Shown here: piece by piece, positions 1-64,000 of the stretch
Layout of the letters: every line of letters starts with the position of its first letter
Numbering within the stretch: position 1 is the stretch's first letter
Virus record (IMG/VR): IMGVR_UViG_3300045988_155182
Length of the DNA: 64,000 nt
Reading direction: 5' to 3' (one strand)
Origin: a virus
Taxonomy: Duplodnaviria; Heunggongvirae; Uroviricota; Caudoviricetes
Made by a program: the position numbers and the translations under genes
The notes under the pieces: model-generated
What the model was told of the DNA's origin: nothing
What the model saw: the letters and a program-made list of their open reading frames with translations, nothing else
Database searches by the model: none

Positions 1-83
1 TTAAACAACCTCTGTTCGCAATGCCCGGCAACACGCTGGGCATTTTCATATAGACACAATCCCTTCTGATTTACGCATACCCT

Positions 84-149
84 AAAACAATTTGTTTTCT
101 GCCTTTTGTTAATTGAGATAATAAGCCACATAAGAAAACAAATTGTTTC
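84..149 (+). promoter_or_regulatory. Two adjacent copies of the early operator palindrome (aaaacaatttgttttc at 84-99; agaaaacaaattgtttc at 133-149)
   Basis: Inverted repeat AAACAA-N-TTGTTT seen directly; the same motif recurs upstream of at least 10 genes in the window. Confidence 0.5.
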
Positions 150-161
150 GGAGTGGTTGAA

Positions 162-461
162 ATGTTGAACATTACCCAAGCCTACCAGGTGGCATTGATC
201 AGTTCATCTCATACATCAGAGGAAGATGCTCGTCGATTCATGATCGCAAGCAATGAGCTGGATTGGGTTTCGCAAATTGACGGCGGTTGTATTGTCCACG
301 CCGGGTTACAGGATGATGTCTGGAAAGACGACTTGCGTCGATATGGTATATCCGAAGGCGCGATTGCTAACATTCAGAAAGTACTTGATGTAGGCTTTGA
401 CTCTGTACATTTTGATTGTGGTGCGCCGGTCGTTGAAGGGCTTGAGTGCTGGAACTGGTAA
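162..461 (+). CDS. Hypothetical early protein (acidic, about 100 aa)
   Basis: ORF track 153..461; ATG at 162 has GGAG about 8 nt upstream; sits directly behind the operator palindrome. Confidence 0.5.
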   Translation: MLNITQAYQVALISSSHTSEEDARRFMIASNELDWVSQIDGGCIVHAGLQDDVWKDDLRRYGISEGAIANIQKVLDVGFDSVHFDCGAPVVEGLECWNW

Positions 462-506
462 CAGATATTAAAGCATTGGTAGTTTGTTTTTAGGATTATC
501 AAAGAA

Positions 507-1241
507 ATGAAAAAGTTGAAAAGTTTAGAAATCCCTGGGACTGGTTATAAATTCTTTATGGACAACGCGGAGTGTGCACCTAACGCGTTGGAAAAAATAC
601 AAAGTCTTATCAACAGCCTTACTGAAGAAGCGAAAGAACTGAAGAGCGAGGCGACAAAGGACAATACAGCTAAAATCCAATGCTTAAATCTCGTTTCTTA
701 TTGTTTATATCAAGTGTCCAAGACACTGATTAAAGGCAATATCTATTACGACGATGAAGACACCTCGACACCTGAAGAAAAAGATAGCGATGAAGAACTC
801 TATGAAGATATCTCTACTAGTGCGGGTCACGCTGCCTTCGATGCTATGGGTGAATCGTCAGGCATCAGATCATTTGTTGAACAGAACAATTCGACAATAA
901 TGATTGAGTACTGTGAACAAACAAGCTCCAAGGCCATACATGTTCTTCACGATGTTGCTGCAGGGGTTCGCTGTGAGGCTGAAGCGGTCAGAAAAGATGT
1001 ATTTGGTGCAGACAGTAATACCGTGAAAGCGTTCATCAACAGTGCTCTGCTAAATTCTTACTCAAACCTTATCGTCAATGCGGCACTATGCGCAAATTCT
1101 GGTGAAGAACACATTGTCATAACCGAAACCAAATATGAGCATCAACAGTCACCAACCATAGAAGAGGTAACTGCATTGGCTATCAAACAGGCGAGTGAAA
1201 TTAGTGATGAAATTCTCTCTCTGCTAAACAAAACTAAGTAA
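507..1241 (+). CDS. Hypothetical acidic protein (244 aa)
   Basis: ORF track; Asp/Glu-rich; no motif recognised. Confidence 0.5.
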   Translation: MKKLKSLEIPGTGYKFFMDNAECAPNALEKIQSLINSLTEEAKELKSEATKDNTAKIQCLNLVSYCLYQVSKTLIKGNIYYDDEDTSTPEEKDSDEELYEDISTSAGHAAFDAMGESSGIRSFVEQNNSTIMIEYCEQTSSKAIHVLHDVAAGVRCEAEAVRKDVFGADSNTVKAFINSALLNSYSNLIVNAALCANSGEEHIVITETKYEHQQSPTIEEVTALAIKQASEISDEILSLLNKTK

Positions 1242-1249
1242 AACATTGA

Positions 1250-2238
1250 TAATGGCGGTCACAATTTGATTCTTTTCTATAAGAATCCGTTGATCGCCAC
1301 TACTCCCCTTCCATACCCGCAATCACATCCTTAAATATCAATAAGTTATAGTTGTTTATACAATCAAGAAAACAACTGAATAACAGATCAACGAAACATC
1401 AACGCTTTCACCCGATTTGGTCTAAAAAATTGACGTTTTCACACATCACTGCTTATACCCGTAATTCTACGCAGCAGACAGCGCCACAGCGTCCAATTTT
1501 CACCACAGACGACCCAACACACTACCAACAAAAACACACGCTCAAAATCGCTCCCGTTGCGTTACACAACCATATAAACAACTTATTTTCAGGCATAACA
1601 AAACAACTAAATAACACACATGCCATTTCCAAAAACAACCAACCTCTTTATGGCAGGCTACCGAAAAGACCCACCTCTTCTCCCCAGGCTACCGGACAAC
1701 CAACCTAACTTTCACAGGCAATCCGAAAACATTCATACGCGCGATACCCACGACACGCCATTACCCAAACAGCGAAGAAACACCAGAATCACTGAACCCC
1801 CAACGAAGCCTGTAACCGCAAGGCTTCTCTCAATCCCAAAAGACACGAAACAGAACAATCACGGGAAACGCCATTACCCAACACACGAATAACTACAAAA
1901 GCCTTTCACACTCCAGACAAACAACTCAAACACAATAACGAAAGCAATCGCCCACCTGCCATTACTCCATACACGGAGAAGAACAATCACCAAAACGACG
2001 AGAACACCCCATAGAAGAACCACCGCAAAACGAACGAAACCACATACACCGACAGAGAGAACAACACACCCAATTCACCAACAGAATTAGTCGCCGTATA
2101 GAACGTTCTGGAAGGAGTGAGTATTAACGTCCATAGAGAGGTTGAGACAGATAAAACACGAATAAAACACAACATGTATAGCGAAGAAGCCAGGTATGTA
2201 TAAGTGGGGAGAGAAGGAGGGGTGTCGCCTCCTTTTTC
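1250..2238 (+). ncRNA. Candidate long non-coding transcript: strongly A+C-rich, G+T-poor tract ending at a rho-independent terminator
   Basis: Plus strand visibly dominated by A and C for about 0.8 kb; ORFs here give low-complexity T/P/Q/H/N peptides with no RBS; possible -35-like TTGATA near 1245 and an operator-like caagaaaacaa near 1365; hairpin plus T-run at 2215-2238. Confidence 0.3.
2215..2238 (+). terminator. Rho-independent terminator (aggagg-loop-cctcct + TTTTT)
   Basis: GC hairpin followed by T-run, seen directly. Confidence 0.55.
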
Positions 2239-2302
2239 GTATTTATTCAACTCCTGATTTTACCCCCCCCGTAACACCCCTACGGTCAGCCTTCGGTCCA
2301 TA

Positions 2303-2437
2303 CAGGGAAAAGGCTGCATCCCGCTACAGAAACGGCTGGGTTGCCTTCGGGGAACGGCTGGAGGTTTTCAGGGAAACGGTCGAGTTGCCTGTGTGGATTT
2401 CGGGAAAAGGCTCGATGCCGGTTCAGGAACGGTGGCG
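2303..2437. repeat. Iteron-like cluster 1: six direct repeats, consensus about cRGGRAAMGGYYG, starting near 2303, 2326, 2348, 2369, 2400, 2424
   Basis: Direct repeats at about 21-23 bp spacing (one 32 bp gap), i.e. roughly two helical turns; seen directly. Confidence 0.55.
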
Positions 2438-2745
2438 TACCGGTATAGCGAGAGGGAGAGTTGCGGCTACCCACCTGTAATGTGCGGGAAGAAGAGAGGC
2501 GCTCACGTGCAGGCGAACTTACTTACCGCTGGATTCCCTCTGAATGCCCAGCTACAGCGTAATTGTGCCAGACAGCCAACGGGTCACAATCGATTTCAGT
2601 AGGTTTTCGGGGAGATGATTATTCTGCCCACCAGCCACCTTCGGCCACTAAATCAGAATAATGTAAAAAGTGTACTCGGTACTGAACCTGAAAACTCACT
2701 GCCAAAACCACATTCACCGGAATAAAATCCTTTTTCGCCTGTGCG

Positions 2746-2786
2746 TTATTGCGATAATAACACCATCAAGAAAACAACATGTTTAA
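2746..2786 (+). promoter_or_regulatory. Conserved early promoter/operator cassette (gcgataat-aACACCatCAAGAAAACAAcaTGTTTA)
   Basis: Near-identical cassettes at about 4890-4923 and 5376-5409; GATAAT-like -10 followed by the operator palindrome. Confidence 0.5.
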
Positions 2787-2796
2787 GGATTGCTTT

Positions 2797-3126
2797 ATGT
2801 TTACAAATATCGACATCAACCAAATCAAGAAATTAACTCAAAAAGAGTTTGATCAGTTTTATGAGTTAGAAGGTTTGTCTTCCACTCTGATCAATTCAAG
2901 ATGGGTGCTGGAGCTGATGACTCGTGATGACGCACCTGCTTTGATGATTTGCGACATGGGTGAAGATGCTGACTTTATGGATATGAGCGAATTTTGTGTG
3001 GACACATACAACCGCAGCCAGAAGTACTACTTCACATGCGATAGCGAGAATGACGTTATTTCTAAGGTCTATCTTCACCTCGTCCAGCATTGGGACGTTC
3101 AGGAGTTTCTTGAAGTATTCGAGTAA
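2797..3126 (+). CDS. Hypothetical small acidic early protein
   Basis: ORF track 2779..3126; ATG at 2797 has AAGGA 7 nt upstream; Asp/Glu-rich. Confidence 0.5.
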   Translation: MFTNIDINQIKKLTQKEFDQFYELEGLSSTLINSRWVLELMTRDDAPALMICDMGEDADFMDMSEFCVDTYNRSQKYYFTCDSENDVISKVYLHLVQHWDVQEFLEVFE

Positions 3127-3251
3127 CCCCAACCAAAGCCAGCATTGCTGGCTTAATTTCTCTATAGCCGCAGGGAAGAACCTGCATATCGCTCATGCAC
3201 CTGATCAATATGCTTTGTAGCCGTTTTCTTACTGGTATTATTTACGCCATT

Positions 3252-3270
3252 GAGAAAACAAGTTGTTTAC
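3252..3270 (+). promoter_or_regulatory. Early operator palindrome (gagaaaacaagttgtttac)
   Basis: Motif family member immediately upstream of the 3280 gene. Confidence 0.45.
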
Positions 3271-3279
3271 GGAGTTGTG

Positions 3280-3591
3280 ATGAAAAAATCATTGGTTCTT
3301 GGTCTGGACAAAGACCAGAAGAGAAAAGAGAAGCCTGCGCTGGTTGCTCAATTAACTTTGCTGGACATCGTTGCCAATGGAACCTCTATTCGTCTGTTCC
3401 GTGAAACAGCGGTGTCTTTCGATAAAAACACCTTTACTCGTTATGTAATGAATGTTCGTCGCCAGCGTGGAAAAGGCTGGATGGCATTTCAAAGAATGTG
3501 GCCGGAACATCAGCTCGAACTGGCTTTGATGGAAGTTAACCGCGTGGCCCAGCAAGAAATTCAGAGAGCATCAGTGATGGCAATAGCCTGA
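3280..3591 (+). CDS. Hypothetical small basic early protein
   Basis: ORF track 3250..3591; internal ATG at 3280 preceded by GGAG. Confidence 0.5.
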   Translation: MKKSLVLGLDKDQKRKEKPALVAQLTLLDIVANGTSIRLFRETAVSFDKNTFTRYVMNVRRQRGKGWMAFQRMWPEHQLELALMEVNRVAQQEIQRASVMAIA

Positions 3592-3625
3592 TAATGTGCA
3601 AGTGGTAATTAGTCGACAGTACGAC

Positions 3626-3654
3626 AGCCCCGCCATCCTTACGGGGCTTTTTTG
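3626..3654 (+). terminator. Rho-independent terminator (agccccg-loop-cggggct + TTTTTT)
   Basis: Seen directly after the 3280..3591 gene. Confidence 0.6.
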
Positions 3655-3658
3655 TATT

Positions 3659-3674
3659 GTAAGTACATACTTAC
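3659..3674. repeat. GTAAGTA-N2-TACTTAC palindrome (first of at least 16 copies)
   Basis: gtaagtacatacttac; family recurs upstream of many genes across the window. Confidence 0.55.
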
Positions 3675-3717
3675 TATCATAGAATATAAAAATAACCAAA
3701 ACACTACGGAGAGTGAA

Positions 3718-4113
3718 ATGACCGTTAAACGCGAAAAACTGACAGTTGATGTTTACTATGCCTCTGAAACCGCCGAAGGTAAGAATGTGGCAAAAATCAC
3801 CGTTGTTACGTACAACACCGAAACTGGTGCCGAAGTCCAGGCCAGTACGATCGTGCGTAAAGGTGATGCCTCCGACGGCGAGTACGCGACTCAATACCAG
3901 TCTATTTTCGATGCAACTGACCCGCTGCTGCTGAAAATCGAGAACTACTTCCGCCAGGTTGATGAAGAGGTGTTTGAAACCATGATGAATATGGTTAACA
4001 CCGTATTCGCCTCCAACCTGAATACCAACACTGCCTGGATTGGTCAGTACGGCCTGCGCATTACCTCTGGCATTCCTGCCGACACCTTAATCCCTGAAAG
4101 CGTATTCGCTTAA
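3718..4113 (+). CDS. Hypothetical protein (132 aa)
   Basis: ORF track 3652..4113; ATG at 3718 preceded by GGAGAG; lies between a terminator and the next terminator. Confidence 0.5.
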   Translation: MTVKREKLTVDVYYASETAEGKNVAKITVVTYNTETGAEVQASTIVRKGDASDGEYATQYQSIFDATDPLLLKIENYFRQVDEEVFETMMNMVNTVFASNLNTNTAWIGQYGLRITSGIPADTLIPESVFA

Positions 4114-4121
4114 TCCTCTTT

Positions 4122-4150
4122 AAATGGCGCGTAAACCGCGCCATTTTATT
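4122..4150 (+). terminator. Rho-independent terminator (atggcgcg-taaac-cgcgccat + TTTT)
   Basis: Seen directly. Confidence 0.6.
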
Positions 4151-4157
4151 AAGCCCG

Positions 4158-4175
4158 ATAACAATTTGTTTTCTG
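4158..4175 (+). promoter_or_regulatory. Early operator palindrome (ataacaatttgttttctg)
   Basis: Motif family member upstream of the 4231 gene. Confidence 0.45.
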
Positions 4176-4230
4176 CCTTATCTGATTTGTGAAAATGATT
4201 TCACTGAAGCAACTTAATAAGGAAACCATC

Positions 4231-4605
4231 ATGGGACTTGATATCTATATCGAGACACAGCCTAAAAACGATCTGAATAACGAGGCATCCAGAAAGCAGG
4301 TTGCTTACTTCCGTAAGTTCAATGCGCTCGTTGGGTGGATGGAGCGCAACGTAGGTGAAGTCGAAAATTGTGAGCTTTTAGAATTAACGATGAATGACAT
4401 TTGTTTTCTGAAGGCTCATTTGATGCACATAAACGAAAGTAATTGCGAAGAGTACTTGCCTACCCGGGAAGGTTTTTTCTTCGGCAGTCAGGAGTACGAT
4501 GAAGGTTACTGGCATGATGTGGGGCAGTTGAAAGAGCTTGTGGAAGATCTGATTAAGAACCACGACTTTCACAATAACAGACTGACCTTCTGCGCCTGGT
4601 GGTAA
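4231..4605 (+). CDS. Hypothetical early protein
   Basis: ORF track 4189..4605; ATG at 4231 has AAGGA 7 nt upstream (the 4189 start is also possible). Confidence 0.45.
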   Translation: MGLDIYIETQPKNDLNNEASRKQVAYFRKFNALVGWMERNVGEVENCELLELTMNDICFLKAHLMHINESNCEEYLPTREGFFFGSQEYDEGYWHDVGQLKELVEDLIKNHDFHNNRLTFCAWW

Positions 4606-4607
4606 AT

Positions 4608-4751
4608 ATGGGCGATTTCAAGAAACGCCTGAAGGAAAGAGCCGAGATGGTCAGAAAGCAAAACGCCTCTTCTGTCATCAGATACGCAAGGCAGTTTAGT
4701 CGCAACAACAAATCAGTTGAGGAAAAGATCCTTAGCGTAATCGGGCGATAA
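4608..4751 (+). CDS. Small basic protein (47 aa), translationally coupled to the upstream gene
   Basis: ATG 3 nt after the upstream stop, open to TAA at 4749-4751; below the ORF-track size cutoff. Confidence 0.3.
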   Translation: MGDFKKRLKERAEMVRKQNASSVIRYARQFSRNNKSVEEKILSVIGR

Positions 4752-4756
4752 TTATT

Positions 4757-4780
4757 AAGGCCACCAGCATTGGTGGTCTT
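4757..4780 (+). terminator. Hairpin aaggccaccagcattggtggtctt (copy 1 of a repeated hairpin element)
   Basis: Near-identical hairpin at 5228-5251; no clear T-run, so it may be a processing or REP-like element rather than a terminator. Confidence 0.4.
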
Positions 4781-4889
4781 AAATGACTTTTAATAACCGA
4801 AGGTTAGTTTGAAACCTGGCTATCAACTTCCAGAACCTTTCTTGTGTATTCAGCCTGTATTAACTTCTTTTATGCCTTATCTACACTGC

Positions 4890-4923
4890 GATAATTACAC
4901 CAACAAGAAAACAACATGTTTAC
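4890..4923 (+). promoter_or_regulatory. Conserved early promoter/operator cassette (copy 2)
   Basis: cgataattacaccaacaagaaaacaacatgtttac. Confidence 0.5.
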
Positions 4924-4940
4924 GCAGTGAGGATATGCTC

Positions 4941-5222
4941 ATGACTGATTTCACCATTACCCCTAAAGCACAAAATGTATTCCTTGAATCATGGCTGGAC
5001 TTGCCGGAAACAGAACAGCAAGAAATGGATCATGTGGATTATGACGAGCAGGTAAGCACGCGATTCTTCCACTTTGAGGGATGCGTTTACGACATTGCCG
5101 ACTTCATGCGAGATGACCGCTTCCCTGAATGGCACGCAAGCTATCCACTAAACGCCTTTGCCATGCTGATGATCCGTGTGGATGATTCAGGGGATACCAT
5201 CGACATCGGTCTGCTCCACTAA
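4941..5222 (+). CDS. Hypothetical small acidic early protein (94 aa)
   Basis: ORF track 4809..5222; ATG at 4941 has GAGGA about 8 nt upstream; the upstream part of the track ORF overlaps the promoter cassette. Confidence 0.5.
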   Translation: MTDFTITPKAQNVFLESWLDLPETEQQEMDHVDYDEQVSTRFFHFEGCVYDIADFMRDDRFPEWHASYPLNAFAMLMIRVDDSGDTIDIGLLH

Positions 5223-5227
5223 AGATT

Positions 5228-5251
5228 AAGGCCACCAATGCTGGTGGCCTT
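5228..5251 (+). terminator. Hairpin aaggccaccaatgctggtggcctt (copy 2)
   Basis: Seen directly. Confidence 0.4.
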
Positions 5252-5375
5252 AAATGACCATCCTGTTTCCCGCAGGCTAAAAACACCAACCTCTTACCTC
5301 CAGGCAACCGACAAACCCACCTGTTCCCGTCCGGCTACCTCAACTTTCCACTTTGACGCCTTATTCATACAACGA

Positions 5376-5409
5376 TAATTAACACCAACAAGAAAACAAT
5401 TTGTTATTT
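5376..5409 (+). promoter_or_regulatory. Conserved early promoter/operator cassette (copy 3)
   Basis: cgataattaacaccaacaagaaaacaatttgttattt. Confidence 0.5.
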
Positions 5410-5426
5410 ACGATAAGGAATTAATC

Positions 5427-5909
5427 ATGAATTTTATCGCTACTGTAAACGCACCCGCACATGGCAATATCGCTGTAACGTTCTCTGACATTGAAAAACG
5501 AGTACTTGGTGCATGGCGCGACAATGAGACGGTAGAACTGTCAGCACAAGAAAAATGCATTATTGCACGCGACATCATTGGCAATCGTCGTTACTCGCGG
5601 GTATTTGAGAAAGCGTATGTGGTAAATTCTGGGTTCGGAACGTTCGTCTTTCCGGTGCGCTCAGGGCGATTCTGCCAGTCCAAGCTGATTGAGTTCGCTA
5701 CGCAGATTTCTGTCTGGATTAAAACTCAATCGTCGTTCAAATTTTCCGACGATGAAGCAGTATCGCAGGGGATGCGGATCGCCAACAATGCGATTAAATG
5801 CAAAAACATTACGTATACCGCTGGCGTTGATACATGGAAACTGTTTTGCGCTAACTTTATGCTGAATGTATACGCAAGCAACCGCATCCACATCCTTGAT
5901 GGCGTGTAA
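5427..5909 (+). CDS. Hypothetical protein (160 aa)
   Basis: ORF track; AAGGA upstream of the ATG. Confidence 0.55.
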   Translation: MNFIATVNAPAHGNIAVTFSDIEKRVLGAWRDNETVELSAQEKCIIARDIIGNRRYSRVFEKAYVVNSGFGTFVFPVRSGRFCQSKLIEFATQISVWIKTQSSFKFSDDEAVSQGMRIANNAIKCKNITYTAGVDTWKLFCANFMLNVYASNRIHILDGV

Positions 5910-5915
5910 CTGAGA

Positions 5916-5939
5916 AGAGGGCCAGAAACGGCCCTTTCT
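5916..5939 (+). terminator. Hairpin gagggcc-agaaac-ggccctttct
   Basis: Seen directly after the 5427..5909 gene. Confidence 0.5.
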
Positions 5940-5958
5940 CTATAGCCACCAGCTGCCG

Positions 5959-6039
5959 CAGGGAAATTTTCAGAAACGGCGAGGAACGCATTCATGAGCC
6001 GACGGGGAACGGCCAGGATTTTTTCGGGAAACGGCTGCA
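5959..6039. repeat. Iteron-like cluster 2 (cagggaaatttt, cagaaacggcgagg, cggggaacggccagg, tcgggaaacggctgc)
   Basis: Same repeat family as cluster 1; last two units about 22 bp apart. Confidence 0.5.
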
Positions 6040-6164
6040 TTCGCCTTTATATAGAAAAAACATCGGGAAGCTGGTGGAATCCAACCAGCGGTTGTCGGAC
6101 AGGTGAGCGGGGAAAATTATGATGACTTTCGTCGCCTGAGACATCCAGATTTCTTTCGTAGCGT

Positions 6165-6208
6165 AATCACATATGTGATTAAGTGGTGTGATTATGTGAA
6201 AAATCACG
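6165..6208. promoter_or_regulatory. Operator-like palindromes (aatcacatatgtgatt; tgtgattatgtgaaaaatcacg)
   Basis: Perfect 14 bp palindrome plus related half-sites in a large intergenic region; seen directly. Confidence 0.4.
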
Positions 6209-6494
6209 CGCACATAATACGCGAGCGGATACGGAACAAAACAAAATGCCGATCCGCGCCGACAATTAAACGCGGATCACATAGCAAGAATAAAAGCCAA
6301 TGATTAACCATACACCATAGCGCAATATAACGCGTTTTAAGCGCGTTAATGTGTTGAGTAATGGGTATGTACTGGTAAGGATATAAAAGCGCGTCTGTGG
6401 CGTTATTTTGGCGCTTATTTTATGTTGTTGGAGTGAGTCAAAGACAATAAAAAAGCGCCATCATTGGCGCGTTATGGTGGAAGTATTAGAAACG

Positions 6495-6529
6495 AAAAAA
6501 GCGCCCATAGTGGGCGCTCGATTTTATTT
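6495..6529. terminator. Bidirectional terminator (gcgcccatagtgggcgc flanked by A-run and T-run)
   Basis: Same 17 bp hairpin repeated at 6772-6788. Confidence 0.55.
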
Positions 6530-6754
6530 ATGTAAACTGATTTCAAATCCCATTTCTACAAACGCTTTTAACATTAAAAATATATCAGCGTCATTCACGT
6601 CTGCTTTTTTTCGCTCCTGGTCGCTCAATAAGTCAATTTTGCGCGTCGTTTCATCGATAAACTCGACTGCGCGCCCAGCGTAACCAGCGATCCCAGCGAT
6701 GCGATTAACAAAATATTCATTGCGCACGTTAACGCCAGCGATAAGAATAAACAT
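6524..6754 (-). CDS. Small hypothetical protein (76 aa) bracketed by two copies of one terminator hairpin
   Basis: ORF track; AAGGAG 7 nt upstream of the ATG on the minus strand. Confidence 0.35.
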   Translation of the reverse strand: MFILIAGVNVRNEYFVNRIAGIAGYAGRAVEFIDETTRKIDLLSDQERKKADVNDADIFLMLKAFVEMGFEISLHK

Positions 6755-6765
6755 GATTAAGCTCC

Positions 6766-6790
6766 TTAAAAGCGCCCATAGTGGGCGCCA
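6766..6790 (-). terminator. Terminator for the 6802..7452 gene (gcgcccatagtgggcgc + T-run on minus strand)
   Basis: Seen directly. Confidence 0.5.
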
Positions 6791-6801
6791 GATTCCATTA
6801 A

Positions 6802-7452
6802 TTACGCTTTGAAAGCATCAGCCAGATAGTTATAGAAATCATTTTTAATAAAGCGATATTGCTGCGTACCAGCTTTTGCGCTTCCCATTCCTTTGACTTT
6901 CTCAACAAGTCCAAGACGTTCGCAAAGATTGATAAGCTGGTTGGCTTGAGTGTATCCTGCGTCTAATTTTATTTCGTTGGCTTTTTTCGCTTCATTCATT
7001 AAATCGAAAACAGCGCCATTTGTGAACGTCTCGATCTCGTCGTTAATCATATCGATTAATGCGAATACACGAGATCCGGACATATCAGCGACGGAATAAA
7101 CACACTTTCCAGCTTTAATGGATTTAACCAGATAAACCAGTTTTTCCAGAGAATAACTGTTAGTCATTGCATCACGGAAAAAAACTTCTGGCGCTTGTTT
7201 GCTTGCTTTGATCGCATAGTAGAAAACAGAGCATAATTTTTCGTCTTCTACAGCGTTTACAACGTTGTTGATGAAGTAAGCAAGTTTAGTGGTCGCAGCT
7301 TGCATATTTGCTTTGTCTGCTTTAGTGTGCGTACCATTTTTATAATGTTCGTTATATGTTTGAGTTGCCAGATCTGCTTTTTCGCGCAGTTCATCGGATA
7401 CAATGGAAGCAGCTTCAATGATGGATTTTTTAGAAATGATAATGTTAGCCAT
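6802..7452 (-). CDS. Hypothetical protein (216 aa), AT-rich, own transcription unit
   Basis: ORF track; AT-rich upstream region 7453-7735 and terminators on both sides. Confidence 0.55.
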   Translation of the reverse strand: MANIIISKKSIIEAASIVSDELREKADLATQTYNEHYKNGTHTKADKANMQAATTKLAYFINNVVNAVEDEKLCSVFYYAIKASKQAPEVFFRDAMTNSYSLEKLVYLVKSIKAGKCVYSVADMSGSRVFALIDMINDEIETFTNGAVFDLMNEAKKANEIKLDAGYTQANQLINLCERLGLVEKVKGMGSAKAGTQQYRFIKNDFYNYLADAFKA

Positions 7453-7735
7453 GATAATTTTTCCTTATGTAAATTTAAAATTTATTGTCGTTAGCGTCTT
7501 CGCTTTCGACGAGTTCAATTATCGATATGCGAAAAAAGATTGCAAGTGTTTTTTTAAATTTTTTTGCAGGGATGAAAGTCCTAGAAATAAAAGCGAGATC
7601 GTCGAAGGTGTTCCCTAAATAAATAATCGATTCCGGCTTTAGACCTTATATATATTTAGGTTATTTGATTTATAGATATAAAGAAGTGATGTGAAAAATA
7701 ATAACCGGACTTAGCCGGTTATTAACCTTATAGAT

Positions 7736-8044
7736 TTATTGAACAGACTCTACAGCCTTACGATTGGTGTCAAATAGCGCATCAACGAACTGTGCCGATG
7801 ACTCGCTAGATTCGCAATCCAACATTGCCCGTTCTTCATTTGCCACTTTCTTACACAGTTCCACACTCTCACCTATCGCTTTTCCTGCTTTTACGGCTGC
7901 CGAAAATTGATACATGCAAACTGATACATTCTGAGACGTTGAGCACACGTCATTCATCAGCGACTGAATGACAGGCTTATAGTCCATTGCATTTGCCGCA
8001 ACTGAGCAAAGTAAAAATAATGGTGGTAACAATATCGATTTCAT
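7736..8044 (-). CDS. Secreted/periplasmic small protein with N-terminal signal peptide (MKSILLPPLFLLCSVAANA)
   Basis: ORF track; hydrophobic N-terminus with ANA cleavage-like site; several Cys residues. Confidence 0.5.
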   Translation of the reverse strand: MKSILLPPLFLLCSVAANAMDYKPVIQSLMNDVCSTSQNVSVCMYQFSAAVKAGKAIGESVELCKKVANEERAMLDCESSESSAQFVDALFDTNRKAVESVQ

Positions 8045-8047
8045 AAC

Positions 8048-8572
8048 TCAAAAAGGCAAAATTCGTTCAACCCAATCGAACAAAACAACTATTTTTCTAC
8101 CGTTCTCGACACGTAGTGTAACCTGACAAGCATCTGCGCCTGCTGACACCCCCTCAATTTCACGGCCATCCGCCATGTACACCCTTATAGATTTGTTTGC
8201 TTTGTAGGCTTGGTTGCAAATTGCAAAAAAATCGCGGCGTGATGGCCGATTATCGACATAATCAGGGTGAACTGTTAGTCGACCTTTGAAATCGTGAGCG
8301 ATACTGTCAAACACACCTGATTCAATGGTACTAATGCGTTCAAGTGGGAGCCTTATACGATTTTCTTTGTCAAAAGGGGCTGGGCAAAGGTCAACTTTGT
8401 TACGAGATGGCATGAGGCCATAAACGTACATGCAAAACGCCTGACCATCTTCGAGAGTGACCCTTACAGGAATTTGTTCTCTGCGCCAGAACATCAGTAG
8501 TTTTTCAACGTTAGTGTAATCTCGCGGCCAGAGTTCAGCTTGGATACCGTAGGTAATATCTTTGGTTGTCAT
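8048..8572 (-). CDS. Hypothetical protein
   Basis: ORF track 8048..8608; internal Met gives start/stop coupling with the upstream lipoprotein gene. Confidence 0.45.
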   Translation of the reverse strand: MTTKDITYGIQAELWPRDYTNVEKLLMFWRREQIPVRVTLEDGQAFCMYVYGLMPSRNKVDLCPAPFDKENRIRLPLERISTIESGVFDSIAHDFKGRLTVHPDYVDNRPSRRDFFAICNQAYKANKSIRVYMADGREIEGVSAGADACQVTLRVENGRKIVVLFDWVERILPF

Positions 8573-8576
8573 GTCA

Positions 8577-9041
8577 TCACAGAGTTGTTGGCAGAATGTC
8601 GATGTCACCAGAATTGCTGGTGAACACCCTGAATGCTTTTGTGTCTCTATTCTTCAGAGTCGTTTCTCGCTCTTGACGAGCGGGGTTTAGAGCACATAAA
8701 CCTGCACCTTCAAGAGATGCACCCACAATTAATTCTCCGGCATTTAAATGGAAAGTCGCTTTTTCGCCTGTAGCCAGTTTTGCGACAGTTTCGCCGTTGA
8801 TGAAAATGGAAGCATCACATCCAGCTCCTACAAAACCTGTGTCTCTCATTACCACCAACGTAGCTGGCGCTGCGCTTTGATACTTGAACACTTTGGCCTG
8901 CGGTGCTGGTTTGGCGTCATGGATTGATATTGGGCGTGATTGGCACGCGGTAAGCATCAACACTGGTAACGTTAGTAGAGGGAGAAGCGAGTATTTCATG
9001 ATAGTTTTAGAACAGAAAGTGAACAGTATGGGAGACTTCAT
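8577..9041 (-). CDS. Putative lipoprotein (lipobox LTAC); candidate superinfection-exclusion protein
   Basis: ORF track; hydrophobic segment followed by L-T-A-C; start ambiguous (9041 has GGGAGA RBS; Met at 8999 gives a shorter, more typical signal peptide). Confidence 0.5.
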   Translation of the reverse strand: MKSPILFTFCSKTIMKYSLLPLLTLPVLMLTACQSRPISIHDAKPAPQAKVFKYQSAAPATLVVMRDTGFVGAGCDASIFINGETVAKLATGEKATFHLNAGELIVGASLEGAGLCALNPARQERETTLKNRDTKAFRVFTSNSGDIDILPTTL

Positions 9042-9067
9042 CTTTGTCTCCCTAATTGATAGCGTGA

Positions 9068-9346
9068 TTATTTTAATCTGCTTAATAGCGTTTCGAGATC
9101 TTCCTTTGTCATATTAGAGTTCTCATAGATACGCATGATTTTCTCACGAGTCTTAGCGGAAGCCCCGACAGAAGATATAACCTTGTCAAAGTCGGCCATT
9201 GTCAATTGTTCCAGAATGGTATTTATGACTTCAGCCTTAGACATTTTGATATTTTTTTCTTTTAGTTTCACTTGAAACTTTCCAAGTTTGTCATTGGCCT
9301 TATCAGACAATGCTACCTGACAGTAAGTTGTTTTCTTTTCACTCAT
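9068..9346 (-). CDS. Hypothetical small protein (92 aa)
   Basis: ORF track; coupled to the upstream helicase gene. Confidence 0.45.
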   Translation of the reverse strand: MSEKKTTYCQVALSDKANDKLGKFQVKLKEKNIKMSKAEVINTILEQLTMADFDKVISSVGASAKTREKIMRIYENSNMTKEDLETLLSRLK

Positions 9347-9348
9347 AA

Positions 9349-10908
9349 CTAATCTCGTTTCAGAACTCCAAAATCGAATGCTCCATCAATAGGCAATACA
9401 CCTTCTGCAAAGCCAGGTGTGGTGTCGATGATGTGTTTTCGCTCATAAGAGTGAGACAACAGGTATTTGTTGCTAATGTCAATGAAATCAGTGATAAAAC
9501 ACACGTTTGCCTGATTTTTTTTGGCTCGTAAGCCACGACCGACACGCTGTCTCATTTCAACTTCTGCTTTCCCACCACCAGCAAGAATGACCGCACCAAC
9601 GCTTGGCACATCAACACCAACATCCAGAATAGTCGAGCCTATTAAAACATCTATTTCACCAGACGCTAAACTATTCAGCTTTGCTTGCCTTGTCGTCTGG
9701 TTAGATTCCCCATAGATGAAATCAACTTTAAGACCTGACTCCTTCATCATCTCCATCAGGATTTGCCCGTGGCGTTTAAGACGAACCAGAGTCATGCAGT
9801 TGAGTGAATGTTGCTTATAAAGCAATGCCTCGCGCACTATGGCCTCGTTACGTCCCAAATTATACACGATCCCCAACTGATAAGCCTTTTGGTAGGCGGT
9901 GCTCATACCAACTCTAAAATTAAGGTGTTTGTTGGCAAGTTCCGCCTTGATTCTGACCTCGTCTGGCTTGTAAGCAACTTTATGATAAAGGAAGTACGGT
10001 TTTGCCAGAATGCCTCGATCAATCAGGTACTTTTCTGTGACTTTAATTTCAATTCGACCGGCCACAGCCATCAGACGCATGTTGGCTTCTGTAGAATCCT
10101 TCATGAACGGCGTGGCCGTAAGCGCCAGACGATAGTCTGCGTTCACACATAATCTGGCAATGTCATAGAAATTAGAGCCTGAAGACTCATGCGCTTCTTC
10201 CAGAATAAGCAGAGACACACTTGAAAGGAAGCGTTTCACTAGCTCCCGACGTTTGAGGTGGTAGCTCTTTTTATCTGGTGTTGCATCGCGTGGTGGTTCT
10301 TCAAGGAAACTTGCCAGAGTTTGAACTGTAGCGACGTTGATATGTCGTGATACCTGGAACTCACCCGAGCCAATGACTCCAACCTTTTGGTCTTTTAACC
10401 ACGGTTCGCCATTTTCGGCGCGGTAGTCGATGGATCTCTGGAAGTTTTCGGCCATTTGAAACATCAGAACAGAGCGGGTTGTTAAAAATAATGTCATTCG
10501 ACCGATACGTGCAGCTGCTTTGCAGGCAACGTTAGATTTCCCGCCACCAGTAGCGATCTGCGCAATCATCATTCCCTCTCGAACCAGTGTTTCCACAGTC
10601 TGATCCTGATACGCATAATCAGGATTGTATGGGAATGGGTTAACCGCCGGATTTGGTTTACCAAGCGCCGGGGCTTTGTCTTTGCGGATATGAACACATT
10701 TGATGCCCGCCTTGTTCAAGTTCGCCGCTACAGGCTTGGCAAAGCCAGCAGGGAACGAGTTTTTACTCCAGTTGAACATCGTGCTTGTGCCCTTCCAGTC
10801 GCCAGTCTCGACTTCGTAGCTCAACATTTGCTGCACCAGTTGCTTTACCTTGTCATCTGCGCCAGAAATAAGCGCATTTACTGCGTTAGATACAATCCGA
10901 ACAGTCAT
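9349..10908 (-). CDS. Superfamily 2 DEAD/DEAH-type helicase (519 aa)
   Basis: Motif I ATGGGKS, motif II LILEEAHE, motif III LTATP, motif VI QRVGRGLR in the translation. Confidence 0.75.
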   Translation of the reverse strand: MTVRIVSNAVNALISGADDKVKQLVQQMLSYEVETGDWKGTSTMFNWSKNSFPAGFAKPVAANLNKAGIKCVHIRKDKAPALGKPNPAVNPFPYNPDYAYQDQTVETLVREGMMIAQIATGGGKSNVACKAAARIGRMTLFLTTRSVLMFQMAENFQRSIDYRAENGEPWLKDQKVGVIGSGEFQVSRHINVATVQTLASFLEEPPRDATPDKKSYHLKRRELVKRFLSSVSLLILEEAHESSGSNFYDIARLCVNADYRLALTATPFMKDSTEANMRLMAVAGRIEIKVTEKYLIDRGILAKPYFLYHKVAYKPDEVRIKAELANKHLNFRVGMSTAYQKAYQLGIVYNLGRNEAIVREALLYKQHSLNCMTLVRLKRHGQILMEMMKESGLKVDFIYGESNQTTRQAKLNSLASGEIDVLIGSTILDVGVDVPSVGAVILAGGGKAEVEMRQRVGRGLRAKKNQANVCFITDFIDISNKYLLSHSYERKHIIDTTPGFAEGVLPIDGAFDFGVLKRD

Positions 10909-10952
10909 AAACCTCTTTCCTTAGTGCCTTTTGTATGTTATTTGGCTATTAT

Positions 10953-10972
10953 AATAAGTAAGTGATTACTTA
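10953..10972. repeat. TAAGTA palindrome variant (ataagtaagtgattacttag) in divergent promoter region
   Basis: Seen directly. Confidence 0.45.
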
Positions 10973-11671
10973 GTGGATTGTAGCAATAAAATGGATGTAA
11001 AAATCACGATTTTGCAGGTTGATGTTGCCAACCTTCGCCCGAATACCTGGAACACCAATTCGGTTGGTGCGCAGAATTTTGAAAAACTGAAAGGTTCTAT
11101 CGAAAAATTGGGCTTTTTTAAGCCAATTTTGGCTCGTGAACTTGAAGATGGATTTTTTGAAATCCTCGGCGGCGAACATCGCTGGCGTGCTGCTATTGAG
11201 CAAGGAATTTCAACGGTTCCGGTGCTTTCTGTGGGCAAAATTAGCGATGTCGTAGCTAAACAGATGTCACTGGTGGACAACGAGCGATACGGTGAAGACG
11301 ATCAAATCGCATTGCAACGCTTCATTGAAGAAATTCAGTCAGAACTTGACTATCAACTGTCTGAAATCGCCCCGTATGACGACGAAATCTCGATGGTTTT
11401 AGCAAAAGAGGCGGCAATCGACCTTGAAGCACTGGAGGCATTGTCTCGTGGTAGTGATGAGCCTGTCGATACCGACAAACGAGAGAAAACCGAACGTGTG
11501 GGTGCGGAACATCAGACCATGCGCTTCAAAGTAACCTTCGATGCGTCAGATCGTGTTGCAGAAACCATAAAAAACATCATCAAAGAGCAGGCTATTAACA
11601 CCGGTAATGAAATGGAGAACGCTGGTGAGGCTCTGGTGTGGCTGGTCGACTACTACAAGGAGCGTATGTAA
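10973..11671 (+). CDS. ParB/Srx N-terminal-domain protein 1
   Basis: GGEHRWRAA matches the ParB GxxRxxA box. Confidence 0.7.
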   Translation: MDCSNKMDVKITILQVDVANLRPNTWNTNSVGAQNFEKLKGSIEKLGFFKPILARELEDGFFEILGGEHRWRAAIEQGISTVPVLSVGKISDVVAKQMSLVDNERYGEDDQIALQRFIEEIQSELDYQLSEIAPYDDEISMVLAKEAAIDLEALEALSRGSDEPVDTDKREKTERVGAEHQTMRFKVTFDASDRVAETIKNIIKEQAINTGNEMENAGEALVWLVDYYKERM

Positions 11672-12339
11672 TGACCAAAAAGTTTGAAATCGTATATCGC
11701 GACCCGGCAGATCTTATTCCCTATGAGATGAATGCCAAAAAGCATGATGAACAGCAGATCCGAGATCTGGCCGCAGCCATTAAAAAGCGCGGATTTGACC
11801 AGCCAATTACGGTCGATAAGAACGACGTAATTATTACTGGCCACGGCCGCCGTGAGGCTGCAATTTTTGCTGGACTTGAGCGCGTACCGGTTATTGTTCG
11901 CGATGATCTCAGTGATGACGAGGTTCGTGCGAAGCGCCTTGAAGATAACCGACTTGCCAGCATTGATTACGATGCAATTAAGCTACAGAAAGAGCTTGAG
12001 TCGCTTGTTCTGGACGATATCGAGGTTTTCGGCTTTGAAGAGCGGGAGTTGAATGTTCTCGTTGGCAGCATGACAGAAGAAATGGACACCGACTCGCTAG
12101 TTATCGATCTGGGCGAAGAAACTAAACGACAGAAGGATGAACACACCGAGATCAGTCGTGAAGTTGCAGCGGAAGAAGTACGTGTTGTCGACGTATTGGG
12201 CTTTAAAACGCTCCCTGCTGGCTCTGCCATTGTTGTTGGTGATTTGCTTGCCCATATGGAAGAAATGACGGGAGAAAGCGGGGTAGACGCATTTGTGGCA
12301 TATGCGGAGAAGATCTCTTCCGGGGAGATGGCTGCATGA
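11671..12339 (+). CDS. ParB/Srx N-terminal-domain protein 2
   Basis: TGHGRREAA box; ATG overlaps the upstream stop (TAATG); ORF track 11638..12339. Confidence 0.7.
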   Translation: MTKKFEIVYRDPADLIPYEMNAKKHDEQQIRDLAAAIKKRGFDQPITVDKNDVIITGHGRREAAIFAGLERVPVIVRDDLSDDEVRAKRLEDNRLASIDYDAIKLQKELESLVLDDIEVFGFEERELNVLVGSMTEEMDTDSLVIDLGEETKRQKDEHTEISREVAAEEVRVVDVLGFKTLPAGSAIVVGDLLAHMEEMTGESGVDAFVAYAEKISSGEMAA

Positions 12340-13001
12340 ACAAATACATCATCAACATATCGTTTCAGACACGCGTAAATAAAACCACGCGCACGTTGGA
12401 AATCGCTGAGTCGTTCGGGCTTGGCCTGGACGAAAAAGAGTGGACGCTTTACGACAATCTGGAGCTGGAAGTGAAGCAGGGCGATGTGGTGTACATCACC
12501 GGCCAATCCGGTTCCGGCAAATCCGTTGTGCTGCGCGAGTTGCAACGACAGATGAAGGATGAAGGGCTGTCTGTAGCCTCCATCGATGATTTTACCTTCG
12601 ATAATGAGGTTAACGTCATCGATCAGTTGGGCAAAACGACCAGTGATGCGCTTGGGTTGTTATCTATGGCTGGTCTGAACGATGCATATCTGTTTGTTCG
12701 CAAGCCTTCTGAAATGTCAGACGGCCAGAAATATCGTCTCAAGATTGCCAAACTGATTGAGTCAGGCGCTAAAGTGTGGGCTGCTGACGAGTTCGGCGCT
12801 GTTCTCGACCGTGTAACCGCTCAGGTTGTGGCGTCTAACCTCCAGCGTGCCGCGCGAAAGGTTGGTGCGACGGTAATGGTGGCGACGACTCACGAAGACC
12901 TGAAGAACGCGCTGCGCCCGGATATGCAGATCACCAAGCACTACAAAGAACGCGTGAAGGTGGAATATCACAATGGTAGTCATGATGAGGTCCCTTCATG
13001 A
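12336..13001 (+). CDS. P-loop ATPase, ABC-like (Walker A GQSGSGKS, signature-like SDGQKYR, Walker B VWAADEF)
   Basis: Motifs in the translation; ATGA overlap with the upstream gene. Confidence 0.6.
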   Translation: MNKYIINISFQTRVNKTTRTLEIAESFGLGLDEKEWTLYDNLELEVKQGDVVYITGQSGSGKSVVLRELQRQMKDEGLSVASIDDFTFDNEVNVIDQLGKTTSDALGLLSMAGLNDAYLFVRKPSEMSDGQKYRLKIAKLIESGAKVWAADEFGAVLDRVTAQVVASNLQRAARKVGATVMVATTHEDLKNALRPDMQITKHYKERVKVEYHNGSHDEVPS

Positions 13002-13888
13002 CGGACATCATCATTAAACGCTACCGCCCTGAAGAGTTTCCGCGTCATCTGGACTTTCTGGAGCGAATGACTGTTACAAAGGGAACTGTAGAGGACTGGC
13101 ACGCTCTTAAGTCGCTTCACTACAAAACAGACGGCAAACCTTTCGCGCCAACTTACTATCGCTGCGAACTTGATGACCGTCTGGTGGGCGTCGTGGTTAT
13201 GGCTTACCCGAAACTACTGTTGGCACCTCGCCACCGCATGTTTCCTAAGTTGAAACCAACCACTAATACCACCGTGGCTAACCAGTACTGGGGTCGGTAC
13301 GTGAATAACAACTTTGCGGTGATCAGTCGCTCAGTTGTGGATACTCAGTATCGTGGCGTAGGCGTCTCTTATCGAATGATTAACCTGGTTAGCAGGATGC
13401 ATGACCGGCCAATCATTGAGATCCAGTCCTCGATGAGCAAATACAATCCCTTCGCCATGAAAGCAGGGTTTAAGTTCATCCGCCCTGAGCGACCGAAGAG
13501 CTATGAAAGTGCACTGCGTGTATTCCAGCGCCATTTTCGTTCCGACCCGGGTGATAACGAGGCGATCGTTAAAGAGTTGTTCGCTATGAGCGAGTCTCGT
13601 CGTCGCCGTGCACTGCGTGATCTGGTGGCGGACTACCACAAGAACAGTTCCCTGGCAAAAGCTGGGCGGAATCGTGGCACGACGATTCAGGACATTGCCG
13701 ACAGTCTGGTGGACGAGGCCAGCATTGTGAAGCTGCTCAAGGACATTCACAACCTGAGCTTTACGTCTCCGTTGTATGGTGTGTATCGAAACCCTGACTT
13801 TGGTCGTCGACTGCCTGACACGCTGCCACTGCTGGCATTCGACAAACAACCTTTGGATAAACCGTTAGAAATTGCTTTACCGGCATAA
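12998..13888 (+). CDS. Hypothetical protein with possible GNAT-like acetyltransferase core (YRGVGVS)
   Basis: Weak motif resemblance only. Confidence 0.4.
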   Translation: MTDIIIKRYRPEEFPRHLDFLERMTVTKGTVEDWHALKSLHYKTDGKPFAPTYYRCELDDRLVGVVVMAYPKLLLAPRHRMFPKLKPTTNTTVANQYWGRYVNNNFAVISRSVVDTQYRGVGVSYRMINLVSRMHDRPIIEIQSSMSKYNPFAMKAGFKFIRPERPKSYESALRVFQRHFRSDPGDNEAIVKELFAMSESRRRRALRDLVADYHKNSSLAKAGRNRGTTIQDIADSLVDEASIVKLLKDIHNLSFTSPLYGVYRNPDFGRRLPDTLPLLAFDKQPLDKPLEIALPA

Positions 13889-13897
13889 GGATTTGCC

Positions 13898-14164
13898 ATG
13901 ACGTTAACCGACAAACAAAAGGACATCATCAAAACGCTCAATCTCGGTTATGAGCGAGGTCATCTACTTGACCTGGACGAATTGCTTGAAGTTTTGCCGT
14001 ACAAGACAACCAAGCAAAGTATCCAGTTCTCAATTCGCGCTCTGATAAAAAAGGGGCTGGTGGAGAAAGGGCATACGCGCCAACGCAGTGACAATCGCTA
14101 TCACCGCCGGACTCTTGGGTTAACCACTTTAGGTCGAGCCAAAGCGAAGTTACTGGTGATGTAA
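13898..14164 (+). CDS. Small basic protein, possible winged-helix DNA-binding protein
   Basis: ORF track; composition only. Confidence 0.35.
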   Translation: MTLTDKQKDIIKTLNLGYERGHLLDLDELLEVLPYKTTKQSIQFSIRALIKKGLVEKGHTRQRSDNRYHRRTLGLTTLGRAKAKLLVM

Positions 14165-14188
14165 TCGGTCTGGGAGCTTATTTAAAGA

Positions 14189-14245
14189 CCTGCATCTGTA
14201 TATATAAATAATAAGTAACTTATTAAATATATACGGAAGCAGGCT
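14189..14245. repeat. Long imperfect palindrome (cctgcatctgtatatat...ataagtaacttat...atatatacggaagcagg) centred on a TAAGTA motif
   Basis: Near-copy at 48427-48480; seen directly. Confidence 0.55.
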
Positions 14246-14278
14246 TCGTAAGACATGCCAGACCTAATTAAACACCCC

Positions 14279-14322
14279 AGAAAACAAGTTGGTTAGCAGA
14301 TGCAGTAAACAAGTTGTTTTAG
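14279..14322 (+). promoter_or_regulatory. Double early operator (agaaaacaagttggtt ... taaacaagttgttttag)
   Basis: Motif family member upstream of the terminase small subunit gene. Confidence 0.45.
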
Positions 14323-14359
14323 AGCGCATGGACGCGCTCTGTGTGTTTTAGAGGGATCT

Positions 14360-14992
14360 ATGACGGTCGAAAAAGACGAGGTAAAAACTCGCCTGACACC
14401 AGCGGAGTGGGCCGAAGCTGAAGCCAAATGGACGTCAGGCGAATATACACTCTCAAAGCTGGAGGAAGAGTACGGCATTCGTCGTGAAACACTCTCCAGA
14501 CATTTCAAAAAGCGAGGATTAGAGAAAGGCGCGGACTCTGTTGGGAAGATGGTTCGTGAGTCTCTTAAATCTGACGCAGAGCTTCGCGCTAAAGCCCGTG
14601 CGGAAAAGATAGAAGAACGTCGTACACGTTATGACGGCTGGGCGTATGCGTTGGGGCAGATGGTGATGGTCGAAGTCACTACGGCCAAACGTGAGGGTAA
14701 GCCTTTAGGGGCGATTGAGGATTCTCTCAAGAGCTTACAGAGAGCCAGTAATACCCTTGCAAAATGCTTTGAAGTTTCGTCCAAAGCATTGGGTATGGAT
14801 CATGCGGAAAATGACGAGGAAGAAATTCCGAATCTGGTATTTGGTGAGCTTACGCCTTCCCAGGTGGCGAAATTACGTCAGGAAGACGACGAGCCTGAAA
14901 TCATCGATGACGAATTGCTTGAGACGTTGGAAGAAGAAGCTCTAAGCGAATTTGATGCGACAGATGATGGAAGTGAAGGGGAGGACGAATAA
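14360..14992 (+). CDS. Terminase small subunit (N-terminal HTH, acidic C-terminus)
   Basis: Position directly upstream of terminase large; HTH-like YTLSKLEEEYGIRRETLSRHF. Confidence 0.6.
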   Translation: MTVEKDEVKTRLTPAEWAEAEAKWTSGEYTLSKLEEEYGIRRETLSRHFKKRGLEKGADSVGKMVRESLKSDAELRAKARAEKIEERRTRYDGWAYALGQMVMVEVTTAKREGKPLGAIEDSLKSLQRASNTLAKCFEVSSKALGMDHAENDEEEIPNLVFGELTPSQVAKLRQEDDEPEIIDDELLETLEEEALSEFDATDDGSEGEDE

Positions 14993-16248
14993 TGGCAATC
15001 CCGTCCTCGCTCAGTCTTGTGCAACTGCATTCTGGACAGATGAAAGTCTTCCAGTCTCCGCATCGATTTAAAGTTGTTTGTGCTGGTCGACGCTGGGGAA
15101 AATCCCGGTTGTCGATCTCCACTATTATTCGTGCGGCGGCAAAGGAAAAAAAGCAAAGAGTCTGGTATGTCGCTCCTACTTACCAGATGGCTCGCCAGAT
15201 TTTGTGGGACGATCTACAGGAAGTTCTGCCTCGTAAGTGGGTTAGGAAAAAGAACGACACCACGATGACAATCGTGTTGAAGAACGGTTCGGAGATCGCC
15301 CTCAAAGGTGCTGATAAGCCTGACACTCTGCGCGGCGTAGCGTTGCATTTTGTAGTGCTTGATGAATTTCAGGATATGAAGGCTGACACCTGGTACAAGG
15401 TGTTACGACCTACTCTTTCATCGACACGCGGCGGTGCACTGATCATTGGTACGCCAAAAGGCTTCTCGGAATTTCACAAACTGTGGACTATAGGCCAGAA
15501 CGTAGAGCTGCAAAGAAAGGGACAGTGGAAGAGCTGGCAGTTTGTAACTGCCGATTCTCCGTTTGTACCTACGGCGGAAATTGAAGCTGCTAAGAACGAT
15601 ATGGACCCGAAATCGTTCGCTCAGGAGTACCTGGCGAGCTTTGAGAACATGTCCGGGCGCGTTTACTACCCGTTCGATCGTAACGTGCATGTAAAACCGC
15701 TTCAGTTCAACCCTCGGTTGCCTATATGGGTAGGGCAGGACTTCAACATTGACCCGATGTCTTCAGTAATTTTGCAACCTCAGCCAAATGGTGAGCTATG
15801 GGCAATTGATGAATTGGTGCTCTTTTCCTCTAACACGGCAGAGGTTTGTGATGAGCTTGAGAGACGCTTCTGGCGCTGGAAATCACAGATAACGGTATTT
15901 CCAGATCCGGCAGGTGCTTATCGCCAACATGCTCGCGGGGAGTCTGACGTCGACATATTCAAAGAGAAGGGATTCTTACGTGTCGATTATTCGAAAAAGC
16001 ACCCGCCAATTGCGGATCGTGTTAATGCTGTTAACCGAATGCTGATGACCGCATCTGGAGATATCCGGCTGTATATCGATCCGAAGTGCAAGCATTTGAT
16101 TGATTCACTGGAAAAAGTCATCTACAAGCCTGGAACACGAGATATGGATAAGACAGGTGGCATTGAGCATAGTGCAGACGCATTGGGCTATCCAGTACAT
16201 CGTAGGTATCCAGTCAAAAACCGTGTTATTCTTGGTGGTTCTCGATAG
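14992..16248 (+). CDS. Terminase large subunit
   Basis: Walker A-like VVCAGRRWGKS, Walker B VVLDEF; gene order. Confidence 0.8.
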   Translation: MAIPSSLSLVQLHSGQMKVFQSPHRFKVVCAGRRWGKSRLSISTIIRAAAKEKKQRVWYVAPTYQMARQILWDDLQEVLPRKWVRKKNDTTMTIVLKNGSEIALKGADKPDTLRGVALHFVVLDEFQDMKADTWYKVLRPTLSSTRGGALIIGTPKGFSEFHKLWTIGQNVELQRKGQWKSWQFVTADSPFVPTAEIEAAKNDMDPKSFAQEYLASFENMSGRVYYPFDRNVHVKPLQFNPRLPIWVGQDFNIDPMSSVILQPQPNGELWAIDELVLFSSNTAEVCDELERRFWRWKSQITVFPDPAGAYRQHARGESDVDIFKEKGFLRVDYSKKHPPIADRVNAVNRMLMTASGDIRLYIDPKCKHLIDSLEKVIYKPGTRDMDKTGGIEHSADALGYPVHRRYPVKNRVILGGSR

Positions 16249-16267
16249 GTAAGTAATTATCTAAGGT
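16245..16267. repeat. TAAGTA palindrome variant (gataggtaagtaattatctaagg)
   Basis: Seen directly. Confidence 0.45.
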
Positions 16268-16274
16268 TATTCAA

Positions 16275-17849
16275 ATGGAATTGAACGACAAACAAATTAA
16301 GGATCTGGTGGCGCGACGCCACCCGGAATACGAAAAGAAAAAAGAACATTGGGACTTCCTCGCCAGCACTTACGCTGGCGGGCGTGGTTGGTTTACAGAC
16401 AATATCTTTCGTTACTTTAAAGAGGGAGATCAGGAGTTTAAGGAGCGAGTTGAACGTGCTTATCGCTTCAACCACACTCGTGAGGTGGTAAACCTCATCA
16501 ACAAATATCTCTTTAAAGAAGACATTCATAGAAATATCGAAGAGGCACCAGAGCAGATCCGCAATTTCTGGAAACGTGCGACTCGCCAGAATGCCTCTAT
16601 TGACTCATTTATGGCCGCTATTGATTTGCAGTCGTCTATTTACGGTCGCATATGGGTTGTTGTCGATAGCACGATGAGTGGTGATGTTGAGTCAGTAGCT
16701 GACGAGAAAAAGAAAGATGCTCGCGCCTACGCCTACTGGATTTCACCTCAGCAAATGCTGGATGTGGCATGGGACGACGACGGGAATATGTTGTGGGCGT
16801 TAATTGTGGAAGTCGCTCGTGATGACGCAGATCCTTTTACTTCTACAGGTCAGGAATACCAACGTTATCGTCTGTGGACACAAAACGAGTGGTATCTGTT
16901 CCGTGAGGAAGTGAAGAAGGGCGCTGGTGGAGCAGGTCGCCGTCAGGCAAAAGTTATTTTAGAGGATAGCGGTGAGCATAATCTCGGCGTAGTTCCTGTG
17001 TTTCCTGTTGATTGTATTGGAGAAAGTGAATCACCGTATTTCAGCCCATCGTTGATCGATGATATCGCTTATCTTGATCGTGCGGTTGCAAACTATCTGT
17101 CAAACCTTGATGCCATTATTCAGGATCAGACATTTAGCCAGTTGGCTATACCGGTACAGTCGCTTTTACCTGGTGATGAAAACCACACTAAAGTGCTTGA
17201 AATGGGCACAAAGCGAGTCTTCACCTACGATTCTGAAGGTGGAAACCAGCCGTTTTATCTGTCACCAGACCCGAAACAAGCTCAGATGATCATCACTACG
17301 ATTAAGACGGTGATTAACGAAATCTACCATTCAGTTGGTGTAGCTGGTGAGCGAACGAAGCAGGACAACGCACAGGGAATCGATAATTCATCTGGTGCCG
17401 CAAAAATGTATGACTTCCAGCGTGTAAATAGCTTGCTTGTCACAAAAGCAGAGCGTCTGGAAAGGGCTGAACGCCAAATCATGCTACTGGTTGCGAAATG
17501 GATGGGGGTAGATCTGGACGAAGACCACTCTTTAATTGCATATCCAGAAAGTTTCGATATTCGTGGCCTTACTGATGAATTTTCTGTTGCCGAGAAACTG
17601 TCATTACTTCAGGCACCGGACTCTGTACGTCGTCACCAGATGGAAATGCTTATTGAGAAGATTTTCCCGAACATTACTGAGGCGATGAAAAAGGAATTTG
17701 ATAAAGATCTCTTGAATTTTCCTCCAAAAAATGATCTAAATACCCTTGAAAATAAGTCAGTACTTACTTATGATCGTGGTGCAGCCCAAGAAAGCGGGCA
17801 AGATCAACCCCGAGGGAATGGGGACTCATCTACTCAAGAGAACGAGTGA
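16275..17849 (+). CDS. Portal protein (524 aa)
   Basis: Size and position directly after terminase large. Confidence 0.7.
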   Translation: MELNDKQIKDLVARRHPEYEKKKEHWDFLASTYAGGRGWFTDNIFRYFKEGDQEFKERVERAYRFNHTREVVNLINKYLFKEDIHRNIEEAPEQIRNFWKRATRQNASIDSFMAAIDLQSSIYGRIWVVVDSTMSGDVESVADEKKKDARAYAYWISPQQMLDVAWDDDGNMLWALIVEVARDDADPFTSTGQEYQRYRLWTQNEWYLFREEVKKGAGGAGRRQAKVILEDSGEHNLGVVPVFPVDCIGESESPYFSPSLIDDIAYLDRAVANYLSNLDAIIQDQTFSQLAIPVQSLLPGDENHTKVLEMGTKRVFTYDSEGGNQPFYLSPDPKQAQMIITTIKTVINEIYHSVGVAGERTKQDNAQGIDNSSGAAKMYDFQRVNSLLVTKAERLERAERQIMLLVAKWMGVDLDEDHSLIAYPESFDIRGLTDEFSVAEKLSLLQAPDSVRRHQMEMLIEKIFPNITEAMKKEFDKDLLNFPPKNDLNTLENKSVLTYDRGAAQESGQDQPRGNGDSSTQENE

Positions 17850-17870
17850 TAAGTAACAAAAGGAATTTTT

Positions 17871-18758
17871 ATGAATCTGTGGCAAATGCTTTTGGCCCGT
17901 CGTGGTCTGATGGATGTCGCTGAAGCGCATGAGCGTGGAGGCGCTGGCGGTGTAGCTGCTGATAATGAGCAGAGTACACAAGATCCTGACAAACAGGGTG
18001 AACAAAAAGAGCAGCCGAAGGGCGATGACGAATACGCTGGCATGACTCAGGAAGAGTTACTGGCCGAACTTCGTAAAACCAAGAAAGCTGGTGCTGAACT
18101 GCTGAAGGAGAACATGAAGCGCAAAGAGAAAGAGCGCACATTGGCCGATCAGCTTGCTCAGTACGGTGATATCGATCCGGCTCGTGCTCGCCAGCTTTTA
18201 GAAGCTGAACAGGCCGCAGAAAACGCACGTCGTGAGGCGGAGCAAGCTGAACTGGAGCGTCGTGGTGAGTTCGATGCTGTTAAAAAACAGATGATCGAAG
18301 CACACCAGGCAGAGCTGGCACAGCGTGACGAACGTTATGCAGCACTGGAAAGTGAAAACGCATCACTGAAATCTCAATTAGTCGAGATGACCGTGGGCGC
18401 TTCCTTCAGTAACTCTCTCTTCCTACGTGACAAAGTTCTGATGACCCCGGCAAAAGCCCGCGTGATCTACGGTTCTCATTTTGAAGTGGGTGAAGACGGT
18501 AGCGTAGTGGGTTATGACAAACCGGCAGGTCACAAAGAACGAGCTGTTCTGGTTGACGGTGAAGGTAAGCCGTTGCCGTTTGAATCCGCGATTGAACGCA
18601 TTGTGCGGGCAGATCCGGAAGCTGACGCATTGATGCGTAGCGAAGCCAAGCAGGGTGTAGGCTCACATTCCAAATCGACCTACACAATATCCCAACCGAA
18701 GAACAAGTCGACTATGGATAAGTTGGCCTCCGGTCTGGGGAAAATTGGACTTAAGTAA
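17871..18758 (+). CDS. Head scaffolding protein (charged, coiled-coil-like)
   Basis: Position between portal and capsid; E/K/A/R-rich helical composition. Confidence 0.55.
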   Translation: MNLWQMLLARRGLMDVAEAHERGGAGGVAADNEQSTQDPDKQGEQKEQPKGDDEYAGMTQEELLAELRKTKKAGAELLKENMKRKEKERTLADQLAQYGDIDPARARQLLEAEQAAENARREAEQAELERRGEFDAVKKQMIEAHQAELAQRDERYAALESENASLKSQLVEMTVGASFSNSLFLRDKVLMTPAKARVIYGSHFEVGEDGSVVGYDKPAGHKERAVLVDGEGKPLPFESAIERIVRADPEADALMRSEAKQGVGSHSKSTYTISQPKNKSTMDKLASGLGKIGLK

Positions 18759-18783
18759 CATCTAAATCAAAGGGAATTGATAG

Positions 18784-19659
18784 ATGCCATTACTGCGTGA
18801 AGAAGCTGAAAAGCTGTCTAACAACGAACTTGAACAGGGTGTGATCGAAACTATCATCGATCGCGATGACCTGTTTGCCATCCTGCCTTTTATGAAAATT
18901 AATTCAAAGGCATATCTGTACAACCGTGAAAAAACGCTGAGTGAAGCTACCTTCATCGACGTTAACGACACCATCCCTGAAGGTGCAGCAACCTTCGAAG
19001 AATGCGTTGCGAAACTGCGTATTCTGGCTGGTGACGTAGACGTTGATAAATTCCTGGCGACCACTATGGCCGACACCAACAACCAGTTGGCTATTCAGGT
19101 TCGTCAGAAAGTTAAAGGTCTGGCTCGTGCGTTCCGTCGCAACCTGATTTTGGGTGACTCCAGCTCCAACAACAAGGCGTTTGACGGCATTCCACGCCTG
19201 ATGCACGCAGATCAGAAGATCGATATCGCCGGTGCATCTATGACTTTCTCTATGTTCGACGAACTGGTCGATGCGGTGAAAGATCTTGGTGCTGACTGCA
19301 TCATGATGCGTTCAGAGCACCTGCGTGCTTACCGTGCGCTGCTGCGTACAGTAAACGTAGGTCCGTCTGAAATCATGATGGAGAACTTCGGTCGTCCGAT
19401 GCTGTGTCATAACGGCGTTCCGTTCATCATCAACGACTTCATCCCGACCGATTCTGGCAAAGCAAGCATCTACTGCCTGCATCTGTCAGAAGAGAACGGC
19501 GTTACTGGTCTGTATGGCGGCGACAACGCAGGTATCGTTGTTGAAAACATTGGTACTGTACAGAACAAAGACGCAGTACGTACCCGTGTGAAGTGGTACT
19601 GCTCTCTGGCGAATAAGCACGATAAGGCTATCGCTGCACTGACCAATGTAAAAATTTAA
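18784..19659 (+). CDS. Major capsid protein (291 aa)
   Basis: Position; followed by a strong terminator. Confidence 0.7.
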   Translation: MPLLREEAEKLSNNELEQGVIETIIDRDDLFAILPFMKINSKAYLYNREKTLSEATFIDVNDTIPEGAATFEECVAKLRILAGDVDVDKFLATTMADTNNQLAIQVRQKVKGLARAFRRNLILGDSSSNNKAFDGIPRLMHADQKIDIAGASMTFSMFDELVDAVKDLGADCIMMRSEHLRAYRALLRTVNVGPSEIMMENFGRPMLCHNGVPFIINDFIPTDSGKASIYCLHLSEENGVTGLYGGDNAGIVVENIGTVQNKDAVRTRVKWYCSLANKHDKAIAALTNVKI

Positions 19660-19669
19660 TCAGTGAAGT

Positions 19670-19685
19670 AGATAAGTAATTATCT
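19670..19685. repeat. AGATAAGTAATTATCT palindrome
   Basis: Seen directly. Confidence 0.5.
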
Positions 19686-19693
19686 ATGTTAAA

Positions 19694-19720
19694 GGGTGGG
19701 CTATACGCCCACCCTTTTTG
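19694..19720 (+). terminator. Rho-independent terminator (gggtgggc-tatac-gcccaccc + TTTTT)
   Basis: Perfect 8 bp GC stem plus T-run after the capsid gene. Confidence 0.7.
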
Positions 19721-19732
19721 TAGGAGCGAGAA

Positions 19733-20653
19733 ATGCCAGAACAAAAGATGAAGATTACGGAAGAGGCATTTTCGGATTTTACGGGGCATATGTGCCGTGC
19801 CGGATTTACCAATTCTATCTCCGATGAACCTTTAACCGAGCGACAACAAAGTCAGCTATCTGCTTGTTTGCAGGCGGTTCCCTTCTCCCAATCCGTAAAC
19901 ATAACCCCGGCTTCACCGTCAGTTTTGGTTGGGAAAACTGTTCAACTTAGTGCAGGTATTACTATGGGTAAGAGTGCCAGTTCATTCACCTGGAAGTCAG
20001 CCAATGACCAAATTGCAACCGTTAACGGCACTGGATTAGTAACTGGCGTAGCACCAGGCAAAGTAAAAATTACTGCAACTGATCAGGAAACCCAGCTTTC
20101 CGCTTCAGTGGAAGTCACCGTAAATCCGGTAGCCGTTCAATCCGTAACGGTAACGCCAGAATCAACGTCTGTTGAGAAAGGGAAATCAGTCAGTCTGAAA
20201 GCGAATGTTCAGCCGTCAAATGCGACGAATAAGGCTGTTACCTGGTCTTCCAAAAATGAAGATAAGGCAACGGTAGACCAGAGCGGGAACGTTACTGGTG
20301 TAGAAGTTGGCACTGCGACGATTGAGATCGTTTCCCAAGATGGCAGCAAAAAGGGAACTGCAACGGTGGAAGTAACTGCGCCTGTTGTGGCTGTTACCGG
20401 CGTCGAAATCGACCCAAATAGCACAACCGTTGAGGCAAACAAAACTGTTCAGCTGACCGCAAATGTCGAGCCGGCAGGAGCAACAAATAAAACCGTTACT
20501 TGGGAATCCAAAAATACCGAGTTTGCAACGGTGGATAGCGAAACCGGTGTTGTAACTGGCGTTGCGGCTGGTACTGCCACAATCGAGGTTACTACCCAAG
20601 ATGGTAGCCACAAAGCGACAGCGACCGTAGAAGTCACTGCTGCACAGGAATAA
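19733..20653 (+). CDS. Ig-like (BIG2-type) repeat protein, probable head decoration/surface protein
   Basis: Three repeats of about 90 aa with the TVQL..A.V.P..AT.K.VTW.S.....ATVD..G.VTGV..GTATI pattern. Confidence 0.65.
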   Translation: MPEQKMKITEEAFSDFTGHMCRAGFTNSISDEPLTERQQSQLSACLQAVPFSQSVNITPASPSVLVGKTVQLSAGITMGKSASSFTWKSANDQIATVNGTGLVTGVAPGKVKITATDQETQLSASVEVTVNPVAVQSVTVTPESTSVEKGKSVSLKANVQPSNATNKAVTWSSKNEDKATVDQSGNVTGVEVGTATIEIVSQDGSKKGTATVEVTAPVVAVTGVEIDPNSTTVEANKTVQLTANVEPAGATNKTVTWESKNTEFATVDSETGVVTGVAAGTATIEVTTQDGSHKATATVEVTAAQE

Positions 20654-20697
20654 TCAATATTGGGCGGCGAAAGCCGCCCATGTAGAGAGAATGCGTT

Positions 20698-21132
20698 ATG
20701 AAACCAGCAAAAATTGTTTTATTAGAACCGCAATTTTCCGGTTATTCGGGAATGTTGTGCGGCGTTCAGTTCGAGAACGGGGTGTCCGTAGCGGAGTTGC
20801 CTTTTATCGATCAGCAAAGGATTTGTGCCTCAATGCGAGCATCAACAGTCGAGGGCAAAAATGTTTCTCCGTCTGCCGCATACAGTGATCGTGGCGAGCT
20901 GACCGCAGACCTGATTACCGAGCCAGCAGCACCTGACATTGTGCCAATGAAACGTGGGACACCAGATGAACCGGCCAAACAGATCCAGACTTTCACACGA
21001 GAAGAGTTGGAGTCAATTGCAGACAATGAAGGCATTGCCGGTCTACGTGTGATTGGTAATCAGGTTGGTGTCAAAGCGAAAGGAATTGTCGAGATGATTG
21101 AAGGCATCCTGAAAGCACAAGGCGGTGAGTAA
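20698..21132 (+). CDS. Hypothetical head-associated protein (144 aa)
   Basis: ORF track; position. Confidence 0.45.
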   Translation: MKPAKIVLLEPQFSGYSGMLCGVQFENGVSVAELPFIDQQRICASMRASTVEGKNVSPSAAYSDRGELTADLITEPAAPDIVPMKRGTPDEPAKQIQTFTREELESIADNEGIAGLRVIGNQVGVKAKGIVEMIEGILKAQGGE

Positions 21133-21965
21133 TGGCGCAGATCGACTCGTATCGTAGCGGTGAAGCTGTTTCCCTTTCATTTGCCTTCAACGTGCTGGAT
21201 ATCGAATCTGCTACCTACACAGTAAAGGACAGCACCGGGGCTATTCTCGTTGATGGCGAGCCGCTAGAAATTACCAGCGGTCAAATGTCGATTCCGGTTG
21301 TCGTGTCGGCTGAATATAACCAGCTCTCTGAGAAAGAACGCGATCTGCGGTACGTCATTGTGAAGGCTGTTGCATCGGGTCTGACGCATGAAGAGCGGCA
21401 AATGTATGTTCTGCTGAATAGTTTTGAACTGTCGATACCAGAACAGTCGTTTGCAACTGTCGCTGATGCTCAAATGCAGGCGATCGATATGCTGAATGGG
21501 GACACTTTGCTGTCGGATGGTGAAGGCTTAATGCGCAAGCGTCTCATTGAGGCTACCAGACGAATTAAAACTTTACCGTTCTCAATCCGCAAAATTCTAC
21601 GTATCGACTTTGACCGATACGATCGCCCTCAAAATATGCTGAATGTGTATGACATTCCGTGGGGAGCAGATGGAGCGTACCGGCATGATTTAGTCGATTG
21701 GGAAAAGATGACGCAGGAGAAGTTTGAAGAGTTCCCTGACTACTTCAAAGAAGCGTTGATGCTTGCCGTTGTCAACGAAGCGTGTGAGATCGCAAATGGC
21801 AATGATGTTGCCGCAGCACGAGAGGATGGCATTTTGTCAGAGTCAATCGGTGAAACAACCAACATGTACCGTACCGGTAAAGCTGCAAACGTTCATGTGG
21901 CTCGCAGTACCTGGCGCTTGCTGGTCAGTTACATCAACAACCGTATGATTGTTCGCCGTGCGTAA
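21132..21965 (+). CDS. Hypothetical structural protein (277 aa)
   Basis: ORF track; ATG overlaps the upstream stop. Confidence 0.45.
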   Translation: MAQIDSYRSGEAVSLSFAFNVLDIESATYTVKDSTGAILVDGEPLEITSGQMSIPVVVSAEYNQLSEKERDLRYVIVKAVASGLTHEERQMYVLLNSFELSIPEQSFATVADAQMQAIDMLNGDTLLSDGEGLMRKRLIEATRRIKTLPFSIRKILRIDFDRYDRPQNMLNVYDIPWGADGAYRHDLVDWEKMTQEKFEEFPDYFKEALMLAVVNEACEIANGNDVAAAREDGILSESIGETTNMYRTGKAANVHVARSTWRLLVSYINNRMIVRRA

Positions 21966-22044
21966 CGCCAGTCGCATTATTTACTTTTGGTCGAAAGGGT
22001 TTTTGGCCAGTAATGAGAGCGACCGACAACAACAGAGAGAGAGC

Positions 22045-22389
22045 ATGAATATTTCGTGGCAAACAGAAATTGCGATCTACCGCTTTGGCGCAAAGAACGT
22101 TTACGGCGAGGCGCAATTACAATTCGTCAGGAAGACGAATGTCGGCGTGGTTAAGTTCGAACAGAGTAATGAGAAATCGTCAGTTCGTGCTGATAGCTCT
22201 GGTAGTCGTGGTAAGGCGAGTCTGGAGCTGTTTGATGCTGTGTTAGTTGTCCCTTTAGAAGCGGCTGTACAACTTGATGATGTGCTGATCCTTGAAGGTC
22301 AAAAATTAAAGGTGTCCAGTGTTCATCGCCGCTGGGGGCTACGAGGAAGACCTGGGCATCTTGAAGTAGGGGCGAATATATGGGTCTGA
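22045..22389 (+). CDS. Hypothetical head-tail joining protein
   Basis: ORF track 21949..22389; internal ATG at 22045 avoids a long overlap with the upstream gene. Confidence 0.4.
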   Translation: MNISWQTEIAIYRFGAKNVYGEAQLQFVRKTNVGVVKFEQSNEKSSVRADSSGSRGKASLELFDAVLVVPLEAAVQLDDVLILEGQKLKVSSVHRRWGLRGRPGHLEVGANIWV

Positions 22390-22853
22390 AATACGATGCG
22401 CATCAGTTCAAACGTGCGGGGAATCGACTCAACAACAGCCAGAAAGCATTTAAGCGATATCTTATCCGGGACATGGAAAAGCTGGCGCGTTTGGTTGAGC
22501 GTCTCAGCCGTGCAATGGCCCCGCTGGAAACCGGATCTCTGGAGACAGCCATCTTTGCCAGAGTGATTAAAGAAGGTTATTCAGGGCTGCGTATTGAGCT
22601 TTCTGTGTCTGGAGCAAAACCACGTCAGGGGCATCCGGGCGTAGAAGTAGGTGACTATGCTAAGTACATGGAGCTGGGTAAATACCGACTCGGTTATCTT
22701 TCTCGAATGAAGAACGTGACAAACCCACCAATTGCCGGTGTTAAACCCCGTGTTGGGCCACACTTTCTGGAAAGAGCGGTGGAAATTAGCGAGAAGCAGT
22801 TCTCAGAAGCGATTCTTGAGGCTGCCAGAAAAGCCGGATTTACGAGAGGTTAA
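22380..22853 (+). CDS. Hypothetical tail completion-type protein (157 aa)
   Basis: ORF track; position. Confidence 0.45.
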   Translation: MGLKYDAHQFKRAGNRLNNSQKAFKRYLIRDMEKLARLVERLSRAMAPLETGSLETAIFARVIKEGYSGLRIELSVSGAKPRQGHPGVEVGDYAKYMELGKYRLGYLSRMKNVTNPPIAGVKPRVGPHFLERAVEISEKQFSEAILEAARKAGFTRG

Positions 22854-22854
22854 T

Positions 22855-23238
22855 GTGTTTATTGAAGCGTTTGCAAGTTTGATGCAGAAGGCAAAGATTG
22901 GCACGGTCGGGACTGACATTTTCTGTCACTACTTGCCTGCCAATGTGAAATCTGGCGTCCTGCTTATTAACCCAAATACCGGCATCAGCATCGATCATGA
23001 GCTACAGGGCTTTTATCACGAATCATTCACAATCATTGTGCGTGGTTCGTCAATTACTACAACGGTTGAGAAAGCCAATAAAATCATTGAGATGTTTCCA
23101 GTAGAGGAAACGGAATCTGGTGGTGTTTATTTTCGACTTGTACGACCGATGGCGATGCCAATCATTTATCCCAAAAATGATGGGGCATTAATAGAAGCAG
23201 GCATTCCTGTTGAATTTGCTGGCTATTTATTGAATTAA
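22855..23238 (+). CDS. Hypothetical structural protein (about 127 aa)
   Basis: ORF track 22732..23238; GTG at 22855 follows GAGAGG and the upstream stop. Confidence 0.4.
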   Translation: MFIEAFASLMQKAKIGTVGTDIFCHYLPANVKSGVLLINPNTGISIDHELQGFYHESFTIIVRGSSITTTVEKANKIIEMFPVEETESGGVYFRLVRPMAMPIIYPKNDGALIEAGIPVEFAGYLLN

Positions 23239-23245
23239 CTCAATT

Positions 23246-23262
23246 GGTAAGTATATACTTAC
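23246..23262. repeat. GTAAGTA-TA-TACTTAC perfect palindrome
   Basis: ggtaagtatatacttac. Confidence 0.55.
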
Positions 23263-23312
23263 TATTAGCGCAATGAATGCGTAGAATTAACGGAAAAAGG
23301 AGTTTTCCATCA

Positions 23313-24059
23313 ATGTCTAATACCCATGTAAAAAACATCAAACTTGGTGCCTGTAAGGTGTCGTTTGGTGGTGTGGATTTGGGTTACACCAAAGGTGGTG
23401 TTCAGGTTGAAGTAGCCACTGAAACGCTGAAAGTCACCGTCGATCAGTTGGGGCAGACCGTAATTTCCGAATTAGTTCAGGGGCGCAACATTACCATCAC
23501 CGCGCCTCTGGCTGAGTCTGTACTCCAAAACATGGTTGACCTGATGCCTGGTTCTACTCTGAGCGAAGATGACAACTCTGTCACGATCACATCTGCACAG
23601 GGCGTTAACCTGATTGATGTGGCGAAGGAGCTGGTTCTGACTCCGCAGGACACCACCGACTATGTGTTGACCATCCCGAAAGCGGCAACCGCGGGCAACT
23701 TCACTATGACCTACCAGTCTGATGATGTTCGTGTGTTCTCTGTTCAGTTCAGCGCATACCCGGATGATGAAGGCGTTCTGGGCAAAATGAGCGGTCCTAA
23801 ACCGGTAAAAACTGTGTCGATCTCACCGGAATCTCCAACCGTAAAAGCTGGAGAAACTGTGCAACTGACAGCCGAAATCACTCCAGCTGATGCCGCAGAC
23901 AAAACCGGTGTTTGGGAATCCGAAGACCAGGAAAAGGCCACGGTAGATCAAACGGGTCTGGTACGTGGTGTGGCGCAGGGTTCTACAAATATCTCCTTCA
24001 CCAGCAATAGCGGTGGTAAGAAGGCAACTAAGTCAGTAACGATTAACCCCGCAGATTAA
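23313..24059 (+). CDS. Major tail tube protein with C-terminal Ig-like domain (lambda gpV-like organisation)
   Basis: ORF track 23277..24059; ATG at 23313 behind AAAAAGGAG; C-terminal BIG2-like segment. Confidence 0.65.
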   Translation: MSNTHVKNIKLGACKVSFGGVDLGYTKGGVQVEVATETLKVTVDQLGQTVISELVQGRNITITAPLAESVLQNMVDLMPGSTLSEDDNSVTITSAQGVNLIDVAKELVLTPQDTTDYVLTIPKAATAGNFTMTYQSDDVRVFSVQFSAYPDDEGVLGKMSGPKPVKTVSISPESPTVKAGETVQLTAEITPADAADKTGVWESEDQEKATVDQTGLVRGVAQGSTNISFTSNSGGKKATKSVTINPAD

Positions 24060-24072
24060 TCAGTAATTAAGC

Positions 24073-24100
24073 AGAGGCTCAGGATGGGCCTCTCTTTTAA
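24073..24100 (+). terminator. Rho-independent terminator (agaggc-loop-gcctct + CTTTTAAAA)
   Basis: Seen directly. Confidence 0.55.
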
Positions 24101-24114
24101 AAGGATTTTAACCA

Positions 24115-24432
24115 ATGACCAAATTACTCGATCTCGATTCCATTCTGCCTCCGAAGAAAAGCATCAAATTTGGCGGTCAGGAATATCCCATCGTTGAAAT
24201 GACGGTAGGTCTGTTCGTTTCCATCAAGCAGATGGAAGGCAAAGATCTCATGAACATGTCTCCTGTTGAGCAAGTGACAGCTTATGCAGATCTGGTTCGT
24301 AAGGTTATCCCTTCAGTACCTGACGAAGTTCTTGAAAAACTGACTGTTCCGCAACTCCAGCAGATCTTCACCTTCGCTATGGAAGTGATTGATGAAGAAA
24401 ACGAAAAAGCGGCTGGCGAAGGGGCAAAGTAA
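24115..24432 (+). CDS. Tail assembly chaperone (gpG-like)
   Basis: Small acidic protein immediately upstream of the tape measure gene. Confidence 0.6.
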   Translation: MTKLLDLDSILPPKKSIKFGGQEYPIVEMTVGLFVSIKQMEGKDLMNMSPVEQVTAYADLVRKVIPSVPDEVLEKLTVPQLQQIFTFAMEVIDEENEKAAGEGAK

Positions 24433-24782
24433 TTTCCCGCGATGAATCCGGGACAAGGACCGTCTCAATAGATCTCGGATTCTATTTCAGTCGTGTAGTT
24501 GCTCACTACGCCGTGTCGCCATTAGAGCTACTGAACGTTCCTCTCACGATGTTCTGGATGCTCAGTCGCAATATAGACCGTCTGCGTGCGGAAGAGGATG
24601 TCCGCAACTTACAAGTCGCTCGTGCGTCCCAGGCGGATGGCGAGGCTGTGAAGGCGTTCATGGAGGGTTTGCAACTCAGGATTGGAAGACCAGTCGTAAC
24701 AGATAAAGTCTACGATCCAAGCCAGGATAAGGCAGACCCTGACGCCAAAGAGCAACTGATGCAAATATTTGGCAGAGGATGA
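24396..24782 (+). CDS. Probable -1 frameshift extension of the tail chaperone (gpGT-like)
   Basis: The -1 frame is open from 24396 to 24782 and overlaps the last 12 codons of the G-like ORF; A-run GAAAAAG at 24403-24409 is a candidate slip site. Confidence 0.4.
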   Translation, partial: RKRKSGWRRGKVISRDESGTRTVSIDLGFYFSRVVAHYAVSPLELLNVPLTMFWMLSRNIDRLRAEEDVRNLQVARASQADGEAVKAFMEGLQLRIGRPVVTDKVYDPSQDKADPDAKEQLMQIFGRG

Positions 24783-24789
24783 CAAGGGA

Positions 24790-27700
24790 ATGTCACAAAA
24801 CGTAGAGTTTATCCTGTCGCTGGAAGACAAACAGTTTACAGCGTCAATCGATCGTGCGGGGAAACTGCTTACTCGATTTGGTGAGCAGGTAACAAAGCCT
24901 GCTCAAAAAATCCAAACCTTTGAACGCTCTTTGGGTTCGGTCGCCCGTATCATTGGCGTTCTGGAAAGCAAGCTCGATTCTACGGCAGATAAACTACAGG
25001 ATGTAGCTGCCGGTTTTGAGCTTGCTTCAGATGCTACGCGTAAAATGCGTGGCAACATCACCAGCCTCAATTCTGGTCTTAAAGCCCTGATTGAGCGCGT
25101 CGATACGACAACTTCTTCAGTAGATAAACTCACCGCGTCATTACGTAAAGTGCAATCAGAGCTAAATGATTTCTCTGATTGGGCGACCTATGCAAGCAAA
25201 AGCGCAAGCCGCTTTGGTACGGAGGTCAAAGAAGCCTCTGCGTCCGTGAGTGGCATGAATACGCGCCTTAATACCACGACGAAGCGACTCAGTAATTGGG
25301 GTGTCACAACGAGTCAGGCTGCCGAGGGACTGAAAAAGGTTCGTGAGCAGATGGACGAAGTTATCGGACGTCAGCAACTGATTAGCAAGCCGGTACGCGT
25401 TCGTACATCTGGAAGTGGCGATGGTGGTAGCGGGCGGCGTAGCGGCGCTTCTGGCCATAGCGGTAAAAGTAACGAAGGAGGTATGTTCTCTGGCCTTCGT
25501 GGCAACATTTTCCTGCTTGGCGAGATCGGAGATGCAGCCAGAACGGTTACTGACATCATGTTTGGGTGGCAGAAGCCTATTGTTGAAGCTGCGGCCGAAA
25601 TGGAACGTATGCGGGTGATGCTTCGAGGGTTGAATAAGGAGAAGTCCAACCCGGGCCAGGCTGCCGCTGATGATATGAAGTACATCGTAGACATGGCGCA
25701 AAATGCGCCGTTCGCGATGCAGGCGTTAACAGATTCCTTCGTGAAGTTTCGTTCTGCTGGCTTAGATCCAACCGATGGTTCTCTGAAGGCGCTGGTGGAC
25801 TCCGTTGCTCGTTTTGGTGGTGATAGTGAGCTGTTGAAACGTGCGGCTGTGGCCGTTCAGCAGATGTCCGGTAAGGGCGTTGTGTCAATGGAAGAGCTAC
25901 GTCAGCAATTAGGTGAAGCCGTTCCTAACGCGATGCAGGCAATGGCAGACGCAGCAGGCATCACTATGGGGGAACTGACTAAAGCCGTTGCCAGCGGTAC
26001 GGTTGAGGCAAAACAGGCGTTGTCTCTGATGTTTGTTGGTCTGCGTGCGGAGAATGAGAACGCAGCGAAAGACATGATGCAAACCTACACAGGTGCGCTG
26101 GCGCAACTTCAGACGTCATTCACGTTATTTGCTGATCGGGTTGGTCAGGCCGGATATCTGGATTCTCTATCGAAGGGGATGAAAGAACTGGCTTCAATCA
26201 TGAATAGCGCCGAAGGGATTTCGTTTGCCAATTCTTTAGGCTCGGGGTTAACGACGGCAATCGATGGGTTGCGTCAGCTTGCTCAATGGTTAGCAAAGAA
26301 CCAAGAGCTGGTAATTAATCTCGGTAAGGTCGTGGCCGCGATGGTTGCGTTCAAACTGATGCGAGCAGGGATCATGGGGGTAGTTGGCGCAGGCAGCCAG
26401 ATGGTTAGCACCTTTGCCACGATGGCGACCGCCATACAGACTCCATTTAACCTCGGCGCTACAGCAGTAACCCGATTCAATCGTGCGGCACGTATGGGGC
26501 TGGCTCCGATCCCCTCTCTTATTTTCGCCATCCGTGGGGCGATTACGGGGCTTAAAGGCGCTTTTGCTGGATTAACGGCGTTCATTGCGGCAAACCCTAT
26601 AGGGGCAGCATTTACAGTCGCCACTGTAGCTGTTGCTGGCCTAATCACGTACATGACCATGCTCCGCAGCGAAACTTCAAAGGTCGTTGACGAGATTAGG
26701 AAAATACCAGAGGCGATGACGGCGGCCAAACGTGCACAAATGGCCGACCGCGCAGAAAAGCTCGAAAAGCAGATTCTTGCTGATCAACGAGCATTAAAAA
26801 CTGGTGAGGGTGTTAATTACGTATCTAACTCTGCCGGTGTTATTACTCACAAAGAGTCGAAGGCTGACATCGAAGCACGCCTGAAAAAAAATCAGGAAGA
26901 GTATCAAAAGATAACCGGCACGATAGCTCTTGGTGACGGCGCTGTAGCAAAGCGTTTGGCTAAAGAGGCTGCCGAATCTCAGATTGAGAAAATTCGAGCG
27001 GAAAACCAGATTTTCGCGGCAACATTCGTGAAAGCCCGGCAGGAGGCTCTGGATAAGATCCAGAAAATCAATGATGACGGTTCACTTTCAGATGACGAAA
27101 AGAACAAGCTATTGGCACCGTTACGTGAAACGGTAAACAAAAGCTATCTGGAGCCTGCGCAAAAACTGGTTGATTCACTTTCTTCTCGTAAGAATGCGAC
27201 CGAGAAGCAAATTGCGACTCTTAATGATCAGCTTGAAAAAGCCAAAAAGGATGGAAATACCGAGCAGATCCAGAAACTGCAAGGCAGTATTCGTGGTTAT
27301 CAGGAGCATTTGGAAGCCGTTGCTCAGGAGCTGACTCAGGCAGAGTTCGAGAGAGATAACGCGGCCAAAACTGGTAAGGGCGTAATGTCAAACCAGGGGA
27401 CTGTTCTTGGGTTAGGTACAACTGATAAAGCTGCTCAGAAGGCGCTGGCGCAATATATGCGAAACCAGATGGATTCTGCGACTTATCAGCGTACTTTGCC
27501 TGACGGCACTCCGATGATGGACTTCGAAGGTAAGCCGATTATTGGGCCTAAACAACTCAAGACGCAGCTTAATTTGCAGAAAGCATCCAGTGCCAGCTCT
27601 CTGGAGAAAATGAGCGATGAAGAGCGTGCCGCAGCCATTGCTGCACTGACTAAAGCTCGTGAACAGGATGCAGCAGCTGCCGAGAAAGCAGCCCAACGAT

Positions 27701-29361
27701 CAGCTAACGCCTCGCAGCGTGCGGCCAAGAAGGAACAGGCAGCGCAACAGAAACTGGCAGCCGGATACCAGAAGGCTCTGGACAAAGCCGATCAGCTTAT
27801 GGGGCAAATGGGTGAAAGCTCTAAGGCTACGGTATCGTTTGATCAGTCTCTTCGCGATACAACGAAATCGCTGACAGATTTGGCTAATGCGGTTCCTAAC
27901 GAGTTCATCACTCAAGAGATGATCGACAAGGCGAAAAAACGTCTTGAAGACCTCAAAAATGCGACACCTGAATATCGTGAGATGTTTAATCGCCGCAATG
28001 TTGAGCAGATGATCTCCACTTGGGCACCGGAGGCGGATTCCATTATTAGTGCTGGCTATACGCCGTCTCGCGAAGAGAAAGTTGCTGATTTCGAAGACAC
28101 CTACAACCGCAATCTCAAAGCGTTGATAGAACTTCGTGATAAGGCGTCTGATCCTAAAGTTGTGGCGCTTTATACAAAGAAAATCAATCAACTGATTGCT
28201 GCTGGCAATACCGCGCTTATTAAAGAGACGGGGACTGCGACGCAGAAGTTGGCACTGGAATACGAAAATCTGGCAGAGCAGATCGAAAGCACCTGGACTG
28301 ATTTGTTTAGTGGCTTAACTGATGTCCTGACTGATTTCGTTATTAACGGGAAGATGAGCTTCTCCAGCCTATCTCAGTCCATTTTGAAAGATATCACCAA
28401 TATGGTCGTGAAGTCGCAGATCACGCTGCCTCTAATGAACATGTTGGGGATGGGAACCACCGCAGCTGGTAGTTCACAGAGTGGTAATTTGCTCACCGGG
28501 GTTGCTTCCGCAGTTGCCAATCAAGGTGTGCGCATAAGCAACACTGTTAATGGCGACAAGTCGGTAGGAGAAGCCACGAAGGAGACGTCCAGTTCGGTAA
28601 CTGGATTGGGGCAAACGACACAGCAGACCACCAGCGCAATTGGCACAGCAACAAATGCGATTGGTAGCTGGGTATCAGGGCTATTTAATAGCACCGAAGC
28701 CAAAGATGCTGAGACAAAAGCAGTGAAGGACTCCATCTTCTCGATGCAGAACCTCAGCTCTGTTACCGGCGCTCTGTCTGCCGCGTTTGCAATGCTTGGA
28801 GCTAATGCTTCCGGCTCTGGTAATAAGTGGTTGAATTTCGGCGCGACAGTTGCATCTGGTTTGGTTTCAGTATGGGCTGGTGGTGGATTCGATGGATTGA
28901 TGTCCGGTTCTTCTGGCTCAACTTCCGGGTTCAACAATCTGACCAGTTCTGCTGCCGATGGCACGAATGGTATTCCTGCAATTCCGAAGTTTGCAAATGG
29001 TGGCATATTCGGAAAAGACGGCGTGATCCCGCTCCGGGCATACCAGAAAGGCGGTATCGCCAACTCACCTCAATTGGCGTTGTTTGGGGAAGGCGATATG
29101 AATGAGGCGTATGTTCCATTGCCTGATGGTCGAACAATCCCTGTAACGCTCAGTACCGATGGTATGAGTGGAGGAGGAAATGTTCTTTCTCCGGTATCAA
29201 TTGAGATCAACGTCCATAGTGACGGTAGCACAACTGAATCCGGCGATACAGAAAGCATATGGAACAATGCCGCTCAACGGATGAAAGCAATCGCGCTTGA
29301 GACTATCGCTCAAGAGAAACGCCCTGGCGGATCACTCAACCCAAACACTCAACGTAACTAA
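24790..29361 (+). CDS. Tail tape measure protein (about 1520 aa)
   Basis: Size, helical/Ala-rich composition, position; ORF track 24769..29361 begins at TTG, ATG at 24790 preferred. Confidence 0.85.
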   Translation: MSQNVEFILSLEDKQFTASIDRAGKLLTRFGEQVTKPAQKIQTFERSLGSVARIIGVLESKLDSTADKLQDVAAGFELASDATRKMRGNITSLNSGLKALIERVDTTTSSVDKLTASLRKVQSELNDFSDWATYASKSASRFGTEVKEASASVSGMNTRLNTTTKRLSNWGVTTSQAAEGLKKVREQMDEVIGRQQLISKPVRVRTSGSGDGGSGRRSGASGHSGKSNEGGMFSGLRGNIFLLGEIGDAARTVTDIMFGWQKPIVEAAAEMERMRVMLRGLNKEKSNPGQAAADDMKYIVDMAQNAPFAMQALTDSFVKFRSAGLDPTDGSLKALVDSVARFGGDSELLKRAAVAVQQMSGKGVVSMEELRQQLGEAVPNAMQAMADAAGITMGELTKAVASGTVEAKQALSLMFVGLRAENENAAKDMMQTYTGALAQLQTSFTLFADRVGQAGYLDSLSKGMKELASIMNSAEGISFANSLGSGLTTAIDGLRQLAQWLAKNQELVINLGKVVAAMVAFKLMRAGIMGVVGAGSQMVSTFATMATAIQTPFNLGATAVTRFNRAARMGLAPIPSLIFAIRGAITGLKGAFAGLTAFIAANPIGAAFTVATVAVAGLITYMTMLRSETSKVVDEIRKIPEAMTAAKRAQMADRAEKLEKQILADQRALKTGEGVNYVSNSAGVITHKESKADIEARLKKNQEEYQKITGTIALGDGAVAKRLAKEAAESQIEKIRAENQIFAATFVKARQEALDKIQKINDDGSLSDDEKNKLLAPLRETVNKSYLEPAQKLVDSLSSRKNATEKQIATLNDQLEKAKKDGNTEQIQKLQGSIRGYQEHLEAVAQELTQAEFERDNAAKTGKGVMSNQGTVLGLGTTDKAAQKALAQYMRNQMDSATYQRTLPDGTPMMDFEGKPIIGPKQLKTQLNLQKASSASSLEKMSDEERAAAIAALTKAREQDAAAAEKAAQRSANASQRAAKKEQAAQQKLAAGYQKALDKADQLMGQMGESSKATVSFDQSLRDTTKSLTDLANAVPNEFITQEMIDKAKKRLEDLKNATPEYREMFNRRNVEQMISTWAPEADSIISAGYTPSREEKVADFEDTYNRNLKALIELRDKASDPKVVALYTKKINQLIAAGNTALIKETGTATQKLALEYENLAEQIESTWTDLFSGLTDVLTDFVINGKMSFSSLSQSILKDITNMVVKSQITLPLMNMLGMGTTAAGSSQSGNLLTGVASAVANQGVRISNTVNGDKSVGEATKETSSSVTGLGQTTQQTTSAIGTATNAIGSWVSGLFNSTEAKDAETKAVKDSIFSMQNLSSVTGALSAAFAMLGANASGSGNKWLNFGATVASGLVSVWAGGGFDGLMSGSSGSTSGFNNLTSSAADGTNGIPAIPKFANGGIFGKDGVIPLRAYQKGGIANSPQLALFGEGDMNEAYVPLPDGRTIPVTLSTDGMSGGGNVLSPVSIEINVHSDGSTTESGDTESIWNNAAQRMKAIALETIAQEKRPGGSLNPNTQRN

Positions 29362-29403
29362 CTATCGACTGCCCCGACCGTGGCAGTCTCACAAGGATGT
29401 GAG

Positions 29404-29739
29404 ATGGAAAGACAAACGTTTAATTGGTATCCAGATTACGAATCTGAAAAAAGCGTAAAACCGAATGTAACGGTACTTAATTTTGGTGATGACTACGAGC
29501 AGCGACAGGCTCAAGGTCTTAATCGTATTAAAGAAGAATGGTCGTTAACCTTTACCAGATCATACAACGAAATTAATGCAATCGATGACTTCCTGACTGA
29601 GCGAGCAGGCGTTGAGTCGTTCTATTGGGTTAATCCAAGAGGAAAACGGATTGTAGTTGTATGTGACAGTCATACGGTCAAGCGATATCAGGGGTACTGT
29701 GTCTTAACTGCTACATTCAGACAAGTATTTGAGGCTTAA
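29404..29739 (+). CDS. Minor tail protein, lambda gpM-like
   Basis: ORF track 29380..29739; position after tape measure; size. Confidence 0.7.
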   Translation: MERQTFNWYPDYESEKSVKPNVTVLNFGDDYEQRQAQGLNRIKEEWSLTFTRSYNEINAIDDFLTERAGVESFYWVNPRGKRIVVVCDSHTVKRYQGYCVLTATFRQVFEA

Positions 29740-29744
29740 GTATC

Positions 29745-29770
29745 TGGATAAGTAAGTACTAATTTACTAT
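29745..29770. repeat. TAAGTA palindrome variant (ggataagtaagtactaatttactatc)
   Basis: Seen directly. Confidence 0.45.
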
Positions 29771-29821
29771 CATTGTGGCGCTGACAGGATGTTAGCGCCT
29801 ACTTATTTCAAGGATGAAACA

Positions 29822-30520
29822 ATGGGAATTAAAGCTGATATTCAGAGCTTATCTCCCTCTGCACTCATTGAGTTGTTCGTACTGGATATGTCGAACACAA
29901 CTTCAGGGGGGAAGTTATTCTTCCACGCCGGAACAAACGAACTGATGCAACCTGTCGTCTGGCAAGGAGTGACATACGAGCCGTGGCCAATCAAAGCATC
30001 AGGCTTTGACAAAACTGGCCAGGGAACGTTGCCACGTCCAAAAATTCAGGTATCGAACTTTGCCGGAACCGTCTCTGCGGAAGTTCAGGCGAACGACGAT
30101 CTTGTTGGCTGCCGCATTATTCGCAAGATGACGCTGGCTCGCTTCCTCGATGCCGTTAATTTTAAAGACGGCAACCCAACAGCAGATCCAAACCAACATT
30201 TCCCGGATGAAATGTGGTTTATCGAACAGAAAACTCTCGAAACTCATCAGGTTGTCGAGTTTGAATTGTCCAGTGTGTTCGATTTGATGGGGGTGCAACT
30301 GCCGTATCGTCAGATCATTAAAAACACCTGCCCGTGGAAATACCGAGGGCCAGAATGCGGCTATACCGGTCCATATTTCGACAAAAATAACCAGCAGACG
30401 TCTATGTCTGGTGCTGATTACTGCACAAAACGTTATGACGCCTGTAATGCGCGTCGGAATTATTTTGCCAACGGAGTGATCCATTTTGGCGGGTTTATTG
30501 GAGCTACGCGATATGGGTAA
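29822..30520 (+). CDS. Minor tail protein, lambda gpL-like
   Basis: TCPWKYRGPECGYTGP and RFLDAVNF match remembered lambda gpL segments. Confidence 0.8.
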   Translation: MGIKADIQSLSPSALIELFVLDMSNTTSGGKLFFHAGTNELMQPVVWQGVTYEPWPIKASGFDKTGQGTLPRPKIQVSNFAGTVSAEVQANDDLVGCRIIRKMTLARFLDAVNFKDGNPTADPNQHFPDEMWFIEQKTLETHQVVEFELSSVFDLMGVQLPYRQIIKNTCPWKYRGPECGYTGPYFDKNNQQTSMSGADYCTKRYDACNARRNYFANGVIHFGGFIGATRYG

Positions 30521-31310
30521 TAAAGCAATCCCTGAGCTTGGCTCTGATGTTATGCAGCAAATCTATCTCTGCGCCATAAATCGCTACCCTAATGAAGCGT
30601 GTGGCTTTCTGGTGAGAACTAATGGCGACAAATATCGCTTTATGGAAGCGCGAAATGTTTCGGAGAACCCGCAGAACACTTTTGTAATGCACGTTGACGA
30701 CATTATGGCGGCAGAGGATGCAGGTGACGTAATCGCAATCTGGCATTCACATACTGATGAATCAGCAGAAGCATCTGATGCCGATCGTGCAGGCTGTGAA
30801 GCGACGGAAGTTCCGTGGATGATTCTGGCTATTCGCAAGAATGTTGAGGGAGATGCCCCTTTCCATTTTAGCGAGATGAATGTGATCACACCTGATGGTT
30901 TCGAAATGCCATACCTGGGTAGACCGTATGTATTTGGCGTATTCGATTGCTGGATGTTGTGTCGGGACTATTTGAAGCGTGAGTTTAACGTCGAGCTTAA
31001 CCCGAACGCACACCTGCATATTCCATCGTGGTACACCGGCGATAACGACATTCTCGACCAGAACTACCGAAACGAGGGATTGGTACGGCTTGCACCTGGA
31101 ACAGAGCCTCAACGTGGGGACGTCTTCTTTATTCAATACGGGAAAATGCCAGATCACTGCGCGGTTTATATCGGCGATGGAATGATTCTTCATCACCAGA
31201 TCGACCGTCTTAGTTGTCGTGCTTATTACGGCGGAATGTATCAGAAACATACGACGCATCACTTGCGTCACAGAGACTTGCTCAAGGGAGATGAGACGTG
31301 TCTGAGTTAG
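30513..31310 (+). CDS. Tail tip assembly protein, lambda gpK-like (MPN/JAB + NlpC/P60)
   Basis: HSH..E JAB-like motif and NlpC/P60-like FDCWMLCRDY; ATG overlaps the L stop. Confidence 0.75.
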   Translation: MGNKAIPELGSDVMQQIYLCAINRYPNEACGFLVRTNGDKYRFMEARNVSENPQNTFVMHVDDIMAAEDAGDVIAIWHSHTDESAEASDADRAGCEATEVPWMILAIRKNVEGDAPFHFSEMNVITPDGFEMPYLGRPYVFGVFDCWMLCRDYLKREFNVELNPNAHLHIPSWYTGDNDILDQNYRNEGLVRLAPGTEPQRGDVFFIQYGKMPDHCAVYIGDGMILHHQIDRLSCRAYYGGMYQKHTTHHLRHRDLLKGDETCLS

Positions 31311-31891
31311 TTCATGTGCAGCTTGGCGGCCCTATGGCCAAACATTTTGGCCGCCACTGGCATCTAAAGGTGCGCAATACAAAACAGGCTCTGGATTTAA
31401 TTGAGGCCAACAAGCCTGGGTTTAAAGCATGGATGAAGCGCAATATCAAAACCTATGACCGTTACCACATCCAGATCACCAATAAACAGGGCCACAAGTG
31501 GTCTGTTGACGAAAGTGAATATCAGATGATGGGGCAGTCTGACAACATTGCCAAAATCCGCATTACACCTGTTCCGCGAGGAAGCGGTGGATCTGCTTTT
31601 GGGTGGTTTCAGACGGTAGTAGGGGCCGCTTTGTTGGTTGTATCGGCGGTAGTGATGCCTGCTTTAGCACCTCTCGGTTTGTCACTGATGATGGGCGGCA
31701 TATCACAAATCATATCGCCGCAAGCCACTAACGAAAGTGTGAGACAGGCAGATAACTCGAACTCTTATTATTTCGACGGCCCTCAAAATACAGAAAACCA
31801 GGGCAACCCAGTACAACTTATCTATGGCGAGGAAATTCTGGTTGGCTCACAGGTTGTGAGTTCTTCAATCACGATTGACCAGCTAATGTAA
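31298..31891 (+). CDS. Tail assembly protein, lambda gpI-like
   Basis: Position between K-like and J-like genes; size. Confidence 0.65.
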   Translation: MSELVHVQLGGPMAKHFGRHWHLKVRNTKQALDLIEANKPGFKAWMKRNIKTYDRYHIQITNKQGHKWSVDESEYQMMGQSDNIAKIRITPVPRGSGGSAFGWFQTVVGAALLVVSAVVMPALAPLGLSLMMGGISQIISPQATNESVRQADNSNSYYFDGPQNTENQGNPVQLIYGEEILVGSQVVSSSITIDQLM

Positions 31892-31902
31892 ACAAGGATT
31901 TT

Positions 31903-34900
31903 TTGAACATGGAACAGTTCAAGAAGAAAAAGCTACCGCTGTTTATTGCCGGTGCGGGTGGTAAAAAAAGCAGCAAAAGCTCCAGCCGTACACCTGTTGA
32001 AGCCGACGATACCGTAAATTCTCGTGCAATGGCCGCTATCCTCGATCTTCTTGGGGAAGGGGTAATTGGCGGCTTAGTAAATGGCGCAAGATCTATTTTT
32101 ATCGACGATCTGCCGATTGTAAATGAAGACGGTTCCTCCAACTTCAGCGGAATCACATGGGATTTTCGCGACGGTTCACAAGACCAGACTCCAATGTCTG
32201 GCTTTGATTTCGTTGAAACGCCTAAATCCGTCAATATCCAGTTAAAAAAAACACATTATGTAACGGTTTCAATCGATAACGATGAAGCTGATCGGGTTCG
32301 TGTCATCATGAAGTTTCCTTCTTTGCGAAGCATAGATAAAAAAACTGGTGACACGAACGGTACGACTGTTGAGTACAAGTTCCAGATAGCAAATGGCGAC
32401 TCAACATTTGTAGATGTGGTCGCTGAAGGTGAAAAAAGCGTTGGCATTAAGCTAACAGCAAAGAAGACCGGCGTTTATTACCGTAGCTATGAGCTGAAGC
32501 TGCCTAAGCCTGGACGAGCATACAAGGTTCGTGTGGTCCGTATTACCGATGATAACAGTAGCCAGTATCTCTATAACGATACATGGGTGGATTCAATCGG
32601 GGAAATTGTCGATACACCGATGAACTATCCAAACTCTGTTTTGGTTGGATTGAAGGTAAACTCTGAGCAATTCGGCAGCACCATGCCATCTCGCTCTTAT
32701 CTGGTGCGTGGCCTAAAAATTCGAGTACCTTCAAACTATAACGAGTCCAGTAACACTTACGCTGGGGTATGGGATGGCACTTTTAAGCTGTTGTCTTCTT
32801 CGAACCCCGCGTGGATTCTCTTTGATTTGCTGACCAATGCTCGATATGGCCTTGGTCAGTATGTGTCGGAATCTATGATTGACCTTGGCCAGTTGTACCA
32901 GATTGGTCGATATTGTGACGAAGAGGTCGATGATGGCTTTGGTGGCAAAGAGAAACGCTTTGCAATCAATACGCAGATCACCAGTCGACAGGACGCATAC
33001 CGGCTAATTCAGGATATTGCCGGAGCATTCCGCGGCATGGTGTTTTGGGCTGGTGGGATGGTTAACATCATGCAGGATAGCCCATCAGATCCGGTAATGA
33101 TGTTTACCAACTCTAACGTCAAAGATGGATTGTTTACCTATAAAGGTTCTGCGCGTAAAGATCGCCCATCCGTTGCGCTCGTAACCTACAACAACAAGGA
33201 GGACGGTTATAAGCAAAACATCGAGTACGTCGAAGATCAGGACGCAATGCGCCGTTATGGTGAGCGTAAAACAGAAGTCGTAGCATTTGGCTGTACAAGC
33301 CGAGGGCAGGCTCACCGAGTTGGTTTGTGGCTTTTATATACCGCCAGAATGGAGTCGGATGTAATTACATTTACTGCCGGCTTAGACGCGTCATTTCTGA
33401 TGCCTGGTGAAACCGTTCTGATTCAGAACAAATATCGCGCAGGCAAACGTAACTCAGGTCGAATTGTGGCGTTTACCAAAAACAGCGTCACACTCGATGC
33501 GCCTGTGTCGTTAGCCAAAGGCGGCTGCTTTATTCGAATACTGAATCAGGAAGGCAAAATCGTTGAACGCGATGTTCTTGAAACTGGCGAAAATATAACA
33601 AAAGTTACGTTTTCAAAAGCCCTGTCTTCGGCTGAAACGCCTGTTTTGAACGGCGTCTGGACTATTACAGAACCAGACCTCGAACCTATGCGCGTTCGCA
33701 TCGTTAACATCGCGCAGGGGGAAACGCCGGGTAGCTTTGACATCACCGCTGTTGAGAACAATCCGTCTAAATATGAGGCAATCGACAATGGTGCAACGCT
33801 GATCCCGCAGAATACGACGGTATTGGACCCAACTTACTCCAAGCCATCTAATCTGCAAATCACTGAAGGGACTTATCTCTCAAGCCCGGGCAACCTGTCA
33901 GTAAAACTGACTGCAACATGGGAAGGGAAATCTCCAGAGTATTGGATCAGTTGGCGACGTTCTGATGAAAACAATGTATCGAACTGGCAATCGGCGCGTG
34001 TAACCGAAGAGCAATACGAAATCGTTAATGTCGCGGAGAATGGACGCTACGACTTCCAGCTGTATGCGGTTTCATTCAACGGTAAAAAAACAGAGATTAT
34101 CAGTACCGTTTATCAGGTGTTGGGCACAATGACACCGCCGGATGCCCCAACGTCATTAACGGCCGTTGGAGACTATCGTAATGTGATACTGAATTGGGTT
34201 AATCCAGATTCGGTAGACCTTGATCACATTAATGTTTACGCATCCCAGACCAACAATCTGGATACGGCGAAACTGATCGCAGAGTCTGCAAGCACCACCT
34301 TTACACATGCTGGTCTTGGGGATAGCGAAACGTGGTATTACTGGGTTCGAGCATCGAACAAGCGAGGTATGTTAAGTCCTCCGAACTCAAACTTGGGTAC
34401 AGAGGCGACAACTCGCGATGTACTGTCGTTCCTGACTGGCAAAATTACATCTTCCGAGCTTGGTCAGGCTCTGCTTGAGGACATCAACAGCAAAGCCTCT
34501 CAAGAAGCAGTTGACGAGTTAAATGAGCATATCAACCAGAGCGTCGAATCTTTGGAGGGGGCGGTAAACGACGTTAAGGAAGATATAGCTGAATTAGATA
34601 AGCAGTTCAGCGATAACCTCGCGGATTTTGAAATAAAATTCAACGAGCGTAGCGATGCTTTGGAGAACGCACAAACCGAGCTTAAAGGTGAGGTTTCGGC
34701 AACGATCGACAAGGTCAATGAAGCGTTTGAAAAAATTGATGCTACTGATGCTGCAATTGTTGAAATCGAAAACACCGTATCTGAACACGATAAAGCTCTC
34801 GCTAATACAGTCGAGGCAATAAAGGCTGCAAGAGATGAAGCGGCGGCTCTTATTGCTAAGGAAAGCGAGGCTCGTGTTGAAGGCGATGCTGCAAACGCTA

Positions 34901-36636
34901 AACAACTGGAAGTGTTGCAGTCAACGGTAGAGGAAAGCTCCGCTGCCGTTGAAGAAATGAAAAAGACGGTTGCAGAGGTCGATCGTGCCAGTGCAGAACT
35001 GACTACGAACATTGAGGCGTTAGCCAAAACAAATATTGACCTGGCTCTTCGTCAAGATGAAGACCAGCACAAGCAGATGGTCAATAACGCGAAGATCGCA
35101 ACAACACAGAAAACCTTTGCTGATGATATGTCTGCAATGGCCACGAAGGTTGAGGAAATTCGCGTAGAAATTGGCGAAGACATTAAGGCCAGTATTCTGG
35201 AAGAGTCCACCGCTCGTGCCGATGGCGATGAAGCGTTGGCAAAGCGTGTCACTCAGCTGCAATCTAAGTTTGAAGGAGATATCAGCGCGGCGATTAGTAC
35301 AGAGCAGGAGGCTCGTACATCTGCCGATGAAGCTCTGACGACACAGATCACTCAGCTTGAGTCGAAAGTAAGCAACGATATCGTCGCAGCCATTAAGGAA
35401 GAGCAAGAAGCCCGAGCAACGGAAGATTCGGCTCTGGCAAGCCAGATCACCCAACTTCAGGCAAAGGTTGATGATGATATTTCTGCTGCAATACGTAGTG
35501 AGCAGGAGGCCCGAGCAAGCGGGGACTCTGCGTTAGCCAAACAAATAAACCAGCTTCAGTCAAAGGTTGACGGTGATATATCCGCTGCCATCACTCAGGA
35601 GCAGGAGGCCAGAGCAAGTGCTGACCAGGCGCTCTCACGAGAAATTAACAGCCTGCGAGCACAAACCGGAACTGATATTGCCGCAGCGGTTGCTGTAGAG
35701 ACAAAAGCAAGGACTGATGCCGATAGTGCATTGTCTACCCAGATTACGTCTCTTACAGCAAAAGCTAATGATCTCGAGGCGTCTCTTGCCAGAGAAACAA
35801 CGGCTCGTGCAGATGGTGATACCGCTTTAACAAAAGAGGTTTCAAATTTAAAAGCACAGACAGCGAAAGATATTAGTGCGGCCGTTGCAGTTGAAACGCA
35901 GGCTCGAACTGATGCTGACTCGGCGTTGTCGTCTCAGATCACCAAGCTGACCTCTCAATACAAAGAGGATATTAAAGCGGCTGTAGCAACCGAAACGAAA
36001 ACGCGTACAGAGCAAGATGCTGCATTGGCGACTCAAATCACAAACTTAGAGTCTCAAACGGCAGCCAACATTTCCGCGGCGGTAACAACTGAAACGACAG
36101 CGAGAACGCAGGCAGATAATGCTCTGAGTGGGCGAATCGATACTCTGAAAGCAGAGGTGGATGGAAATACCGCGACAATTCAACAGCAGGCAACAGCTAT
36201 TGCTGATACCAACAAAAAAGTATCAACCGCGTGGACGTTGAAAATGGAGACTTCAACGAGCGGAGGGCAGAAGTATGTTGCCGGTATTGCGCTTGGTATT
36301 GACACCACTGGGCTATCTCAGTTTTTGGTTCAGGCGGACAGGTTTGGTTTGGTCAACTCTGTTAACGGGAAGATCACAACGCCATTTGTTATCGAAAACA
36401 GTATCGCCTATATGAATGGAGCGTATATCAAGGATGGCACAATCACCAATGCAAAAGTAGGCGATCTGCAATCTACCAATTTTGTTAGCGGTAGATCTGG
36501 ATGGCGGTTCGGCAAAAATGGAACGCTTGAGATCAACGGTAATAGCGGCGGCAATGGGCGATTGGTTATAAATGGTCAGCGGATTGACGTTTATGACGAT
36601 AACAACGTCCTACGAGTAAGAATTGGCCGTCTGTGA
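31903..36636 (+). CDS. Central tail tip protein, lambda gpJ-like, with expanded coiled-coil repeat region
   Basis: N-terminal two-thirds match remembered lambda J segments (NSEQFGS, VPSNYN, IWDGTFK, FGCTSRGQAHR.GLWL, KYVAGI..G); at least nine tandem 33-aa repeats. Confidence 0.85.
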   Translation: MNMEQFKKKKLPLFIAGAGGKKSSKSSSRTPVEADDTVNSRAMAAILDLLGEGVIGGLVNGARSIFIDDLPIVNEDGSSNFSGITWDFRDGSQDQTPMSGFDFVETPKSVNIQLKKTHYVTVSIDNDEADRVRVIMKFPSLRSIDKKTGDTNGTTVEYKFQIANGDSTFVDVVAEGEKSVGIKLTAKKTGVYYRSYELKLPKPGRAYKVRVVRITDDNSSQYLYNDTWVDSIGEIVDTPMNYPNSVLVGLKVNSEQFGSTMPSRSYLVRGLKIRVPSNYNESSNTYAGVWDGTFKLLSSSNPAWILFDLLTNARYGLGQYVSESMIDLGQLYQIGRYCDEEVDDGFGGKEKRFAINTQITSRQDAYRLIQDIAGAFRGMVFWAGGMVNIMQDSPSDPVMMFTNSNVKDGLFTYKGSARKDRPSVALVTYNNKEDGYKQNIEYVEDQDAMRRYGERKTEVVAFGCTSRGQAHRVGLWLLYTARMESDVITFTAGLDASFLMPGETVLIQNKYRAGKRNSGRIVAFTKNSVTLDAPVSLAKGGCFIRILNQEGKIVERDVLETGENITKVTFSKALSSAETPVLNGVWTITEPDLEPMRVRIVNIAQGETPGSFDITAVENNPSKYEAIDNGATLIPQNTTVLDPTYSKPSNLQITEGTYLSSPGNLSVKLTATWEGKSPEYWISWRRSDENNVSNWQSARVTEEQYEIVNVAENGRYDFQLYAVSFNGKKTEIISTVYQVLGTMTPPDAPTSLTAVGDYRNVILNWVNPDSVDLDHINVYASQTNNLDTAKLIAESASTTFTHAGLGDSETWYYWVRASNKRGMLSPPNSNLGTEATTRDVLSFLTGKITSSELGQALLEDINSKASQEAVDELNEHINQSVESLEGAVNDVKEDIAELDKQFSDNLADFEIKFNERSDALENAQTELKGEVSATIDKVNEAFEKIDATDAAIVEIENTVSEHDKALANTVEAIKAARDEAAALIAKESEARVEGDAANAKQLEVLQSTVEESSAAVEEMKKTVAEVDRASAELTTNIEALAKTNIDLALRQDEDQHKQMVNNAKIATTQKTFADDMSAMATKVEEIRVEIGEDIKASILEESTARADGDEALAKRVTQLQSKFEGDISAAISTEQEARTSADEALTTQITQLESKVSNDIVAAIKEEQEARATEDSALASQITQLQAKVDDDISAAIRSEQEARASGDSALAKQINQLQSKVDGDISAAITQEQEARASADQALSREINSLRAQTGTDIAAAVAVETKARTDADSALSTQITSLTAKANDLEASLARETTARADGDTALTKEVSNLKAQTAKDISAAVAVETQARTDADSALSSQITKLTSQYKEDIKAAVATETKTRTEQDAALATQITNLESQTAANISAAVTTETTARTQADNALSGRIDTLKAEVDGNTATIQQQATAIADTNKKVSTAWTLKMETSTSGGQKYVAGIALGIDTTGLSQFLVQADRFGLVNSVNGKITTPFVIENSIAYMNGAYIKDGTITNAKVGDLQSTNFVSGRSGWRFGKNGTLEINGNSGGNGRLVINGQRIDVYDDNNVLRVRIGRL
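35170..36150 (+). repeat. Tandem 99 bp (33-aa) coiled-coil repeats inside the J-like gene
   Basis: Repeated DISAAI..EQEARASADSAL..QITQLQSKVDG units in the translation. Confidence 0.7.
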
Positions 36637-36669
36637 TGGTGGAAAAAAAATTTTATATCGGTAAAAATA

Positions 36670-36686
36670 GGTAAGTATTTACTTAA
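36670..36686. repeat. GGTAAGTA-TT-TACTTAA palindrome
   Basis: Seen directly. Confidence 0.5.
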
Positions 36687-36729
36687 TGGCGGGCAAGGAT
36701 AACCCGCCAAATCAAGGAGCATATTCAAC

Positions 36730-39700
36730 ATGTGGTACAGGGAAGGTACTATCACATTTACACAGGGTAGCAATACTCTGGTTGGGGCAGGGACAGCCTG
36801 GAACGTAACAGCTAATGGTGTGTTGCCGGGGATGATCGTCATTGGCCCCGACAATAAGCTGTATGAGATCAAGCGCGTAATAAGCGATACGAATATTGTT
36901 CTCTCAGAACCTTATACCGGCGAAACTCAGTCTGAGGTTCCGTGCCGAATCATTACGACCTATGAAGGCGACTTAACACAGTTTAGCGCGCGCTTTACTG
37001 CGCTAATGTCGCGTATGTCGGCTGATTCCAAGTCCATGCGCAGTTGGTTGACTGCGCTGGATGAGGTGACAATCGAGCGTGAAGACGGTACAGAAGTAAC
37101 CGTTAAGCCGCTAATGCAGATCGTCAACGAGCACAACGAAAACGTTGAGTGGTATAAAAATAACACTGACGCGATTGATGCTGCTGGCGACAAAGCTCGT
37201 GAGGCGGCGGCCAGTGCTGCCGCAGCAGCAGAAAGCGCCAATACCGCTGGAGAAAAAGCCTCTCAAGCGTCTCAAAGTGCATCCGCTGCGGCATCCTCAC
37301 AAAGTGCCGCAAGTGCGAGTGCAACTGCTGCGAAAAAATCTGAAACGAATGCCGCAGCGTCACAACAATCAGCAGCCACTTCTGCATCCACCGCGACCAC
37401 GAAAGCGTCAGAAGCTGCCACCTCAGCCCGGGATGCGGCGGCCTCAAAAGAGGCAGCGAAATCATCAGAAACGAACGCATCCTTGAGCGCCAGTAGCGCA
37501 GCTTCCTCGGCAACGGCGGCAGGAAATTCCGCGAAGGCGGCAAAAACGTCCGAGACGAACGCCAGGTCTTCTGAGACGGCAGCGGGACAGAGCGCCTCAG
37601 CTGCGGCAGGCTCAAAAACAGCGGCTGCGTCGTCTGCCAGTGCCGCGTCAACAAGTGCCGGGCAGGCCTCAGCCAGTGCCACCGCCGCCGGAAAATCGGC
37701 AGAAAGTGCCGCATCGTCTGCTTCAACAGCCACAACGAAGGCTGGCGAAGCCACTGAACAGGCCAGCGCAGCAGCGAGGTCTGCTTCCGCAGCGAAGACA
37801 TCCGAAACGAACGCGAAAGCGTCGGAAACCAGCGCAGAATCCTCAAAAACGGCTGCCGCATCGTCCGCCAGTTCGGCGGCGTCATCGGCATCATCTGCGT
37901 CTGCTTCAAAAGATGAGGCGACCAGACAGGCGTCAGCAGCGAAGGGCAGTGCCACGACGGCATCCACGAAAGCAACAGAGGCGGCAGGCAGTGCGACGGC
38001 AGCATCTCAGAGCAAAACTGCTGCTGAATCCGCTGCGACCCGTGCGGAAGCTGCTGCTGATCGTGCTGAAGAGATTGCCGGTGCAGTTGCGATGGAAGAC
38101 GCAAGCCTTACAACTAAAGGTGTTGTGAAACTTAGCAGTGCTGTTGATAGCACCAGTGAATCGCTGGCCGCAACGCCAAAAGCAGTTAAAGCAGCCAATG
38201 ACAATGCGAATAGCAGGGTGCCATCTAACCGAAAAGTTAACGGAAAAGCACTGACTGCGGATATAACATTAACGCCGAAAGATATTGGTACTTTAAATTC
38301 AGTAACGATGTCTTTCTCTGGCGGGGCTGGGTGGTTCAAACTGGCTACGGTTACCATGCCACAAGCGAGTTCCATCGTTTACATCGCATTGATTGGTGGC
38401 GCTGGTTACAACGTCGGTTCCCCACATCAGGCAGGCATTTCAGAACTGGTTCTACGAGCAGGCAATGGAAACCCCAAAGGAATTACCGGGGCTTTGTGGA
38501 AGCGTACAGCCGTCGGATTAACGAATTTCGCCTGGATCAACACATCCGGCGATACATATGATATTTACGTTGAGATTGGCAATTATGCGACTCGTGTAAA
38601 TATCCATTGGGATTGTACTGCAAATGCGACAGTTTCTATTTATACATCGCCAACATATTCAGCGAGTAAGCCTTCCAGCGTTACCGATGGTGTTGTTTAT
38701 ACGATGTATAGCTCACATCAGAAACCGACGCCGTTAGATATTGGAGCACTGCCAACAACCGGAGGAACAGTTTCAGGTCCGTTGTCTGTTACAGGTGGAT
38801 TAACTGGTTCATTGAATGGTAATGCAAGTACAGCCACGAAATTGCAGACGGCAAGATCTATCGGTGGAGTTGTTTTCGACGGTTCTGCAAATATTAACCT
38901 TCCAGGTGTAAACACTACGGGTAATCAGAACACCACTGGTAATGCTGCAACTGCTACAAAACTTCAGACGGCAAGAACTATCGGCGGCGTGAGCTTTGAT
39001 GGTACTGCGAATATTAATTTGCCAGGTGTTAATACGACTGGTAATCAGAACACAACGGGCAACGCGGCTACTGCTACGAAGTTGCAGACTGCGCGTACTA
39101 TCAATGGGGTGTCGTTTGACGGCTCGGCAAATATTGCCTTGTCGCCAGCAAATATAGGTTGCCCGGCATCTCCTACTGGTTGGCTTGTAACAGGTGATAA
39201 TGGAGCTTCAATAACAACAGAGCAATTAGTGACTCTGCTACGAGATAATGGTGCTTTTAGTGTAAAGGCATGGATAGCGCGTTGTGCCTGGGCGTATGCA
39301 AATAGTGCATCCATACCAGACAGCGAAACAGGATGCGGCATTATTCCACTGGCTGGCGCAGTTATTGAGGTATTTAATAAAGGCAGTAGCTCAAACAATT
39401 ATACGATTCGTATAACAACGGCAACAACGACAGGTGTCTCTGGCGCACTCACTAATGCGGAGTTTGTCTATGTGTTTAATGGGACGACCTATTCACCAGG
39501 ATGGCGCAGAGCGTATAACACTAAAAACAAGCCTACTGCGGCTGATGTCGGAGCTTTACCACTATCTGGAGGGGCGTTAACTGGCGGATTAACTGCTGCT
39601 GGCGAGATAATTTCCAAATCGGCGAATGGTCTGCGCATTGCCTACGGAAACTACGGATTCTTTATCCGAAATGATGGATTGGACACATATTTCATGCTAA

Positions 39701-41181
39701 CAGCATCAGGAGACACATTAGGTTCATGGAACGGTTTGCGACCTATTACAATTAATAATACCAGCGGTTCTGTGTCCATTCGTAATGGACTCAATGTTAC
39801 TGGCGGCATCAATGGTAGTTTGAACGGTAATGCTGCAACTGCAACAAAACTGCAAACAGCACGCACAATAGGCGGAGTGTCATTCGATGGCTCCGCCAAT
39901 ATCAACCTGCCGGGTGTAAACATTGCTGGTAACCAGAACACTACCGGTAATGCAGCGACAGCGACCAAGTTGCAGACAGCATGTACTATCAACGGCGTCT
40001 CGTTTGATGGTTCTAAAGATATTGAACTTAACCCACGGTCTATAGGCACGATCAACTCCACAACAATGTCATTCAGCGGTGGTGCTGGTTGGTTCAAATT
40101 AGCAACGGTAACCATGCCACAGGCGAGTTCTGTTGTTTCAATTACGTTGATTGGTGGCTCGGGATTTAACGTGGGGTCACCTCAACAGGCAGGTATATCT
40201 GAACTTGTTTTGCGTGCAGGTAATGGTAATCCGAAGGGGATTACTGGTGCTTTATGGCAGCGCACATCGACAGGGTTTACAAATTTTGCCTGGGTCAATA
40301 CATCTGGTGATACTTACGATATTTACGTTGCAATCGGAAATTATGCGTGGCGTGTAAATATTCAATGGGATTATACCAGTAATGCCAGCGTGACGATTCA
40401 TACGTCACCAGCATATTCTGCTAATAAGCCGGAAGGGTTAACGGACGGTACAGTTTATTCACTCTATACGCCATCAGAGCAGTTTTATCCGCCTGGCGCA
40501 CCAATCCCGTGGCCATCAGATACCGTTCCGTCTGGTTATGCCCTGATGCAGGGGCAGACTTTTGACAAATCTGCCTACCCGAAACTTGCAGCCGCTTATC
40601 CGTCAGGCGTGATCCCTGATATGCGTGGCTGGACGATTAAGGGCAAACCCGCCAGTGGTCGTGCCGTATTGTCTCAGGAACAGGACGGCATTAAATCGCA
40701 CACCCACAGCGCCAGCGCATCCAGTACGGATTTGGGGACGAAAACCACATCGTCGTTTGATTACGGAACCAAATCCACGAATAACACCGGGGCGCATACC
40801 CATAGTATTAGCGGGACTGCAAATAGTGCAGGTGGGCACCAACACCATAGTTCTGGACCATATGCGAATTCTAATGATGGTGATCTCTTTCCTAACGGTT
40901 ATACCCAGGTTTCAGCCACAAACAAACCAGTTGTACCACGGCAAGGTGGCCAAGGTATGGCCCGTTTATCAGGGAAAACATCATCAGATGGAGCACATAC
41001 CCACTCGTTATCCGGTAGTGCCGCAAGCGCAGGTGCTCACGCACACACTGTTGGTATTGGTGCTCATACGCACTCCGTTGCGATTGGTTCACATGGACAC
41101 ACCATCACCGTTAACGCTGCTGGTAACGCGGAAAACACCGTCAAAAACATCGCATTTAACTATATTGTGAGGCTTGCATGA
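36730..41181 (+). CDS. Side tail fibre protein (Stf-like) with Ala/Ser-rich KTSETNA-type repeats, internal duplications and His-rich C-terminal tip
   Basis: [13 protein letters not shown] repeats; repeated [52 protein letters not shown] units; GAHTHS motifs near the C-terminus. Confidence 0.85.
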
Positions 41182-41978
41182 TTACGCTCATTCTTTCTGC
41201 ACCAGTAACAGAAATGGCTGAAGCATTTAAGCGGGTATTTGCAAACGCAGATAATGTGAATATTGTCGGAAAGCCATTTGAAACAATCAGAGAATTTGAC
41301 TGCATGGTAAGTGCGGCAAATAGTTTCGGCCTGATGGATGGCGGCGTTGATGCCGCCATTACCGCATTCTTCGGTACTCAGTTACAGTCCCGCGTTCAGA
41401 ATCATATTCTTCGTGAATATCTAGGCGAGCAGCCTGTAGGTTCTGCATTTGTTATTGAAACGGGGCATAATCATCACCCCTGGCTGGTACATGCGCCAAC
41501 AATGCGTGTTCCGCTGACAATTGACGGAACAGACTCTGTATATAACGCAACCTGGGCCGCTTTACTTGCCATCTTTCAGCACAATAAAAACGCAACGACA
41601 GACAGGAAAATAAAGACGGTGGTATTCCCTGCAATGGGGGCCGGATGTGGTCAGGTTCCGTTTGAAAGCGTTGCCCGGCAGATGAAGCAGGCGTGGGATA
41701 ACTTTAATAAAAAAACAGAAGCAATTAACTGGGAATATGCACAATCTCGCCAGTCGGCAGTATTTAGCACATATGCATACTGTCCAGGTAATTCTGTTTG
41801 CCGTTATGCGGATACTAAATATATTGGCTGTGGCGATTCCCGGACGTATTGCTCACGTTCAGGGCAGATCTGTATTAACCCTGAACATCAGGCTGATGAT
41901 GTACTGATACAACATCAGGCTAATAACCGGTTTCGCCCTGGTTCGCATATACACCGGATTAATCCGGAAAATACCTGA
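41178..41978 (+). CDS. Macro-domain protein (ADP-ribose binding/hydrolase fold) with Cys-rich C-terminal tail
   Basis: [18 protein letters not shown] and [22 protein letters not shown] correspond to the two macro-domain signature segments (NAAN..L.GGGGV..AI and FP.ISTGIYG.P). Confidence 0.7.
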
Positions 41979-42082
41979 GGCAATATCGCCACTGGCGCAT
42001 ATAATCACGGAAGGGGCATCACTGTTGGTGCTCACACCCATACACTCAATAAACAACATACTGTCTTTGATATTAAGTAGAG

Positions 42083-42670
42083 GTGAACATGGACTTCACA
42101 ATGAGTGAACAACCACGGACCATAAAAATTTATAATCTGTTGGCCGGAACCAATGAATTTATTGGTGAAGGTGATGCATATATTCCACCTCATACGGGGC
42201 TGCCAGCTTATTCTACGGATATAGCGCCACCGGATGTACCTGCTGGCTTCGTGGCCGTATTCAACAGCGAAAATAAATCATGGAGTCTCGTTGAAGACCA
42301 CAGGGGTAAAACGGTCTATGACGTGGAATCAGGGGACGCGTTGTTTATTTCTGAACTTGGGCCATTACCGGAAAATGTCACCTGGTTATCACCGGATGGG
42401 GAATATCAGAAGTGGGACGGCACATCCTGGGAGAAGGATGAGGAAACAGAAAAATTGTTTCAGGTACGGGAAGCGGAAGAAACAAAAAAAAGTCTGATGC
42501 AGGTAGCCAGCGAGCACATTGCGCCACTTCAGGATGCTGTAGATTTGGAGATTGCAACGGAGGAAGAAGCATCGTTGCTGACTGCATGGAAGAAGTATAG
42601 AGTTTTATTGAACCGCATTGACACATCAACGGCACCGGATATTGACTGGCCAACAATACCAGCAGAGTAA
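42083..42670 (+). CDS. Tail fibre assembly protein (Tfa)
   Basis: Size and C-terminal W.KYR.LLNRID....DWP..P pattern typical of lambda-type Tfa. Confidence 0.75.
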
Positions 42671-42718
42671 GGGGCAGATTATATCTGCATTATTAACAAC
42701 GATTAGTTTGCAAGATAT

Positions 42719-42742
42719 ATAGTAGGTAAGTACATACCTACT
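42719..42742. repeat. TAGTAGGTAAGTACATACCTACTA palindrome
   Basis: Seen directly. Confidence 0.5.
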
Positions 42743-42791
42743 ACAAATGGTTAAAATATGATATAAACACGCCATCCCGATTTGACTTTTC

Positions 42792-43127
42792 ATGGAGGAA
42801 AACATGTCGAACGAGATGGCGGGAGTCACAACTGAACAGGTTGAGCGCATCGCCTCAATCGTTGCTCGGGAAGTCGTAGGCAAATTAGGTAAAGAAATAC
42901 GCGAGGAAATTGGCCAGGAGGTCAACGACCAGCTCAAAACCTACTTTGGCGATATGACGCCTTCGCAACACAGCATTCAGCACTCCAACCTGGACAAACT
43001 ACTTAATCGGCTAGACGCCATCTCCAGCGGGTTCTTTGGCGGCATTATCTCAAAGATAACGTCGTTCCTGATTACCGCGCTGCTGCTGGGTCTGGCCGCT
43101 TATGGCGTGAAGAATGGACTGCAATAA
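42792..43127 (+). CDS. Membrane protein with single C-terminal TM, possible holin
   Basis: First gene of the apparent lysis cassette; hydrophobic ITSFLITALLLGLAAYGV. Confidence 0.35.
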   Translation: MEENMSNEMAGVTTEQVERIASIVAREVVGKLGKEIREEIGQEVNDQLKTYFGDMTPSQHSIQHSNLDKLLNRLDAISSGFFGGIISKITSFLITALLLGLAAYGVKNGLQ

Positions 43128-43140
43128 CAGGAGATCAAGG

Positions 43141-43833
43141 ATGAAAACTCCGAGAGGCATTCGTAATAACAACCCTGGCAACCTCGACAAAGGTTCGCCG
43201 TGGCAGGGGCTAATCGACAACCCTGCCGAACCGCGCTTTTGCACGTTTAAAGACCCTGTTTGGGGGATTCGTGCGCTGGCGGTGACTCTAATTACCTACC
43301 ACGATAAACGTCGCGCAAAAGACGGCACAAGTATCGATACCATTCGTGAAGTTATTGAACGCTGGGCACCGCCGAATGAAAACAATACTGACGCCTACAT
43401 TAATGAGGTGTCTAAAGCCGTTGGTGTAACCGCAGACATGATCATCGATCTGCATGATTACGACATCCTTCGACCTTTGGTTGAGGCAATCATTCGCCAT
43501 GAGAATGGGCGAGGTCCGCTAAAAACGCTGAACACCTGGTATGCGGCAGAAGTTATTGAGGAAGGTCTGCGTCGAGCTGGCGTCGTTAAGCCGGTGAAAA
43601 CCGTGAAGGCTGTTCCTGTAACTAAAGAAACCGCAGGCGCAACTGTCACAGCAGGTATTGGTCTGGCGCAGCTGGCCGATGTTATGCCGCAGGTTTCCGC
43701 TGCTATGGATAAAGCACAAGGTCATATCTCTAGCGGGGATACAGTACGCATCATCTTCGGCATTGCCACTATTTTTGTGGCCGGATTCATTGCCTGGTCG
43801 CAGGTAAGAAGACACCAGAAAGGGATGGTCTAA
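43141..43833 (+). CDS. Putative endolysin/cell-wall hydrolase (family not recognised) with C-terminal TM segment
   Basis: ORF track 43114..43833; ATG at 43141 behind AGGAG; position directly upstream of the spanin pair. Confidence 0.4.
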   Translation: MKTPRGIRNNNPGNLDKGSPWQGLIDNPAEPRFCTFKDPVWGIRALAVTLITYHDKRRAKDGTSIDTIREVIERWAPPNENNTDAYINEVSKAVGVTADMIIDLHDYDILRPLVEAIIRHENGRGPLKTLNTWYAAEVIEEGLRRAGVVKPVKTVKAVPVTKETAGATVTAGIGLAQLADVMPQVSAAMDKAQGHISSGDTVRIIFGIATIFVAGFIAWSQVRRHQKGMV

Positions 43834-43834
43834 T

Positions 43835-44086
43835 ATGCTAGGCAGCCTGATGACAAAGCTAAAAGTTGCTTTGATTACGCTGGCTGCCGTTCTTTTCGTT
43901 CTGGTCGGCGCTTACACGATGGGCGGAAATGCGGCGCGACGAGCAATGGAAGAGAAGGCAAAACAGGAAGACAGGAAACGACTTCAAAACACAGTGAAAG
44001 TGGTGAATGAGACGAGCAGTAAAATACGTCAGAAAGATGCTTCTGCCGTTCATCGTGAGTTGTATGATAAGTGGGTGCGTCATTAA
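43835..44086 (+). CDS. i-spanin (Rz-like): N-terminal TM plus charged coiled-coil
   Basis: LKVALITLAAVLFVLVGAY TM followed by K/E/R-rich segment. Confidence 0.6.
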   Translation: MLGSLMTKLKVALITLAAVLFVLVGAYTMGGNAARRAMEEKAKQEDRKRLQNTVKVVNETSSKIRQKDASAVHRELYDKWVRH

Positions 44087-44222
44087 ACCACAAACCACCA
44101 GCGTGTTGTTCTGCGATGGGGCTGAGCCTATCTATATCAGCAATAATGATGTAATGACTGAAGAAACCGAACGCCAAATCCTTTTTCACAATACGATGGG
44201 AGAGAGGGTTTGTGGTTGGTGA
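44007..44222 (+). CDS. o-spanin (Rz1-like lipoprotein) overlapping the 3' end of the i-spanin gene in another frame
   Basis: Signal peptide with lipobox ISGC; classic overlapped Rz/Rz1 arrangement. Confidence 0.55.
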   Translation: MRRAVKYVRKMLLPFIVSCMISGCVIKPQTTSVLFCDGAEPIYISNNDVMTEETERQILFHNTMGERVCGW

Positions 44223-44254
44223 TGTCGAAGTTCCCCTCAAATGAGGGGAACACA

Positions 44255-44776
44255 TTATTCTTCGAACAATTTTTCGATAGATTTTGTAGGATAGAACAAA
44301 GAACGCTCGTTGTTACCAACCAGCTGGATAAAGCCTAAACTTTTATAAAACGCCTTGGCTTTGTCATTTAACGCCTCAACGAAAAGTCCATGAATGCCTA
44401 CAGCAAGAGATGCATTGTACACAACGCGCATTGCATGTGTTACAAGCATTGAGCCAAATCCTTGACCTTGAAGGGACTTGTCCAAAGCCAGCCTACCCAA
44501 AGTAACACTTGGAACATTCCGATAAGGAACCTTCTTTTGTTTGCTTCTTGAAGGTAAGGACTCCTTTTCAAAACAACTACCTGACAAAGTGTAATATCCT
44601 AACACTTTTGGCCTTTCTTCTTGAGTGCAAAGCACATAAGCACGAAGAATTTTTCCCTCATGCTGCCTTTTTAAGTGGTTGGCTAAAAAGGCGTTTAGTG
44701 ACTCTTCGCCGCAATCAAAACCGTTTAGATCATAATCTTTCTCTCCAGAGAAAATCTCTATCGTTGTATTGCTCAC
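44255..44776 (-). CDS. GNAT-family acetyltransferase toxin (TacT/AtaT/KacT-like)
   Basis: GNAT motif RLALDKSLQGQGFG; about 170 aa; paired with upstream RHH gene. Confidence 0.75.
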   Translation of the reverse strand: MSNTTIEIFSGEKDYDLNGFDCGEESLNAFLANHLKRQHEGKILRAYVLCTQEERPKVLGYYTLSGSCFEKESLPSRSKQKKVPYRNVPSVTLGRLALDKSLQGQGFGSMLVTHAMRVVYNASLAVGIHGLFVEALNDKAKAFYKSLGFIQLVGNNERSLFYPTKSIEKLFEE

Positions 44777-44783
44777 GAGTAAA

Positions 44784-45053
44784 CTACTCCATGCTTTTCA
44801 GACGATCAGCAGCTCGTTTCAGCTTGTCGTTCGGTGCCGGAGGATTGCTTATAGCGTCCATAACCAGATTCCAGGATTCTTCATTCAGAACTAGTCTACG
44901 GTGTTGCTCTATAACTTTCACGGCACGTTCAGATGCACTGCTAACCATAAACTGAGTAATGCTCTGGTTAGACATTGCGGCAGCTTCCTCGATGATGCTT
45001 TTATCGTCATCGGTTAATCTCAAATCGATGCGCTGCTTTTTTAGTGCTGACAT
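44784..45053 (-). CDS. RHH antitoxin (TacA/DUF1778-like) of the GNAT toxin
   Basis: ORF track 44784..45092; small protein immediately upstream of and co-directional with the GNAT gene. Confidence 0.7.
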   Translation of the reverse strand: MSALKKQRIDLRLTDDDKSIIEEAAAMSNQSITQFMVSSASERAVKVIEQHRRLVLNEESWNLVMDAISNPPAPNDKLKRAADRLKSME

Positions 45054-45319
45054 GTATTCCTCCTGATGGCCGTGATGTAGGAAGGCCATCAATCTCCTCT
45101 GTTCAAACTGAGTTTTCGACTCAAAAATTACTTTAAAAGGCTATAGCCCATTACGTGTGCATTATCAAATTGTGTACGGCATAACACCGTACTTGTAATA
45201 TAGAGGTCATTGTTACTTTTTTCAACAGACAAATACAAGCTATGATTGCCAATTGTTAATCACAACCTACCATTTAACCTTTACACCGCAGCCGTAGGCA
45301 TTTAGGCTATATCACATAT

Positions 45320-45337
45320 AAGAAAACAAGTTGTTTC
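45320..45337 (+). promoter_or_regulatory. Early operator palindrome (agaaaacaagttgtttc) upstream of parA
   Basis: Motif family member. Confidence 0.45.
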
Positions 45338-45371
45338 AGACGATAATTATATACGCAAAGGGAACTCTCCA

Positions 45372-46040
45372 ATGACCAAGATCTTTGTGGTTGGCGGCAC
45401 AAAGGGCGGGCCTGGCAAATCCACCGTTGCCCAGCAAATTGCCGTTTGCCTGAAAGTCAAAAAGAAGAAGAAGGTTTATATTACCGATATAGATATTCAG
45501 CGCACGACAACGAGCTGGTGTGAAGACCGTCGACAGAACGAAGACCTTGAGCTGATTCCTTTTGCATACGTTCAGGATGACATCATTAAGCACCTAAAAT
45601 CGCTTCAGGGTAGAGCTGAGTTTGTAGTGGTAGATGCTGGTGGCTTCGACTCCGAAATTCAGCGACAAGCGATGCTGATGGCCGACGTTATCATTATCCC
45701 GCTTCGTCCTAAGCGTCGTGATTTGAAATCTCTGCGTGATATCGATCCTATTATCGACAATGTTCGTAATGTAAACGATAAAGTGAAGGTCCGCGCGGTC
45801 ATGAACCAGTGTCCGGCTTTGCCATCACAAGTGTCTCGCATTCTGGCGGCTAAAGAGATTGTTGAGACGTTTGGCATCGAGTCTGCGCCAGTCAATCTAT
45901 ATAACCGCAACGTCTATGATGATGCGGAAGAGTCTGGTCGTTCTATCTTTGAAATGACCGGTAGCGAGCGCGACAAAAAGGCGGAAGCCGAGTTTGAAGA
46001 ATTTGTAGATTATCTGTTGAGTCTGGAGGAAAAAGAATAA
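45372..46040 (+). CDS. parA: ParA partition ATPase (deviant Walker A)
   Basis: VVGGTKGGPGKST deviant Walker A typical of ParA/MinD/Soj. Confidence 0.8.
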   Translation: MTKIFVVGGTKGGPGKSTVAQQIAVCLKVKKKKKVYITDIDIQRTTTSWCEDRRQNEDLELIPFAYVQDDIIKHLKSLQGRAEFVVVDAGGFDSEIQRQAMLMADVIIIPLRPKRRDLKSLRDIDPIIDNVRNVNDKVKVRAVMNQCPALPSQVSRILAAKEIVETFGIESAPVNLYNRNVYDDAEESGRSIFEMTGSERDKKAEAEFEEFVDYLLSLEEKE

Positions 46041-46399
46041 TGTCCATGAAAATGGGTGACCTAGCAAAGCGCAAAGAGCCTGATGCACCGGCTAAGAACA
46101 CAACTCCTTTGCGCCAACCAGTCAGACCACAGGGACGCCCGACTCGTGGCAAAGAGAAAATTAAAAGCCGCACAATGTCACTGGAGGACGAATACTTCGA
46201 ACTGCTGGAGATGATGAAGTTCATCCCTCGCTTCGAGAAGTTCACTCGTTCTGACGTGATTCGTGCTGCTATTTTCCATCTTGCGGAGAAGACACCGCAG
46301 GAAATCGAGGACATCGTGAAACTTAACGAGGCGATCACCGCTGCCGATGTCACGATGCGTACCGATGAAATCAAACGCGAGTTGATGAAGAAAGGTTAA
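46040..46399 (+). CDS. Small partition partner, ParG/RHH-type centromere-binding protein (putative)
   Basis: ATGA overlap with parA; basic N-terminus and RHH-like C-terminus. Confidence 0.5.
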   Translation: MSMKMGDLAKRKEPDAPAKNTTPLRQPVRPQGRPTRGKEKIKSRTMSLEDEYFELLEMMKFIPRFEKFTRSDVIRAAIFHLAEKTPQEIEDIVKLNEAITAADVTMRTDEIKRELMKKG

Positions 46400-46406
46400 T
46401 TTTATT

Positions 46407-46432
46407 GAGGTGCTGCTTGGCACCTCTTTCTA
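46407..46432 (+). terminator. Rho-independent terminator after the partition operon (gaggtgc-loop-gcacctc + TTTCT)
   Basis: Seen directly. Confidence 0.5.
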
Positions 46433-46443
46433 TAGGTTCCCTA

Positions 46444-47163
46444 ATGCTCTACAAATATATTGGAAGTGAAGATTCGCAAAAAGTGTTACGTAACCTCAAA
46501 CGGTTTGTAGAGGACGGCACTATCTCTGCTAGCGCACCTTCTTCATTCAACGACCCATCAGAGTTCAAAGTTTCGATAACGATGGGAGGTACAGAAGTGG
46601 AGCGCCGGAAACACTTTGAAGACAATGGATGTAAGGATTTTTCCTTTGAAGACTGGGATGCTGTAGCTCCTGAAGCTGCAAAATCGTTGGCTGTGGATTT
46701 GCGGAAAGAATCATTAGGGGCTTTTGGTGTGGTGTGCTTGTCACCAAACGAAGATAACATCTTGATGTGGTCACATTACTCAGTGTCGCATAAAGGTTTC
46801 TGCATAGGCTTTGATGATGATTTTGTTACCTCTATTGAGGGGTATCACAGCTTTGATAATGTGAAATATATACCTTCTGTTCCCGTGTTCGATGAAGTTA
46901 CAGATGAGTTTAAGGTACTTTTTGATAAGCTCTTTTTCTACAAGCACGAATGCTGGAAATATGAGGAAGAACAAAGGGTTATTACTAAAAAAATAGGCGC
47001 TCAGGCATTTGATAAGAAATATATTAGAGAGATCATTCTTGGACATAACGTTTCTCCTGAAGTAGAAGAATATGCCCGGACACAGCTAGACACGAGCATC
47101 GAGGTTTACAAAATGAGTACACCTGATGATGGTTATCTTCTTGTCAAAGAAAAGCTGAAGTAG
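46444..47163 (+). CDS. Hypothetical protein, DUF2971-like (uncertain), AT-rich
   Basis: ORF track 46405..47163; starts MLYKY, has MWSHYS and GFCIGF segments that I associate with DUF2971 from memory; follows a terminator. Confidence 0.45.
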   Translation: MLYKYIGSEDSQKVLRNLKRFVEDGTISASAPSSFNDPSEFKVSITMGGTEVERRKHFEDNGCKDFSFEDWDAVAPEAAKSLAVDLRKESLGAFGVVCLSPNEDNILMWSHYSVSHKGFCIGFDDDFVTSIEGYHSFDNVKYIPSVPVFDEVTDEFKVLFDKLFFYKHECWKYEEEQRVITKKIGAQAFDKKYIREIILGHNVSPEVEEYARTQLDTSIEVYKMSTPDDGYLLVKEKLK

Positions 47164-47229
47164 CTCCAGACTTTCCTCAAATGATTATGTTGGGCGCTTT
47201 TCTTATTGAACTGGTTAGTGAGGCTAATA

Positions 47230-48402
47230 ATGGATTTGTTCTCAACCAAAATAGCAAAAAACAAGCTGCACGAATCTTTTAAACAGATTTATCAAGATAA
47301 TACATATGCTCCAGTAAGAGAAGTGATACAGTCGTGGGGGCGTGGGTTACTGGAGCGTAGCGGTGAGCAGACTAAATTCGTTAAAGAGTTTCAGACAACC
47401 TTCAATTCCGCCTTATGGGAATTGTATCTGAACGAAATGTTTATTCGTCTCGATTATTCTGTCGACTACACAAAAGACAGTCCCGATTTCTGTGTTACTA
47501 CACCGTCAGGCTACCAGTTTAACGTCGAAGCTGTGATATCAGATCGGCCACATAATCCACCTGCAGGTGTTCTTTTTAGCGAATCAAAATTCAAACATCA
47601 ATCAACGCTAAAATTAATCGGAAAAATCAAAGACAAACATGATCTTTTTACAGGAGTTAATGGCAAAAAATTCCCGTACTCTACGATGTCTCATGTAGTT
47701 AATAAGCCGTTTGTTCTGGCGCTTGCACCCTTTGACTCCGATTTATCATTGTCTCAAAATAACACAATCATCAATCGAGTGTTGTTTGGCATTGAGGAAC
47801 CTACCACCAGAAATTTGGTGACTGGCAGCCAAACTAAAGTTACCTCAATCAAAAAGAATGAAGACGTTGAAATTCCATTAGGTATATTTACTAACGACTC
47901 ATATAAAGAAATAAGTGCGGTTATTTTCTCCACCACCGGCACTTTTGGAAAAGCCGTGGTTCAAAGCGGTATCGGTAGATATGTAAGGTCAACACGATAT
48001 CGAGCCATTGATGTGAATGATTTTATCGCCAATGAAGGGATGAAAAACGAGGGAAAGCACACACAAAGGATAGGACCTGATCATTTCATCACTACATATC
48101 GGCATTTTTTAAATAACGAAGTCACTGGTGCGGATATTGTAGTTTGTCATTCCACTGCTCATGAAGAGACGCACTTTGACGGCCTTCATATTTACTACAA
48201 TCCTTTTGCGACAGTGCCACTGGACAGAAATATTTTCTTCCCCCCAGAGATAACTCATAATTTTTACGATATGGAAAAAGAACAGTCTGTTCAGAATCAT
48301 CCTGATGGAGCGCTGGTATCTAGACAGGTTTTTGAACCAACTAGAGCACATTTTAGGTATATCATGAAACATTGGTTTCCAGGCTTTCTAAAAGATGTTT
48401 AA
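47230..48402 (+). CDS. Hypothetical protein (390 aa), AT-rich, no recognised motif
   Basis: ORF track 47206..48402; ATG at 47230 behind GAGG. Confidence 0.5.
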   Translation: MDLFSTKIAKNKLHESFKQIYQDNTYAPVREVIQSWGRGLLERSGEQTKFVKEFQTTFNSALWELYLNEMFIRLDYSVDYTKDSPDFCVTTPSGYQFNVEAVISDRPHNPPAGVLFSESKFKHQSTLKLIGKIKDKHDLFTGVNGKKFPYSTMSHVVNKPFVLALAPFDSDLSLSQNNTIINRVLFGIEEPTTRNLVTGSQTKVTSIKKNEDVEIPLGIFTNDSYKEISAVIFSTTGTFGKAVVQSGIGRYVRSTRYRAIDVNDFIANEGMKNEGKHTQRIGPDHFITTYRHFLNNEVTGADIVVCHSTAHEETHFDGLHIYYNPFATVPLDRNIFFPPEITHNFYDMEKEQSVQNHPDGALVSRQVFEPTRAHFRYIMKHWFPGFLKDV

Positions 48403-48426
48403 GCATCCTGCTGGTTGAATTTGGAA

Positions 48427-48480
48427 CCTGCTTCTGTATATAAATACTAAGTTACTTATTATTATTTATACGGAAGCAGG
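48427..48480. repeat. Long imperfect palindrome (copy of the 14189-14245 element) centred on TAAGTTACTTA
   Basis: Both copies share the ctgtatat(a)taaata / tatacggaagcagg flanks around a central TAAGT(A/T)ACTTA core. Confidence 0.55.
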
Positions 48481-48566
48481 TCTTTTTCTATGCCAACTTC
48501 CCAGACACATTCCCTTCCGTTTCCACTTCCAAAAACTGCCACCAGTCGCTATCATCCGCTCATTGC

Positions 48567-48588
48567 AATAAGTAAGTAACTACCTATC
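48567..48588. repeat. TAAGTA palindrome variant (aataagtaagtaactacctatc)
   Basis: Seen directly. Confidence 0.45.
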
Positions 48589-48599
48589 TGGTGAGCCAC

Positions 48600-49340
48600 A
48601 TGAGCCAAATCTTTTTTGATACCATTGACAACGACCAGTACGACTTCATGACAGAGTGGAATACCGCTGTTATGGACAAGTGGGTCGCTGAAAACATTGG
48701 TTTGTCGCGCTGCAAAGACGAGGCTGAACTCTTCGAGACGAAGTGGTTTGATTACCGCGATATGCATCCTCTCATGGCCACCTGTCTGTTTACGGAGGCG
48801 TACAAACGTCAGTACTCAAATATCATGCTGACGCACGGTCGCGAACACTTTGAAACAGCTCCGTTCACCACCGGGTTAAAACGCCTGCCTTATCAGGAGT
48901 TGTCGACTGCCAATAAAACGTCGCTATGGAAAGCACGCCAGTTTGCTGATCGCTATTGCTGTTCATACGACTACTTTATCTCCACGGTTCTTTCCGCAGC
49001 TGCACGGCGTCTGTGGGACAAGTTGCCGCGCCCACAGCATTTATGGCAGCCAGAACTGATTGAGATATTCGAAGAGAAATTATCCAGACGCGCAACAACC
49101 CGTCTGGATGACTCTCTGGTTAGCTTTAAGCATATGGGAGACATGCAGTTCAACCCGATTCAGGAAAGCTATTTTGAGTGGATTCTGGAGCGTTTGCGCA
49201 CCATCCCTCGCAGCAAGCGCATACGCGCAATTTTCTCCGCTATCTGGCTAATGGAAATCGTTCCAGAGCGCCTTATTTCCGCCCACTTTCCAGAAGAACT
49301 GGAAGAAGCACGGCGGTTTATTGATCCCCTATCTAATTAA
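48600..49340 (+). CDS. Hypothetical protein (about 246 aa) at the head of the replication module
   Basis: ORF track 48591..49340. Confidence 0.5.
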   Translation: MSQIFFDTIDNDQYDFMTEWNTAVMDKWVAENIGLSRCKDEAELFETKWFDYRDMHPLMATCLFTEAYKRQYSNIMLTHGREHFETAPFTTGLKRLPYQELSTANKTSLWKARQFADRYCCSYDYFISTVLSAAARRLWDKLPRPQHLWQPELIEIFEEKLSRRATTRLDDSLVSFKHMGDMQFNPIQESYFEWILERLRTIPRSKRIRAIFSAIWLMEIVPERLISAHFPEELEEARRFIDPLSN

Positions 49341-49348
49341 CTAATACT

Positions 49349-49365
49349 AGAAAACAATTTGTTTA
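49349..49365 (+). promoter_or_regulatory. Early operator palindrome (agaaaacaatttgttta)
   Basis: Motif family member upstream of the helicase gene. Confidence 0.45.
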
Positions 49366-49383
49366 AAAAACAAAGGAAAGCAC

Positions 49384-50724
49384 ATGACCGAACTTTGCCA
49401 TACAGGACGCGGGCTGTCCGAAGAGTTTGATGAAGATTTTCAGAACAGATTGACGGCCTATTTTTGTCGTGATCACGAGTTTCTTACTCGTGCTGGAGAT
49501 CTGGTTGTACCTAGCCAATTTGCCAATGCGGCCAATGCCATATTGGTTAATATGGTTTCGGGCTATTACCGTATGTACAAGAGCGCGCCCTCTTCATCTG
49601 CGATTCTGGATATGCTTAAGCGTGCGAAACGCGATAAGACTATCCGTGAGGAACTATTCGCCGATGTTGTTGCTGCGTTTAAGCGCATCCTTGCAGAAAA
49701 ATTGTCTGATACCTCGTACATGGTTGACCAGGTATCAACCTTCGCAAAAAGCGTAGCGTTTGATGATGCTCTGATTAAGGCTGCTGAACTGAAAGAGAAG
49801 GGCGACTTTCAGGGGGCGATGGCAATCATGGCCAAGGTTCAGCAGATTGGATCGAACGAAGCGACCGGAATCTATGACTACTACACCTCCGCAAGTGAGC
49901 GATTGAAAGCGCGTGAATATGAGGCTTCAGAGGAGTATGTGCCAAACAGCATTACAACTGGACTCCCTCTGCTCGATAGGTTGCTGTACCAAAAAGGCTG
50001 GGCGAAGCGTGAAATGGTGCTCTTCATGGGGTTCGCTAAATCCGGTAAATCGACCGCAATGGGTGAGTTTTCCATAAACGCAACGCTTGCTGGCTACAAT
50101 GTTCTGTATCTCTCGCTGGAGGTTCACACCAACATTTTGTCCGACCGCTTTGATGCAAGATTGTCGGAGACGGAAATGTCCAAGCTGGTGGAACGGCGCG
50201 ATGAAGTTCATCGTAAGTTGGCAGAGTTGGGAGCCACTAAGGGGATTGGTAGTTTGTGGGTTGTTGAGCGTCCGTCAGGAAGTATGTCACCTGCAGATCT
50301 GGACCGTATGCTTAACAGTATGAAAGCCAATGGCATGGTGCCTGACATGGTTGTTGTCGACTACGCAGATTTGATGCGTGCCAGTTATGACCTTCGTGAT
50401 GATCGCGCCAATATTCGTAGTATCTACACCGATTTACGTGCTCTTTATGACAAGCATAACGTTGCTGGGATCACGGCATCGCAGACAAACCGTGAAGGTG
50501 GCGCGTCAGAAGTTGCCACAATGATGCACGCCGCCGATAACATCGAAAAAGTACGTATTGCTGACCTGGTAATAACGATCAACAAAACCGAAGAAGAAGA
50601 AGCGAAAGGAGAGGCTCGTCTCTACTTTGCTGGTTCACGTAACCAGCAGGGTGGGATCAGCATTCGCGTTAAACAAAACCTCGAACAAATGCGTTTCATT
50701 GAGCGAATCTTAGACGTTACCTAA
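49384..50724 (+). CDS. DnaB-like replicative helicase
   Basis: Walker A GFAKSGKST, Walker B VVVDYADLM; RecA-like C-terminal domain. Confidence 0.7.
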   Translation: MTELCHTGRGLSEEFDEDFQNRLTAYFCRDHEFLTRAGDLVVPSQFANAANAILVNMVSGYYRMYKSAPSSSAILDMLKRAKRDKTIREELFADVVAAFKRILAEKLSDTSYMVDQVSTFAKSVAFDDALIKAAELKEKGDFQGAMAIMAKVQQIGSNEATGIYDYYTSASERLKAREYEASEEYVPNSITTGLPLLDRLLYQKGWAKREMVLFMGFAKSGKSTAMGEFSINATLAGYNVLYLSLEVHTNILSDRFDARLSETEMSKLVERRDEVHRKLAELGATKGIGSLWVVERPSGSMSPADLDRMLNSMKANGMVPDMVVVDYADLMRASYDLRDDRANIRSIYTDLRALYDKHNVAGITASQTNREGGASEVATMMHAADNIEKVRIADLVITINKTEEEEAKGEARLYFAGSRNQQGGISIRVKQNLEQMRFIERILDVT

Positions 50725-50805
50725 AAAATAAGCGTGGAGAACACCTCCACGCTTGATTCATTTGTGAAACAACTTTTCTTTTGCCAAACCACAAAAGAAA
50801 AACAC

Positions 50806-51984
50806 ATGAGCCTTTATGTTATATCAACATTTAGGTTGGTCACAATATTGCCTGTTAAAAGTGGAATTATCGTGAGCGAGCTGAAAGAGCTAATTGCCGA
50901 ATTAGATTTTGAACAATGGTTGGATACTGAAGGTATCGTTTATCGACGTGGAGGCGTGAGTGCTCGCGGTCGTGAAGTGAATATCAAGGAATGTCCGGTA
51001 TGCGGCAGCTCCAACTGGAAGGTATATTTCAATCTGACCAGTGGCGTCGGCAAATGCTTTGCTGGTGATCATCCCGAAGAGATTCAGTTCAATAAGCTGG
51101 TCTTCCTCAAGCACTACAGCGGCAAATCACGACGACAGTTCGAGGAATATGTGCAGAACGCCCTTCTTTCCCAGGGGTGGGCACCAAAGAAAGAAGAGAT
51201 AGTGCTTGCAAGCACAGTCGAGTTAGAGGGACCACTTGCACTCCCTCGTCATTACGAACTTCCTATAGATGGCCGTCTTCCAGACTATCTGGTTGAACGA
51301 AACATATCGCCTGAAATGGCAAAGTATTTTGACCTACGATACTGCGTCGAAGGTAAGCACGCTTATGTAGATCCGTATACAGATCAGGTTAAAGGACAGA
51401 TATTCGATATGCGAATACTGATACCGGTTTACGATCTGGATGGGGTAATGAAGACATTTCAGGGACGAGACATTACCGGTACAGCAGAACGCCGCTACCT
51501 CTTTCCTATGCAGCTTCCAGCTTCAGGTAAATTTCTCTACAACGGCCATAATGCAGTCGGCAAACAGACTGTAGTTGTCTGTGAGGGTGCGTTCGATGTT
51601 ATGGGGGTCAAACGAGCTATTTTCGACGAAGAAACATTACGTGATTACGTGGAGCCAATAGGAACGTTCGGGATGCATCTATCTGGCAACACCACTCAGG
51701 ATGCAGAAGATCAGTTGGGCGCGTTCCTGACGCTCAAAGCGCGTGGATTACGTAATGTGATCATGATGTGGGATAGTGAAAAGCAAGCTATACGTAATAC
51801 GATGGCCGCAGCCAGGCGACTGACCAGTATTGGTCTTAATGTCAAAGTGGCGTGTTTGGGCGAGGAAGGACTCGACCCGGGCGATGCAACGCCAGAGCAA
51901 ATCATCAAAGCCTATTATCGGGCAAAACCGTATACCAAGCAGTTGGAGTTACAAAGCAAGGTTTTGGGCATTAAGGCTCTATGA
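50806..51984 (+). CDS. DNA primase (zinc-binding plus TOPRIM)
   Basis: CPVCGSSNWKV...C zinc-finger-like segment and TOPRIM-like VVVCEGAFDVMGV; start uncertain (track start 50734 lies inside a hairpin; 50806 ATG and 50872 GTG are alternatives). Confidence 0.7.
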   Translation: MSLYVISTFRLVTILPVKSGIIVSELKELIAELDFEQWLDTEGIVYRRGGVSARGREVNIKECPVCGSSNWKVYFNLTSGVGKCFAGDHPEEIQFNKLVFLKHYSGKSRRQFEEYVQNALLSQGWAPKKEEIVLASTVELEGPLALPRHYELPIDGRLPDYLVERNISPEMAKYFDLRYCVEGKHAYVDPYTDQVKGQIFDMRILIPVYDLDGVMKTFQGRDITGTAERRYLFPMQLPASGKFLYNGHNAVGKQTVVVCEGAFDVMGVKRAIFDEETLRDYVEPIGTFGMHLSGNTTQDAEDQLGAFLTLKARGLRNVIMMWDSEKQAIRNTMAAARRLTSIGLNVKVACLGEEGLDPGDATPEQIIKAYYRAKPYTKQLELQSKVLGIKAL

Positions 51985-52000
51985 TAACAATCACCTTTAA

Positions 52001-52022
52001 AATAAGTAGATGATTACTTATC
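52001..52022. repeat. GATAAGTA-N6-TACTTATC palindrome
   Basis: aataagtagatgattacttatc. Confidence 0.5.
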
Positions 52023-52062
52023 TTTCTGTGAGAATACTTTCATCTGTTAGCTAGGAGTTGGT

Positions 52063-52839
52063 ATGAAAGACGAAATTCAGAAATTAGCCTGCGACATCAT
52101 TGATAAAACTGGTTTAGAAATCAGCGAGAGCAATCGGCTAGACATCATTGAAAAAGCCGTAAAAACAGCAATGGATCATATCGCCACTCGTTTGGTCGAG
52201 ATCCCGCTACCAGGGCTACCTTATCTGAAAGTTGAGTTACACGTATGGGGTGAACCTTCTTGTTCACGGCGTTCTGCATTAGTTGTTTTTATTAGCAAAG
52301 AAAACCCGCTCAGTCTTAAAGTGCAGGTTGGTGCATGGATGGATGGAAAAGTGATCTACACAAATACCGTTTTTTGTCTTTCAAACGACGAAACTATTGA
52401 AGCGGCCATTCAAGAAGCAGTTCTAGCAATGCGCAGCAGCGGTTTGATGAAGAATAACTACGAAGAGTACTTGCGTTCGATAAGTGGTGAAAAGACATTA
52501 TCTCTGAAAGCAGATTTCGTTACCCCGAAAAATCTGTTGGAAGTCTTGCTTAATAAAGGGGCTAATGATGCCGTAAATGTAATCAGAGAGAGTGAGTATG
52601 CGTCTCTTTGCGACATGTGCAAAAGCCAGTTGGATCTGGTGCATATCGTTATTGATGCTGGGAAGGCATGTGATGGCGTAATGGCGGAATTTGCTTGGAA
52701 GGTGGTCAGGATTGCTAACGAATTACCGATGATAGAGCAAGAGGCCAAATCATACGCCACCAATCATGTCACAGAGCTTCTTGTCCCCTATCGCTTAGAA
52801 AGCAATCAGCGCAAGATGGTTAGCTGGGGAAGTTGGTAA
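52063..52839 (+). CDS. Hypothetical protein (258 aa)
   Basis: ORF track. Confidence 0.5.
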   Translation: MKDEIQKLACDIIDKTGLEISESNRLDIIEKAVKTAMDHIATRLVEIPLPGLPYLKVELHVWGEPSCSRRSALVVFISKENPLSLKVQVGAWMDGKVIYTNTVFCLSNDETIEAAIQEAVLAMRSSGLMKNNYEEYLRSISGEKTLSLKADFVTPKNLLEVLLNKGANDAVNVIRESEYASLCDMCKSQLDLVHIVIDAGKACDGVMAEFAWKVVRIANELPMIEQEAKSYATNHVTELLVPYRLESNQRKMVSWGSW

Positions 52840-52871
52840 TCTCTCCGCGCGTCGTTTTTTACGCAAATAAC

Positions 52872-52895
52872 GATAGGTAAGTACAAGATTATTTA
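52872..52895. repeat. TAAGTA palindrome variant (gataggtaagtacaagattattta)
   Basis: Seen directly. Confidence 0.4.
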
Positions 52896-53377
52896 TGGCG
52901 GTAGTTGTGAAAGCTGATTTGTCAAAAATCCCTTCTATTTCAGGAAATAACGGTTATTCACTTCGTTGTGAGGAAGTAAAGATAAACGGTGAGTCGGCAT
53001 ATTGCAGCTACTCCGTATGCCAGCACACCATTCTTGCCTTCAAAGAAAACCGTCTTCCTCGAACGTCTTTCCAGTCGTGCGCAACCGCTATTAAAGCAGG
53101 CAAATGCAAGGCGTTAAAAATGATGGTTGAAGAGATTCGTAAAGGAGAATCTCTGTATTTCGAAGATATGACCGCACTCATTAAGGAGGTTGAAGAACGG
53201 AATAAACAAGCCAGAACTATAAAACGAAAACGTGACAGTGTAACGATTAATAGCATGGTTAAGAAGAGCGCCACATCACAAACAGCGATCACTGACGTGT
53301 ATGCGGCGTTGATTGAAGAAACAACAAAAGAAACACATGAGCAAATCGATCAACATATGGAGGCAAAACAACAATGA
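52895..53377 (+). CDS. Hypothetical Cys-containing protein (160 aa)
   Basis: ORF track. Confidence 0.5.
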   Translation: MAVVVKADLSKIPSISGNNGYSLRCEEVKINGESAYCSYSVCQHTILAFKENRLPRTSFQSCATAIKAGKCKALKMMVEEIRKGESLYFEDMTALIKEVEERNKQARTIKRKRDSVTINSMVKKSATSQTAITDVYAALIEETTKETHEQIDQHMEAKQQ

Positions 53378-54696
53378 AAAAGTTGATCGCACTTAAGCAT
53401 AAGCTGGACGAAATGAAAGCTATGGGAACCAATGCAAAAAAAGAGGCATTGGCCAACATGGATGACTTCGAGCAAAGCATGGTTTCATTGATGCTCAACC
53501 CTTTCATCCGTTTTGGGGTAAAGAAATACAAAGTGGCAGAGCCGCTTAGTGAGTCCGTCCCAAGTGACGAAAAAGCCATTGATATACTGAATAAGCTGGC
53601 CTCTCGCGAGCTGACGGGGAACGCAGCAATAGCTGCTGTTGAGTCTATCGTGGCGTCAATGTGCGCCGATGGGCAGGACGTGTTCCGTCGTTTCCTCTTA
53701 AAAGATCCGAAAGCTGGCGTTGGGATTAGCCTATGCAACAAGGTTTTTGAAAATCCCATTCCGAAATTTGAGGTGCAGCTGGCGTCACCGTATAAAGAAA
53801 AAGGCGACAAATACCCCTTCAAGCCAAATCCTAAAGCCAAATGGCCGATGATTGGCAGCCTTAAGCTCGATGGTTTGCGAGTAATTTGTGAGGTTATTGT
53901 TGACGAGGAAGAGGTGAACTTCCTTTCTCGTACTGGTAATCCAATCACGTCTCTCGATCACCTAAAGCCAGCCATGCTCGAATTAGGCAAACTTTCAGGC
54001 CACAAACACATCTTCTTCGATGGTGAAGGAACAGCCGGTTCATTTAACCAGTCCGTATCTGCATTGCGCAAAAAGAACGTGCAGGCAATTGGCGCTATTT
54101 ATCATGTTTTCGACTTCTTCCTACCGGAATGGCGGGCACAGGCTAAATCCAAAGAGTATGCAAAGACAGGTATAAAGCTGAAAGAGCGCCTGGCTATGCT
54201 CGTGGCGTTGTTCAAAAACGATCGCAGTGAAGGCTACGCACAAGACATTCACCTGCATCCGTTCTACATCATCCATAGCCACGAAGACTTCATCGAACGC
54301 TTCATGAAACGCCTGGACGATAACGAAGAAGGGGAGATGGGCAAAGATCCGAACTCTGTTTACGAGTTTAAACGTACCCGCAGCTGGTGGAAGTTAAAAG
54401 ACGAAGATTCAGAAGATGGTGAAATTATCGATTTTGAGCCTGGCGACCCGGACTCTGGTTTTGCCAACACGCTTGGAAAAATTGTTATTCGTCTTGAAAA
54501 CGGCGTCATCGTTCGTGCGAGTGGCATTAAGCATAAATATCTGGACGAGATCTGGAACAACAAAGAGAAGTACCGTGGTCGTATTGTCGAGGTTCATTGT
54601 CACGAGAAAACACCTGATGGCAGCTTACGCCACCCACGACTGAAATGGCCGCGTTGCTTACGCGATACCGAAGATCGAATCGGAGATAAAGAATGA
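53374..54696 (+). CDS. ATP-dependent DNA ligase (putative)
   Basis: Nucleotidyltransferase motif I KLDGLR, motif III-like FFDGEG, motif V-like WWKLK. Confidence 0.6.
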   Translation: MKKLIALKHKLDEMKAMGTNAKKEALANMDDFEQSMVSLMLNPFIRFGVKKYKVAEPLSESVPSDEKAIDILNKLASRELTGNAAIAAVESIVASMCADGQDVFRRFLLKDPKAGVGISLCNKVFENPIPKFEVQLASPYKEKGDKYPFKPNPKAKWPMIGSLKLDGLRVICEVIVDEEEVNFLSRTGNPITSLDHLKPAMLELGKLSGHKHIFFDGEGTAGSFNQSVSALRKKNVQAIGAIYHVFDFFLPEWRAQAKSKEYAKTGIKLKERLAMLVALFKNDRSEGYAQDIHLHPFYIIHSHEDFIERFMKRLDDNEEGEMGKDPNSVYEFKRTRSWWKLKDEDSEDGEIIDFEPGDPDSGFANTLGKIVIRLENGVIVRASGIKHKYLDEIWNNKEKYRGRIVEVHCHEKTPDGSLRHPRLKWPRCLRDTEDRIGDKE

Positions 54697-54908
54697 TCGT
54701 ATTAAGTAAAAGGGAGAAAGAAACGCTTCATGAAATCAGTAAGTGGCCGGAGTTCCCTGAGTACTGGAAGCCTAAAACGCGAGCTAAGTTAGAGCGTTTA
54801 GGGTTGGTTGCAAACGTTTCTGAAACGTGGTGCTCGGCCAACTACCAGTTAACTGATAAAGGGAAAGTATTGCTACAGCAATTAGTAGAATCAGGAGTGT
54901 TAAAATGA
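54693..54908 (+). CDS. Small hypothetical protein (71 aa)
   Basis: ORF track; ATGA overlaps at both ends. Confidence 0.4.
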   Translation: MIVLSKREKETLHEISKWPEFPEYWKPKTRAKLERLGLVANVSETWCSANYQLTDKGKVLLQQLVESGVLK

Positions 54909-55057
54909 TTCCATACATCTCATTAGCTTTTATGGGTGGCTTCCTTGTCGGCTTCGGCATCTGTCGTGATTTAATTAAGCAGGAACTTAAAACCAAAACA
55001 CTGTGCATCGGAAAGCGTGTGTATCGGGTAGTTCATGAAACAAAGGTTAGAAAATGA
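54905..55057 (+). CDS. Small membrane protein (50 aa; starts MIPYI)
   Basis: ATG overlaps the upstream stop; one hydrophobic segment; below the ORF-track cutoff. Confidence 0.35.
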   Translation: MIPYISLAFMGGFLVGFGICRDLIKQELKTKTLCIGKRVYRVVHETKVRK

Positions 55058-55344
55058 GCAATTTAACTTCTTGGGACTGGTGGTTGGCCACCTATTTCTT
55101 AGCGGCCGGAGTCGCATTCGCCTTTTACGTAGGTCAGTTAGTCGTAAAACTGCTGCTGATTAAATTTGCCAGTCATAAACGTATCGATGATGGTCTGTGG
55201 CGTCTTGGCACCCTGGTGGAAACTCGCTACGGGCAACTTAAGGAGAACGAAACCATTACTATCCAAGCGAAACGATTCACTGCCACCATCACAAGAACAC
55301 CTAGTCGTAGAGTGGCCTTGATCAAAAAAGTCACAACCGAATAA
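55054..55344 (+). CDS. Membrane protein (96 aa)
   Basis: ORF track; N-terminal hydrophobic helix. Confidence 0.45.
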   Translation: MSNLTSWDWWLATYFLAAGVAFAFYVGQLVVKLLLIKFASHKRIDDGLWRLGTLVETRYGQLKENETITIQAKRFTATITRTPSRRVALIKKVTTE

Positions 55345-55353
55345 AATTACAAT

Positions 55354-55375
55354 GATAAGTATTTACTTACTTATC
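55354..55375. repeat. GATAAGTA-TTTACT-TACTTATC palindrome
   Basis: Seen directly. Confidence 0.5.
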
Positions 55376-56122
55376 TTTTATGTATAAGATGACTTTGTTT
55401 TCGTTGAGACGCGACTGTTTGAACTTAAATACAAGTGCAAACGAAGAAGTCTATCTGGCAGTAGCCTAATAAGCCAAACACCAGCGAGGTCAGTTTCCAG
55501 CCTCGTTACCGAAATGGGATACACTGAGCGAGTGTGATTACAGAACGCAGGAGGGAACATGAATGTTCCCTCCGATGAAGTAACAGAATGGGCGGTTGGT
55601 ATATTTTCAACTCCATATGACTCCCGGATTCTTAGCCACTGACCGCCCATCCTGTTACGTCATTTTGTTCAATTATGTCGTTTATACTGGGTTAAAAAGC
55701 GGCGACGTAGCCCGGCTGGTATGGTTAGCCAGCACACAACGTTGAGGCCATTACATTTTTATCAATTCTAAGGTTCTATTCACAGAGATACCGGCGAGCG
55801 TTGATATGTAACATGTTGGGCAAACATTCAATCGGAGTAGTGGCCTCAACGTTGTGAAGACAGGATTGTTGTGTAGGTTTAACCACTGTTGCCATTGGTG
55901 CCTGTTTTCACAACAAATGATTCCATACATCACATTGTATAAATTACAAAGTAGGTGCTGTCCTCAGAAACATCATCTACTTAAAGAGTTTGCCTTCTAC
56001 TATTGAGCGAAGTCGAAAGCGTCTGGCACTAACGAAAAGTGCAAGTAGCGGTGCGTTTCCTGGCAGAAACTAAACCGTCGCGATTGGCACTGTTGAGTAA
56101 TGAATACAGGCAGTGCTGAATT

Positions 56123-56197
56123 GATGGTGTAGCTCAGCGGTAGAGCAGTTGGCTGTTAACCAACTGGTCGGTGGTTCGAATCCACCCACCATCGCCA
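56123..56197 (+). tRNA. tRNA-Asn (anticodon GTT)
   Basis: Acceptor stem gatggtg/caccatc, anticodon loop cTGTTAa, T-loop GGTTCGAATCC, encoded CCA. Confidence 0.8.
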
Positions 56198-56199
56198 AT

Positions 56200-56275
56200 G
56201 CCGGTTTAGCTCAGTTGGTAGAGCGCCTGCCTTGTAAGCAGGATGTCAGCGGTTCGAGTCCGTTAACCGGCACCA
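56200..56275 (+). tRNA. tRNA-Thr (anticodon TGT)
   Basis: Acceptor stem gccggtt/aaccggc, anticodon loop cTTGTAa, T-loop GGTTCGAGTCC, encoded CCA. Confidence 0.8.
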
Positions 56276-56498
56276 ATACAACGATAAGATCATTACGGTT
56301 AATCGTCGTTCATGTGCACAATGACTGGTCGAAAGGTAGTGATCTTACCGTTGTGGTGGATTCGCAGACTGATGCGATAGCTTTCTTGGATGTTAGGGAA
56401 ATGCGGCCGCAAATCTTCCCTTTCGCGAGCGGTGATCGTCCGTAGTCCTAATTGGCTGCACCGTATGCCGGAGATTCAGTACCGGCCACCACAACGGC

Positions 56499-56585
56499 CG
56501 GAGAGTAGGGAGCATGGTGCTCAAGCGGTCTTGAAAACCGTCCCATTGCGCAAGCGATGATGGTTCGATTCCATTACTCTCCGCC
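56499..56585 (+). tRNA. tRNA-Ser (anticodon TGA), type II with long variable arm
   Basis: Acceptor stem ggagagt/actctcc, anticodon loop cTTGAAa, long variable arm, T-loop GGTTCGATTCC, encoded CCA. Confidence 0.7.
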
Positions 56586-56586
56586 A

Positions 56587-56665
56587 GACACAGCGTTGAG
56601 CGGTTTGGCCTTTTAATCAACTCGATTAAGACTCCGCTAACATAAACCAGACCGCTCAACGCTGT
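56587..56665. repeat. Perfect 16 bp inverted repeat (cacagcgttgagcggt ... accgctcaacgctgtg) with about 46 nt loop, directly after tRNA-Ser
   Basis: Seen directly. Confidence 0.6.
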
Positions 56666-56740
56666 GATAGACAATTACGGCAGACGTTCTTAACCATAGC
56701 TTGCTAACATCCTAGCAACACTTTTTTAAGCGCAAAATCC

Positions 56741-56766
56741 AAAGGGGCTTCGGCCCCTTTTTTGTT
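56741..56766. terminator. Bidirectional terminator (aaaggggc-ttcg-gccccttttttt)
   Basis: Seen directly; sits between the tRNA cluster and the convergent minus-strand gene. Confidence 0.6.
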
Positions 56767-57673
56767 AATGATTGCCTAGATATGATTTTAGTTCTTCTTT
56801 AATGATTAGTGAGTATTCTAAAATATCACTTAGTAAAAATTTTGCTCTGTTAAAATACCCACCAAAAGAACCTAAAATTTCAGATGGTCTTTCTAAGAGC
56901 ATCACAATATCATCTTCTTGCACTTTAGTAATGTAACTTCTAACAGCTCTTTCTCCAATAACTCTTTTCTTACCGTTTATTTCAGATTCATCTAAAACCT
57001 TATTTATAAATTTTTCTGTATCATTGAATCGTCCACTATTGTGTACTATTGTATGTCTTAGTAGTTCAATTAGCTTGATGTTAAAGCGATAGTTTTTGCC
57101 AATCTTGTTGTTTGTTTCTATCTCTTTGAAGCCAGGTATTTTATTTCTGAAAATTTTAGTTATTTTTTTCGATGGGTTACTTTTTGCTTTTAATAATCTG
57201 TAATAAACTTCCCTTTTCCCAATTTCATCATCTTCAACCTTACCAAAATCACTTGAGGACCATAAATCATTTCGAACACATACAGTATAGACATATATTG
57301 CCTCAATATAGTCTTCCAGTAACTCATAGGCTTCAGTAATAACCCACTGATATTGTTTATTTTTCAAAGTATTACACAATCTTATCTTTTCTTCTAAATC
57401 AATGGCGCTGTTACCTATCTCTAATGTTGAACCTGTATATGGGTTTGAACATAAATGGCGAGCTAACGTTGTGCCACACTTAATCTTAATAGTTTCATTA
57501 ATATTAATAATAGTATCTGGATTCTGTGCATACTCCACTTCTTTAAGAAGACGTTTTATATTTTTCTTTGTTGTATCATTTATCTGATTTAAATAGTCAA
57601 AAAGTAAAGATATTTCTTCTCTAAATTCGTTGTATTTATTTTCAATCAAAGAATCAGACAACTTACCAATCAT
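56765..57673 (-). CDS. HEPN-like / Abi-family candidate protein (302 aa), AT-rich
   Basis: Rx4H motif (LLRHTIVHNSG) in the C-terminal half; only minus-strand gene in this block; markedly AT-rich, Lys/Asn/Ile-rich. Confidence 0.45.
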   Translation of the reverse strand: MIGKLSDSLIENKYNEFREEISLLFDYLNQINDTTKKNIKRLLKEVEYAQNPDTIININETIKIKCGTTLARHLCSNPYTGSTLEIGNSAIDLEEKIRLCNTLKNKQYQWVITEAYELLEDYIEAIYVYTVCVRNDLWSSSDFGKVEDDEIGKREVYYRLLKAKSNPSKKITKIFRNKIPGFKEIETNNKIGKNYRFNIKLIELLRHTIVHNSGRFNDTEKFINKVLDESEINGKKRVIGERAVRSYITKVQEDDIVMLLERPSEILGSFGGYFNRAKFLLSDILEYSLIIKEELKSYLGNH

Positions 57674-57758
57674 TAAAACCTCTATAAAATGTACATTTCA
57701 AGGCAATCCTTACTGTAATCTATTGTCGTAATCACTTCAATTGTTTACTAGTCAATCA

Positions 57759-57780
57759 ATAAGTTACTACATACTTATCA
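57759..57780. repeat. TAAGTA palindrome variant (aataagttactacatacttatc)
   Basis: Seen directly. Confidence 0.45.
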
Positions 57781-57846
57781 AAAAAATCTGTTTGTAGTAT
57801 AGTCTGATATGTTCGAATCAATATTTATAAAGGTATTTGTTAAGTT

Positions 57847-58092
57847 ATGACGATCACTATCTACGGACGAGATAACTGCTCATACTGCAAACGTGCGGTC
57901 GAGCTGGCGAAGCAACTAAAGGGACATGGCTACGGTGATTATGAGTACATCGACATCACCACTGCCGGTATCGACAAGGAAAAACTAAGTGAAATTGTTG
58001 GTAAACCGGTAGAGACTATCCCCCAGGTGCTGATCGATGGCCAGCCGATTGGCGGATACACAGAACTGGCTGCATACGTCAGCACCCTCTGA
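57847..58092 (+). CDS. Glutaredoxin / NrdH-like redoxin (81 aa)
   Basis: CSYC active-site motif near the N-terminus; size. Confidence 0.7.
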   Translation: MTITIYGRDNCSYCKRAVELAKQLKGHGYGDYEYIDITTAGIDKEKLSEIVGKPVETIPQVLIDGQPIGGYTELAAYVSTL

Positions 58093-58096
58093 TTTT

Positions 58097-58125
58097 AACG
58101 GCTCACAGGAGCCGTTTTTATTCCC
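58097..58125 (+). terminator. Rho-independent terminator (aacggctc-acag-gagccgtt + TTTTT)
   Basis: Seen directly. Confidence 0.6.
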
Positions 58126-58172
58126 ACCAAACTCACTCCCATTTCCCTTAAAATTCAAAAAACAACGTCAAA

Positions 58173-58205
58173 ATGATTCCATACCTACTATGTATGGAAT
58201 CATTG
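58173..58205. repeat. Perfect palindrome aatgattccatac-ctactat-gtatggaatcatt; the 13-mer also occurs near 54903 and 55920
   Basis: Seen directly; about 100 bp upstream of the integrase gene. Confidence 0.55.
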
Positions 58206-58302
58206 CTGAAAATGAGTTACTTTTACTCTTGATCCTATAAGAATCTATGCCTAATATACTGTTTACTTATACAGTGCATCGGCGTAACTCGGTGATTGTC
58301 AT

Positions 58303-59406
58303 ATGAAAAATAGCTTTGACAGAGCACGCGCTGCGGAGAACACCTCAAAAGAGGCGATAGAGTATCTCGAAAGAGCATCTCAAATGCAGGCCGTTATGAT
58401 CTCCCAGGTCAGCAATGACATGAGATTCTCGGACGCATTCATGTTATTCACTCGCTTATCTCTGCTGATAACCAGACGTCGGCCAGAGATCGCTGTTCAT
58501 TGTATTTTGATACATGTTTTGCCGCACATTGCCGATGTAAAAGTAAGTGACATTAATAGGTTCATGGTGAACCAACTGGTCAACCCACTAATACTGGATG
58601 GCAAAATTGTTATGGGCCGCCGCGTTTTCTCTCTGATGAAGCAGTTCCTTAGCTGGTGCGCCTTCCAGGGGATGATAGACGTGTCACCGTTGAACGATAT
58701 GTCACTTAACAAAGTTGCCGGTGGCGCAAAGCCCACACCTCGCGAGCGGAAGCTGACCGACGCAGAGGTATGGGTGTTCTGGAATATATGGGACTACTTC
58801 AATGTGTGTGCTGGTACAAAATGGGCGGCCAGGCTATGTCTTGTATCCGCAAGACGACCTGACGAAGTACTGCGGGCTAAAAAAAGTGAGTTCAATCTTA
58901 AGCGTGGGGTTTGGAATCAAGGCAAGAGGAACAAATCTGCCCGTGAGCATTCTCTGCCTTTAAGCTCATTAATGCGCACTTGTATTGAAGAGTTGTTCGA
59001 ATATGGTAAAGACAGCCAGTGGCTCGTGCCTTCGAATAAAAAAATCGGGAAAGACCTTCCTATGTCTAAAGTGGCAATAGCCCAGGCATTACGTCGTATT
59101 CTGGAACGACCAGAACTGATGGAGCTTGAGCCATTTACACCCCGAGATTTGCGCCGTACTGCGCGTAGTTACTTCCCAGCATTAGGCATAAGCCAGGAGG
59201 TATCACGTAAAATCATGAACCACAGTCTTGAGGGGATAGATCGGGTCTACGACCGGCACGATTATATGGACGAGATGCGAGACGCCTTAGAAAGTTTCTC
59301 GACGTACATCGCATCAATCGTAGAGCAACCGGATTTAGACGAAATTGACCACAAATTTAAGGGAGATCGTCTATCAACAGAGCTTATTCGTGTAAATTTT
59401 TCATAG
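58303..59406 (+). CDS. int: Tyrosine-type integrase/recombinase
   Basis: C-terminal catalytic pattern (RDLRRTARSYF ... HSLEGIDRVYDRHDY) consistent with the R..H..R..Y tyrosine recombinase signature. Confidence 0.8.
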   Translation: MKNSFDRARAAENTSKEAIEYLERASQMQAVMISQVSNDMRFSDAFMLFTRLSLLITRRRPEIAVHCILIHVLPHIADVKVSDINRFMVNQLVNPLILDGKIVMGRRVFSLMKQFLSWCAFQGMIDVSPLNDMSLNKVAGGAKPTPRERKLTDAEVWVFWNIWDYFNVCAGTKWAARLCLVSARRPDEVLRAKKSEFNLKRGVWNQGKRNKSAREHSLPLSSLMRTCIEELFEYGKDSQWLVPSNKKIGKDLPMSKVAIAQALRRILERPELMELEPFTPRDLRRTARSYFPALGISQEVSRKIMNHSLEGIDRVYDRHDYMDEMRDALESFSTYIASIVEQPDLDEIDHKFKGDRLSTELIRVNFS

Positions 59407-59787
59407 AGACTTTATGGCCTCAACAACCTTTTGTGATGCGCCTTTCTCTTTACCGAATCGCTCGTTATATGCAGCAAGAACCTGTTTTTCGTCCTCGTTA
59501 AGAGGAGCAGTGCCTTCTTTGTATAAAAATGCTGCGAGTTCGGGTTGGCGTTCTTCCAGCACCATCATCATAAGACGACTTGGCTCAATGCCCAGTGCCA
59601 GCGCCAGCGGACGAACCTTATCGATAGGCAAAGGAATTTTGCCGCTTTTAATTAAAGAAAGGTTGTTGGCGTTTTTATACCCAATTGTTTTGGCTATCTG
59701 GGCCTGGCTCATAGGTGAGGATTCAATCAACCCTGCGATAAAAGCAGCGTAGCGACTTTCTATAAATTCAATCTTGTTATCAGACAT
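59401..59787 (-). CDS. XRE-family HTH transcriptional regulator (cI/Cro-like)
   Basis: HTH-like QAQIAKTIGYKNANNLSLIKSG; convergent with and overlapping the integrase 3' end. Confidence 0.65.
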   Translation of the reverse strand: MSDNKIEFIESRYAAFIAGLIESSPMSQAQIAKTIGYKNANNLSLIKSGKIPLPIDKVRPLALALGIEPSRLMMMVLEERQPELAAFLYKEGTAPLNEDEKQVLAAYNERFGKEKGASQKVVEAIKSL

Positions 59788-60038
59788 GGTTACAACCTTT
59801 GCGCGTTCAATTCTCTCTGGTAAGTGCTTACCGATATTACATCAAAGGTTAGGGTTGTAAAGCTATTATCATTTTTTTCGATAGGCACTTAAAAGACCGG
59901 TTAAAGGCCATTGCACGGAGAAAAATTAGCCCAAAACAGGTAAGAAAATCAACTTGCATATGATATGAATGTATTCAGTATTGATACAAATTTTAGTAGT
60001 ATTCCTTACCATAGTATAAGTTAGAATGGATTGATTGA

Positions 60039-60251
60039 ATGAACACCACTATTTCCAGCCTAATCGCTCTTGAGATCGGACACGTACAGAAATTAGCTGA
60101 TGAGTGTGTAGCTGACATCCTCACCGATCTACCGAATGAGCAGATTCAGGTTGGTGTGAATGACACAACTGGATTTATATTCGAACTTAACAACAAACGC
60201 TTCACGCTTCTCAATACCGGCTCCGGGTCTTTAGCCGTCAGAATCTGTTAA
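60039..60251 (+). CDS. Small hypothetical protein (70 aa)
   Basis: ORF track; followed by a GC hairpin. Confidence 0.4.
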   Translation: MNTTISSLIALEIGHVQKLADECVADILTDLPNEQIQVGVNDTTGFIFELNNKRFTLLNTGSGSLAVRIC

Positions 60252-60317
60252 CCCCTCTTCTCCCTGCGCGAATGGCTTAGTTCCCTGTTCGCGCAGTGCT
60301 ACATTAAACACACTAGT

Positions 60318-60332
60318 AAATAATTTGTTTTC
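60318..60332 (+). promoter_or_regulatory. Operator half-site variant (aaataatttgttttc)
   Basis: Motif family member upstream of the vWA gene. Confidence 0.35.
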
Positions 60333-60349
60333 ATAACAAAGGATTAGCC

Positions 60350-62458
60350 ATGTCTAAAAAACGTTCCATCAAAGAGGTTCAGGACTTCCGTGACAGTGTA
60401 AAACGAGTAGTCGCTCTCCTTTCAGGTAAAAACATCCCTGTTGCAGAACGAGGGGACGACGCTTATGTACGCTATAACGATGATGGAGAGCCAATTCTCG
60501 TAAACATCCCATCAATCCCGGATAACGCAACACCGGCATTGATGAATGCTGTGCGCGGATTTCTCGATCATGAGGTTGCTCACATTTTGTTTACCGATAT
60601 TCGTGTGTCCAACAAAATGAGAGAAAAAGGACGCGTTCCTTCCTGGTCGCTATGGAATGCCTTAGAAGACGTGTTCATCGAGCGAAAAATGGGTCAGGTC
60701 TTTAACGGAACAAGACGTAATCTGATGGCAACTCAGCGCCTTATAATCGAAAAAGTCTTTAAACCAAAGGCTTCAGAGGCTATTGCTTATTGTGGCAAAG
60801 ATCAGCGCGCGCTTTTTCTAAACTTCTTTCTCTGTCCGGTTGTAAGAGCCTGGGATGGCCAAGCACCGTTCGTAGACTTCATGGATGAATATTGGCCTGT
60901 CATTGAGAAACCAATTTCATTATTAAAAGAACATGGTATCGATGTGGCCGTGCGTAACATGTCTTGCACCGAGGATTGTGTAAAGGTGGCTGCGACCATA
61001 GCTAAGATCCTCAAAGACACTGAAAGTGAAAGCAAAGGTAAGGAGTCAGCTCCGGGAAAAACTTCCGATCCTTCAGACGCTGACCAGACGGATGCCTCTG
61101 GAGAAAACAATGAAGACAACGAAGATCATGAGACACCCTCATCGTTAGATAATCACAAATCTATTAAATCAGAGTCACATAGTAAGTACAAACATGATAA
61201 TAACGACAGTGATGACTCAGATAATCCTGAATCATCAGAAACAATATTCGATGATACAGAAAATGATAAAGCGGTATCAGATTCTGATGCTTCTGATAAC
61301 GCGGCGTCAGAATCATTAACCGCTGACCACGAAAAAAGAAAAACGACAGAAGACGGCTCTTCAGACATTCCAACTCCGTCAAAAATGAGTCTGGAAGAGG
61401 CTTTAGAGGAGTTGGATAGCATGGAAGATGAAGTCGGAGGCATGACAGAAGATGCGCTATCCGAAACGATTAAAAGCGAGTTAACAGAAAGCTCGAAAAG
61501 CGAATACAGGCCATACAATCGCTCATACGACTTCATCGGCTCGATTGATCAGGCAGAAGCCCATATCAAACGGCTTATTAAAACATTCTCCGATATTGAT
61601 TTAGGTGGATATCCAATCAGCCGTTATCGCATCGTTCCTGAAGGCAACCAACTCTTCGACAAATATATTGAAAAGCACCTTTCGTCAGGTGTTTCGTCGA
61701 CGCTGGCAAAAGACCTGGAACGTGCAATAGCAAGCAGAAACAGAGTTCAGTTTATACCTGGCCAGCGTCGGGGGCGCATTCATGGTTCAAGTATCTACAG
61801 ATTAACAATGAATGATGATCGCGTGTTTCGTAAAAAAGAAGAATCTAAAGCCGTTAACGCCTGTGTTCAACAAGTGATTGATTTATCGGGTTCAATGAGT
61901 GGCGAAACGATAAAACTAGCTCTTGCAAGTGCATATACCATCGCCGATGCACTTGATCGAATAAATGTTCCCAACATTATCACCGGCTTCACTACATTTG
62001 GCAGTCATATGGCAGCAGGAGAACTTAAGGCTATCAAATATGAGTTCTCTCGCTTTGAATCTTTAATGCTACCTATCATCAAAAATTGGAATGAAAAAGC
62101 AAATTCTCGCGAAGTTCGCTCACGTATGGGGTGCGTAGGCTACACATTCCCACTTCTTAATAACGTGGATGGTGAAAGCATAGCCAGCCTTGCATCGTTA
62201 TTTTCCGGTCGCTTGGAGGACAGGAAGATCATGCTTGTTCTGAGCGATGGCGCGCCGTGGGCTGTTGGGAGAGGTTTTGACGCCCATTTGCGGTCGGTTA
62301 CGAAGCAAATTGAAACGCAGACTGACATTGATTTGATGGCAATTGGCATCATGACTGATGCACCGGAGAGATTTTACGCAAATCATGCCCTGGTAACTAG
62401 TGTTGATAGTCTTGGTTCATCTGTAGTTACTGAACTATCTCGTATCATTTTGAAATAA
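60350..62458 (+). CDS. CobT-like protein: N-terminal domain, long acidic Asp/Glu/Ser-rich linker, C-terminal vWA domain
   Basis: MIDAS-like DLSGSMSG in the C-terminal third; very acidic low-complexity middle; paired with downstream AAA+ ATPase. Confidence 0.6.
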   Translation: MSKKRSIKEVQDFRDSVKRVVALLSGKNIPVAERGDDAYVRYNDDGEPILVNIPSIPDNATPALMNAVRGFLDHEVAHILFTDIRVSNKMREKGRVPSWSLWNALEDVFIERKMGQVFNGTRRNLMATQRLIIEKVFKPKASEAIAYCGKDQRALFLNFFLCPVVRAWDGQAPFVDFMDEYWPVIEKPISLLKEHGIDVAVRNMSCTEDCVKVAATIAKILKDTESESKGKESAPGKTSDPSDADQTDASGENNEDNEDHETPSSLDNHKSIKSESHSKYKHDNNDSDDSDNPESSETIFDDTENDKAVSDSDASDNAASESLTADHEKRKTTEDGSSDIPTPSKMSLEEALEELDSMEDEVGGMTEDALSETIKSELTESSKSEYRPYNRSYDFIGSIDQAEAHIKRLIKTFSDIDLGGYPISRYRIVPEGNQLFDKYIEKHLSSGVSSTLAKDLERAIASRNRVQFIPGQRRGRIHGSSIYRLTMNDDRVFRKKEESKAVNACVQQVIDLSGSMSGETIKLALASAYTIADALDRINVPNIITGFTTFGSHMAAGELKAIKYEFSRFESLMLPIIKNWNEKANSREVRSRMGCVGYTFPLLNNVDGESIASLASLFSGRLEDRKIMLVLSDGAPWAVGRGFDAHLRSVTKQIETQTDIDLMAIGIMTDAPERFYANHALVTSVDSLGSSVVTELSRIILK

Positions 62459-62473
62459 TTAAAACAGCCTTAA

Positions 62474-62493
62474 TGATAAGTAACTACTTATCA
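62474..62493. repeat. TGATAAGTA-AC-TACTTATCA perfect palindrome
   Basis: Seen directly. Confidence 0.55.
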
Positions 62494-62553
62494 TAGTTAA
62501 TGGTATATTTATATAAGAACTTGAACGCTCATTAGAGAACAAAGGAAAAGCGC

Positions 62554-63789
62554 ATGACTACTACTGCACTGCAAAATGATAAAAATCCTTCTGATTACCT
62601 TGTTTGCAAGTGGTGCGGCAAATCATTTCACTATTTTAAGTCCCATGTAGCCAATGGTAATTGCGAGGGCATTCCTGAGTCAGTAAAAAATGCCGATCCT
62701 GACACCGTACTGAAAATGTACACAACGCAGTTTCCAGATGAACCAACGCTATCGAAAAAGGCACTTGATGCAATTCAAGCTAAACGTGCCGAGCAAAAAA
62801 GCGAAATGGCGAAATCTTCTGGCTTGACCAGTAGCCCAGGCTACACAGGCACAGTTGAGTACAAGACAGATCTGGTCGCAGCTCACGAACTGCTAAACGT
62901 AACGGTGGAAGAACTCGGAACAAAACGTGGGACGCCGCTCATGGTTAGCGTCAACGTCAATACGCCGTATCCAGAGTTCGTTCCAGAAGTGAAGAAGGGC
63001 TACGTATATGGCGACTTCGAACTGATCAAAGATATTTTCATGATGCTTGAACTTGGCATACCTGGCTATTTGTGGGGTCATGCAGGAACAGGCAAATCGT
63101 CATTGCCTACACAGCTATGTGCTTTGCTCAATCGTCCGTTGATCCGTGCCCAACATACAGCATCAATGGAAGAGGCACATGTTACGGGGCAAATTCTGGC
63201 GCGTGATGGCTCTACGTATTTCGAGCCTGGCTTGCTTGCGCTCGCAATGAAGCATGGCTGGGTTTACCTCGCGGATGAATACGACTTTGCGTTTCCACAA
63301 ATTCTTGGCGTGTATCAGCCAGTGCTGGAAGGTGAGGCGTTGGTCATCAAAGAGGCAACTCCAGAATGGCGTCGCATTACTCCGCATGAACGGTTTGCTT
63401 TCATTGGCACTGGCAACACAAACGGTTCTGGTGATGAAACCGGCTTGTACCAGGGTACAAACATCCAGAACGCCGCGAACTTTTCGCGTTTTGGCATCGT
63501 TTCGAATGTGAAATACATGAGCAAAGAGGCAGAGATCAACATGTTGATAAATGCCGGTATCGTGGATGAATACGCAGAAAAGATGGTTAAGTTTGCCGGT
63601 ATCGTTCGCGATGGATACGAAGAACACCTTATCAGTCAGCCAATTGGCCCTCGTGAACTTTTGTTGTCGGCCAAGATTGGAATGATGCGAGGCGACTTTG
63701 TGACAGGTATTGAGCGTTCTTTCATTAACAAACTCCCTTCAGCTTCTGCACAAGCGGCTCGTGAAGTTGTTCAAAAAATATTTGGTTAA
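62554..63789 (+). CDS. CobS/MoxR-like AAA+ ATPase
   Basis: Walker A GHAGTGKS, Walker B YLADEYD. Confidence 0.7.
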   Translation: MTTTALQNDKNPSDYLVCKWCGKSFHYFKSHVANGNCEGIPESVKNADPDTVLKMYTTQFPDEPTLSKKALDAIQAKRAEQKSEMAKSSGLTSSPGYTGTVEYKTDLVAAHELLNVTVEELGTKRGTPLMVSVNVNTPYPEFVPEVKKGYVYGDFELIKDIFMMLELGIPGYLWGHAGTGKSSLPTQLCALLNRPLIRAQHTASMEEAHVTGQILARDGSTYFEPGLLALAMKHGWVYLADEYDFAFPQILGVYQPVLEGEALVIKEATPEWRRITPHERFAFIGTGNTNGSGDETGLYQGTNIQNAANFSRFGIVSNVKYMSKEAEINMLINAGIVDEYAEKMVKFAGIVRDGYEEHLISQPIGPRELLLSAKIGMMRGDFVTGIERSFINKLPSASAQAAREVVQKIFG

Positions 63790-63791
63790 TC

Positions 63792-64000
63792 GTGCGTAAA
63801 GGATGTTTCGGCTCTCTTATCGCTGCTTCTGAAACTGGCAAGGCTTGTCTGGGGTGTCCAGACAAGCCCGATTGTCACCAATCAGCAAAAGAAGTTGCGA
63901 TTTCGATGTATGGGAAGTTCGTAGGCTTCCCCAATGACAAAATCAAAAAAACCAGAAAGGTAAAAACACATGAAGGCACTGATGGTTCGAACTGACTTCT
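63792..64000 (+). CDS. Partial ORF running off the window end, Cys-containing
   Basis: ORF track 63792..63995; truncated by the window. Confidence 0.25.

Follow-up and report, generated by a model that had tools for sequence, protein, structure and literature searches.

Unrelated small acidic proteins in repressor-associated cassettes of an SSU5-like phage-plasmid: candidate inhibitors of host proteins

Three small genes in the 64,000-nucleotide stretch of DNA analysed here (IMGVR_UViG_3300045988_155182, the window) encode genuine, mutually unrelated and strongly acidic proteins, designated A, C and H, each preceded by a copy of the same promoter-operator arrangement. The window is an SSU5-like phage-plasmid of E. 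coli with 97.6% identity to Escherichia phage Cyrano/pLF82. The explanation that we favour, at a probability of roughly 40%, is that these genes lie in repressor-gated cassettes and that their products act as inhibitors of host proteins. Context alone makes a role in anti-defence or host inhibition plausible, with partial support from four features: the mosaic make-up of the cassettes, silence in the lysogen followed by a rise ahead of late genes, the link of the ORF A domain (DUF5983) to plasmid leading regions, and the conserved charge of the ORF C family. SSU5-group phage-plasmids occur frequently in clinical E. coli, Shigella, Salmonella Typhi, Klebsiella and Yersinia pestis, and current tools find almost no anti-defence genes in them: DefenseFinder anti-defence models detect only Rad, in a minority of elements, and no anti-CRISPR (bioRxiv 2025.09.12.675607).

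Organization of the cassette array

The element has no relaxase, is typed as non-mobilizable in PLSDB and carries several toxin-antitoxin (TA) modules. Between 3213 and 4751, and on either flank, small ORFs on the plus strand follow one another in cassettes. The features are as follows, in window coordinates.

85–148, + strand: regulatory region of cassette A-B; palindrome copies at 85–100 and 133–148 around an extended −10 element, TGAGATAAT, at 114–122 (pattern search and direct sequence reading)
150–153, + strand: ribosome-binding site (RBS) of ORF A, GGAG
162–461, + strand: ORF A, DUF5983 C-terminal domain and phrog_5003; 99 aa, pI 4.32, net charge −10
507–1241, + strand: ORF B, annotated coiled-coil protein, second gene of the A-B unit; 244 aa, pI 4.65
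~1253–1299, + strand: hairpin after ORF B; −19.1 kcal/mol, z −4.5
2717–2792, + strand: promoter-operator module of cassette C; extended −10 TGCGATAAT at 2750–2758, palindrome at 2769–2784, RBS AAGGA at 2785–2789; repeat families D1 and D5
2797–3126, + strand: ORF C, phrog_7645; 109 aa, pI 4.21, net charge −14
3136–3154, + strand: hairpin after ORF C; 8-bp stem, −12.4 kcal/mol, z −3.5
3213–4751, + strand: intervening cassettes D, E and F-G, all in PHROG families without assigned function
3280–3591, + strand: ORF D, basic (pI 10.5); operator at 3253–3268 ahead, terminator after
3718–4113, + strand: ORF E, pI 4.4
4231–4605 and 4608–4751, + strand: ORFs F and G; palindromic site at 4159–4174 ahead
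4755–4782, + strand: hairpin after ORF G, 12 bp; inverted copy of the hairpin after ORF H (repeat family D7)
4854–4929, + strand: promoter-operator module of cassette H (75% identity with the cassette C module); −10 TGCGATAAT, palindrome at 4906–4921, RBS GAGGA at 4928–4932
4941–5222, + strand: ORF H, phrog_1845; 93 aa, pI 4.11, net charge −15
5226–5253, + strand: hairpin after ORF H; 12 bp, −20.1 kcal/mol, z −4.9, no U-run on the + strand
5351–5909, + strand: cassette I, with a palindrome at 5391–5406 and ORF I at 5427–5909 (160 aa, basic)
~5912–5940, + strand: hairpin after ORF I

The array is mosaic, its cargo differing between the window, SSU5 and pCP102. In SSU5 the slot of ORF C is occupied by a different pair of small acidic ORFs (pI 4.4 and 4.3) behind the same palindromic site, the gene order in pCP102 is shuffled to D-C-E-H-A-I, and neither the SSU5 nor the pCP102 locus gave a match to ORF B, F or G. 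The arrays of SSU5 and pCP102 both include genes annotated DUF1380 and DUF4942. An Rfam search of positions 1–8000 returned no match.

Gene reality and charge of the acidic proteins

A, C and H are real genes, as indicated by conservation, dN/dS and matches to PHROG or Pfam families, which rule out spurious ORFs; each protein matches a PHROG family over its full length. The start codons of ORF C (2797) and ORF H (4941) agree with the RefSeq annotation and that of ORF A (162) with the Cyrano annotation. Longer alternative starts at 2779, at 4809 or 4935 and at 153 were ruled out by RBS spacing and the N-termini of homologues, and the RefSeq start of ORF A at 240 was rejected because it cuts into the Pfam domain. 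Profile-profile comparison of the three families gave probabilities of at most 1%, and the genes are therefore not paralogues.

Aspartate and glutamate make up 16.2% of ORF A, 20.2% of ORF C and 21.5% of ORF H, and lysine plus arginine account for 5–7% across the three (6.1% in ORF A). When the 69 rough gene calls of the window are ranked by net negative charge per residue, H comes 1st, C 2nd and A 4th; the window medians are −1.8 per 100 aa for net charge and 13.6% for acidic content, the 95th percentile of the latter being 19.7%. ORFs C and H are thus truly Asp/Glu-rich relative to the window distribution, and the acidity of ORF A stems mainly from its scarcity of basic residues. The first-pass annotation had described all three as strongly Asp/Glu-rich proteins of about 95–110 aa; its coordinates, the size (93–109 aa) and the acidity hold, as does the enrichment in C and H, whereas ORF A owes its charge to few basic residues instead. 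The neighbouring ORFs B, E and F are likewise acidic (pI 4.4–4.9), and acidity is also found in many of the window's structural and replication proteins.

Promoter-operator modules and expression

An extended −10 promoter and the palindrome AGAAAACAAnnTGTTT stand ahead of each of A, C and H. A search for AGAAAACAANNTGTTT with up to two mismatches returned 20 matches, representing about 11 distinct sites against 1.17 expected, and none of 100 shuffled controls gave more than 5 matches. ORFs A, C, D, H and I have a palindromic site 12–21 nt ahead of the start codon; each site is preceded, at a fixed spacing, by a GATAAT-type −10 element, which is of the extended type (TGnGATAAT) in A, C and H. 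The whole forms a repeated promoter-operator module of 55–76 nt, with 75% identity over 76 nt between the copies of C and H. The same palindrome also occurs upstream of terS, parA, the replicative helicase gene and cobT. It is consequently a genome-wide regulatory site, which rules out its reading as an early-specific operator, and probably serves as the operator of a repressor. The earlier proposal that each ORF sits behind an early operator was therefore right about the site and wrong about its restriction to early genes.

That most of these ORFs are followed by a hairpin was borne out for two of the three: the hairpins after C and H are significant (z −3.5 and −4.9), and none of significance directly follows ORF A (−6.2 kcal/mol, z −1.6). 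ORFs A and B probably form one co-transcribed unit, with the hairpin placed after B.

Expression was read from public RNA-seq of LF82 lysogens (PMC9928086, S1 Table), which covers stressed bulk cultures rather than a synchronous infection; in Cyrano, A, C and H correspond to CYRAN_101, CYRAN_105 and CYRAN_110. All three are silent in the lysogen, with normalised counts of 7.5, 12.8 and 6.7, compared with 7.4 for the capsid gene and 95.8 for the repressor; ORF B stands at 6 times background (PMC9928086). Ciprofloxacin induces Cyrano 39-fold. At MB1, A, C and H were up by about 1.9, 4.3 and 3.1 log2 and terS and MCP by about 1; in these bulk cultures of stressed lysogens MCP rises only at MB6, and A, C and H already do so at MB1. 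Indirectly, this order points to possible early expression of the three genes on infection.

ORF A and the DUF5983 family

Residues 12–99 of ORF A align with positions 3–90 of the 90-position Pfam profile DUF5983 (PF19419) at 42.8 bits (E 6.9e-11; gathering threshold 27 bits), and the homologues from SSU5, pOXA-48 and IncHI score 76–80 bits. Homologues of ORF A were found in 2,301 plasmids, 1,663 of them conjugative, and the family occurs mainly in conjugative plasmids and genomic islands, not in phages. DUF5983 is leading-region family 72 of Samuel et al. (Nature 2024), with 618 members at a median position of 2 from oriT (FDR p 6.6e-199); in the same list of the top 100, DUF1380 is family 7 and DUF4942 corresponds to families 24 and 76. 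The homologue in a pOXA-48-type plasmid is the gene immediately after ssb and lies two genes away from mobA/traI, within a cluster that also encodes an antirestriction protein, DUF1380, Hha and DUF4942. The location downstream of oriT applies to such homologues and not to ORF A itself, which has no ssb, psiB, ardA, klcA or cbtA gene adjoining it.

Literature searches for work on the function of DUF5983 or the pOXA-48 homologue found none. One study classed DUF5983 as glyoxalase/bleomycin-resistance-like (bioRxiv 2024.01.30.577995), a hint of small-molecule binding. Because the domain is common to pOXA-48-type and IncHI plasmids, a function found for ORF A would carry over directly to major resistance plasmids.

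ORF C and ORF H

ORF C matches phrog_7645 over positions 1–109 of 109 (E 5.7e-74) and belongs to a family confined to SSU5-like elements, to which profile extension added just three further clusters. Its members keep a net charge of −14 to −15 at about 30% identity. The AlphaFold2 model, built on a shallow alignment of 5 sequences, was unusable (pLDDT 47), and comparison with PDB sequences gave no match.

ORF H matches phrog_1845 over positions 1–93 of 93 (E 7.8e-59), as do all 59 aligned relatives; phrog_1845 and phrog_7645 are sequence clusters without annotation, so membership is silent on mechanism. ORF H is core and highly conserved. Of the proteins in units A, D, E, H and I it is the best conserved in the comparison with SSU5, where its dN/dS of 0.12 indicates purifying selection. 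Homologues occur within arrays of small genes in phages of Edwardsiella, Vibrio, Marinobacter, Pseudomonas and Rhodococcus, and no neighbour is conserved across these distant loci. The predicted structure (pLDDT 88) is a small soluble domain, mostly β, with an acidic helix-loop at residues 20–37. The ORF H model matched no solved fold. Searches of PDB sequences with the protein and its profile likewise returned no match, Pfam found no domain in any of the 59 relatives, and literature searches by accession and PHROG number yielded nothing. A compact, well-predicted and widespread phage domain with no structural relative, ORF H is tractable for structural and interaction work.

Across the family the median pI is 4.6, and 47 of the 59 members fall below 5. 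Eight acidic columns are conserved (D20, E25, E28, D30, D35, E36, D54 and D85), and six of these lie in residues 20–36. The family also includes members with net charge 0 and pI values up to 6.7, so charge is not strictly required. The label "ABC transporter" on ORF H homologues is a propagated misannotation: the protein has 93 aa, lacks ABC_tran or any other Pfam domain and is predicted to be soluble and β-rich.

Proposed role and alternative explanations

In the explanation that we favour, the array would be a mosaic series of independent transcription units in the accessory arm of the phage-plasmid, each consisting of an extended −10 sigma-70 promoter, a putative repressor palindrome abutting the RBS, one or two small ORFs and a hairpin. 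The phage-plasmid repressor, binding AGAAAACAAnnTGTTT genome-wide, would keep these units off in the plasmid-prophage state, and they would be switched on when repression is absent, upon entry into a new cell or SOS induction. The unrelated, soluble, strongly acidic proteins A, C and H would then be produced at derepression. They would most likely bind stoichiometrically to host proteins dangerous to establishment or lytic growth and inhibit them. Their most probable targets would be nucleic-acid-binding defence or repair proteins, bound competitively through a negative surface. As counter-observations, all three families lack functional annotation, and the occurrence of ORF H in phages of hosts as far apart as Proteobacteria and Actinobacteria would suit a phage-intrinsic role no less than a universal host target. 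Also weighing against the favoured explanation are the Rad-only DefenseFinder result, an acid content below that of Ocr, the near-neutral members of the ORF H family, the location of DUF5983 behind cbtA and its glyoxalase-like classing, the palindrome ahead of terS and parA, and the origin of the expression data in stressed bulk lysogens.

A role in the element's own life cycle instead of defence evasion is possible but on balance unlikely; ORF C, for example, might be an antirepressor that binds the phage-plasmid repressor, or the proteins might be accessory factors that assist replication, partition or recombination or help to take over host transcription or division. The antirepressors of P1- and 186-type phages are small acidic proteins that bind DNA-binding domains, and the regulatory site is common to terS, parA, the helicase gene and cobT. 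Confinement of ORF C to SSU5-like elements is what would be expected of the partner of a lineage-specific regulator, yet its slot in SSU5 is filled by unrelated genes, and its function is thus dispensable or replaceable. ORF H, as a highly conserved core protein, is less typical of anti-defence genes with fast turnover, but it is found in phages with unrelated regulation and replication and has no conserved partner, while the ORF A family resides mainly in conjugative plasmids and genomic islands. For ORF A only, a component of a toxin-antitoxin-associated or stress module is highly improbable. DUF5983 genes also lie downstream of cbtA toxin genes (PMC10790755), consistently on their 3′ side in CP4-44-type islands (PMC10790755, bioRxiv 2026.06.09.728211), and the element does carry TA modules; against this, no cbtA- or cbeA-like gene lies beside ORF A, in SSU5 or in pOXA-48, plasmid DUF5983 tracks the leading region, and ORF A is silent in the lysogen, where TA genes stand 9–60 times above background.

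The acidity itself may be read in two further ways. A, C and H might be true DNA mimics, for which the first-pass annotation had put them forward as candidates. Acidic side chains would then imitate the phosphate backbone and fill the DNA-binding groove of an enzyme of the restriction, BREX, CRISPR or RecBCD type; such a special case of the favoured explanation is quite unlikely. Low pI with few basic residues, a size like that of small mimics, the conserved net charge of the ORF C family and the conserved acidic helix-loop of ORF H speak for it, and known mimics are so divergent, with no common sequence or fold (PMC3902945), that negative searches are uninformative and do not refute mimicry. 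Set against these points are an acid content well under that of Ocr (PMC3439906), a mostly β-sheet model of ORF H unlike the solved Ugi-type, Arn, Acr, Ocr and ArdA folds, and near-neutral members in its family. Conversely, the proteins could be ordinary small accessory proteins whose low pI has no mechanistic meaning, as the acidity of ORFs B, E and F and of many structural and replication proteins and the tolerance of near-neutral members in the ORF H family would allow. We regard this as very unlikely: A, C and H lie in the extreme tail of the 69 genes, the ORF C family keeps its net charge despite 70% sequence change, eight acidic columns persist across the divergent ORF H family, and the replacement cargo in the SSU5 slot of ORF C is also acidic. 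If A, C and H were ordinary accessory genes, the finding would be routine; if the cassettes encode immunity inhibitors, they would help to explain establishment across genera and add new anti-defence families to catalogues.

Comparison with known anti-defence systems

Searches of A, C and H against Pfam and NCBIfam at E values up to 1 returned nothing besides DUF5983, and no Ocr, ArdA, KlcA or other anti-defence family. Like Ocr (T7 gp0.3) and ArdA, the three are small, soluble, acidic proteins with few basic residues, encoded as single-gene modules; Ocr and ArdA are encoded for first expression on entry of the element, and A, C and H may share this timing. Ocr is far more charged: of its 116 residues 34 are acidic and 6 basic (29% acidic, net −28; PMC3439906), compared with 16–21.5% and −10 to −15 here. 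Neither Ocr nor ArdA resembles A, C or H in sequence or fold, both being elongated helical dimers, in contrast to the compact, mostly β model of ORF H. AcrIIA4, AcrIF2 and Ugi-type proteins share with A, C and H a length of about 85–95 aa, a low pI and a position as stand-alone genes in variable phage regions, but they gave no structural match, and no aca-type regulator gene was recognised in the array.

The DUF5983 homologues (SSU5_105, the pOXA-48 protein and the IncHI protein) align with ORF A end to end at 34–45% identity, conserve a C-terminal L..W.W motif and are all acidic, as is ORF A (pI 4.3–4.6). Elsewhere the domain occurs in YeeW/Aec77-type proteins of CP4-44-like islands and, in the leading regions of IncL (pOXA-48) and IncHI plasmids, in the gene that follows ssb. 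Unlike the plasmid genes, ORF A lies in a non-conjugative phage-plasmid, behind a putative repressor site and not beside oriT.

The anti-defence islands of leading regions (Samuel et al., Nature 2024) differ from the array in that the window element has neither oriT nor relaxase and uses sigma-70 promoters with a putative repressor palindrome. In a broader and unlikely reading, the array would be a repressor-gated "establishment island", a functional and partly evolutionary counterpart of leading regions; A, C and H would be three new, unrelated anti-defence families, and H a previously unseen small β-rich inhibitor fold in phages of Proteobacteria and Actinobacteria. The likenesses to leading-region islands are a co-directional array of small genes, mosaic content between relatives, expression on entry, which is predicted for the window array, and the presence of DUF5983 here and of DUF1380 and DUF4942 in the SSU5 and pCP102 arrays, all three among the top 100 leading-region families.

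Identity of the element

Compared by megablast, bases 1-8000 of the window place the element in the SSU5 group of phage-plasmids, the closest named match being Escherichia phage Cyrano (OV696614, the same element as pLF82), with 97.6% identity over 97% of the query. About 98% identity over the same bases extends to many non-mobilizable E. coli and Shigella plasmids of 100-120 kb, of which the single record inspected, NZ_CP061531, is typed IncFIB; Klebsiella, Salmonella (SSU5), Yersinia, Enterobacter and Citrobacter elements give partial, weaker matches. Position 1 lies just 3′ of the element's methionyl-tRNA synthetase gene, and the following 6 kb are annotated as hypothetical proteins only. 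This synthetase (967-3000 in compared locus L001), directly upstream of the array described below, is the element's own, and the Cyrano annotation adds tRNA-Asn, tRNA-Thr and tRNA-Ser genes with cobT/cobS-like genes at about 55000-56500.

An array of self-contained cassettes

The three small ORFs singled out in the first-pass annotation are present exactly where it had placed them.

Small acidic ORFs
ORF A: 162-461, 99 aa, D+E 16.2%, net charge -10, pI 4.32
ORF C: 2797-3126, 109 aa, D+E 20.2%, net charge -14, pI 4.21
ORF H: 4941-5222, 93 aa, D+E 21.5%, net charge -15, pI 4.11

All three had been described as strongly Asp/Glu-rich, which holds for C and H, since both exceed the 95th percentile of window ORFs (19.7%; median 13.6%, n=69), whereas A is acidic mainly through scarcity of Lys and Arg. 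In net negative charge per residue H ranks first, C second and A fourth among the 69 ORFs of a rough, non-overlapping gene call over the whole window. A, C and H are real genes: each has a PHROG match over its full length and homologues in many relatives, A in addition has a Pfam match and H a dN/dS of 0.12 against SSU5, and their start codons are backed by ribosome-binding site (RBS) spacing and homologue N-termini. Profile-profile comparison gives a probability of at most 1% for any relation among the three families, and what they have in common, by these criteria, is composition, size and regulatory context, not ancestry.

A hairpin had been noted after most of the acidic ORFs, which is borne out for C and H; stable hairpins also follow most of their neighbors.

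Hairpins following array ORFs (folding energy; z-score)
after B (507-1241): -19.1 kcal/mol; z -4.5
after C: -12.4 kcal/mol; z -3.5
after D (3280-3591), classic terminator with U-run: -21.2 kcal/mol; z -2.3
after E (3718-4113): -15.2 kcal/mol; z -3.9
after G (4608-4751): -17.4 kcal/mol; z -4.4
after H: -20.1 kcal/mol; z -4.9
after I (5427-5909): -17.7 kcal/mol; z -4.3

The fold after A is not significant (-6.2 kcal/mol, z -1.6), as A shares a single unit with B and the hairpin after B closes it. Since stable hairpins follow most units, the region is read as a series of self-contained cassettes: [A-B], [C], [D], [E], [F-G], [H] and [I] (F, 4231-4605). The array is also mosaic, with cassettes gained, lost and moved, because the ORF C slot of SSU5 holds, behind the same palindrome, a pair of unrelated and likewise acidic ORFs (71 and 72 aa; pI 4.4 and 4.3), the order in the Enterobacter phage-plasmid pCP102 is D-C-E-H-A-I, and for B, F and G no match was found in the SSU5 or pCP102 locus.

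The 28-nt hairpins after G (4755-4782) and after H (5226-5253) have the same stem and an inverted loop, being mutual reverse complements bar one mismatch. Neither has a U-run on the + strand, so the two may terminate transcription in both directions or represent a small mobile palindrome. Between 1250 and 2200, about 900 bases contain no credible ORF, and the + strand there is strongly enriched in A and C (AT skew 0.17 and GC skew -0.13 over bases 1-2000); this stretch has no Rfam match, and CYRAN_103, which in Cyrano corresponds to the window ORF at 1352-1708, does not rise above the detection floor in lysogen RNA-seq (PMC9928086). Two sets of iteron-like direct repeats, which could be binding sites for replication or partition proteins, lie on both flanks of the array.

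Iteron-like repeats
1632-1728 and 5251-5314: unit of ~30 nt (..CCAACCTCTT..CAGGCTACCG..), 3 + 2 tandem copies
2305-2432 and 5998-6056: GGGAA(A/C)GGCT-type units

A genome-wide palindromic control site

The window contains about 11 separate copies of the motif AGAAAACAANNTGTTT, where 1.17 would be expected and no shuffle gives more than five. For A, C, D, H and I it lies 12-21 nt 5′ of the start codon, and a copy also precedes F; its spacing is constant at about 10-12 nt downstream of a -10 element, which for A, C and H is the extended form TGnGATAAT. The whole promoter-operator unit constitutes a 55-nt repeat family of four copies, and the repeat finder also pairs the C and H modules as a 76-nt repeat with 75% identity. 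The site itself is the palindrome AAACAA-NN-TTGTTT, whose symmetry would be expected for a dimeric repressor, and a repressor bound there, just 3′ of the -10 element, could block transcription initiation.

Positions of the palindrome AGAAAACAAnnTGTTT
in the array region: 85-100, 133-148, 2769-2784, 3253-3268, 4159-4174, 4906-4921, 5391-5406
elsewhere in the window: 14279-14319, 45321-45336, 49349-49364, 60315-60330

The first-pass annotation had placed the acidic ORFs behind an early operator. The site is real and precedes A, C and H, but it is a genome-wide control element and not early-specific, since copies also lie before terS (two of them), parA, the replicative helicase gene and cobT. 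The genes behind AGAAAACAAnnTGTTT probably make up the regulon of a master repressor of the element, for which homologues of the Cyrano genes CYRAN_45 and CYRAN_114 are candidate binding proteins.

Expression in LF82

Published LF82 RNA-seq data were re-analyzed for Cyrano by Misson et al. 2023 (PMC9928086). In overnight LB lysogens, normalized counts are 7.5 for CYRAN_101 (A), 12.8 for CYRAN_105 (C) and 6.7 for CYRAN_110 (H), on a level with terS (7.1) and the major capsid gene (MCP, 7.4) and far from the 95.8 of the putative repressor CYRAN_45, and the three counterparts fall outside the lysogeny-expressed gene set (PMC9928086). In the macrophage series, the log2 rise at MB1 over the LB baseline is ~4.3 for C, ~3.1 for H and ~1.9 for A, while terS and MCP shift by ~1, the strong rise of MCP coming only at MB6; ciprofloxacin induces Cyrano 39-fold (PMC9928086). 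The measurements were made in bulk on stressed lysogens rather than along a synchronous time course, and they fit repression of A, C and H in the prophage and their activation ahead of the late genes. Two ORFs differ from their cassette neighbors in being expressed in LF82 lysogens at ~6x local background (PMC9928086): B, an acidic protein of 244 aa annotated coiled-coil, and G, a very basic one of 47 aa (pI 11). Both may be served by separate promoters and function in lysogeny.

Three protein families

ORF A scores 42.8 bits against Pfam DUF5983 (threshold 27 bits) over the whole domain. The RefSeq start at 240 (73 aa) is ruled out because it cuts into this domain, and the Cyrano start at 162 is preferred, as the resulting 99-aa protein matches the full profile and has a GGAG RBS 8 nt upstream. 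By tblastn, the family occurs in 2,301 plasmids, of which 1,663 are conjugative. The homologue in a pOXA-48-type IncL plasmid lies directly 3′ of ssb and two genes from mobA/traI, in a cluster with an antirestriction protein, DUF1380, Hha and DUF4942; Pfam confirms DUF5983 for this protein, for SSU5_105 and for an IncHI homologue. Samuel et al. 2024 (PMC11541004, Supplementary file 3) give "Uncharacterized; DUF5983" as family 72 in their top 100 for leading regions (618 members, median position 2 from oriT, FDR p 6.6e-199), with no match to the anti-CRISPR or anti-restriction sets, and the same list has DUF1380 as family 7 and DUF4942 as families 24 and 76. The setting of the ORF A family is an establishment region. 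One study places DUF5983 in a glyoxalase/bleomycin-resistance-like fold group.

ORF C is found in 229 plasmids, nearly all Escherichia/Shigella at ≥90% identity, together with one 33%-identical homologue in pCP102; a large protein database adds just three more clusters at 28-32% identity, and those with long contigs belong to elements of up to ~110 kb. It has no match in Pfam, NCBIfam or PDB, and its AlphaFold2 model is unusable (pLDDT 47).

ORF H has close homologues (51-100% identity) in 758 plasmids of Klebsiella, Escherichia, Citrobacter, Enterobacter, Yersinia, Salmonella and Cronobacter. In GenBank/RefSeq a large number of them are named "ABC transporter", a propagated misannotation: the protein has 93 aa and neither an ABC nor a membrane domain. 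Searched exhaustively with HMMER, the family profile recovers 75 representatives (E ≤ 0.001), and all 59 aligned full-length relatives match phrog_1845 while none matches Pfam. Members also occur in phages of Edwardsiella, Vibrio, Marinobacter, Pseudomonas and Rhodococcus, always within runs of small hypothetical genes, and no conserved neighbor was found across the phage loci. Compared with SSU5, ORF H is the best conserved of the proteins of units A, D, E, H and I (80% identity, dN/dS 0.12). The AlphaFold2 model built on the 59-relative alignment is confident (pLDDT 88.3, pTM 0.72) and predicts a domain that is largely beta, in which residues 20-37 form a short helix-loop segment; six of the family's eight conserved acidic columns fall within residues 20-36. 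The domain also forms the C-terminal part of some longer proteins, of 155-197 aa (P0054, P0060, P0066; 6671-7264 in compared locus L010), one of them in a long small-gene array on a 290-kb MOBH Citrobacter plasmid. P0043 (98 aa, on a ~107 kb contig) is a chimera of an unrelated N-terminal half and the conserved C-terminal half.

Functional interpretation

The best-supported reading of the region is a repressor-gated array of accessory cassettes, whose products would be made on entry into a naive cell or on induction of the element. Several of the products are small, acidic and soluble, and the likeliest way for them to act would be to inhibit host proteins stoichiometrically, with defence or DNA-handling proteins as the prime suspects. 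Analogy with such proteins in other mobile elements and the context of the ORF A family favor this mechanism, to which we give a probability of roughly 0.4. The anti-defence role proposed in the first-pass annotation is a hypothesis that is reasonable and has partial support. No known anti-defence family was matched; of the DefenseFinder anti-defence models, Rad alone gives hits, in a minority of SSU5-group elements (bioRxiv 2025.09.12.675607), so any anti-defence genes here would belong to new families.

True DNA mimicry, a narrower version of host-protein inhibition, appears improbable: the acid content of these proteins is well below that of Ocr, which in 116 residues has 34 acidic and 6 basic ones (PMC3439906), and the fold modeled for ORF H is unlike any solved mimic. 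Known mimics are, however, notorious for their diversity of sequence and fold (PMC3902945). The acidity itself might be incidental, which we consider still harder to credit. Every ORF C member has a net charge of -14 to -15 despite ~70% residue difference between its two subgroups; in the ORF H family the median pI is 4.59, with 47 of 59 members below 5 and an upper end at net charge 0. A role in the element's own life cycle, such as an antirepressor function for the lineage-restricted ORF C, is a plausible but less likely alternative to host-protein inhibition. For ORF A, whose family occurs downstream of cbtA toxins in CP4-44-type islands, a toxin-antitoxin-linked role seems very improbable.

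Our analysis adds the link of ORF A to plasmid leading regions, the wide distribution of ORF H with a confident model and no solved structural relative, and the cassette architecture, its turnover and the genome-wide nature of the "operator"; A, C and H are a shortlist worth screening by experiment and not a surprising discovery. The DUF5983 gene of SSU5 lies behind the same palindrome, directly 3′ of a gene annotated DUF1380 (1396-1949 in SSU5 locus L007), an annotation not reproduced by Pfam at E ≤ 0.01, and the first gene of the pCP102 array (1-285 in locus L011) is annotated DUF4942. DUF1380 and DUF4942 both belong to the top leading-region families of conjugative plasmids.

Follow-up and report, generated by a model that had tools for sequence, protein, structure and literature searches.

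What acts at the short palindromes that precede both the early-type genes (replication, recombination, nucleotide metabolism) and the head, tail and lysis genes of a phage-plasmid? The window, that is, the whole stretch of 64,000 nucleotides analysed here, is an SSU5-like phage-plasmid of E. coli and is 97-99% identical to the E. coli phage-plasmid Cyrano/pLF82. An earlier note had listed 16 copies of a palindrome and had proposed that they form a genome-wide regulon, as a middle/late promoter element or an attenuator, bound by a dimeric factor that might be the small protein encoded at 13898-14164. All 16 listed coordinates carry a sequence of TAAGTA/TACTTA type, and the palindrome family is present far beyond chance. 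The nature of the site, its relation to promoters and the identity of the binding protein are addressed below.

Definition of the site

Taken literally, the pattern GATAAGTA-N(0-10)-TACTTATC has only two occurrences in the window, at 55354 and 62475. The degenerate core TARGTANNTACYTA, in turn, gives 17 matches with at most one mismatch (0.25 expected) and 30 with at most two (4.3 expected), and a weight matrix trained on 11 sites finds 15 clusters with a score of at least 14, where a shuffle yields 0.15 positions. In fact the repeated unit is a 24-bp pseudo-palindrome of fixed geometry, AWWRR-TARGTA-NN-TACYTA-YYWWT, and all sites fit 11-nt arms around a fixed 2-nt centre, ATAGGTAAGTA-NN-TACTTACCTAT. 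The spacer of 1-6 bp described earlier is thus only apparent: the arms have an internal 4-nt periodicity (TAAG-TAAG-TA), and because of it spacers of 2 or 6 can be read. Thirteen of the 16 listed copies are full sites and one (52872) is a half-site, while those at 14210 and 48440, thought to be copies embedded in a palindrome of about 55 bp, are instead the centres of a separate palindrome family, CCTGCWTCTGTATAT...ATATACGGAAGCAGG, with three copies per genome. The half-sites of that family lie 3 bp closer and out of register, and score only 11-14 on the matrix. One site, at 17748-17771 in the 3′ end of the portal gene, was missing from the list.

Base preferences are equal in both half-sites, and conservation is strongest for particular bases, T at −6 in 71/71 sites and T at −2 in 69/71, rather than for pairings. 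Watson-Crick pairs between the arms number 538, which is no enrichment over shuffles (583±11), and G·T mismatches are about as frequent as A·C mismatches (83 and 88), so that no strand-specific tolerance of G·U is seen. Arms without covariation or compensatory mismatches argue for a double-stranded DNA site of a dimeric protein and not for a hairpin; the attenuator is abandoned on the same grounds, and the regulon with a dimeric factor gains from them. The factor that recognizes the palindrome is presumably a symmetric, dimeric DNA-binding protein. Judged from the sequence, the repeated palindrome is a real 24-bp protein-binding site that stands at operon starts, about 28 times per genome.

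Placement and conservation

The 15 copies in the window (14 of them intergenic) and the weak copy at the repressor promoter are as follows.

Site A, 3655..3678: TATTGTAAGTA-ca-TACTTACTATC, directly past a terminator; overlaps the predicted promoter TTGTAA-17-TAGAAT (3657-3685), with a gene start downstream at 3718.
Site B, 10954..10977: divergent region between a UvsW-like helicase gene (minus strand) and the first ParB_N-domain gene (ATG 10991); kept in the IMG/VR loci.
Site C, 16245..16268: fills the 26-nt gap from the terL stop (16248) to the portal ATG (16275), 19 nt from the ATG.
Site D, 17748..17771: inside the 3′ end of the portal gene, exactly the spacer of TTGAAA-17-TATGAT (17746-17774).
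Site E, 19668..19691: past the major-capsid stop codon, with a strong terminator (19692-19716) directly after.
Site F, 23243..23266: perfect core GTAAGTA-TA-TACTTAC; overlaps the predicted promoter TTGAAT-18-TATACT (23230-23259), with a covarying hairpin following, ahead of the tail-tube gene.
Site G, 29748..29771: ahead of the minor tail protein L gene; overlaps a promoter-like match (29745-29773), next to a covarying hairpin at 29777-29799.
Site H, 36667..36690: gap between the host-specificity protein J gene and the tail-fibre gene; a GC hairpin is next.
Site I, 42718..42745: two overlapping registers centred at 42729 and 42733; about 33 nt downstream comes a conserved extended −10, TGATATAAA, and then the holin gene.
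Site J, 48568..48591: 9 nt ahead of ATG 48600, the first gene of the helicase/primase block.
Site K, 52002..52025: weaker left half; a conserved extended −10 (TGTGAGAAT) starts about 19 nt from the centre.
Site L, 52873..52896: left half-site only; the right arm overlaps ATG 52895.
Site M, 55351..55374: exact GATAAGTA...TACTTATC copy; a conserved −10 (TAAGAT) starts 23 nt from the centre, and the site heads a tRNA-containing transcription unit.
Site N, 57759..57782: divergent intergenic region specific to the window; overlaps the predicted promoter TTATCA-17-TATAGT (57775-57803).
Site O, 62472..62495: the other exact copy, ahead of a cobS-like gene; the hexamer of a conserved extended −10 (TGGTATATT) is 21 nt away from the centre.
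Weak copy, 59816..59839: score 11.2, core GGTAAGTGCTTACC, directly downstream of the −10 of the predicted repressor promoter.
Predicted repressor promoter, 59861-59834, minus strand: TTTACA-16-TAATAT.

Membership of Site L is doubtful, since in Cyrano, SSU5 and pJN2-26 it does not reach the matrix cut-off (score 13). Each of these three genomes holds 27-28 sites, and those of SSU5 and Klebsiella pJN2-26 stand at orthologous positions, with core hexamers 89% identical to the window and flanks only 45%. Positions are also fixed in 48 IMG/VR loci, which carry 4.7 sites per 21.5 kb. In an Acinetobacter plasmid, a distant relative that is syntenic, 33 copies of a co-varied palindrome, CAGTCAGTACTGACTG, stand at equivalent places, and a −10-like TATACT abuts the downstream side only (11 against 1). 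The motif is not equally frequent in coding regions, since 25 of 26 Cyrano sites are intergenic in a genome with a non-coding share of only 13.1% (binomial P=2e-21). The sites do lie ahead of genes, as the earlier note held, although its distance of 20-60 bp was too narrow: in Cyrano the site centre is 10-173 nt from the next start codon.

Overlap with promoters and expression in the lysogen

Good sigma-70 promoters are few, and the sites overlap them in no constant register: a site may occupy the spacer, cover the −35 or cover the −10/+1. Six of the 36 plus-strand sigma-70-like matches in the window overlap the 15 sites, against an estimated 0.45 or so expected, and among 71 sites the promoter score is higher in the gene direction than in its mirror in 48 (Wilcoxon p=1.5e-4), with a register that varies between sites from about −45 to about +10. 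The promoter at Site D is near consensus (10/12 matches), is the best match in its region and would serve the scaffold and major-capsid genes. Site K covers the −35 region, as the extended −10 starts about 19 nt from its centre; a slight leak from the gene behind it is seen in the lysogen (43.7; background 9.8). No recognisable promoter was found at Sites C, E, H and J, and Site C may be a roadblock because a downstream promoter has no room. Terminator-like hairpins lie directly downstream of Sites E, G and V; the repressor-operator model does not require them. Overlap with promoters that need no activator, together with the lack of a fixed register, is the signature of repressor operators.

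In the published RNA-seq of the Cyrano lysogen (PMC9928086, S1 table) the first genes behind sites are at background in 22/24 cases. The expressed islands are toxin-antitoxin modules, the parA operon, repA and int/rep (PMC9928086), and these are without sites. Silent genes are not significantly enriched behind sites in that transcriptome (Fisher p=0.19), and expression in the lysogen is uncorrelated with site score (rho=−0.02). The lysogen transcriptome suits an activator-dependent model equally well.

The candidate binding protein

The binder is probably the 128-aa XRE/Cro-type HTH protein encoded on the minus strand at 59401..59787, next to the integrase gene, rather than the product of 13898-14164. 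It is 100% identical to Cyrano CYRAN_45 (tblastn), which the LF82 authors treated as the master repressor, and its gene is expressed in the Cyrano lysogen (95.8; PMC9928086). The structural model has an XRE/Cro-type HTH and matches 434 Cro and the controller protein C.AhdI with 1.5-1.9 Å over about 62 residues; the protein contains no S24 peptidase domain, and therefore induction would not proceed by self-cleavage. The protein is present in 865 PLSDB plasmids, its homologues being found inside the SSU5-like plasmid family only, and no other small DNA-binding candidate is as clearly kept in the Acinetobacter relative, where its identity is 48%; for the others conservation is not clear. Copies of the site lie at the promoter of its gene in every lineage examined. 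The weak copy at 59816..59839, kept in Klebsiella, Y. pestis pMT1, Kluyvera and Buttiauxella, is presumed to be its autoregulatory operator, and can also be read with an alternative spacing, GTAAG-N2-CTTAC. The 128-aa repressor is otherwise conserved wherever the motif family occurs; SSU5, which carries the full site set, gave no match to this gene nor to that of the adjacent integrase.

The 88-aa protein at 13898-14164 is not supported as binder: no family is assigned to it, its conservation in the Acinetobacter relative is only marginal, and its transcript in the Cyrano lysogen is at background (7.8 against 9.8; PMC9928086). A second dispersed palindrome, AAACAAnTTGTTT, implies at least one further regulator, and the assignment of repressor to motif could be swapped.

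Proposed model

We propose, with a probability of about 0.6, that the palindromes are dispersed operators of a dimeric prophage repressor that shuts off essentially every lytic transcription unit in the plasmid-prophage state. In the model, each unit (packaging, head, tail, lysis, replication, recombination and nucleotide metabolism) would start with one 24-bp site lying over the core of a sigma-70 promoter: between −35 and −10, across the −10/+1 or, at extended −10 promoters, on the −35; it is from this geometry that we infer repression. At the few sites in tiny intergenic gaps or just ahead of terminators, the bound protein could act only as a roadblock. The weak copy at the repressor's promoter would provide negative autoregulation.

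Alternative explanations

The sites could instead bind a phage activator of lytic promoters that lack a good −35, like the T4 MotA box or the Lpa-dependent late promoters of P1, with the winged-helix-like proteins of 13898-14164 or 54693-54908 as candidates. The window has fewer canonical −35/−10 promoters than expected (11 against 23, 20 against 32, 8 against 16.5), Sites K, M and O and the sbcD and ead sites of Cyrano lie at a similar distance from an extended −10, replacing the −35, and the genes behind sites are silent in a lysogen in which both candidates are unexpressed. The variable register, however, does not suit an activator, and several of the overlapped promoters, near consensus or with an extended −10, should fire unaided. 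Gaps such as those at Site C and at the Cyrano gene 60 site (10 nt) are too short for a downstream promoter, early-type and late genes are preceded by the same site, and the candidate genes, whose products have no family assignment, sit in operons themselves headed by a site. An activator is hence unlikely, as is the middle/late promoter element proposed earlier.

The sites may also be silencing operators or roadblocks for another protein, a reading that we hold to be rather improbable. One candidate is the 92-aa protein encoded on the minus strand at 9068-9346, whose sequence suggests a ribbon-helix-helix fold; it is expressed in the lysogen (114.5; PMC9928086) and occurs in 822 PLSDB plasmids, with a taxon profile identical to that of the 128-aa repressor. 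The operon of the 92-aa protein shares a promoter region, in which Site B lies, with the ParB-like operon; the latter encodes the other candidates, two ParB_N-domain proteins (10991-12339) that would act like KorB. KorB offers a precedent for binding to dispersed palindromic operators at variable promoter distance. The 92-aa protein, however, has an unreliable structural model (pLDDT 50.5), and no homologue of it was detected in the Acinetobacter relative, where sites of this kind are retained. In the ParB-like proteins only the ParB N-terminal domain gives a match, the remainder being without a recognisable HTH, and their lysogen transcripts are at background (5.0 and 9.5).

It is very unlikely that the palindromes are mainly module-boundary recombination sequences generating phage-plasmid mosaicism, with regulation secondary. 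Two breakpoints between the window and Cyrano do coincide with elements, at 42715 (left edge of Site I) and 48426 (left edge of a long palindrome), but most are located elsewhere, 24 bp is short for homologous exchange, and the symmetric base-specific conservation, the promoter overlap and the copy at the repressor promoter would be left unexplained; exchange at the sites more probably follows secondarily from the conservation of regulatory sequence. Hairpins, as RNA stem-loops (attenuators, RNase III sites, mRNA stabilisers) or DNA cruciforms, can practically be set aside: the sites are intergenic inverted repeats, often beside genuine hairpins or terminators, but their arms pair below shuffle expectation, the centre has only 2 nt and the stem would be AT-rich.

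Comparison with known systems

Repressor operators scattered over the genome, as preferred here, can be compared with those of P1, an enterobacterial plasmid prophage in which one repressor, C1, likewise has operators scattered over a genome of about 100 kb, both at lytic promoters and at the gene for C1 itself. P1 operators are asymmetric 17-mers, and C1 is not known to be of XRE type, whereas the present sites are 24-bp dyads with a 128-aa XRE/Cro-like HTH protein as candidate binder. Moreover, the late genes of P1 are under the separate activator Lpa, while in the present element head, tail and lysis genes have the same site in front of them as well. How C1 represses nearby promoters has been summarised (PMC8198154).

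Cluster A mycobacteriophages (L5, Bxb1) also have 20-30 repressor sites across the genome, some of them form extrachromosomal prophages with parABS, and motif and repressor co-vary between their lineages, as they do here between Enterobacterales and Acinetobacter. Some of their sites are operators within promoters and most block elongation; these stoperators are 13-14 bp long, without dyad symmetry and oriented with transcription (PMC6550527). The sites described here cannot be orientation-specific because they are symmetric, many overlap predicted promoters, and a roadblock is only a possibility for the promoter-less minority.

KorB, a ParB-family protein of the IncP plasmid RK2, is a global repressor with palindromic OB operators repeated around the plasmid at variable promoter distance, an arrangement resembling the present one, but its site sequence is unrelated and the ParB_N-domain proteins of the window are unexpressed in the lysogen. 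Lambdoid repressors of CI/Cro type (XRE; 434, P22 c2) share the dyad operators overlapping promoters, including one at the repressor's own promoter, and differ in having about six operators clustered in one immunity region rather than about 28 single operators dispersed over 108 kb.

No account of such operator control was found in the literature for the SSU5-like family, whose plasmids are clinically common. Control of this type, in which operators of a repressor silence lytic genes, is of a familiar kind, and in these phage-plasmids it would extend to essentially the whole lytic programme.

A single 24-bp site with a fixed centre

All 16 positions that the earlier note had listed as copies of a dispersed palindrome upstream of genes carry related sequence. 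The literal form described there, GATAAGTA-N(0-10)-TACTTATC, occurs only twice, and the variable spacer ascribed to it gives way to alignment on a fixed centre. Inverted repeats of 7 nt showed apparent spacers in two classes only, 2 and 6 nt, and once aligned on a fixed 2-nt centre the sites share a single architecture with 11-nt arms and the consensus ATAGGTAAGTA-NN-TACTTACCTAT; the illusion of a variable spacer arises because the arms are themselves 4-nt periodic (TARG-TAAG-TA). The core TARGTANNTACYTA is matched 17 times at up to one mismatch (0.25 expected) and 30 times at up to two (4.3 expected). In the window, a weight matrix trained on 11 sites picked out 15 clusters (0.15 positions per shuffle), four of which lie outside the training set; one of these four (17748-17771, site D) had been missed in the initial list. 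The copy at 52872 stands as a half-site (L, 52873..52896), not as a full site. The copies at 14210 and 48440, thought to be embedded in longer palindromes, are the centres of a separate family of about 55 bp, whose half-sites are spaced 3 bp more tightly and do not keep the register of the 24-bp site, and they were excluded.

Genome-wide distribution and conservation

The 24-bp sites constitute a real, conserved, genome-wide regulon. A 10-kb probe from the window is 99.5% identical to the E. coli phage-plasmid Cyrano (pLF82, OV696614), 81% identical to Salmonella phage SSU5 and about 78% identical to Klebsiella phage-plasmids. Whole-length alignment with Cyrano gives blocks at 96-99% identity, with Cyrano position 1 falling at window 14227 and the stretch before it (window 1-14226) matching the end of the Cyrano record. 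SSU5-related elements have been described as the largest supercommunity of phage-plasmids (PMC7969092), and Cyrano resides in E. coli LF82 as a plasmid prophage of about 5 copies that is inducible by ciprofloxacin (PMC9928086).

Comparison of the annotated records of Cyrano, SSU5 and Klebsiella pJN2-26 showed 28, 27 and 28 matrix clusters (score ≥13) in the complete genomes, at orthologous positions and at a density of roughly one per transcription unit, every 3-4 kb. Far from being equally frequent inside coding DNA, the sites of Cyrano are intergenic in 25 of 26 cases in a genome with only 13.1% of non-coding DNA (P=2e-21), the sole exception being located in the portal gene, 90 nt from its end. 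Conservation in related phages is likewise borne out by recurrence of the sites in SSU5, pJN2-26 and IMG/VR loci. Identity between the window and SSU5/pJN2-26 falls from 89% in the core hexamers to 58% in the outer arms and 45% in the 24-nt flanks. In 48 distinct IMG/VR loci centred on the portal gene, five fixed positions hold the sites at a density of 4.7 per 21.5 kb, and even the most divergent loci (69-72% portal identity) still have them.

The A. baumannii plasmid NZ_CP035046.1 (107 kb) is a distant relative, syntenic with SSU5-type elements over most of its length; the AB and SSU5 groups had already been linked through persistent genes in common (PMC7969092). The enteric motif is absent from this plasmid, which has a different palindrome, CAGTCAGTACTGACTG, with 33 copies at up to four mismatches against 1-7 in shuffles. 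This palindrome displays the 4-nt periodicity of the enteric site, and its copies, located at operon starts, occupy counterpart positions: between terL and portal, behind the capsid gene beside a terminator, in front of the holin gene, at parB and ahead of the repressor gene. A changed palindrome at equivalent places indicates that the system is old and that its specificity drifted from TAAG-type to TCAG-type repeats.

A probable site for a dimeric protein

The attenuator proposed in the earlier note, and any RNA hairpin or terminator, is rejected on covariation and wobble counts, which reveal neither compensatory change nor G·U tolerance. When 83 sites were pooled, the arms paired no better than after random re-pairing (538 Watson-Crick pairs, shuffles 583±11), and G·T and A·C mismatches were equally common (83 and 88). 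Both half-sites share the same base preferences, T(-6) being present in all 71 sites examined and G(-3) and T(-2) in nearly all. Symmetric preferences in arms that pair no better than chance are the pattern of a dimeric protein reading duplex DNA, and the idea of a dimeric factor is thereby supported. Judged by these base counts, the 24-bp palindromes are best described as duplex-DNA sites for a dimeric protein and not as RNA or DNA hairpins. The half-sites being symmetric, the site has no orientation.

Two further candidates were dismissed: the sequence lacks the CTG-N10-CAG of a host LexA site, and a 24-bp, intergenic-only site is unlike a methylase or restriction target.

Relation of the sites to promoters

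Sigma-70-like sequences are rare in the window, where a consensus scanner found fewer than in shuffles. Six of the 36 plus-strand matches overlap the 15 sites, compared with an estimated 0.45 or so by chance.

Sites in the window and predicted promoters
A, 3655..3678: predicted promoter TTGTAA-17-TAGAAT (consensus scanner)
C, 16245..16268: 19 nt before the portal ATG, with no room for a promoter
D, 17748..17771: predicted promoter TTGAAA-17-TATGAT (10/12 matches), the palindrome core exactly filling the spacer
E, 19668..19691: no recognisable promoter
F, 23243..23266: predicted promoter TTGAAT-18-TATACT (consensus scanner)
G, 29748..29771: overlapped by a plus-strand scanner match
H, 36667..36690: no recognisable promoter
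J, 48568..48591: no recognisable promoter
K, 52002..52025: over the -35 of a conserved extended -10 promoter
M, 55351..55374: over the -35 of a conserved extended -10 promoter
N, 57759..57782: overlapped by a plus-strand scanner match
O, 62472..62495: overlapped by a plus-strand scanner match; over the -35 of a conserved extended -10 promoter

Predicted promoters thus overlap sites A, D, F, G, K, M, N and O, and none is recognisable at C, E, H and J. By our own -35/-10 scoring, the overlapping promoters score better towards the gene than in the mirrored orientation at 48 of 71 sites (p=1.5e-4). The palindrome does not keep one register to the promoter: it may fall within the spacer, cover the -35 of a conserved extended -10 promoter (K, M and O, plus sbcD and ead) or coincide with the -10/+1 region. 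Strong terminators lie immediately downstream of sites E, G, V and W1 and immediately upstream of A, R, X and W2. In the Acinetobacter plasmid a -10-like TATACT directly adjoins about 40% of some 30 CAGTCAGTACTGACTG copies, and it does so downstream, not upstream (11 versus 1).

Two ways of building the promoter into the site were rejected. A -10 within the right arm (TAYYAT at +6) has its mirror image equally often on the other side (26 versus 28) and is therefore intrinsic to the palindrome and non-directional; a fixed distance to the -10 shows a modest excess only, at +21/+23 (13 versus 4), so that no single geometry exists. The earlier note had suggested a middle or late promoter element. 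Neither an activator site nor a special promoter element fits the variable register and the apparent self-sufficiency of the predicted promoters. A variable register within the RNA polymerase footprint, at predicted promoters that look strong enough to fire unaided, is instead the pattern of repressor operators, and we put the probability of this function at about 0.6. Acting through these sites, the prophage repressor would most likely silence every lytic operon.

Expression in the lysogen

Expression was taken from the per-gene table of the Cyrano lysogen of E. coli LF82 (PMC9928086), in which the background is 9.8. Twenty-two of the 24 first genes behind sites read 22 or less, with a median of 8.7, and the near-consensus promoter predicted at site D is silent (10.9). 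The expressed islands, namely the toxin-antitoxin pairs, the parA operon, repA, int/rep and CYRAN_43, have no sites. In this table silent genes are not significantly enriched behind sites (Fisher p=0.19) and site score does not correlate with expression (rho=-0.02), weak statistics that stem from almost everything being silent in the lysogen. Hence the transcriptome is compatible with repression, being neither proof nor test of it. A single anecdote agrees with it: the only site to have decayed in Cyrano, scoring 13.3 where its SSU5 and pJN2-26 counterparts score 20-21, lies in front of a gene read at 117.

The candidate repressor

Genes and elements considered
59401-59787 (-): 128-aa XRE-type protein, candidate repressor (CYRAN_45 in Cyrano)
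59861-59834: predicted repressor promoter, TTTACA-16-TAATAT
59816-59839: weak site copy directly after that promoter
60039-60251: equivalent of CYRAN_46, small 70-aa gene divergent from the repressor
9068-9346: 92-aa protein
13898-14164: 88-aa protein, the binder suggested in the earlier note

The 88-aa protein is not supported as the binder, its expression in the lysogen being at background level (7.8), as is that of a 71-aa protein (6.4) and of two ParB_N-domain proteins (5.0 and 9.5). For the latter two, a KorB/ParB-like role is disfavoured by this expression and by Pfam matches that are confined to ParB_N and leave a remainder with no recognisable HTH. The 92-aa protein is expressed at 114.5; its structure model is unusable (pLDDT 50.5). 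The 128-aa protein, expressed at 95.8 against the background of 9.8, is 100% identical (tblastn) to CYRAN_45, which the LF82 authors treat as the Cyrano master repressor (PMC9928086).

The AlphaFold2 model of the 128-aa protein shows an XRE/Cro-type five-helix HTH with a pLDDT of about 84 over residues 11-80. Foldseek matched it to C.AhdI, 434 Cro, SinR, HigA, Stl and a Salmonella phage repressor, all with E-values >1e-3; the Pfam HTH_19 match is below cut-off (19.7 versus 30.2), and PDB sequence searches with three small proteins returned nothing useful. Homologues occur in 865 PLSDB plasmids with the taxon profile of the family-specific 92-aa protein, and more than 800 plasmids with homologues of the 128- and 92-aa proteins come from Klebsiella, Escherichia, Enterobacter, Yersinia (pMT1) and Salmonella. 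In the Acinetobacter relative the 128-aa protein is clearly conserved (48% identity over residues 14-104) with a changed recognition helix, which reads KRPNVLSMIK there and KNANNLSLIK in the window, and no counterpart of the 92-aa or 71-aa protein was detectable there. The arrangement of the predicted repressor promoter and its weak site is kept in Klebsiella, Y. pestis pMT1, Kluyvera and Buttiauxella; at this promoter the site is doubled in tandem in a divergent Klebsiella lineage, and Acinetobacter has an analogous weak copy. In that Klebsiella lineage the repressor is 48% identical and both motif and recognition-helix residues are unchanged, so that the comparison does not discriminate. All 55 homologues found in a search for independent context of the repressor family lie in this same plasmid family, and a genome scan added only further in-family loci and one Lichenibacterium contig (34% identity) without comparable palindromes.

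A tblastn search of SSU5 for the integrase, the XRE repressor and the divergent 70-aa gene matched none of them, although its set of sites is complete. The segment without these genes is SSU5 42596-42761, compared with window 56765-60251, and SSU5 may be a virulent deletion derivative. If SSU5 grows lytically, the 128-aa protein is excluded as an activator.

The XRE protein is favoured by (i) its expression, fold and distribution; (ii) its conservation in Acinetobacter; (iii) the site at its own promoter; (iv) the situation in SSU5, and (v) the behaviour of the ParB-like proteins. We infer with roughly even odds that it binds the 24-bp palindrome. Its divergent neighbour CYRAN_46 rises from a log2 value of about 4.3 to about 10.8 in 6-h macrophage samples (LF82 data, column MB6), far above most genes, a behaviour that fits an early switch gene, Cro- or antirepressor-like.

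Other elements of the window

Additional features
85-97, 136-148, 2772, 3256-3268, 4159, 5394, 14282, 14307-14319, 45324-45336, 49352-49364, 60318: copies of a second dispersed palindrome, AAACAAnTTGTTT
14189-14245, 48427-48480: imperfect palindromes of about 55 bp with GC clamps, CCTGCWTCTGTATAT...ATATACGGAAGCAGG (third copy in Cyrano near 78071-78130)
23267-23281, 29777-29799, 36689-36710: hairpins directly after late-region sites F, G and H
8048-8608 (-): FljA homologue
42432-42630: Rfam IS009 match (189.6 bits)
2196-2480, 2393-2602: two overlapping ORFs, counterpart of CYRAN_104

Allowing one mismatch, the window has 13 copies of the palindrome AAACAAnTTGTTT where 0.35 would be expected; exact copies number 9-11 in each of the Cyrano, SSU5 and pJN2-26 genomes, and a search of the Acinetobacter relative gave none. 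An extended -10-like box precedes this palindrome by about 13 nt, and the ribosome-binding site of terS, parA, a dnaB-like helicase gene, a cobT-like gene or one of many small accessory genes follows closely; the family looks like a separate regulon. The palindromes of about 55 bp, three per genome and conserved in SSU5 and pJN2-26, could be packaging or replication sites or bidirectional terminators; the GenBank records of SSU5 and Cyrano both start right after the first copy. Two boundaries of segments diverging between window and Cyrano (42715 and 48426) coincide with the left edges of site I (42718..42745) and of a long palindrome, which suggests that these elements also act as recombination junctions. 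The hairpins after sites F, G and H keep their pairing through differing sequences in Cyrano, SSU5 and pJN2-26, that after site G with the conserved loop ACAGGATGT, and could be 5' stabilisers or leaky terminators.

The gene at 8048-8608 encodes a homologue of FljA, which represses phase-1 flagellin (Pfam Flag1_repress, E=4e-84); it is an accessory gene directed at the host and lies in a segment (7739-9092) that has no nucleotide alignment with Cyrano. The IS009 match falls within a tail-fibre-region ORF shortly before site I. CYRAN_104, a single 135-aa gene in Cyrano, corresponds in the window to the two overlapping ORFs, possibly through a frameshift.

Comparison with known systems and implications

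The P1 C1 operator is an asymmetric 17-bp sequence. As with C1, whose operators are dispersed over the prophage genome and located at the promoters of lytic genes, the sites described here are dispersed (15 copies in the window, 27-28 per genome) and, by promoter prediction, similarly placed; in contrast, they form a symmetric 24-bp dyad with the core TARGTA-NN-TACYTA, which makes the system P1-like in its working but outside the C1 family. Cluster A mycobacteriophages (L5/Bxb1) have 20-30 stoperators of 13-14 bp, without dyad symmetry and oriented with transcription, some in promoters and most blocking elongation (PMC6550527). Their number and their spread across early and late regions resemble what is seen here, whereas the present sites are symmetric and lack orientation. 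The symmetric dyad and the XRE-type candidate protein therefore place the system in neither family. Functionally, KorB/OB of IncP plasmids is analogous as well. In the literature searched, covering the family, its regulators and the sequences themselves, there was no description of the 24-bp motif and nothing on lysis/lysogeny control in SSU5-related elements. The concept is ordinary; for this large, clinically relevant plasmid family no published description was found.

It is conceivable, although we would sooner bet against it, that SSU5-type elements (among them S. Typhi pHCM2-like plasmids, Y. pestis pMT1 and Klebsiella/E. coli plasmids) and their Acinetobacter relatives share an ancient genome-wide silencing, in which one small XRE repressor would use about 30 dyad sites doubling as promoter operators and operon-boundary roadblocks, and repressor/site co-evolution (TAAG- versus TCAG-type) would define immunity groups. 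Such a system, if true, would be the Gram-negative, symmetric-site counterpart of the mycobacteriophage stoperators. The site map provides a ready-made map of operons and promoters and a concrete, testable repressor-operator hypothesis, and offers a means of predicting immunity groups, or of inducing or curing these plasmids. The logic of one repressor and many dispersed operators, known from P1 and L5, would thereby extend to a third, unrelated lineage.

Follow-up and report, generated by a model that had tools for sequence, protein, structure and literature searches.

Positions 7699-10972 of the 64,000-nt stretch of DNA analysed here (the window), an SSU5-like Escherichia coli phage-plasmid with 99.1% identity to Escherichia phage CMS-2020a and 79% to SSU5, probably represent a single leftward transcription unit that is active in lysogeny and is an evolutionary mosaic, not one machine. 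Five leftward genes are co-transcribed across this interval. Three of them, encoding a helicase, a 92-aa protein and a FljA-like protein, belong to a fixed backbone, and the other two, encoding a lipoprotein and a 102-aa protein, are optional cargo (Table 1).

ORF translation recovered all five genes on the minus strand, and the tight leftward coupling described in the initial annotation is borne out by gaps of 2-68 nt and by a terminator that closes the unit. The helicase and 92-aa genes are separated by 2 nt, the 92-aa and lipoprotein genes by 26 or 68 nt depending on the start chosen, the lipoprotein and fljA-like genes by 4 nt, and the fljA-like gene and the 102-aa ORF by 3 nt. The terminator hairpin and U-run lie 11 nt past the last stop codon, with a 10-bp stem followed by UUAUUUUU, and the structure folds at -12.6 kcal/mol (z -4.1 against shuffled sequences). 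At the opposite end, the intergenic region contains a perfect -10 hexamer (TATAAT, 10948-10953, minus strand) and the Shine-Dalgarno sequence AAGGAAAGAGG ahead of the helicase ATG; no -35 element was recognisable in this region, and a consensus scan called no full promoter there. Rfam and repeat scans of positions 5000-12000 returned nothing relevant to the operon. Because homologues of all five genes are under purifying selection (dN/dS 0.01-0.24) and each gene has a full-length PHROG match, these are real genes and not chance ORFs. The biochemical functions proposed below for the five proteins are, throughout, predictions from sequence.

Table 1 Features of the leftward transcription unit, in window coordinates.
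Feature	Coordinates	Strand	Description
Helicase	9349-10908	-	519 aa
92-aa ORF	9068-9346	-	Backbone protein
Lipoprotein	8577-9041	-	154 aa (ATG after GGGAG) or 140 aa (ATG at 8999)
FljA-family protein	8048-8572	-	174 aa from ATG; 186 aa from upstream GTG
102-aa secreted protein	7736-8044	-	Predicted signal peptide, four Cys
Intrinsic terminator	7699-7724	-	Closes the five-gene unit
Divergent intergenic region upstream of helicase	10909-10972	-	-10 hexamer and Shine-Dalgarno sequence

Lysogenic expression was assessed from published data for the relative Cyrano, which carries neither this lipoprotein nor the 102-aa gene and whose expression data cover the backbone homologues. In LF82(Cyrano) lysogens, normalised counts were 114 for the 92-aa homologue, 46 for the helicase and 18 for the FljA-like protein, with a ParB-like gene at 5 marking the floor (Misson et al. 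2023, PMC9928086, S1 Table). The 92-aa homologue, CYRAN_117, stands 12-fold over background in lysogens (PMC9928086). The genes past the terminator, homologues of a 216-aa and a 76-aa protein, are at or near the floor with counts of 5-6, while the genes upstream of it are expressed (PMC9928086, S1 Table).

The division into backbone and cargo emerges from a comparison of about 1000 related plasmids, in which genes were counted as tblastn matches in PLSDB plasmid records. The helicase is found in 1003 records, the FljA-like protein in 834, the lipoprotein in 421 (about 340 of SSU5 type) and the 102-aa gene in 259. Counts for the helicase and the FljA-like protein are nearly 1:1 by genus (Klebsiella 346/344, Escherichia 229/229, Enterobacter 92/92, Yersinia 62/62). 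Helicase, 92-aa, FljA-like and 216-aa proteins make up the fixed backbone in related plasmids; about 40% of these plasmids have the lipoprotein and about 30% the 102-aa protein. A presence matrix of relatives contains all four presence/absence combinations of the two cargo genes, and the lipoprotein slot is filled by unrelated genes in Cyrano, L004, L005 and L006, which include Klebsiella and E. coli relatives. The two cargo genes would have been gained and lost independently, in two slots: one between the 92-aa and fljA-like genes, holding a predicted outer-membrane beta-sandwich lipoprotein, and one after the fljA-like gene, holding a predicted four-cysteine periplasmic protein. At a threshold of at least 80% present, 84 of 5426 complete E. 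coli genomes have the four-gene arrangement, in every case plasmid-borne, and part of the unit is carried by some 4% of such genomes. Such optional envelope genes, lying between conserved backbone genes and patchy among relatives, resemble morons (lambda bor and lom; HK97 gp15), as does transcription of the unit in the lysogen, seen for the Cyrano homologues of the backbone genes. In contrast to morons, no promoter-terminator pair dedicated to the cargo is evident here, and the cargo is translationally coupled inside the backbone operon.

Profile searches place the helicase in the Pfam families ResIII, DEAD and Helicase_C and in phrog_16, a DNA helicase family (E 2e-93). Its motifs read ATGGGKS (I), EEAH at 237 (II), TAT at 264 (III) and QRVGRGLR at 454 (VI); motif II corrects the "DEAH-type" label of the initial annotation to DExH-like. 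The nearest solved relatives, retrieved from the PDB with phmmer, are XPBII (2e-12), Rad25 (1e-8) and T4 UvsW (2e-8). NCBIfam matches to XPB and to the dnd-restriction helicase fall far under the equivalog cut-offs, making the protein a relative, not an orthologue, of these enzymes. Like UvsW and the archaeal and eukaryotic XPB/Rad25 proteins, it has about 500 aa and two RecA-like domains after an N-terminal region of about 95 aa; the likeness is limited to the helicase core (residues ~225-485), and motif II is EEAH. By these matches the protein is an SF2 helicase of the UvsW/XPB type and not the replicative helicase of the element, in line with the non-replicative role first suggested for it. 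Its closest characterised relatives are neither replicative (DnaB) nor RNA helicases, and a separate DnaB-like helicase (49384-50724) is encoded together with a ligase in a distant replication module. Amino acid identity is 90-99% across enterobacterial hosts, with dN/dS values of 0.01-0.05 indicating very strong purifying selection. In T4, uvsW.1 lies directly downstream of uvsW, and here too a small ORF immediately follows the helicase gene. UvsW differs in being a lytic-cycle gene, whereas expression of the helicase here falls in the lysogenic or plasmid state, as judged from its Cyrano homologue.

That small ORF, translationally coupled to the helicase gene, encodes the 92-aa protein, which matches phrog_1466 over its full length and always comes next after the helicase in the related loci L001-L007 and L009. 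Phage-plasmids of Acinetobacter have a 97-aa gene in the same position, and there the helicase (42% identity) and the small ORF are divergent from a ParB-ParB-ABC operon; the annotation of the Acinetobacter flank shown lists no FljA-like regulator or lipoprotein. BLASTP aligns the 92-aa and 97-aa proteins at E 0.22. Likeness of the 92-aa protein to UvsW.1 was not demonstrable, and a PDB search gave E <0.001 only to designed helical repeat proteins. Pfam RHH_1 and RHH_4 were matched marginally in one of nine homologues. The 92-aa protein may be a small DNA-binding partner, either helical or RHH-like. The helicase, possibly together with this partner, may remodel branched DNA or R-loops during maintenance or recombination of the ~108-kb replicon.

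The lipoprotein signal, MKYSLLPLLTLPVLM-LTAC, combines a K-containing n-region with a hydrophobic core and a lipobox fitting [LVI][ASTVI][GAS]C. The lipobox cysteine (Cys19 of the 140-aa form) is invariant in 47/47 and 53/53 aligned family members, and the signal peptide of the 102-aa protein ends in A-N-A, so both export signals proposed initially hold up as predictions. Residue +2 of the lipoprotein is Gln (CQSRP), not Asp. By the Lol rule of E. coli, a +2 residue other than Asp directs a lipoprotein to the outer membrane, and an outer-membrane location is predicted here. The protein matches phrog_890, annotated "lipoprotein" (E 4e-51), and its family has at least 873 cluster representatives. 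We know of no studied member of this ~140-aa beta-sandwich family, and the literature on DUF2846 contained nothing informative. The mature protein of ~121 aa is modelled by AlphaFold as a beta-sandwich with one conserved Cys pair (C61 and C102), at a pLDDT of 91.7 from a 53-sequence alignment; a 12-sequence alignment gave an unusable model (pLDDT 56).

A superinfection exclusion role for the lipoprotein is plausible by analogy, because its homologues in other phages occupy classical exclusion or moron positions. In mEp390, in prophages and phages of Pseudomonas and in a linear, N15-like Klebsiella plasmid, homologues occupy the interval from tail gene K to tail gene I, next to J; in Vibrio phage P2 the homologue comes directly after cI. 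The genes cor and llp are likewise neighbours of receptor-binding tail genes or part of the immunity region, a known pattern for exclusion genes. Like the present protein, Cor (phi80, N15, T1, mEp167) and Llp (T5) are small phage-encoded lipoproteins that have a disulfide and a residue other than Asp at +2. In comparisons, neither Cor nor Llp proved similar to it in sequence or fold: T5 Llp (8a60) is matched over the signal peptide only (E 0.63), and fold searches returned generic beta-sandwiches. The protein here is also about twice the size of Cor or Llp, and its gene, flanked by the helicase/92-aa pair on one side and the fljA-like gene on the other, is not beside tail genes. The receptor of SSU5 is reportedly the LPS core and not a protein. 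As a lysogenic or lytic-conversion moron, the lipoprotein would sit at the inner face of the outer membrane and probably bind an envelope component needed by incoming phages.

The second cargo protein (phrog_9536), accessory and predicted to be secreted into the periplasm, has four cysteines (C34, C43, C64 and C77) that are invariant even in a relative of 22% identity. Beyond the plasmids counted above, its gene was found in only two phage records, and all carriers are of SSU5 type.

The gene between the two cargo slots, annotated at first as encoding a 175-aa protein, is real and gives 174 aa from its ATG; its full-length match to the FljA family had been missed. The protein matches PF03614 (Flag1_repress) at E 3.7e-84, with 281.2 bits against a cut-off of 24 and profile positions 1-170 of 170, and phrog_1444 at E 4e-100. 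The C-terminus of chromosomal FljA of Salmonella Kentucky, a partial sequence on a fragment mislabelled "phage" (L023), aligns with 50% identity over 62 aa (E 7e-15). A full-length Salmonella FljA query, whose C-terminal half equals the L023 fragment save one residue, aligns with 34% identity over 175 positions (E 2e-37). The motifs common to both proteins, N-terminal TYG..AE.WPRDY and C-terminal RRDFF / DWV.RI, are invariant. The C-terminal domain also gives a sub-threshold Hfq/Sm-like signal, which would be compatible with RNA binding. Experiments have assigned the FljA family a single activity, post-transcriptional repression of fliC (PMC2652032), and its members are known as translational repressors of fliC mRNA.

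Salmonella FljA (fljBA) and FljA(z66) of pBSSB1 share with the protein here the same full-length Pfam family, the invariant motifs and a similar length (174 vs 179 aa). They differ in genetic context: the gene here has no linked flagellin gene or invertase, is fixed in a phage-plasmid backbone that also occupies non-flagellate hosts, and is exchangeable, with divergent alleles swapped between near-identical backbones. To our knowledge, every characterised fljA accompanies a flagellin gene (fljBA, pBSSB1, E. coli flk-type loci). The 64-kb window contains no flagellin-like ORF by tblastn with a FliC N-domain query, no flagellin gene is annotated in L001-L008, and a fliC leader query found only chance-level matches in the window. 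One record labelled "chromosomal" (P0074) was considered as a flagellin-linked fljA and rejected as a decaying SSU5-like segment. A literature search found nothing linking SSU5, pHCM2, pMT1 or phage-plasmids with fljA or a flagellin repressor. The FljA-like gene is under purifying selection (dN/dS 0.08-0.24) and is intact in 344 Klebsiella and 62 Yersinia pestis plasmids. Neither of these hosts makes flagella, and fliC is thus unlikely to be the sole target. The FljA-like protein may bind the leader of an mRNA and prevent translation of that mRNA. Where the host has fliC, this could be the target; retention of the gene in non-flagellate hosts makes one of the element's own transcripts the more likely one.

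The mosaic reading was weighed against three accounts in which the neighbouring genes serve a shared or different purpose. The initial annotation had raised a composite exclusion or defence system. In such a system the SF2 helicase would act as the motor or sensor, and the lipoprotein and the secreted protein would be the effectors. A single operon expressed in lysogeny and a helicase other than the replicative one would suit such a system, as would the weak PADLOC similarity of helicase-core segments to Pbe, Dpd and Type IV restriction subunits (best PbeA, E 5e-23, profile positions 253-635 of 672). These matches, however, cover only the generic helicase core, and PADLOC (Pbe, Dpd, Druantia, DISARM, BREX, Type I/IV R-M) returned neither a full-length helicase match nor a partner among the neighbouring proteins. 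Hundreds of elements lacking one or both cargo genes still carry the helicase at 90% identity or more, and no helicase accompanies the lipoprotein family in at least four phage groups that are unrelated to one another (lambdoid, N15-like, Pseudomonas and Vibrio). Nor is there an obvious physical interface between a DNA helicase in the cytoplasm and a lipoprotein that faces the periplasm. Together with the optional status of the cargo and the unrelated genes that fill the lipoprotein slot elsewhere, these observations make a composite system very improbable. We regard as similarly remote the idea that the cargo has nothing to do with exclusion and instead benefits the host's fitness or its virulence, through serum resistance or adhesion in the manner of lambda Bor and Lom, or aids lysis or release of the element. 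A family member lies beside an LPS-kinase-like (Kdo) moron in Pseudomonas prophages, and genes of the equivalent variable region of Cyrano are strongly up-regulated in cell-culture and macrophage conditions (PMC9928086), both consistent with a fitness role; the positions of other family members beside receptor-binding tail tip genes and directly after cI, by analogy with cor and llp, point instead, on context, to exclusion.

A lysogenic-conversion cassette composed of the lipoprotein, the FljA-like protein and the four-cysteine protein, with the helicase merely upstream, has more in its favour and is still rather unlikely. The FljA-like protein would silence host flagellin, depriving flagellotropic phages of their receptor and taking away an immune target, and the exported pair would modify envelope receptors or cover them. 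Translational coupling links the three genes, the full four-gene arrangement is frequent in E. coli, and both the known activity of the FljA family and the invariance of the shared motifs accord with flagellin repression. An fljA-like gene followed by a gene for a four-Cys secreted protein also recurs in the distant relative L008, so this pairing may be ancestral and not accidental. Against the cassette, the two cargo genes come and go independently of each other and of the FljA-like gene, which is intact and selected in plasmids of non-flagellate Klebsiella and Y. pestis, has no accompanying flagellin gene and finds only chance-level fliC leader matches in the window.

The mosaic reading is thus preferred. 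Because the unit is a backbone patchwork with two optional envelope genes, the pairing of helicase and lipoprotein is positional and does not constitute a new exclusion machine; the observation as initially stated reveals no new defence architecture. What the unit does show is how cargo genes are accommodated within a backbone operon in a phage-plasmid family that is very common (SSU5, pHCM2, pMT1, pLF82). The ~140-aa beta-sandwich lipoprotein family offers a low-cost candidate in the search for new superinfection-exclusion proteins.

Of what is left over from the analysis, the orphan FljA-like core gene holds the most interest. We tentatively suggest, as a possibility with the balance against it, that FljA-like proteins are core RNA-binding translational repressors of SSU5-type phage-plasmids that act on the element's own mRNA and exist as exchangeable "specificity types", with the FljA of Salmonella and E. 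coli a domesticated offshoot and the lipoprotein and four-cysteine protein exclusion cargo on the same transcript. Under this own-mRNA proposal, candidate targets are the adjacent downstream unit that is silent in lysogeny, a lysis-lysogeny function or one concerned with copy number. The strict conservation of an orphan FljA-like gene in more than 800 phage-plasmids, including those of non-flagellate hosts, calls the "flagellin repressor" annotation into question and hints that phage-plasmids use regulation at the RNA level.

All five minus-strand ORFs of the unit were confirmed at the positions assigned in the initial annotation. Each gives a full-length PHROG match and is under purifying selection (dN/dS 0.01–0.24); all five are real genes. 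Gaps measure 2 nt between the helicase and 92-aa genes, 4 nt between the lipoprotein and FljA-like genes and 3 nt between the FljA-like and 102-aa genes; that between the 92-aa and lipoprotein genes is 26 or 68 nt, depending on the choice of start codon. An intrinsic terminator lies 11 nt past the last stop codon, with a 10-bp hairpin (−12.6 kcal/mol, z −4.1 versus shuffles) that is followed by UUAUUUUU. The 65-nt divergent intergenic region 5′ of the helicase contains a perfect TATAAT and a strong Shine-Dalgarno sequence, and inspection of this region revealed no recognisable −35 element.

Coordinates of the features discussed (window positions unless another record is named)
Feature	Coordinates	Strand
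Helicase gene	9349-10908	−
92-aa protein gene	9068-9346	−
Lipoprotein gene	8577-9041	−
FljA-like gene (175 aa)	8048-8572	−
102-aa secreted protein gene	7736-8044	−
Intrinsic terminator	7699-7724	
TATAAT	10948-10953	
76-aa ORF	6524-6754	
35-nt direct repeat, two copies	6497-6531; 6768-6802	
ParB_N/ABC-ATPase operon	10973-13888	+
DnaB-like helicase, replication/recombination module	49384-50724	
Replication/recombination module, all spans	49384-50724; 53374-54696; 58303-59406; 60350-63789	
FljA-like gene and the ~100-aa secreted protein gene after it, K. pneumoniae pKSB1_9A_3 (L008)	L008:203-1059	
97-aa protein, Acinetobacter record (L024)	L024:6824-7117	
Lipoprotein homologue with LPS-kinase-like gene, Pseudomonas prophages L013-L016	~5839-7420	

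Positions 7600-11000 of the window match Escherichia phage CMS-2020a at 99.1% identity over the full length and Salmonella phage SSU5 at 79% identity across ~74% of the region. These matches indicate that the window is part of an SSU5-like phage-plasmid, a group that takes in pHCM2 (S. Typhi), pMT1 (Y. pestis) and pLF82/Cyrano (E. coli LF82). The rightward tail and head genes elsewhere in the window fit such an element. So does a separate replication and recombination module, which encodes, besides a DnaB-like helicase, an ATP-dependent DNA ligase, a tyrosine recombinase, a CobT-like protein and an AAA_5 (CobS-like) protein.

In an effort to separate fixed (backbone) from optional (cargo) genes, every window protein of the unit was scored against the homologous regions of SSU5, Cyrano, pMT1 and four further plasmids, two of them from Klebsiella and one each from E. 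coli and Salmonella Newport. The order is constant: helicase, 92-aa gene, a first slot, FljA-like gene, a second slot, a 216-aa gene and usually then a 76-aa gene. The first slot holds the lipoprotein in the window, SSU5, pMT1 and the Newport plasmid. In Cyrano, the Klebsiella plasmids L004 and L006, and L005, another compared region, it carries between one and three unrelated genes, in part on the opposite strand. The second slot is filled by the 102-aa gene in three cases, namely the window, L004 and L007 (also a compared region), and is empty in the others. All four combinations of lipoprotein and 102-aa gene presence and absence occur among the compared elements. PLSDB counts agree with this split: the helicase is found in 1003 records (~824 at ≥60% identity, the remainder mostly Acinetobacter) and the FljA-like protein in 834, nearly one to one with the helicase genus by genus; the lipoprotein is found in 421 (~340 at ≥60% identity) and the 102-aa protein in 259. 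Among 5426 complete E. coli genomes, the unit is at least partly present in 215, exclusively on plasmids, and the four-gene arrangement, counted when at least 80% of it was found, in 84. Separately, the E. coli record CP125919.1 carries an SSU5-like segment within a chromosome-sized 5.2-Mb contig, with fragmented helicase and 216-aa genes and intact FljA-like and 92-aa genes; it has the look of a decaying copy that integrated, or of a join introduced by assembly.

The helicase retains 90–99% amino-acid identity between host genera with synonymous sites saturated (dN/dS 0.01–0.05); the 92-aa and FljA-like proteins are less conserved (~50% to 86% identity). Between L004 and L006 the backbone is near-identical (dN 0.003 for the helicase, 0.006 for the 216-aa gene) and the FljA-like alleles are replaced (dN 0.21, dS saturated). 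By this comparison the FljA allele and cargo slot were exchanged as one block by recombination. Because this replacement lies within a near-identical Klebsiella backbone, the 92-aa to 216-aa interval is a recombination hot spot. Beyond the terminator, the 76-aa ORF is bracketed by two copies (86% identical) of a 35-nt direct repeat holding the GC hairpin AAAAGCGCCCATAGTGGGCGC. Both copies look like terminators, so the 76-aa gene may be a cassette between duplicated terminators.

The helicase matches Pfam ResIII, DEAD and Helicase_C as well as phrog_16, and its motif II, previously called DEAH, reads EEAH. The proposed check of its class placed archaeal XPBII, Rad25 and T4 UvsW as the nearest solved relatives, the DnaB-like helicase being encoded separately. 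Acinetobacter phage-plasmids share the pairing of helicase and small ORF (42% identity), again facing away from a ParB_N/ParB_N/ABC-ATPase operon, and this pair forms the ancient core of the locus; neither an FljA-like regulator nor a lipoprotein is annotated in the Acinetobacter flank shown. We infer a UvsW/RecG-like role in processing forks, R-loops or recombination intermediates for replicon maintenance. Profile and structure searches placed the 92-aa protein in no family, with marginal RHH_4 (E 0.025) and RHH_1 (E 0.13) matches in one of nine homologues; by eye, it and the Acinetobacter 97-aa protein share a ribbon-helix-helix-like strand-helix-helix pattern. The divergent operon keeps its position opposite the helicase in Acinetobacter phage-plasmids. 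Its products are a pair of ParB_N-domain proteins, an ATPase of the ABC type and a protein of 296 aa; the Cyrano homologue of the last bears the annotation of an ATPase–acetyltransferase fusion.

In LF82(Cyrano) lysogens, normalised counts are 114 for the 92-aa homologue (12-fold over background), 46 for the helicase and 18 for the FljA-like gene (Misson et al. 2023, PMC9928086, S1 Table), so the unit is switched on in the plasmid state. The first ParB-like gene of the divergent operon does not rise above the floor (5), the second is low, and the 216-aa and 76-aa homologues reach 5–6 (PMC9928086).

The 175-aa protein, correctly called as a gene but left unnamed, proves to be an FljA-family protein: it matches PF03614, "repressor of phase-1 flagellin", over the full length (E 3.7e-84; 281 bits, cut-off 24) and has the invariant motifs TYG..AE.WPRDY, RRDFF and DWV.RI. 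It is 50% identical to a Salmonella chromosomal FljA fragment over the C-terminal 62 aa, and 34% identical overall to a full FljA sequence that equals this fragment in its C-terminal half but for one residue. On sequence grounds it belongs securely to the family. The FljA proteins characterised so far act as post-transcriptional repressors of fliC, and every one of their genes is linked to a second flagellin gene (PMC1876496, PMC2652032). The window protein belongs to the same family but lacks this genomic signature, as no flagellin gene was found in the 64-kb window. Plasmids of Klebsiella (344) and Y. pestis (62) keep the gene intact and under purifying selection. These hosts do not have flagella. 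Taken together, these observations make fliC an improbable target, at least as the only one. A literature search found no published work on the FljA-like gene of SSU5-type phage-plasmids. SSU5-type FljA-like genes (55–71% identity) also occur in Gram-positive-labelled records, namely two MAGs (L021 and L022, Bacillota/Candidatus Fimivivens) and Gemella morbillorum (P0079), most probably through binning errors or contamination and not because these taxa are hosts.

The signal peptide predicted for the 102-aa protein was borne out; it ends in ANA, and the protein has four invariant cysteines. In the distant phage-plasmid pKSB1_9A_3, a ~100-aa secreted protein with the same cysteines directly follows an FljA-like gene whose product is only 35% identical, and the pairing may be older than the SSU5 clade.

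The initial annotation had proposed a composite exclusion or defence module coupling the helicase to the lipoprotein and secreted protein. The lipobox LTAC is indeed intact, its Cys invariant throughout the family, and Gln at +2 predicts outer-membrane sorting under the E. coli Lol rule. The protein matches phrog_890 "lipoprotein" (E 4e-51) and has 873 relatives at E ≤ 1e-3 in a 50%-identity representative library, those among the best matches listed being mostly single-domain and ~140 aa; DUF2846 matches are sub-threshold in 13 of 47 family members, and structure searches found no solved relative. Homologues occupy the tail K-I slot beside central fibre J in mEp390 (HK97-like), Pseudomonas aeruginosa phages, Pseudomonas prophages and a 54-kb linear N15-like Klebsiella plasmid, and in Vibrio phage P2 one lies immediately 3′ of the cI repressor. 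These are typical sites of exclusion or lytic-conversion genes, and no helicase or FljA-like gene lies nearby in any of these contexts. The lipoprotein thus behaves as a mobile moron: the exclusion proposal is reasonable for it alone, and its link to the helicase is positional. In prophages L013-L016 a Kdo/WaaP-family LPS-kinase-like gene accompanies the homologue, which suggests a two-gene envelope-modifying moron. The helicase has partial NCBIfam and PADLOC matches that stay well under the family cut-offs, and PADLOC detected no defence-system partner protein. With the cargo independent of the helicase, homologues found without it and defence partners absent, the composite module is unsupported.

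The unit is best read as a backbone operon, expressed in lysogeny, that has acquired two cargo genes for envelope proteins independently of each other. Among the remaining observations, the orphan FljA-like core gene holds the most interest. The lipoprotein, whose family is large and so far unstudied, is a credible candidate for exclusion.
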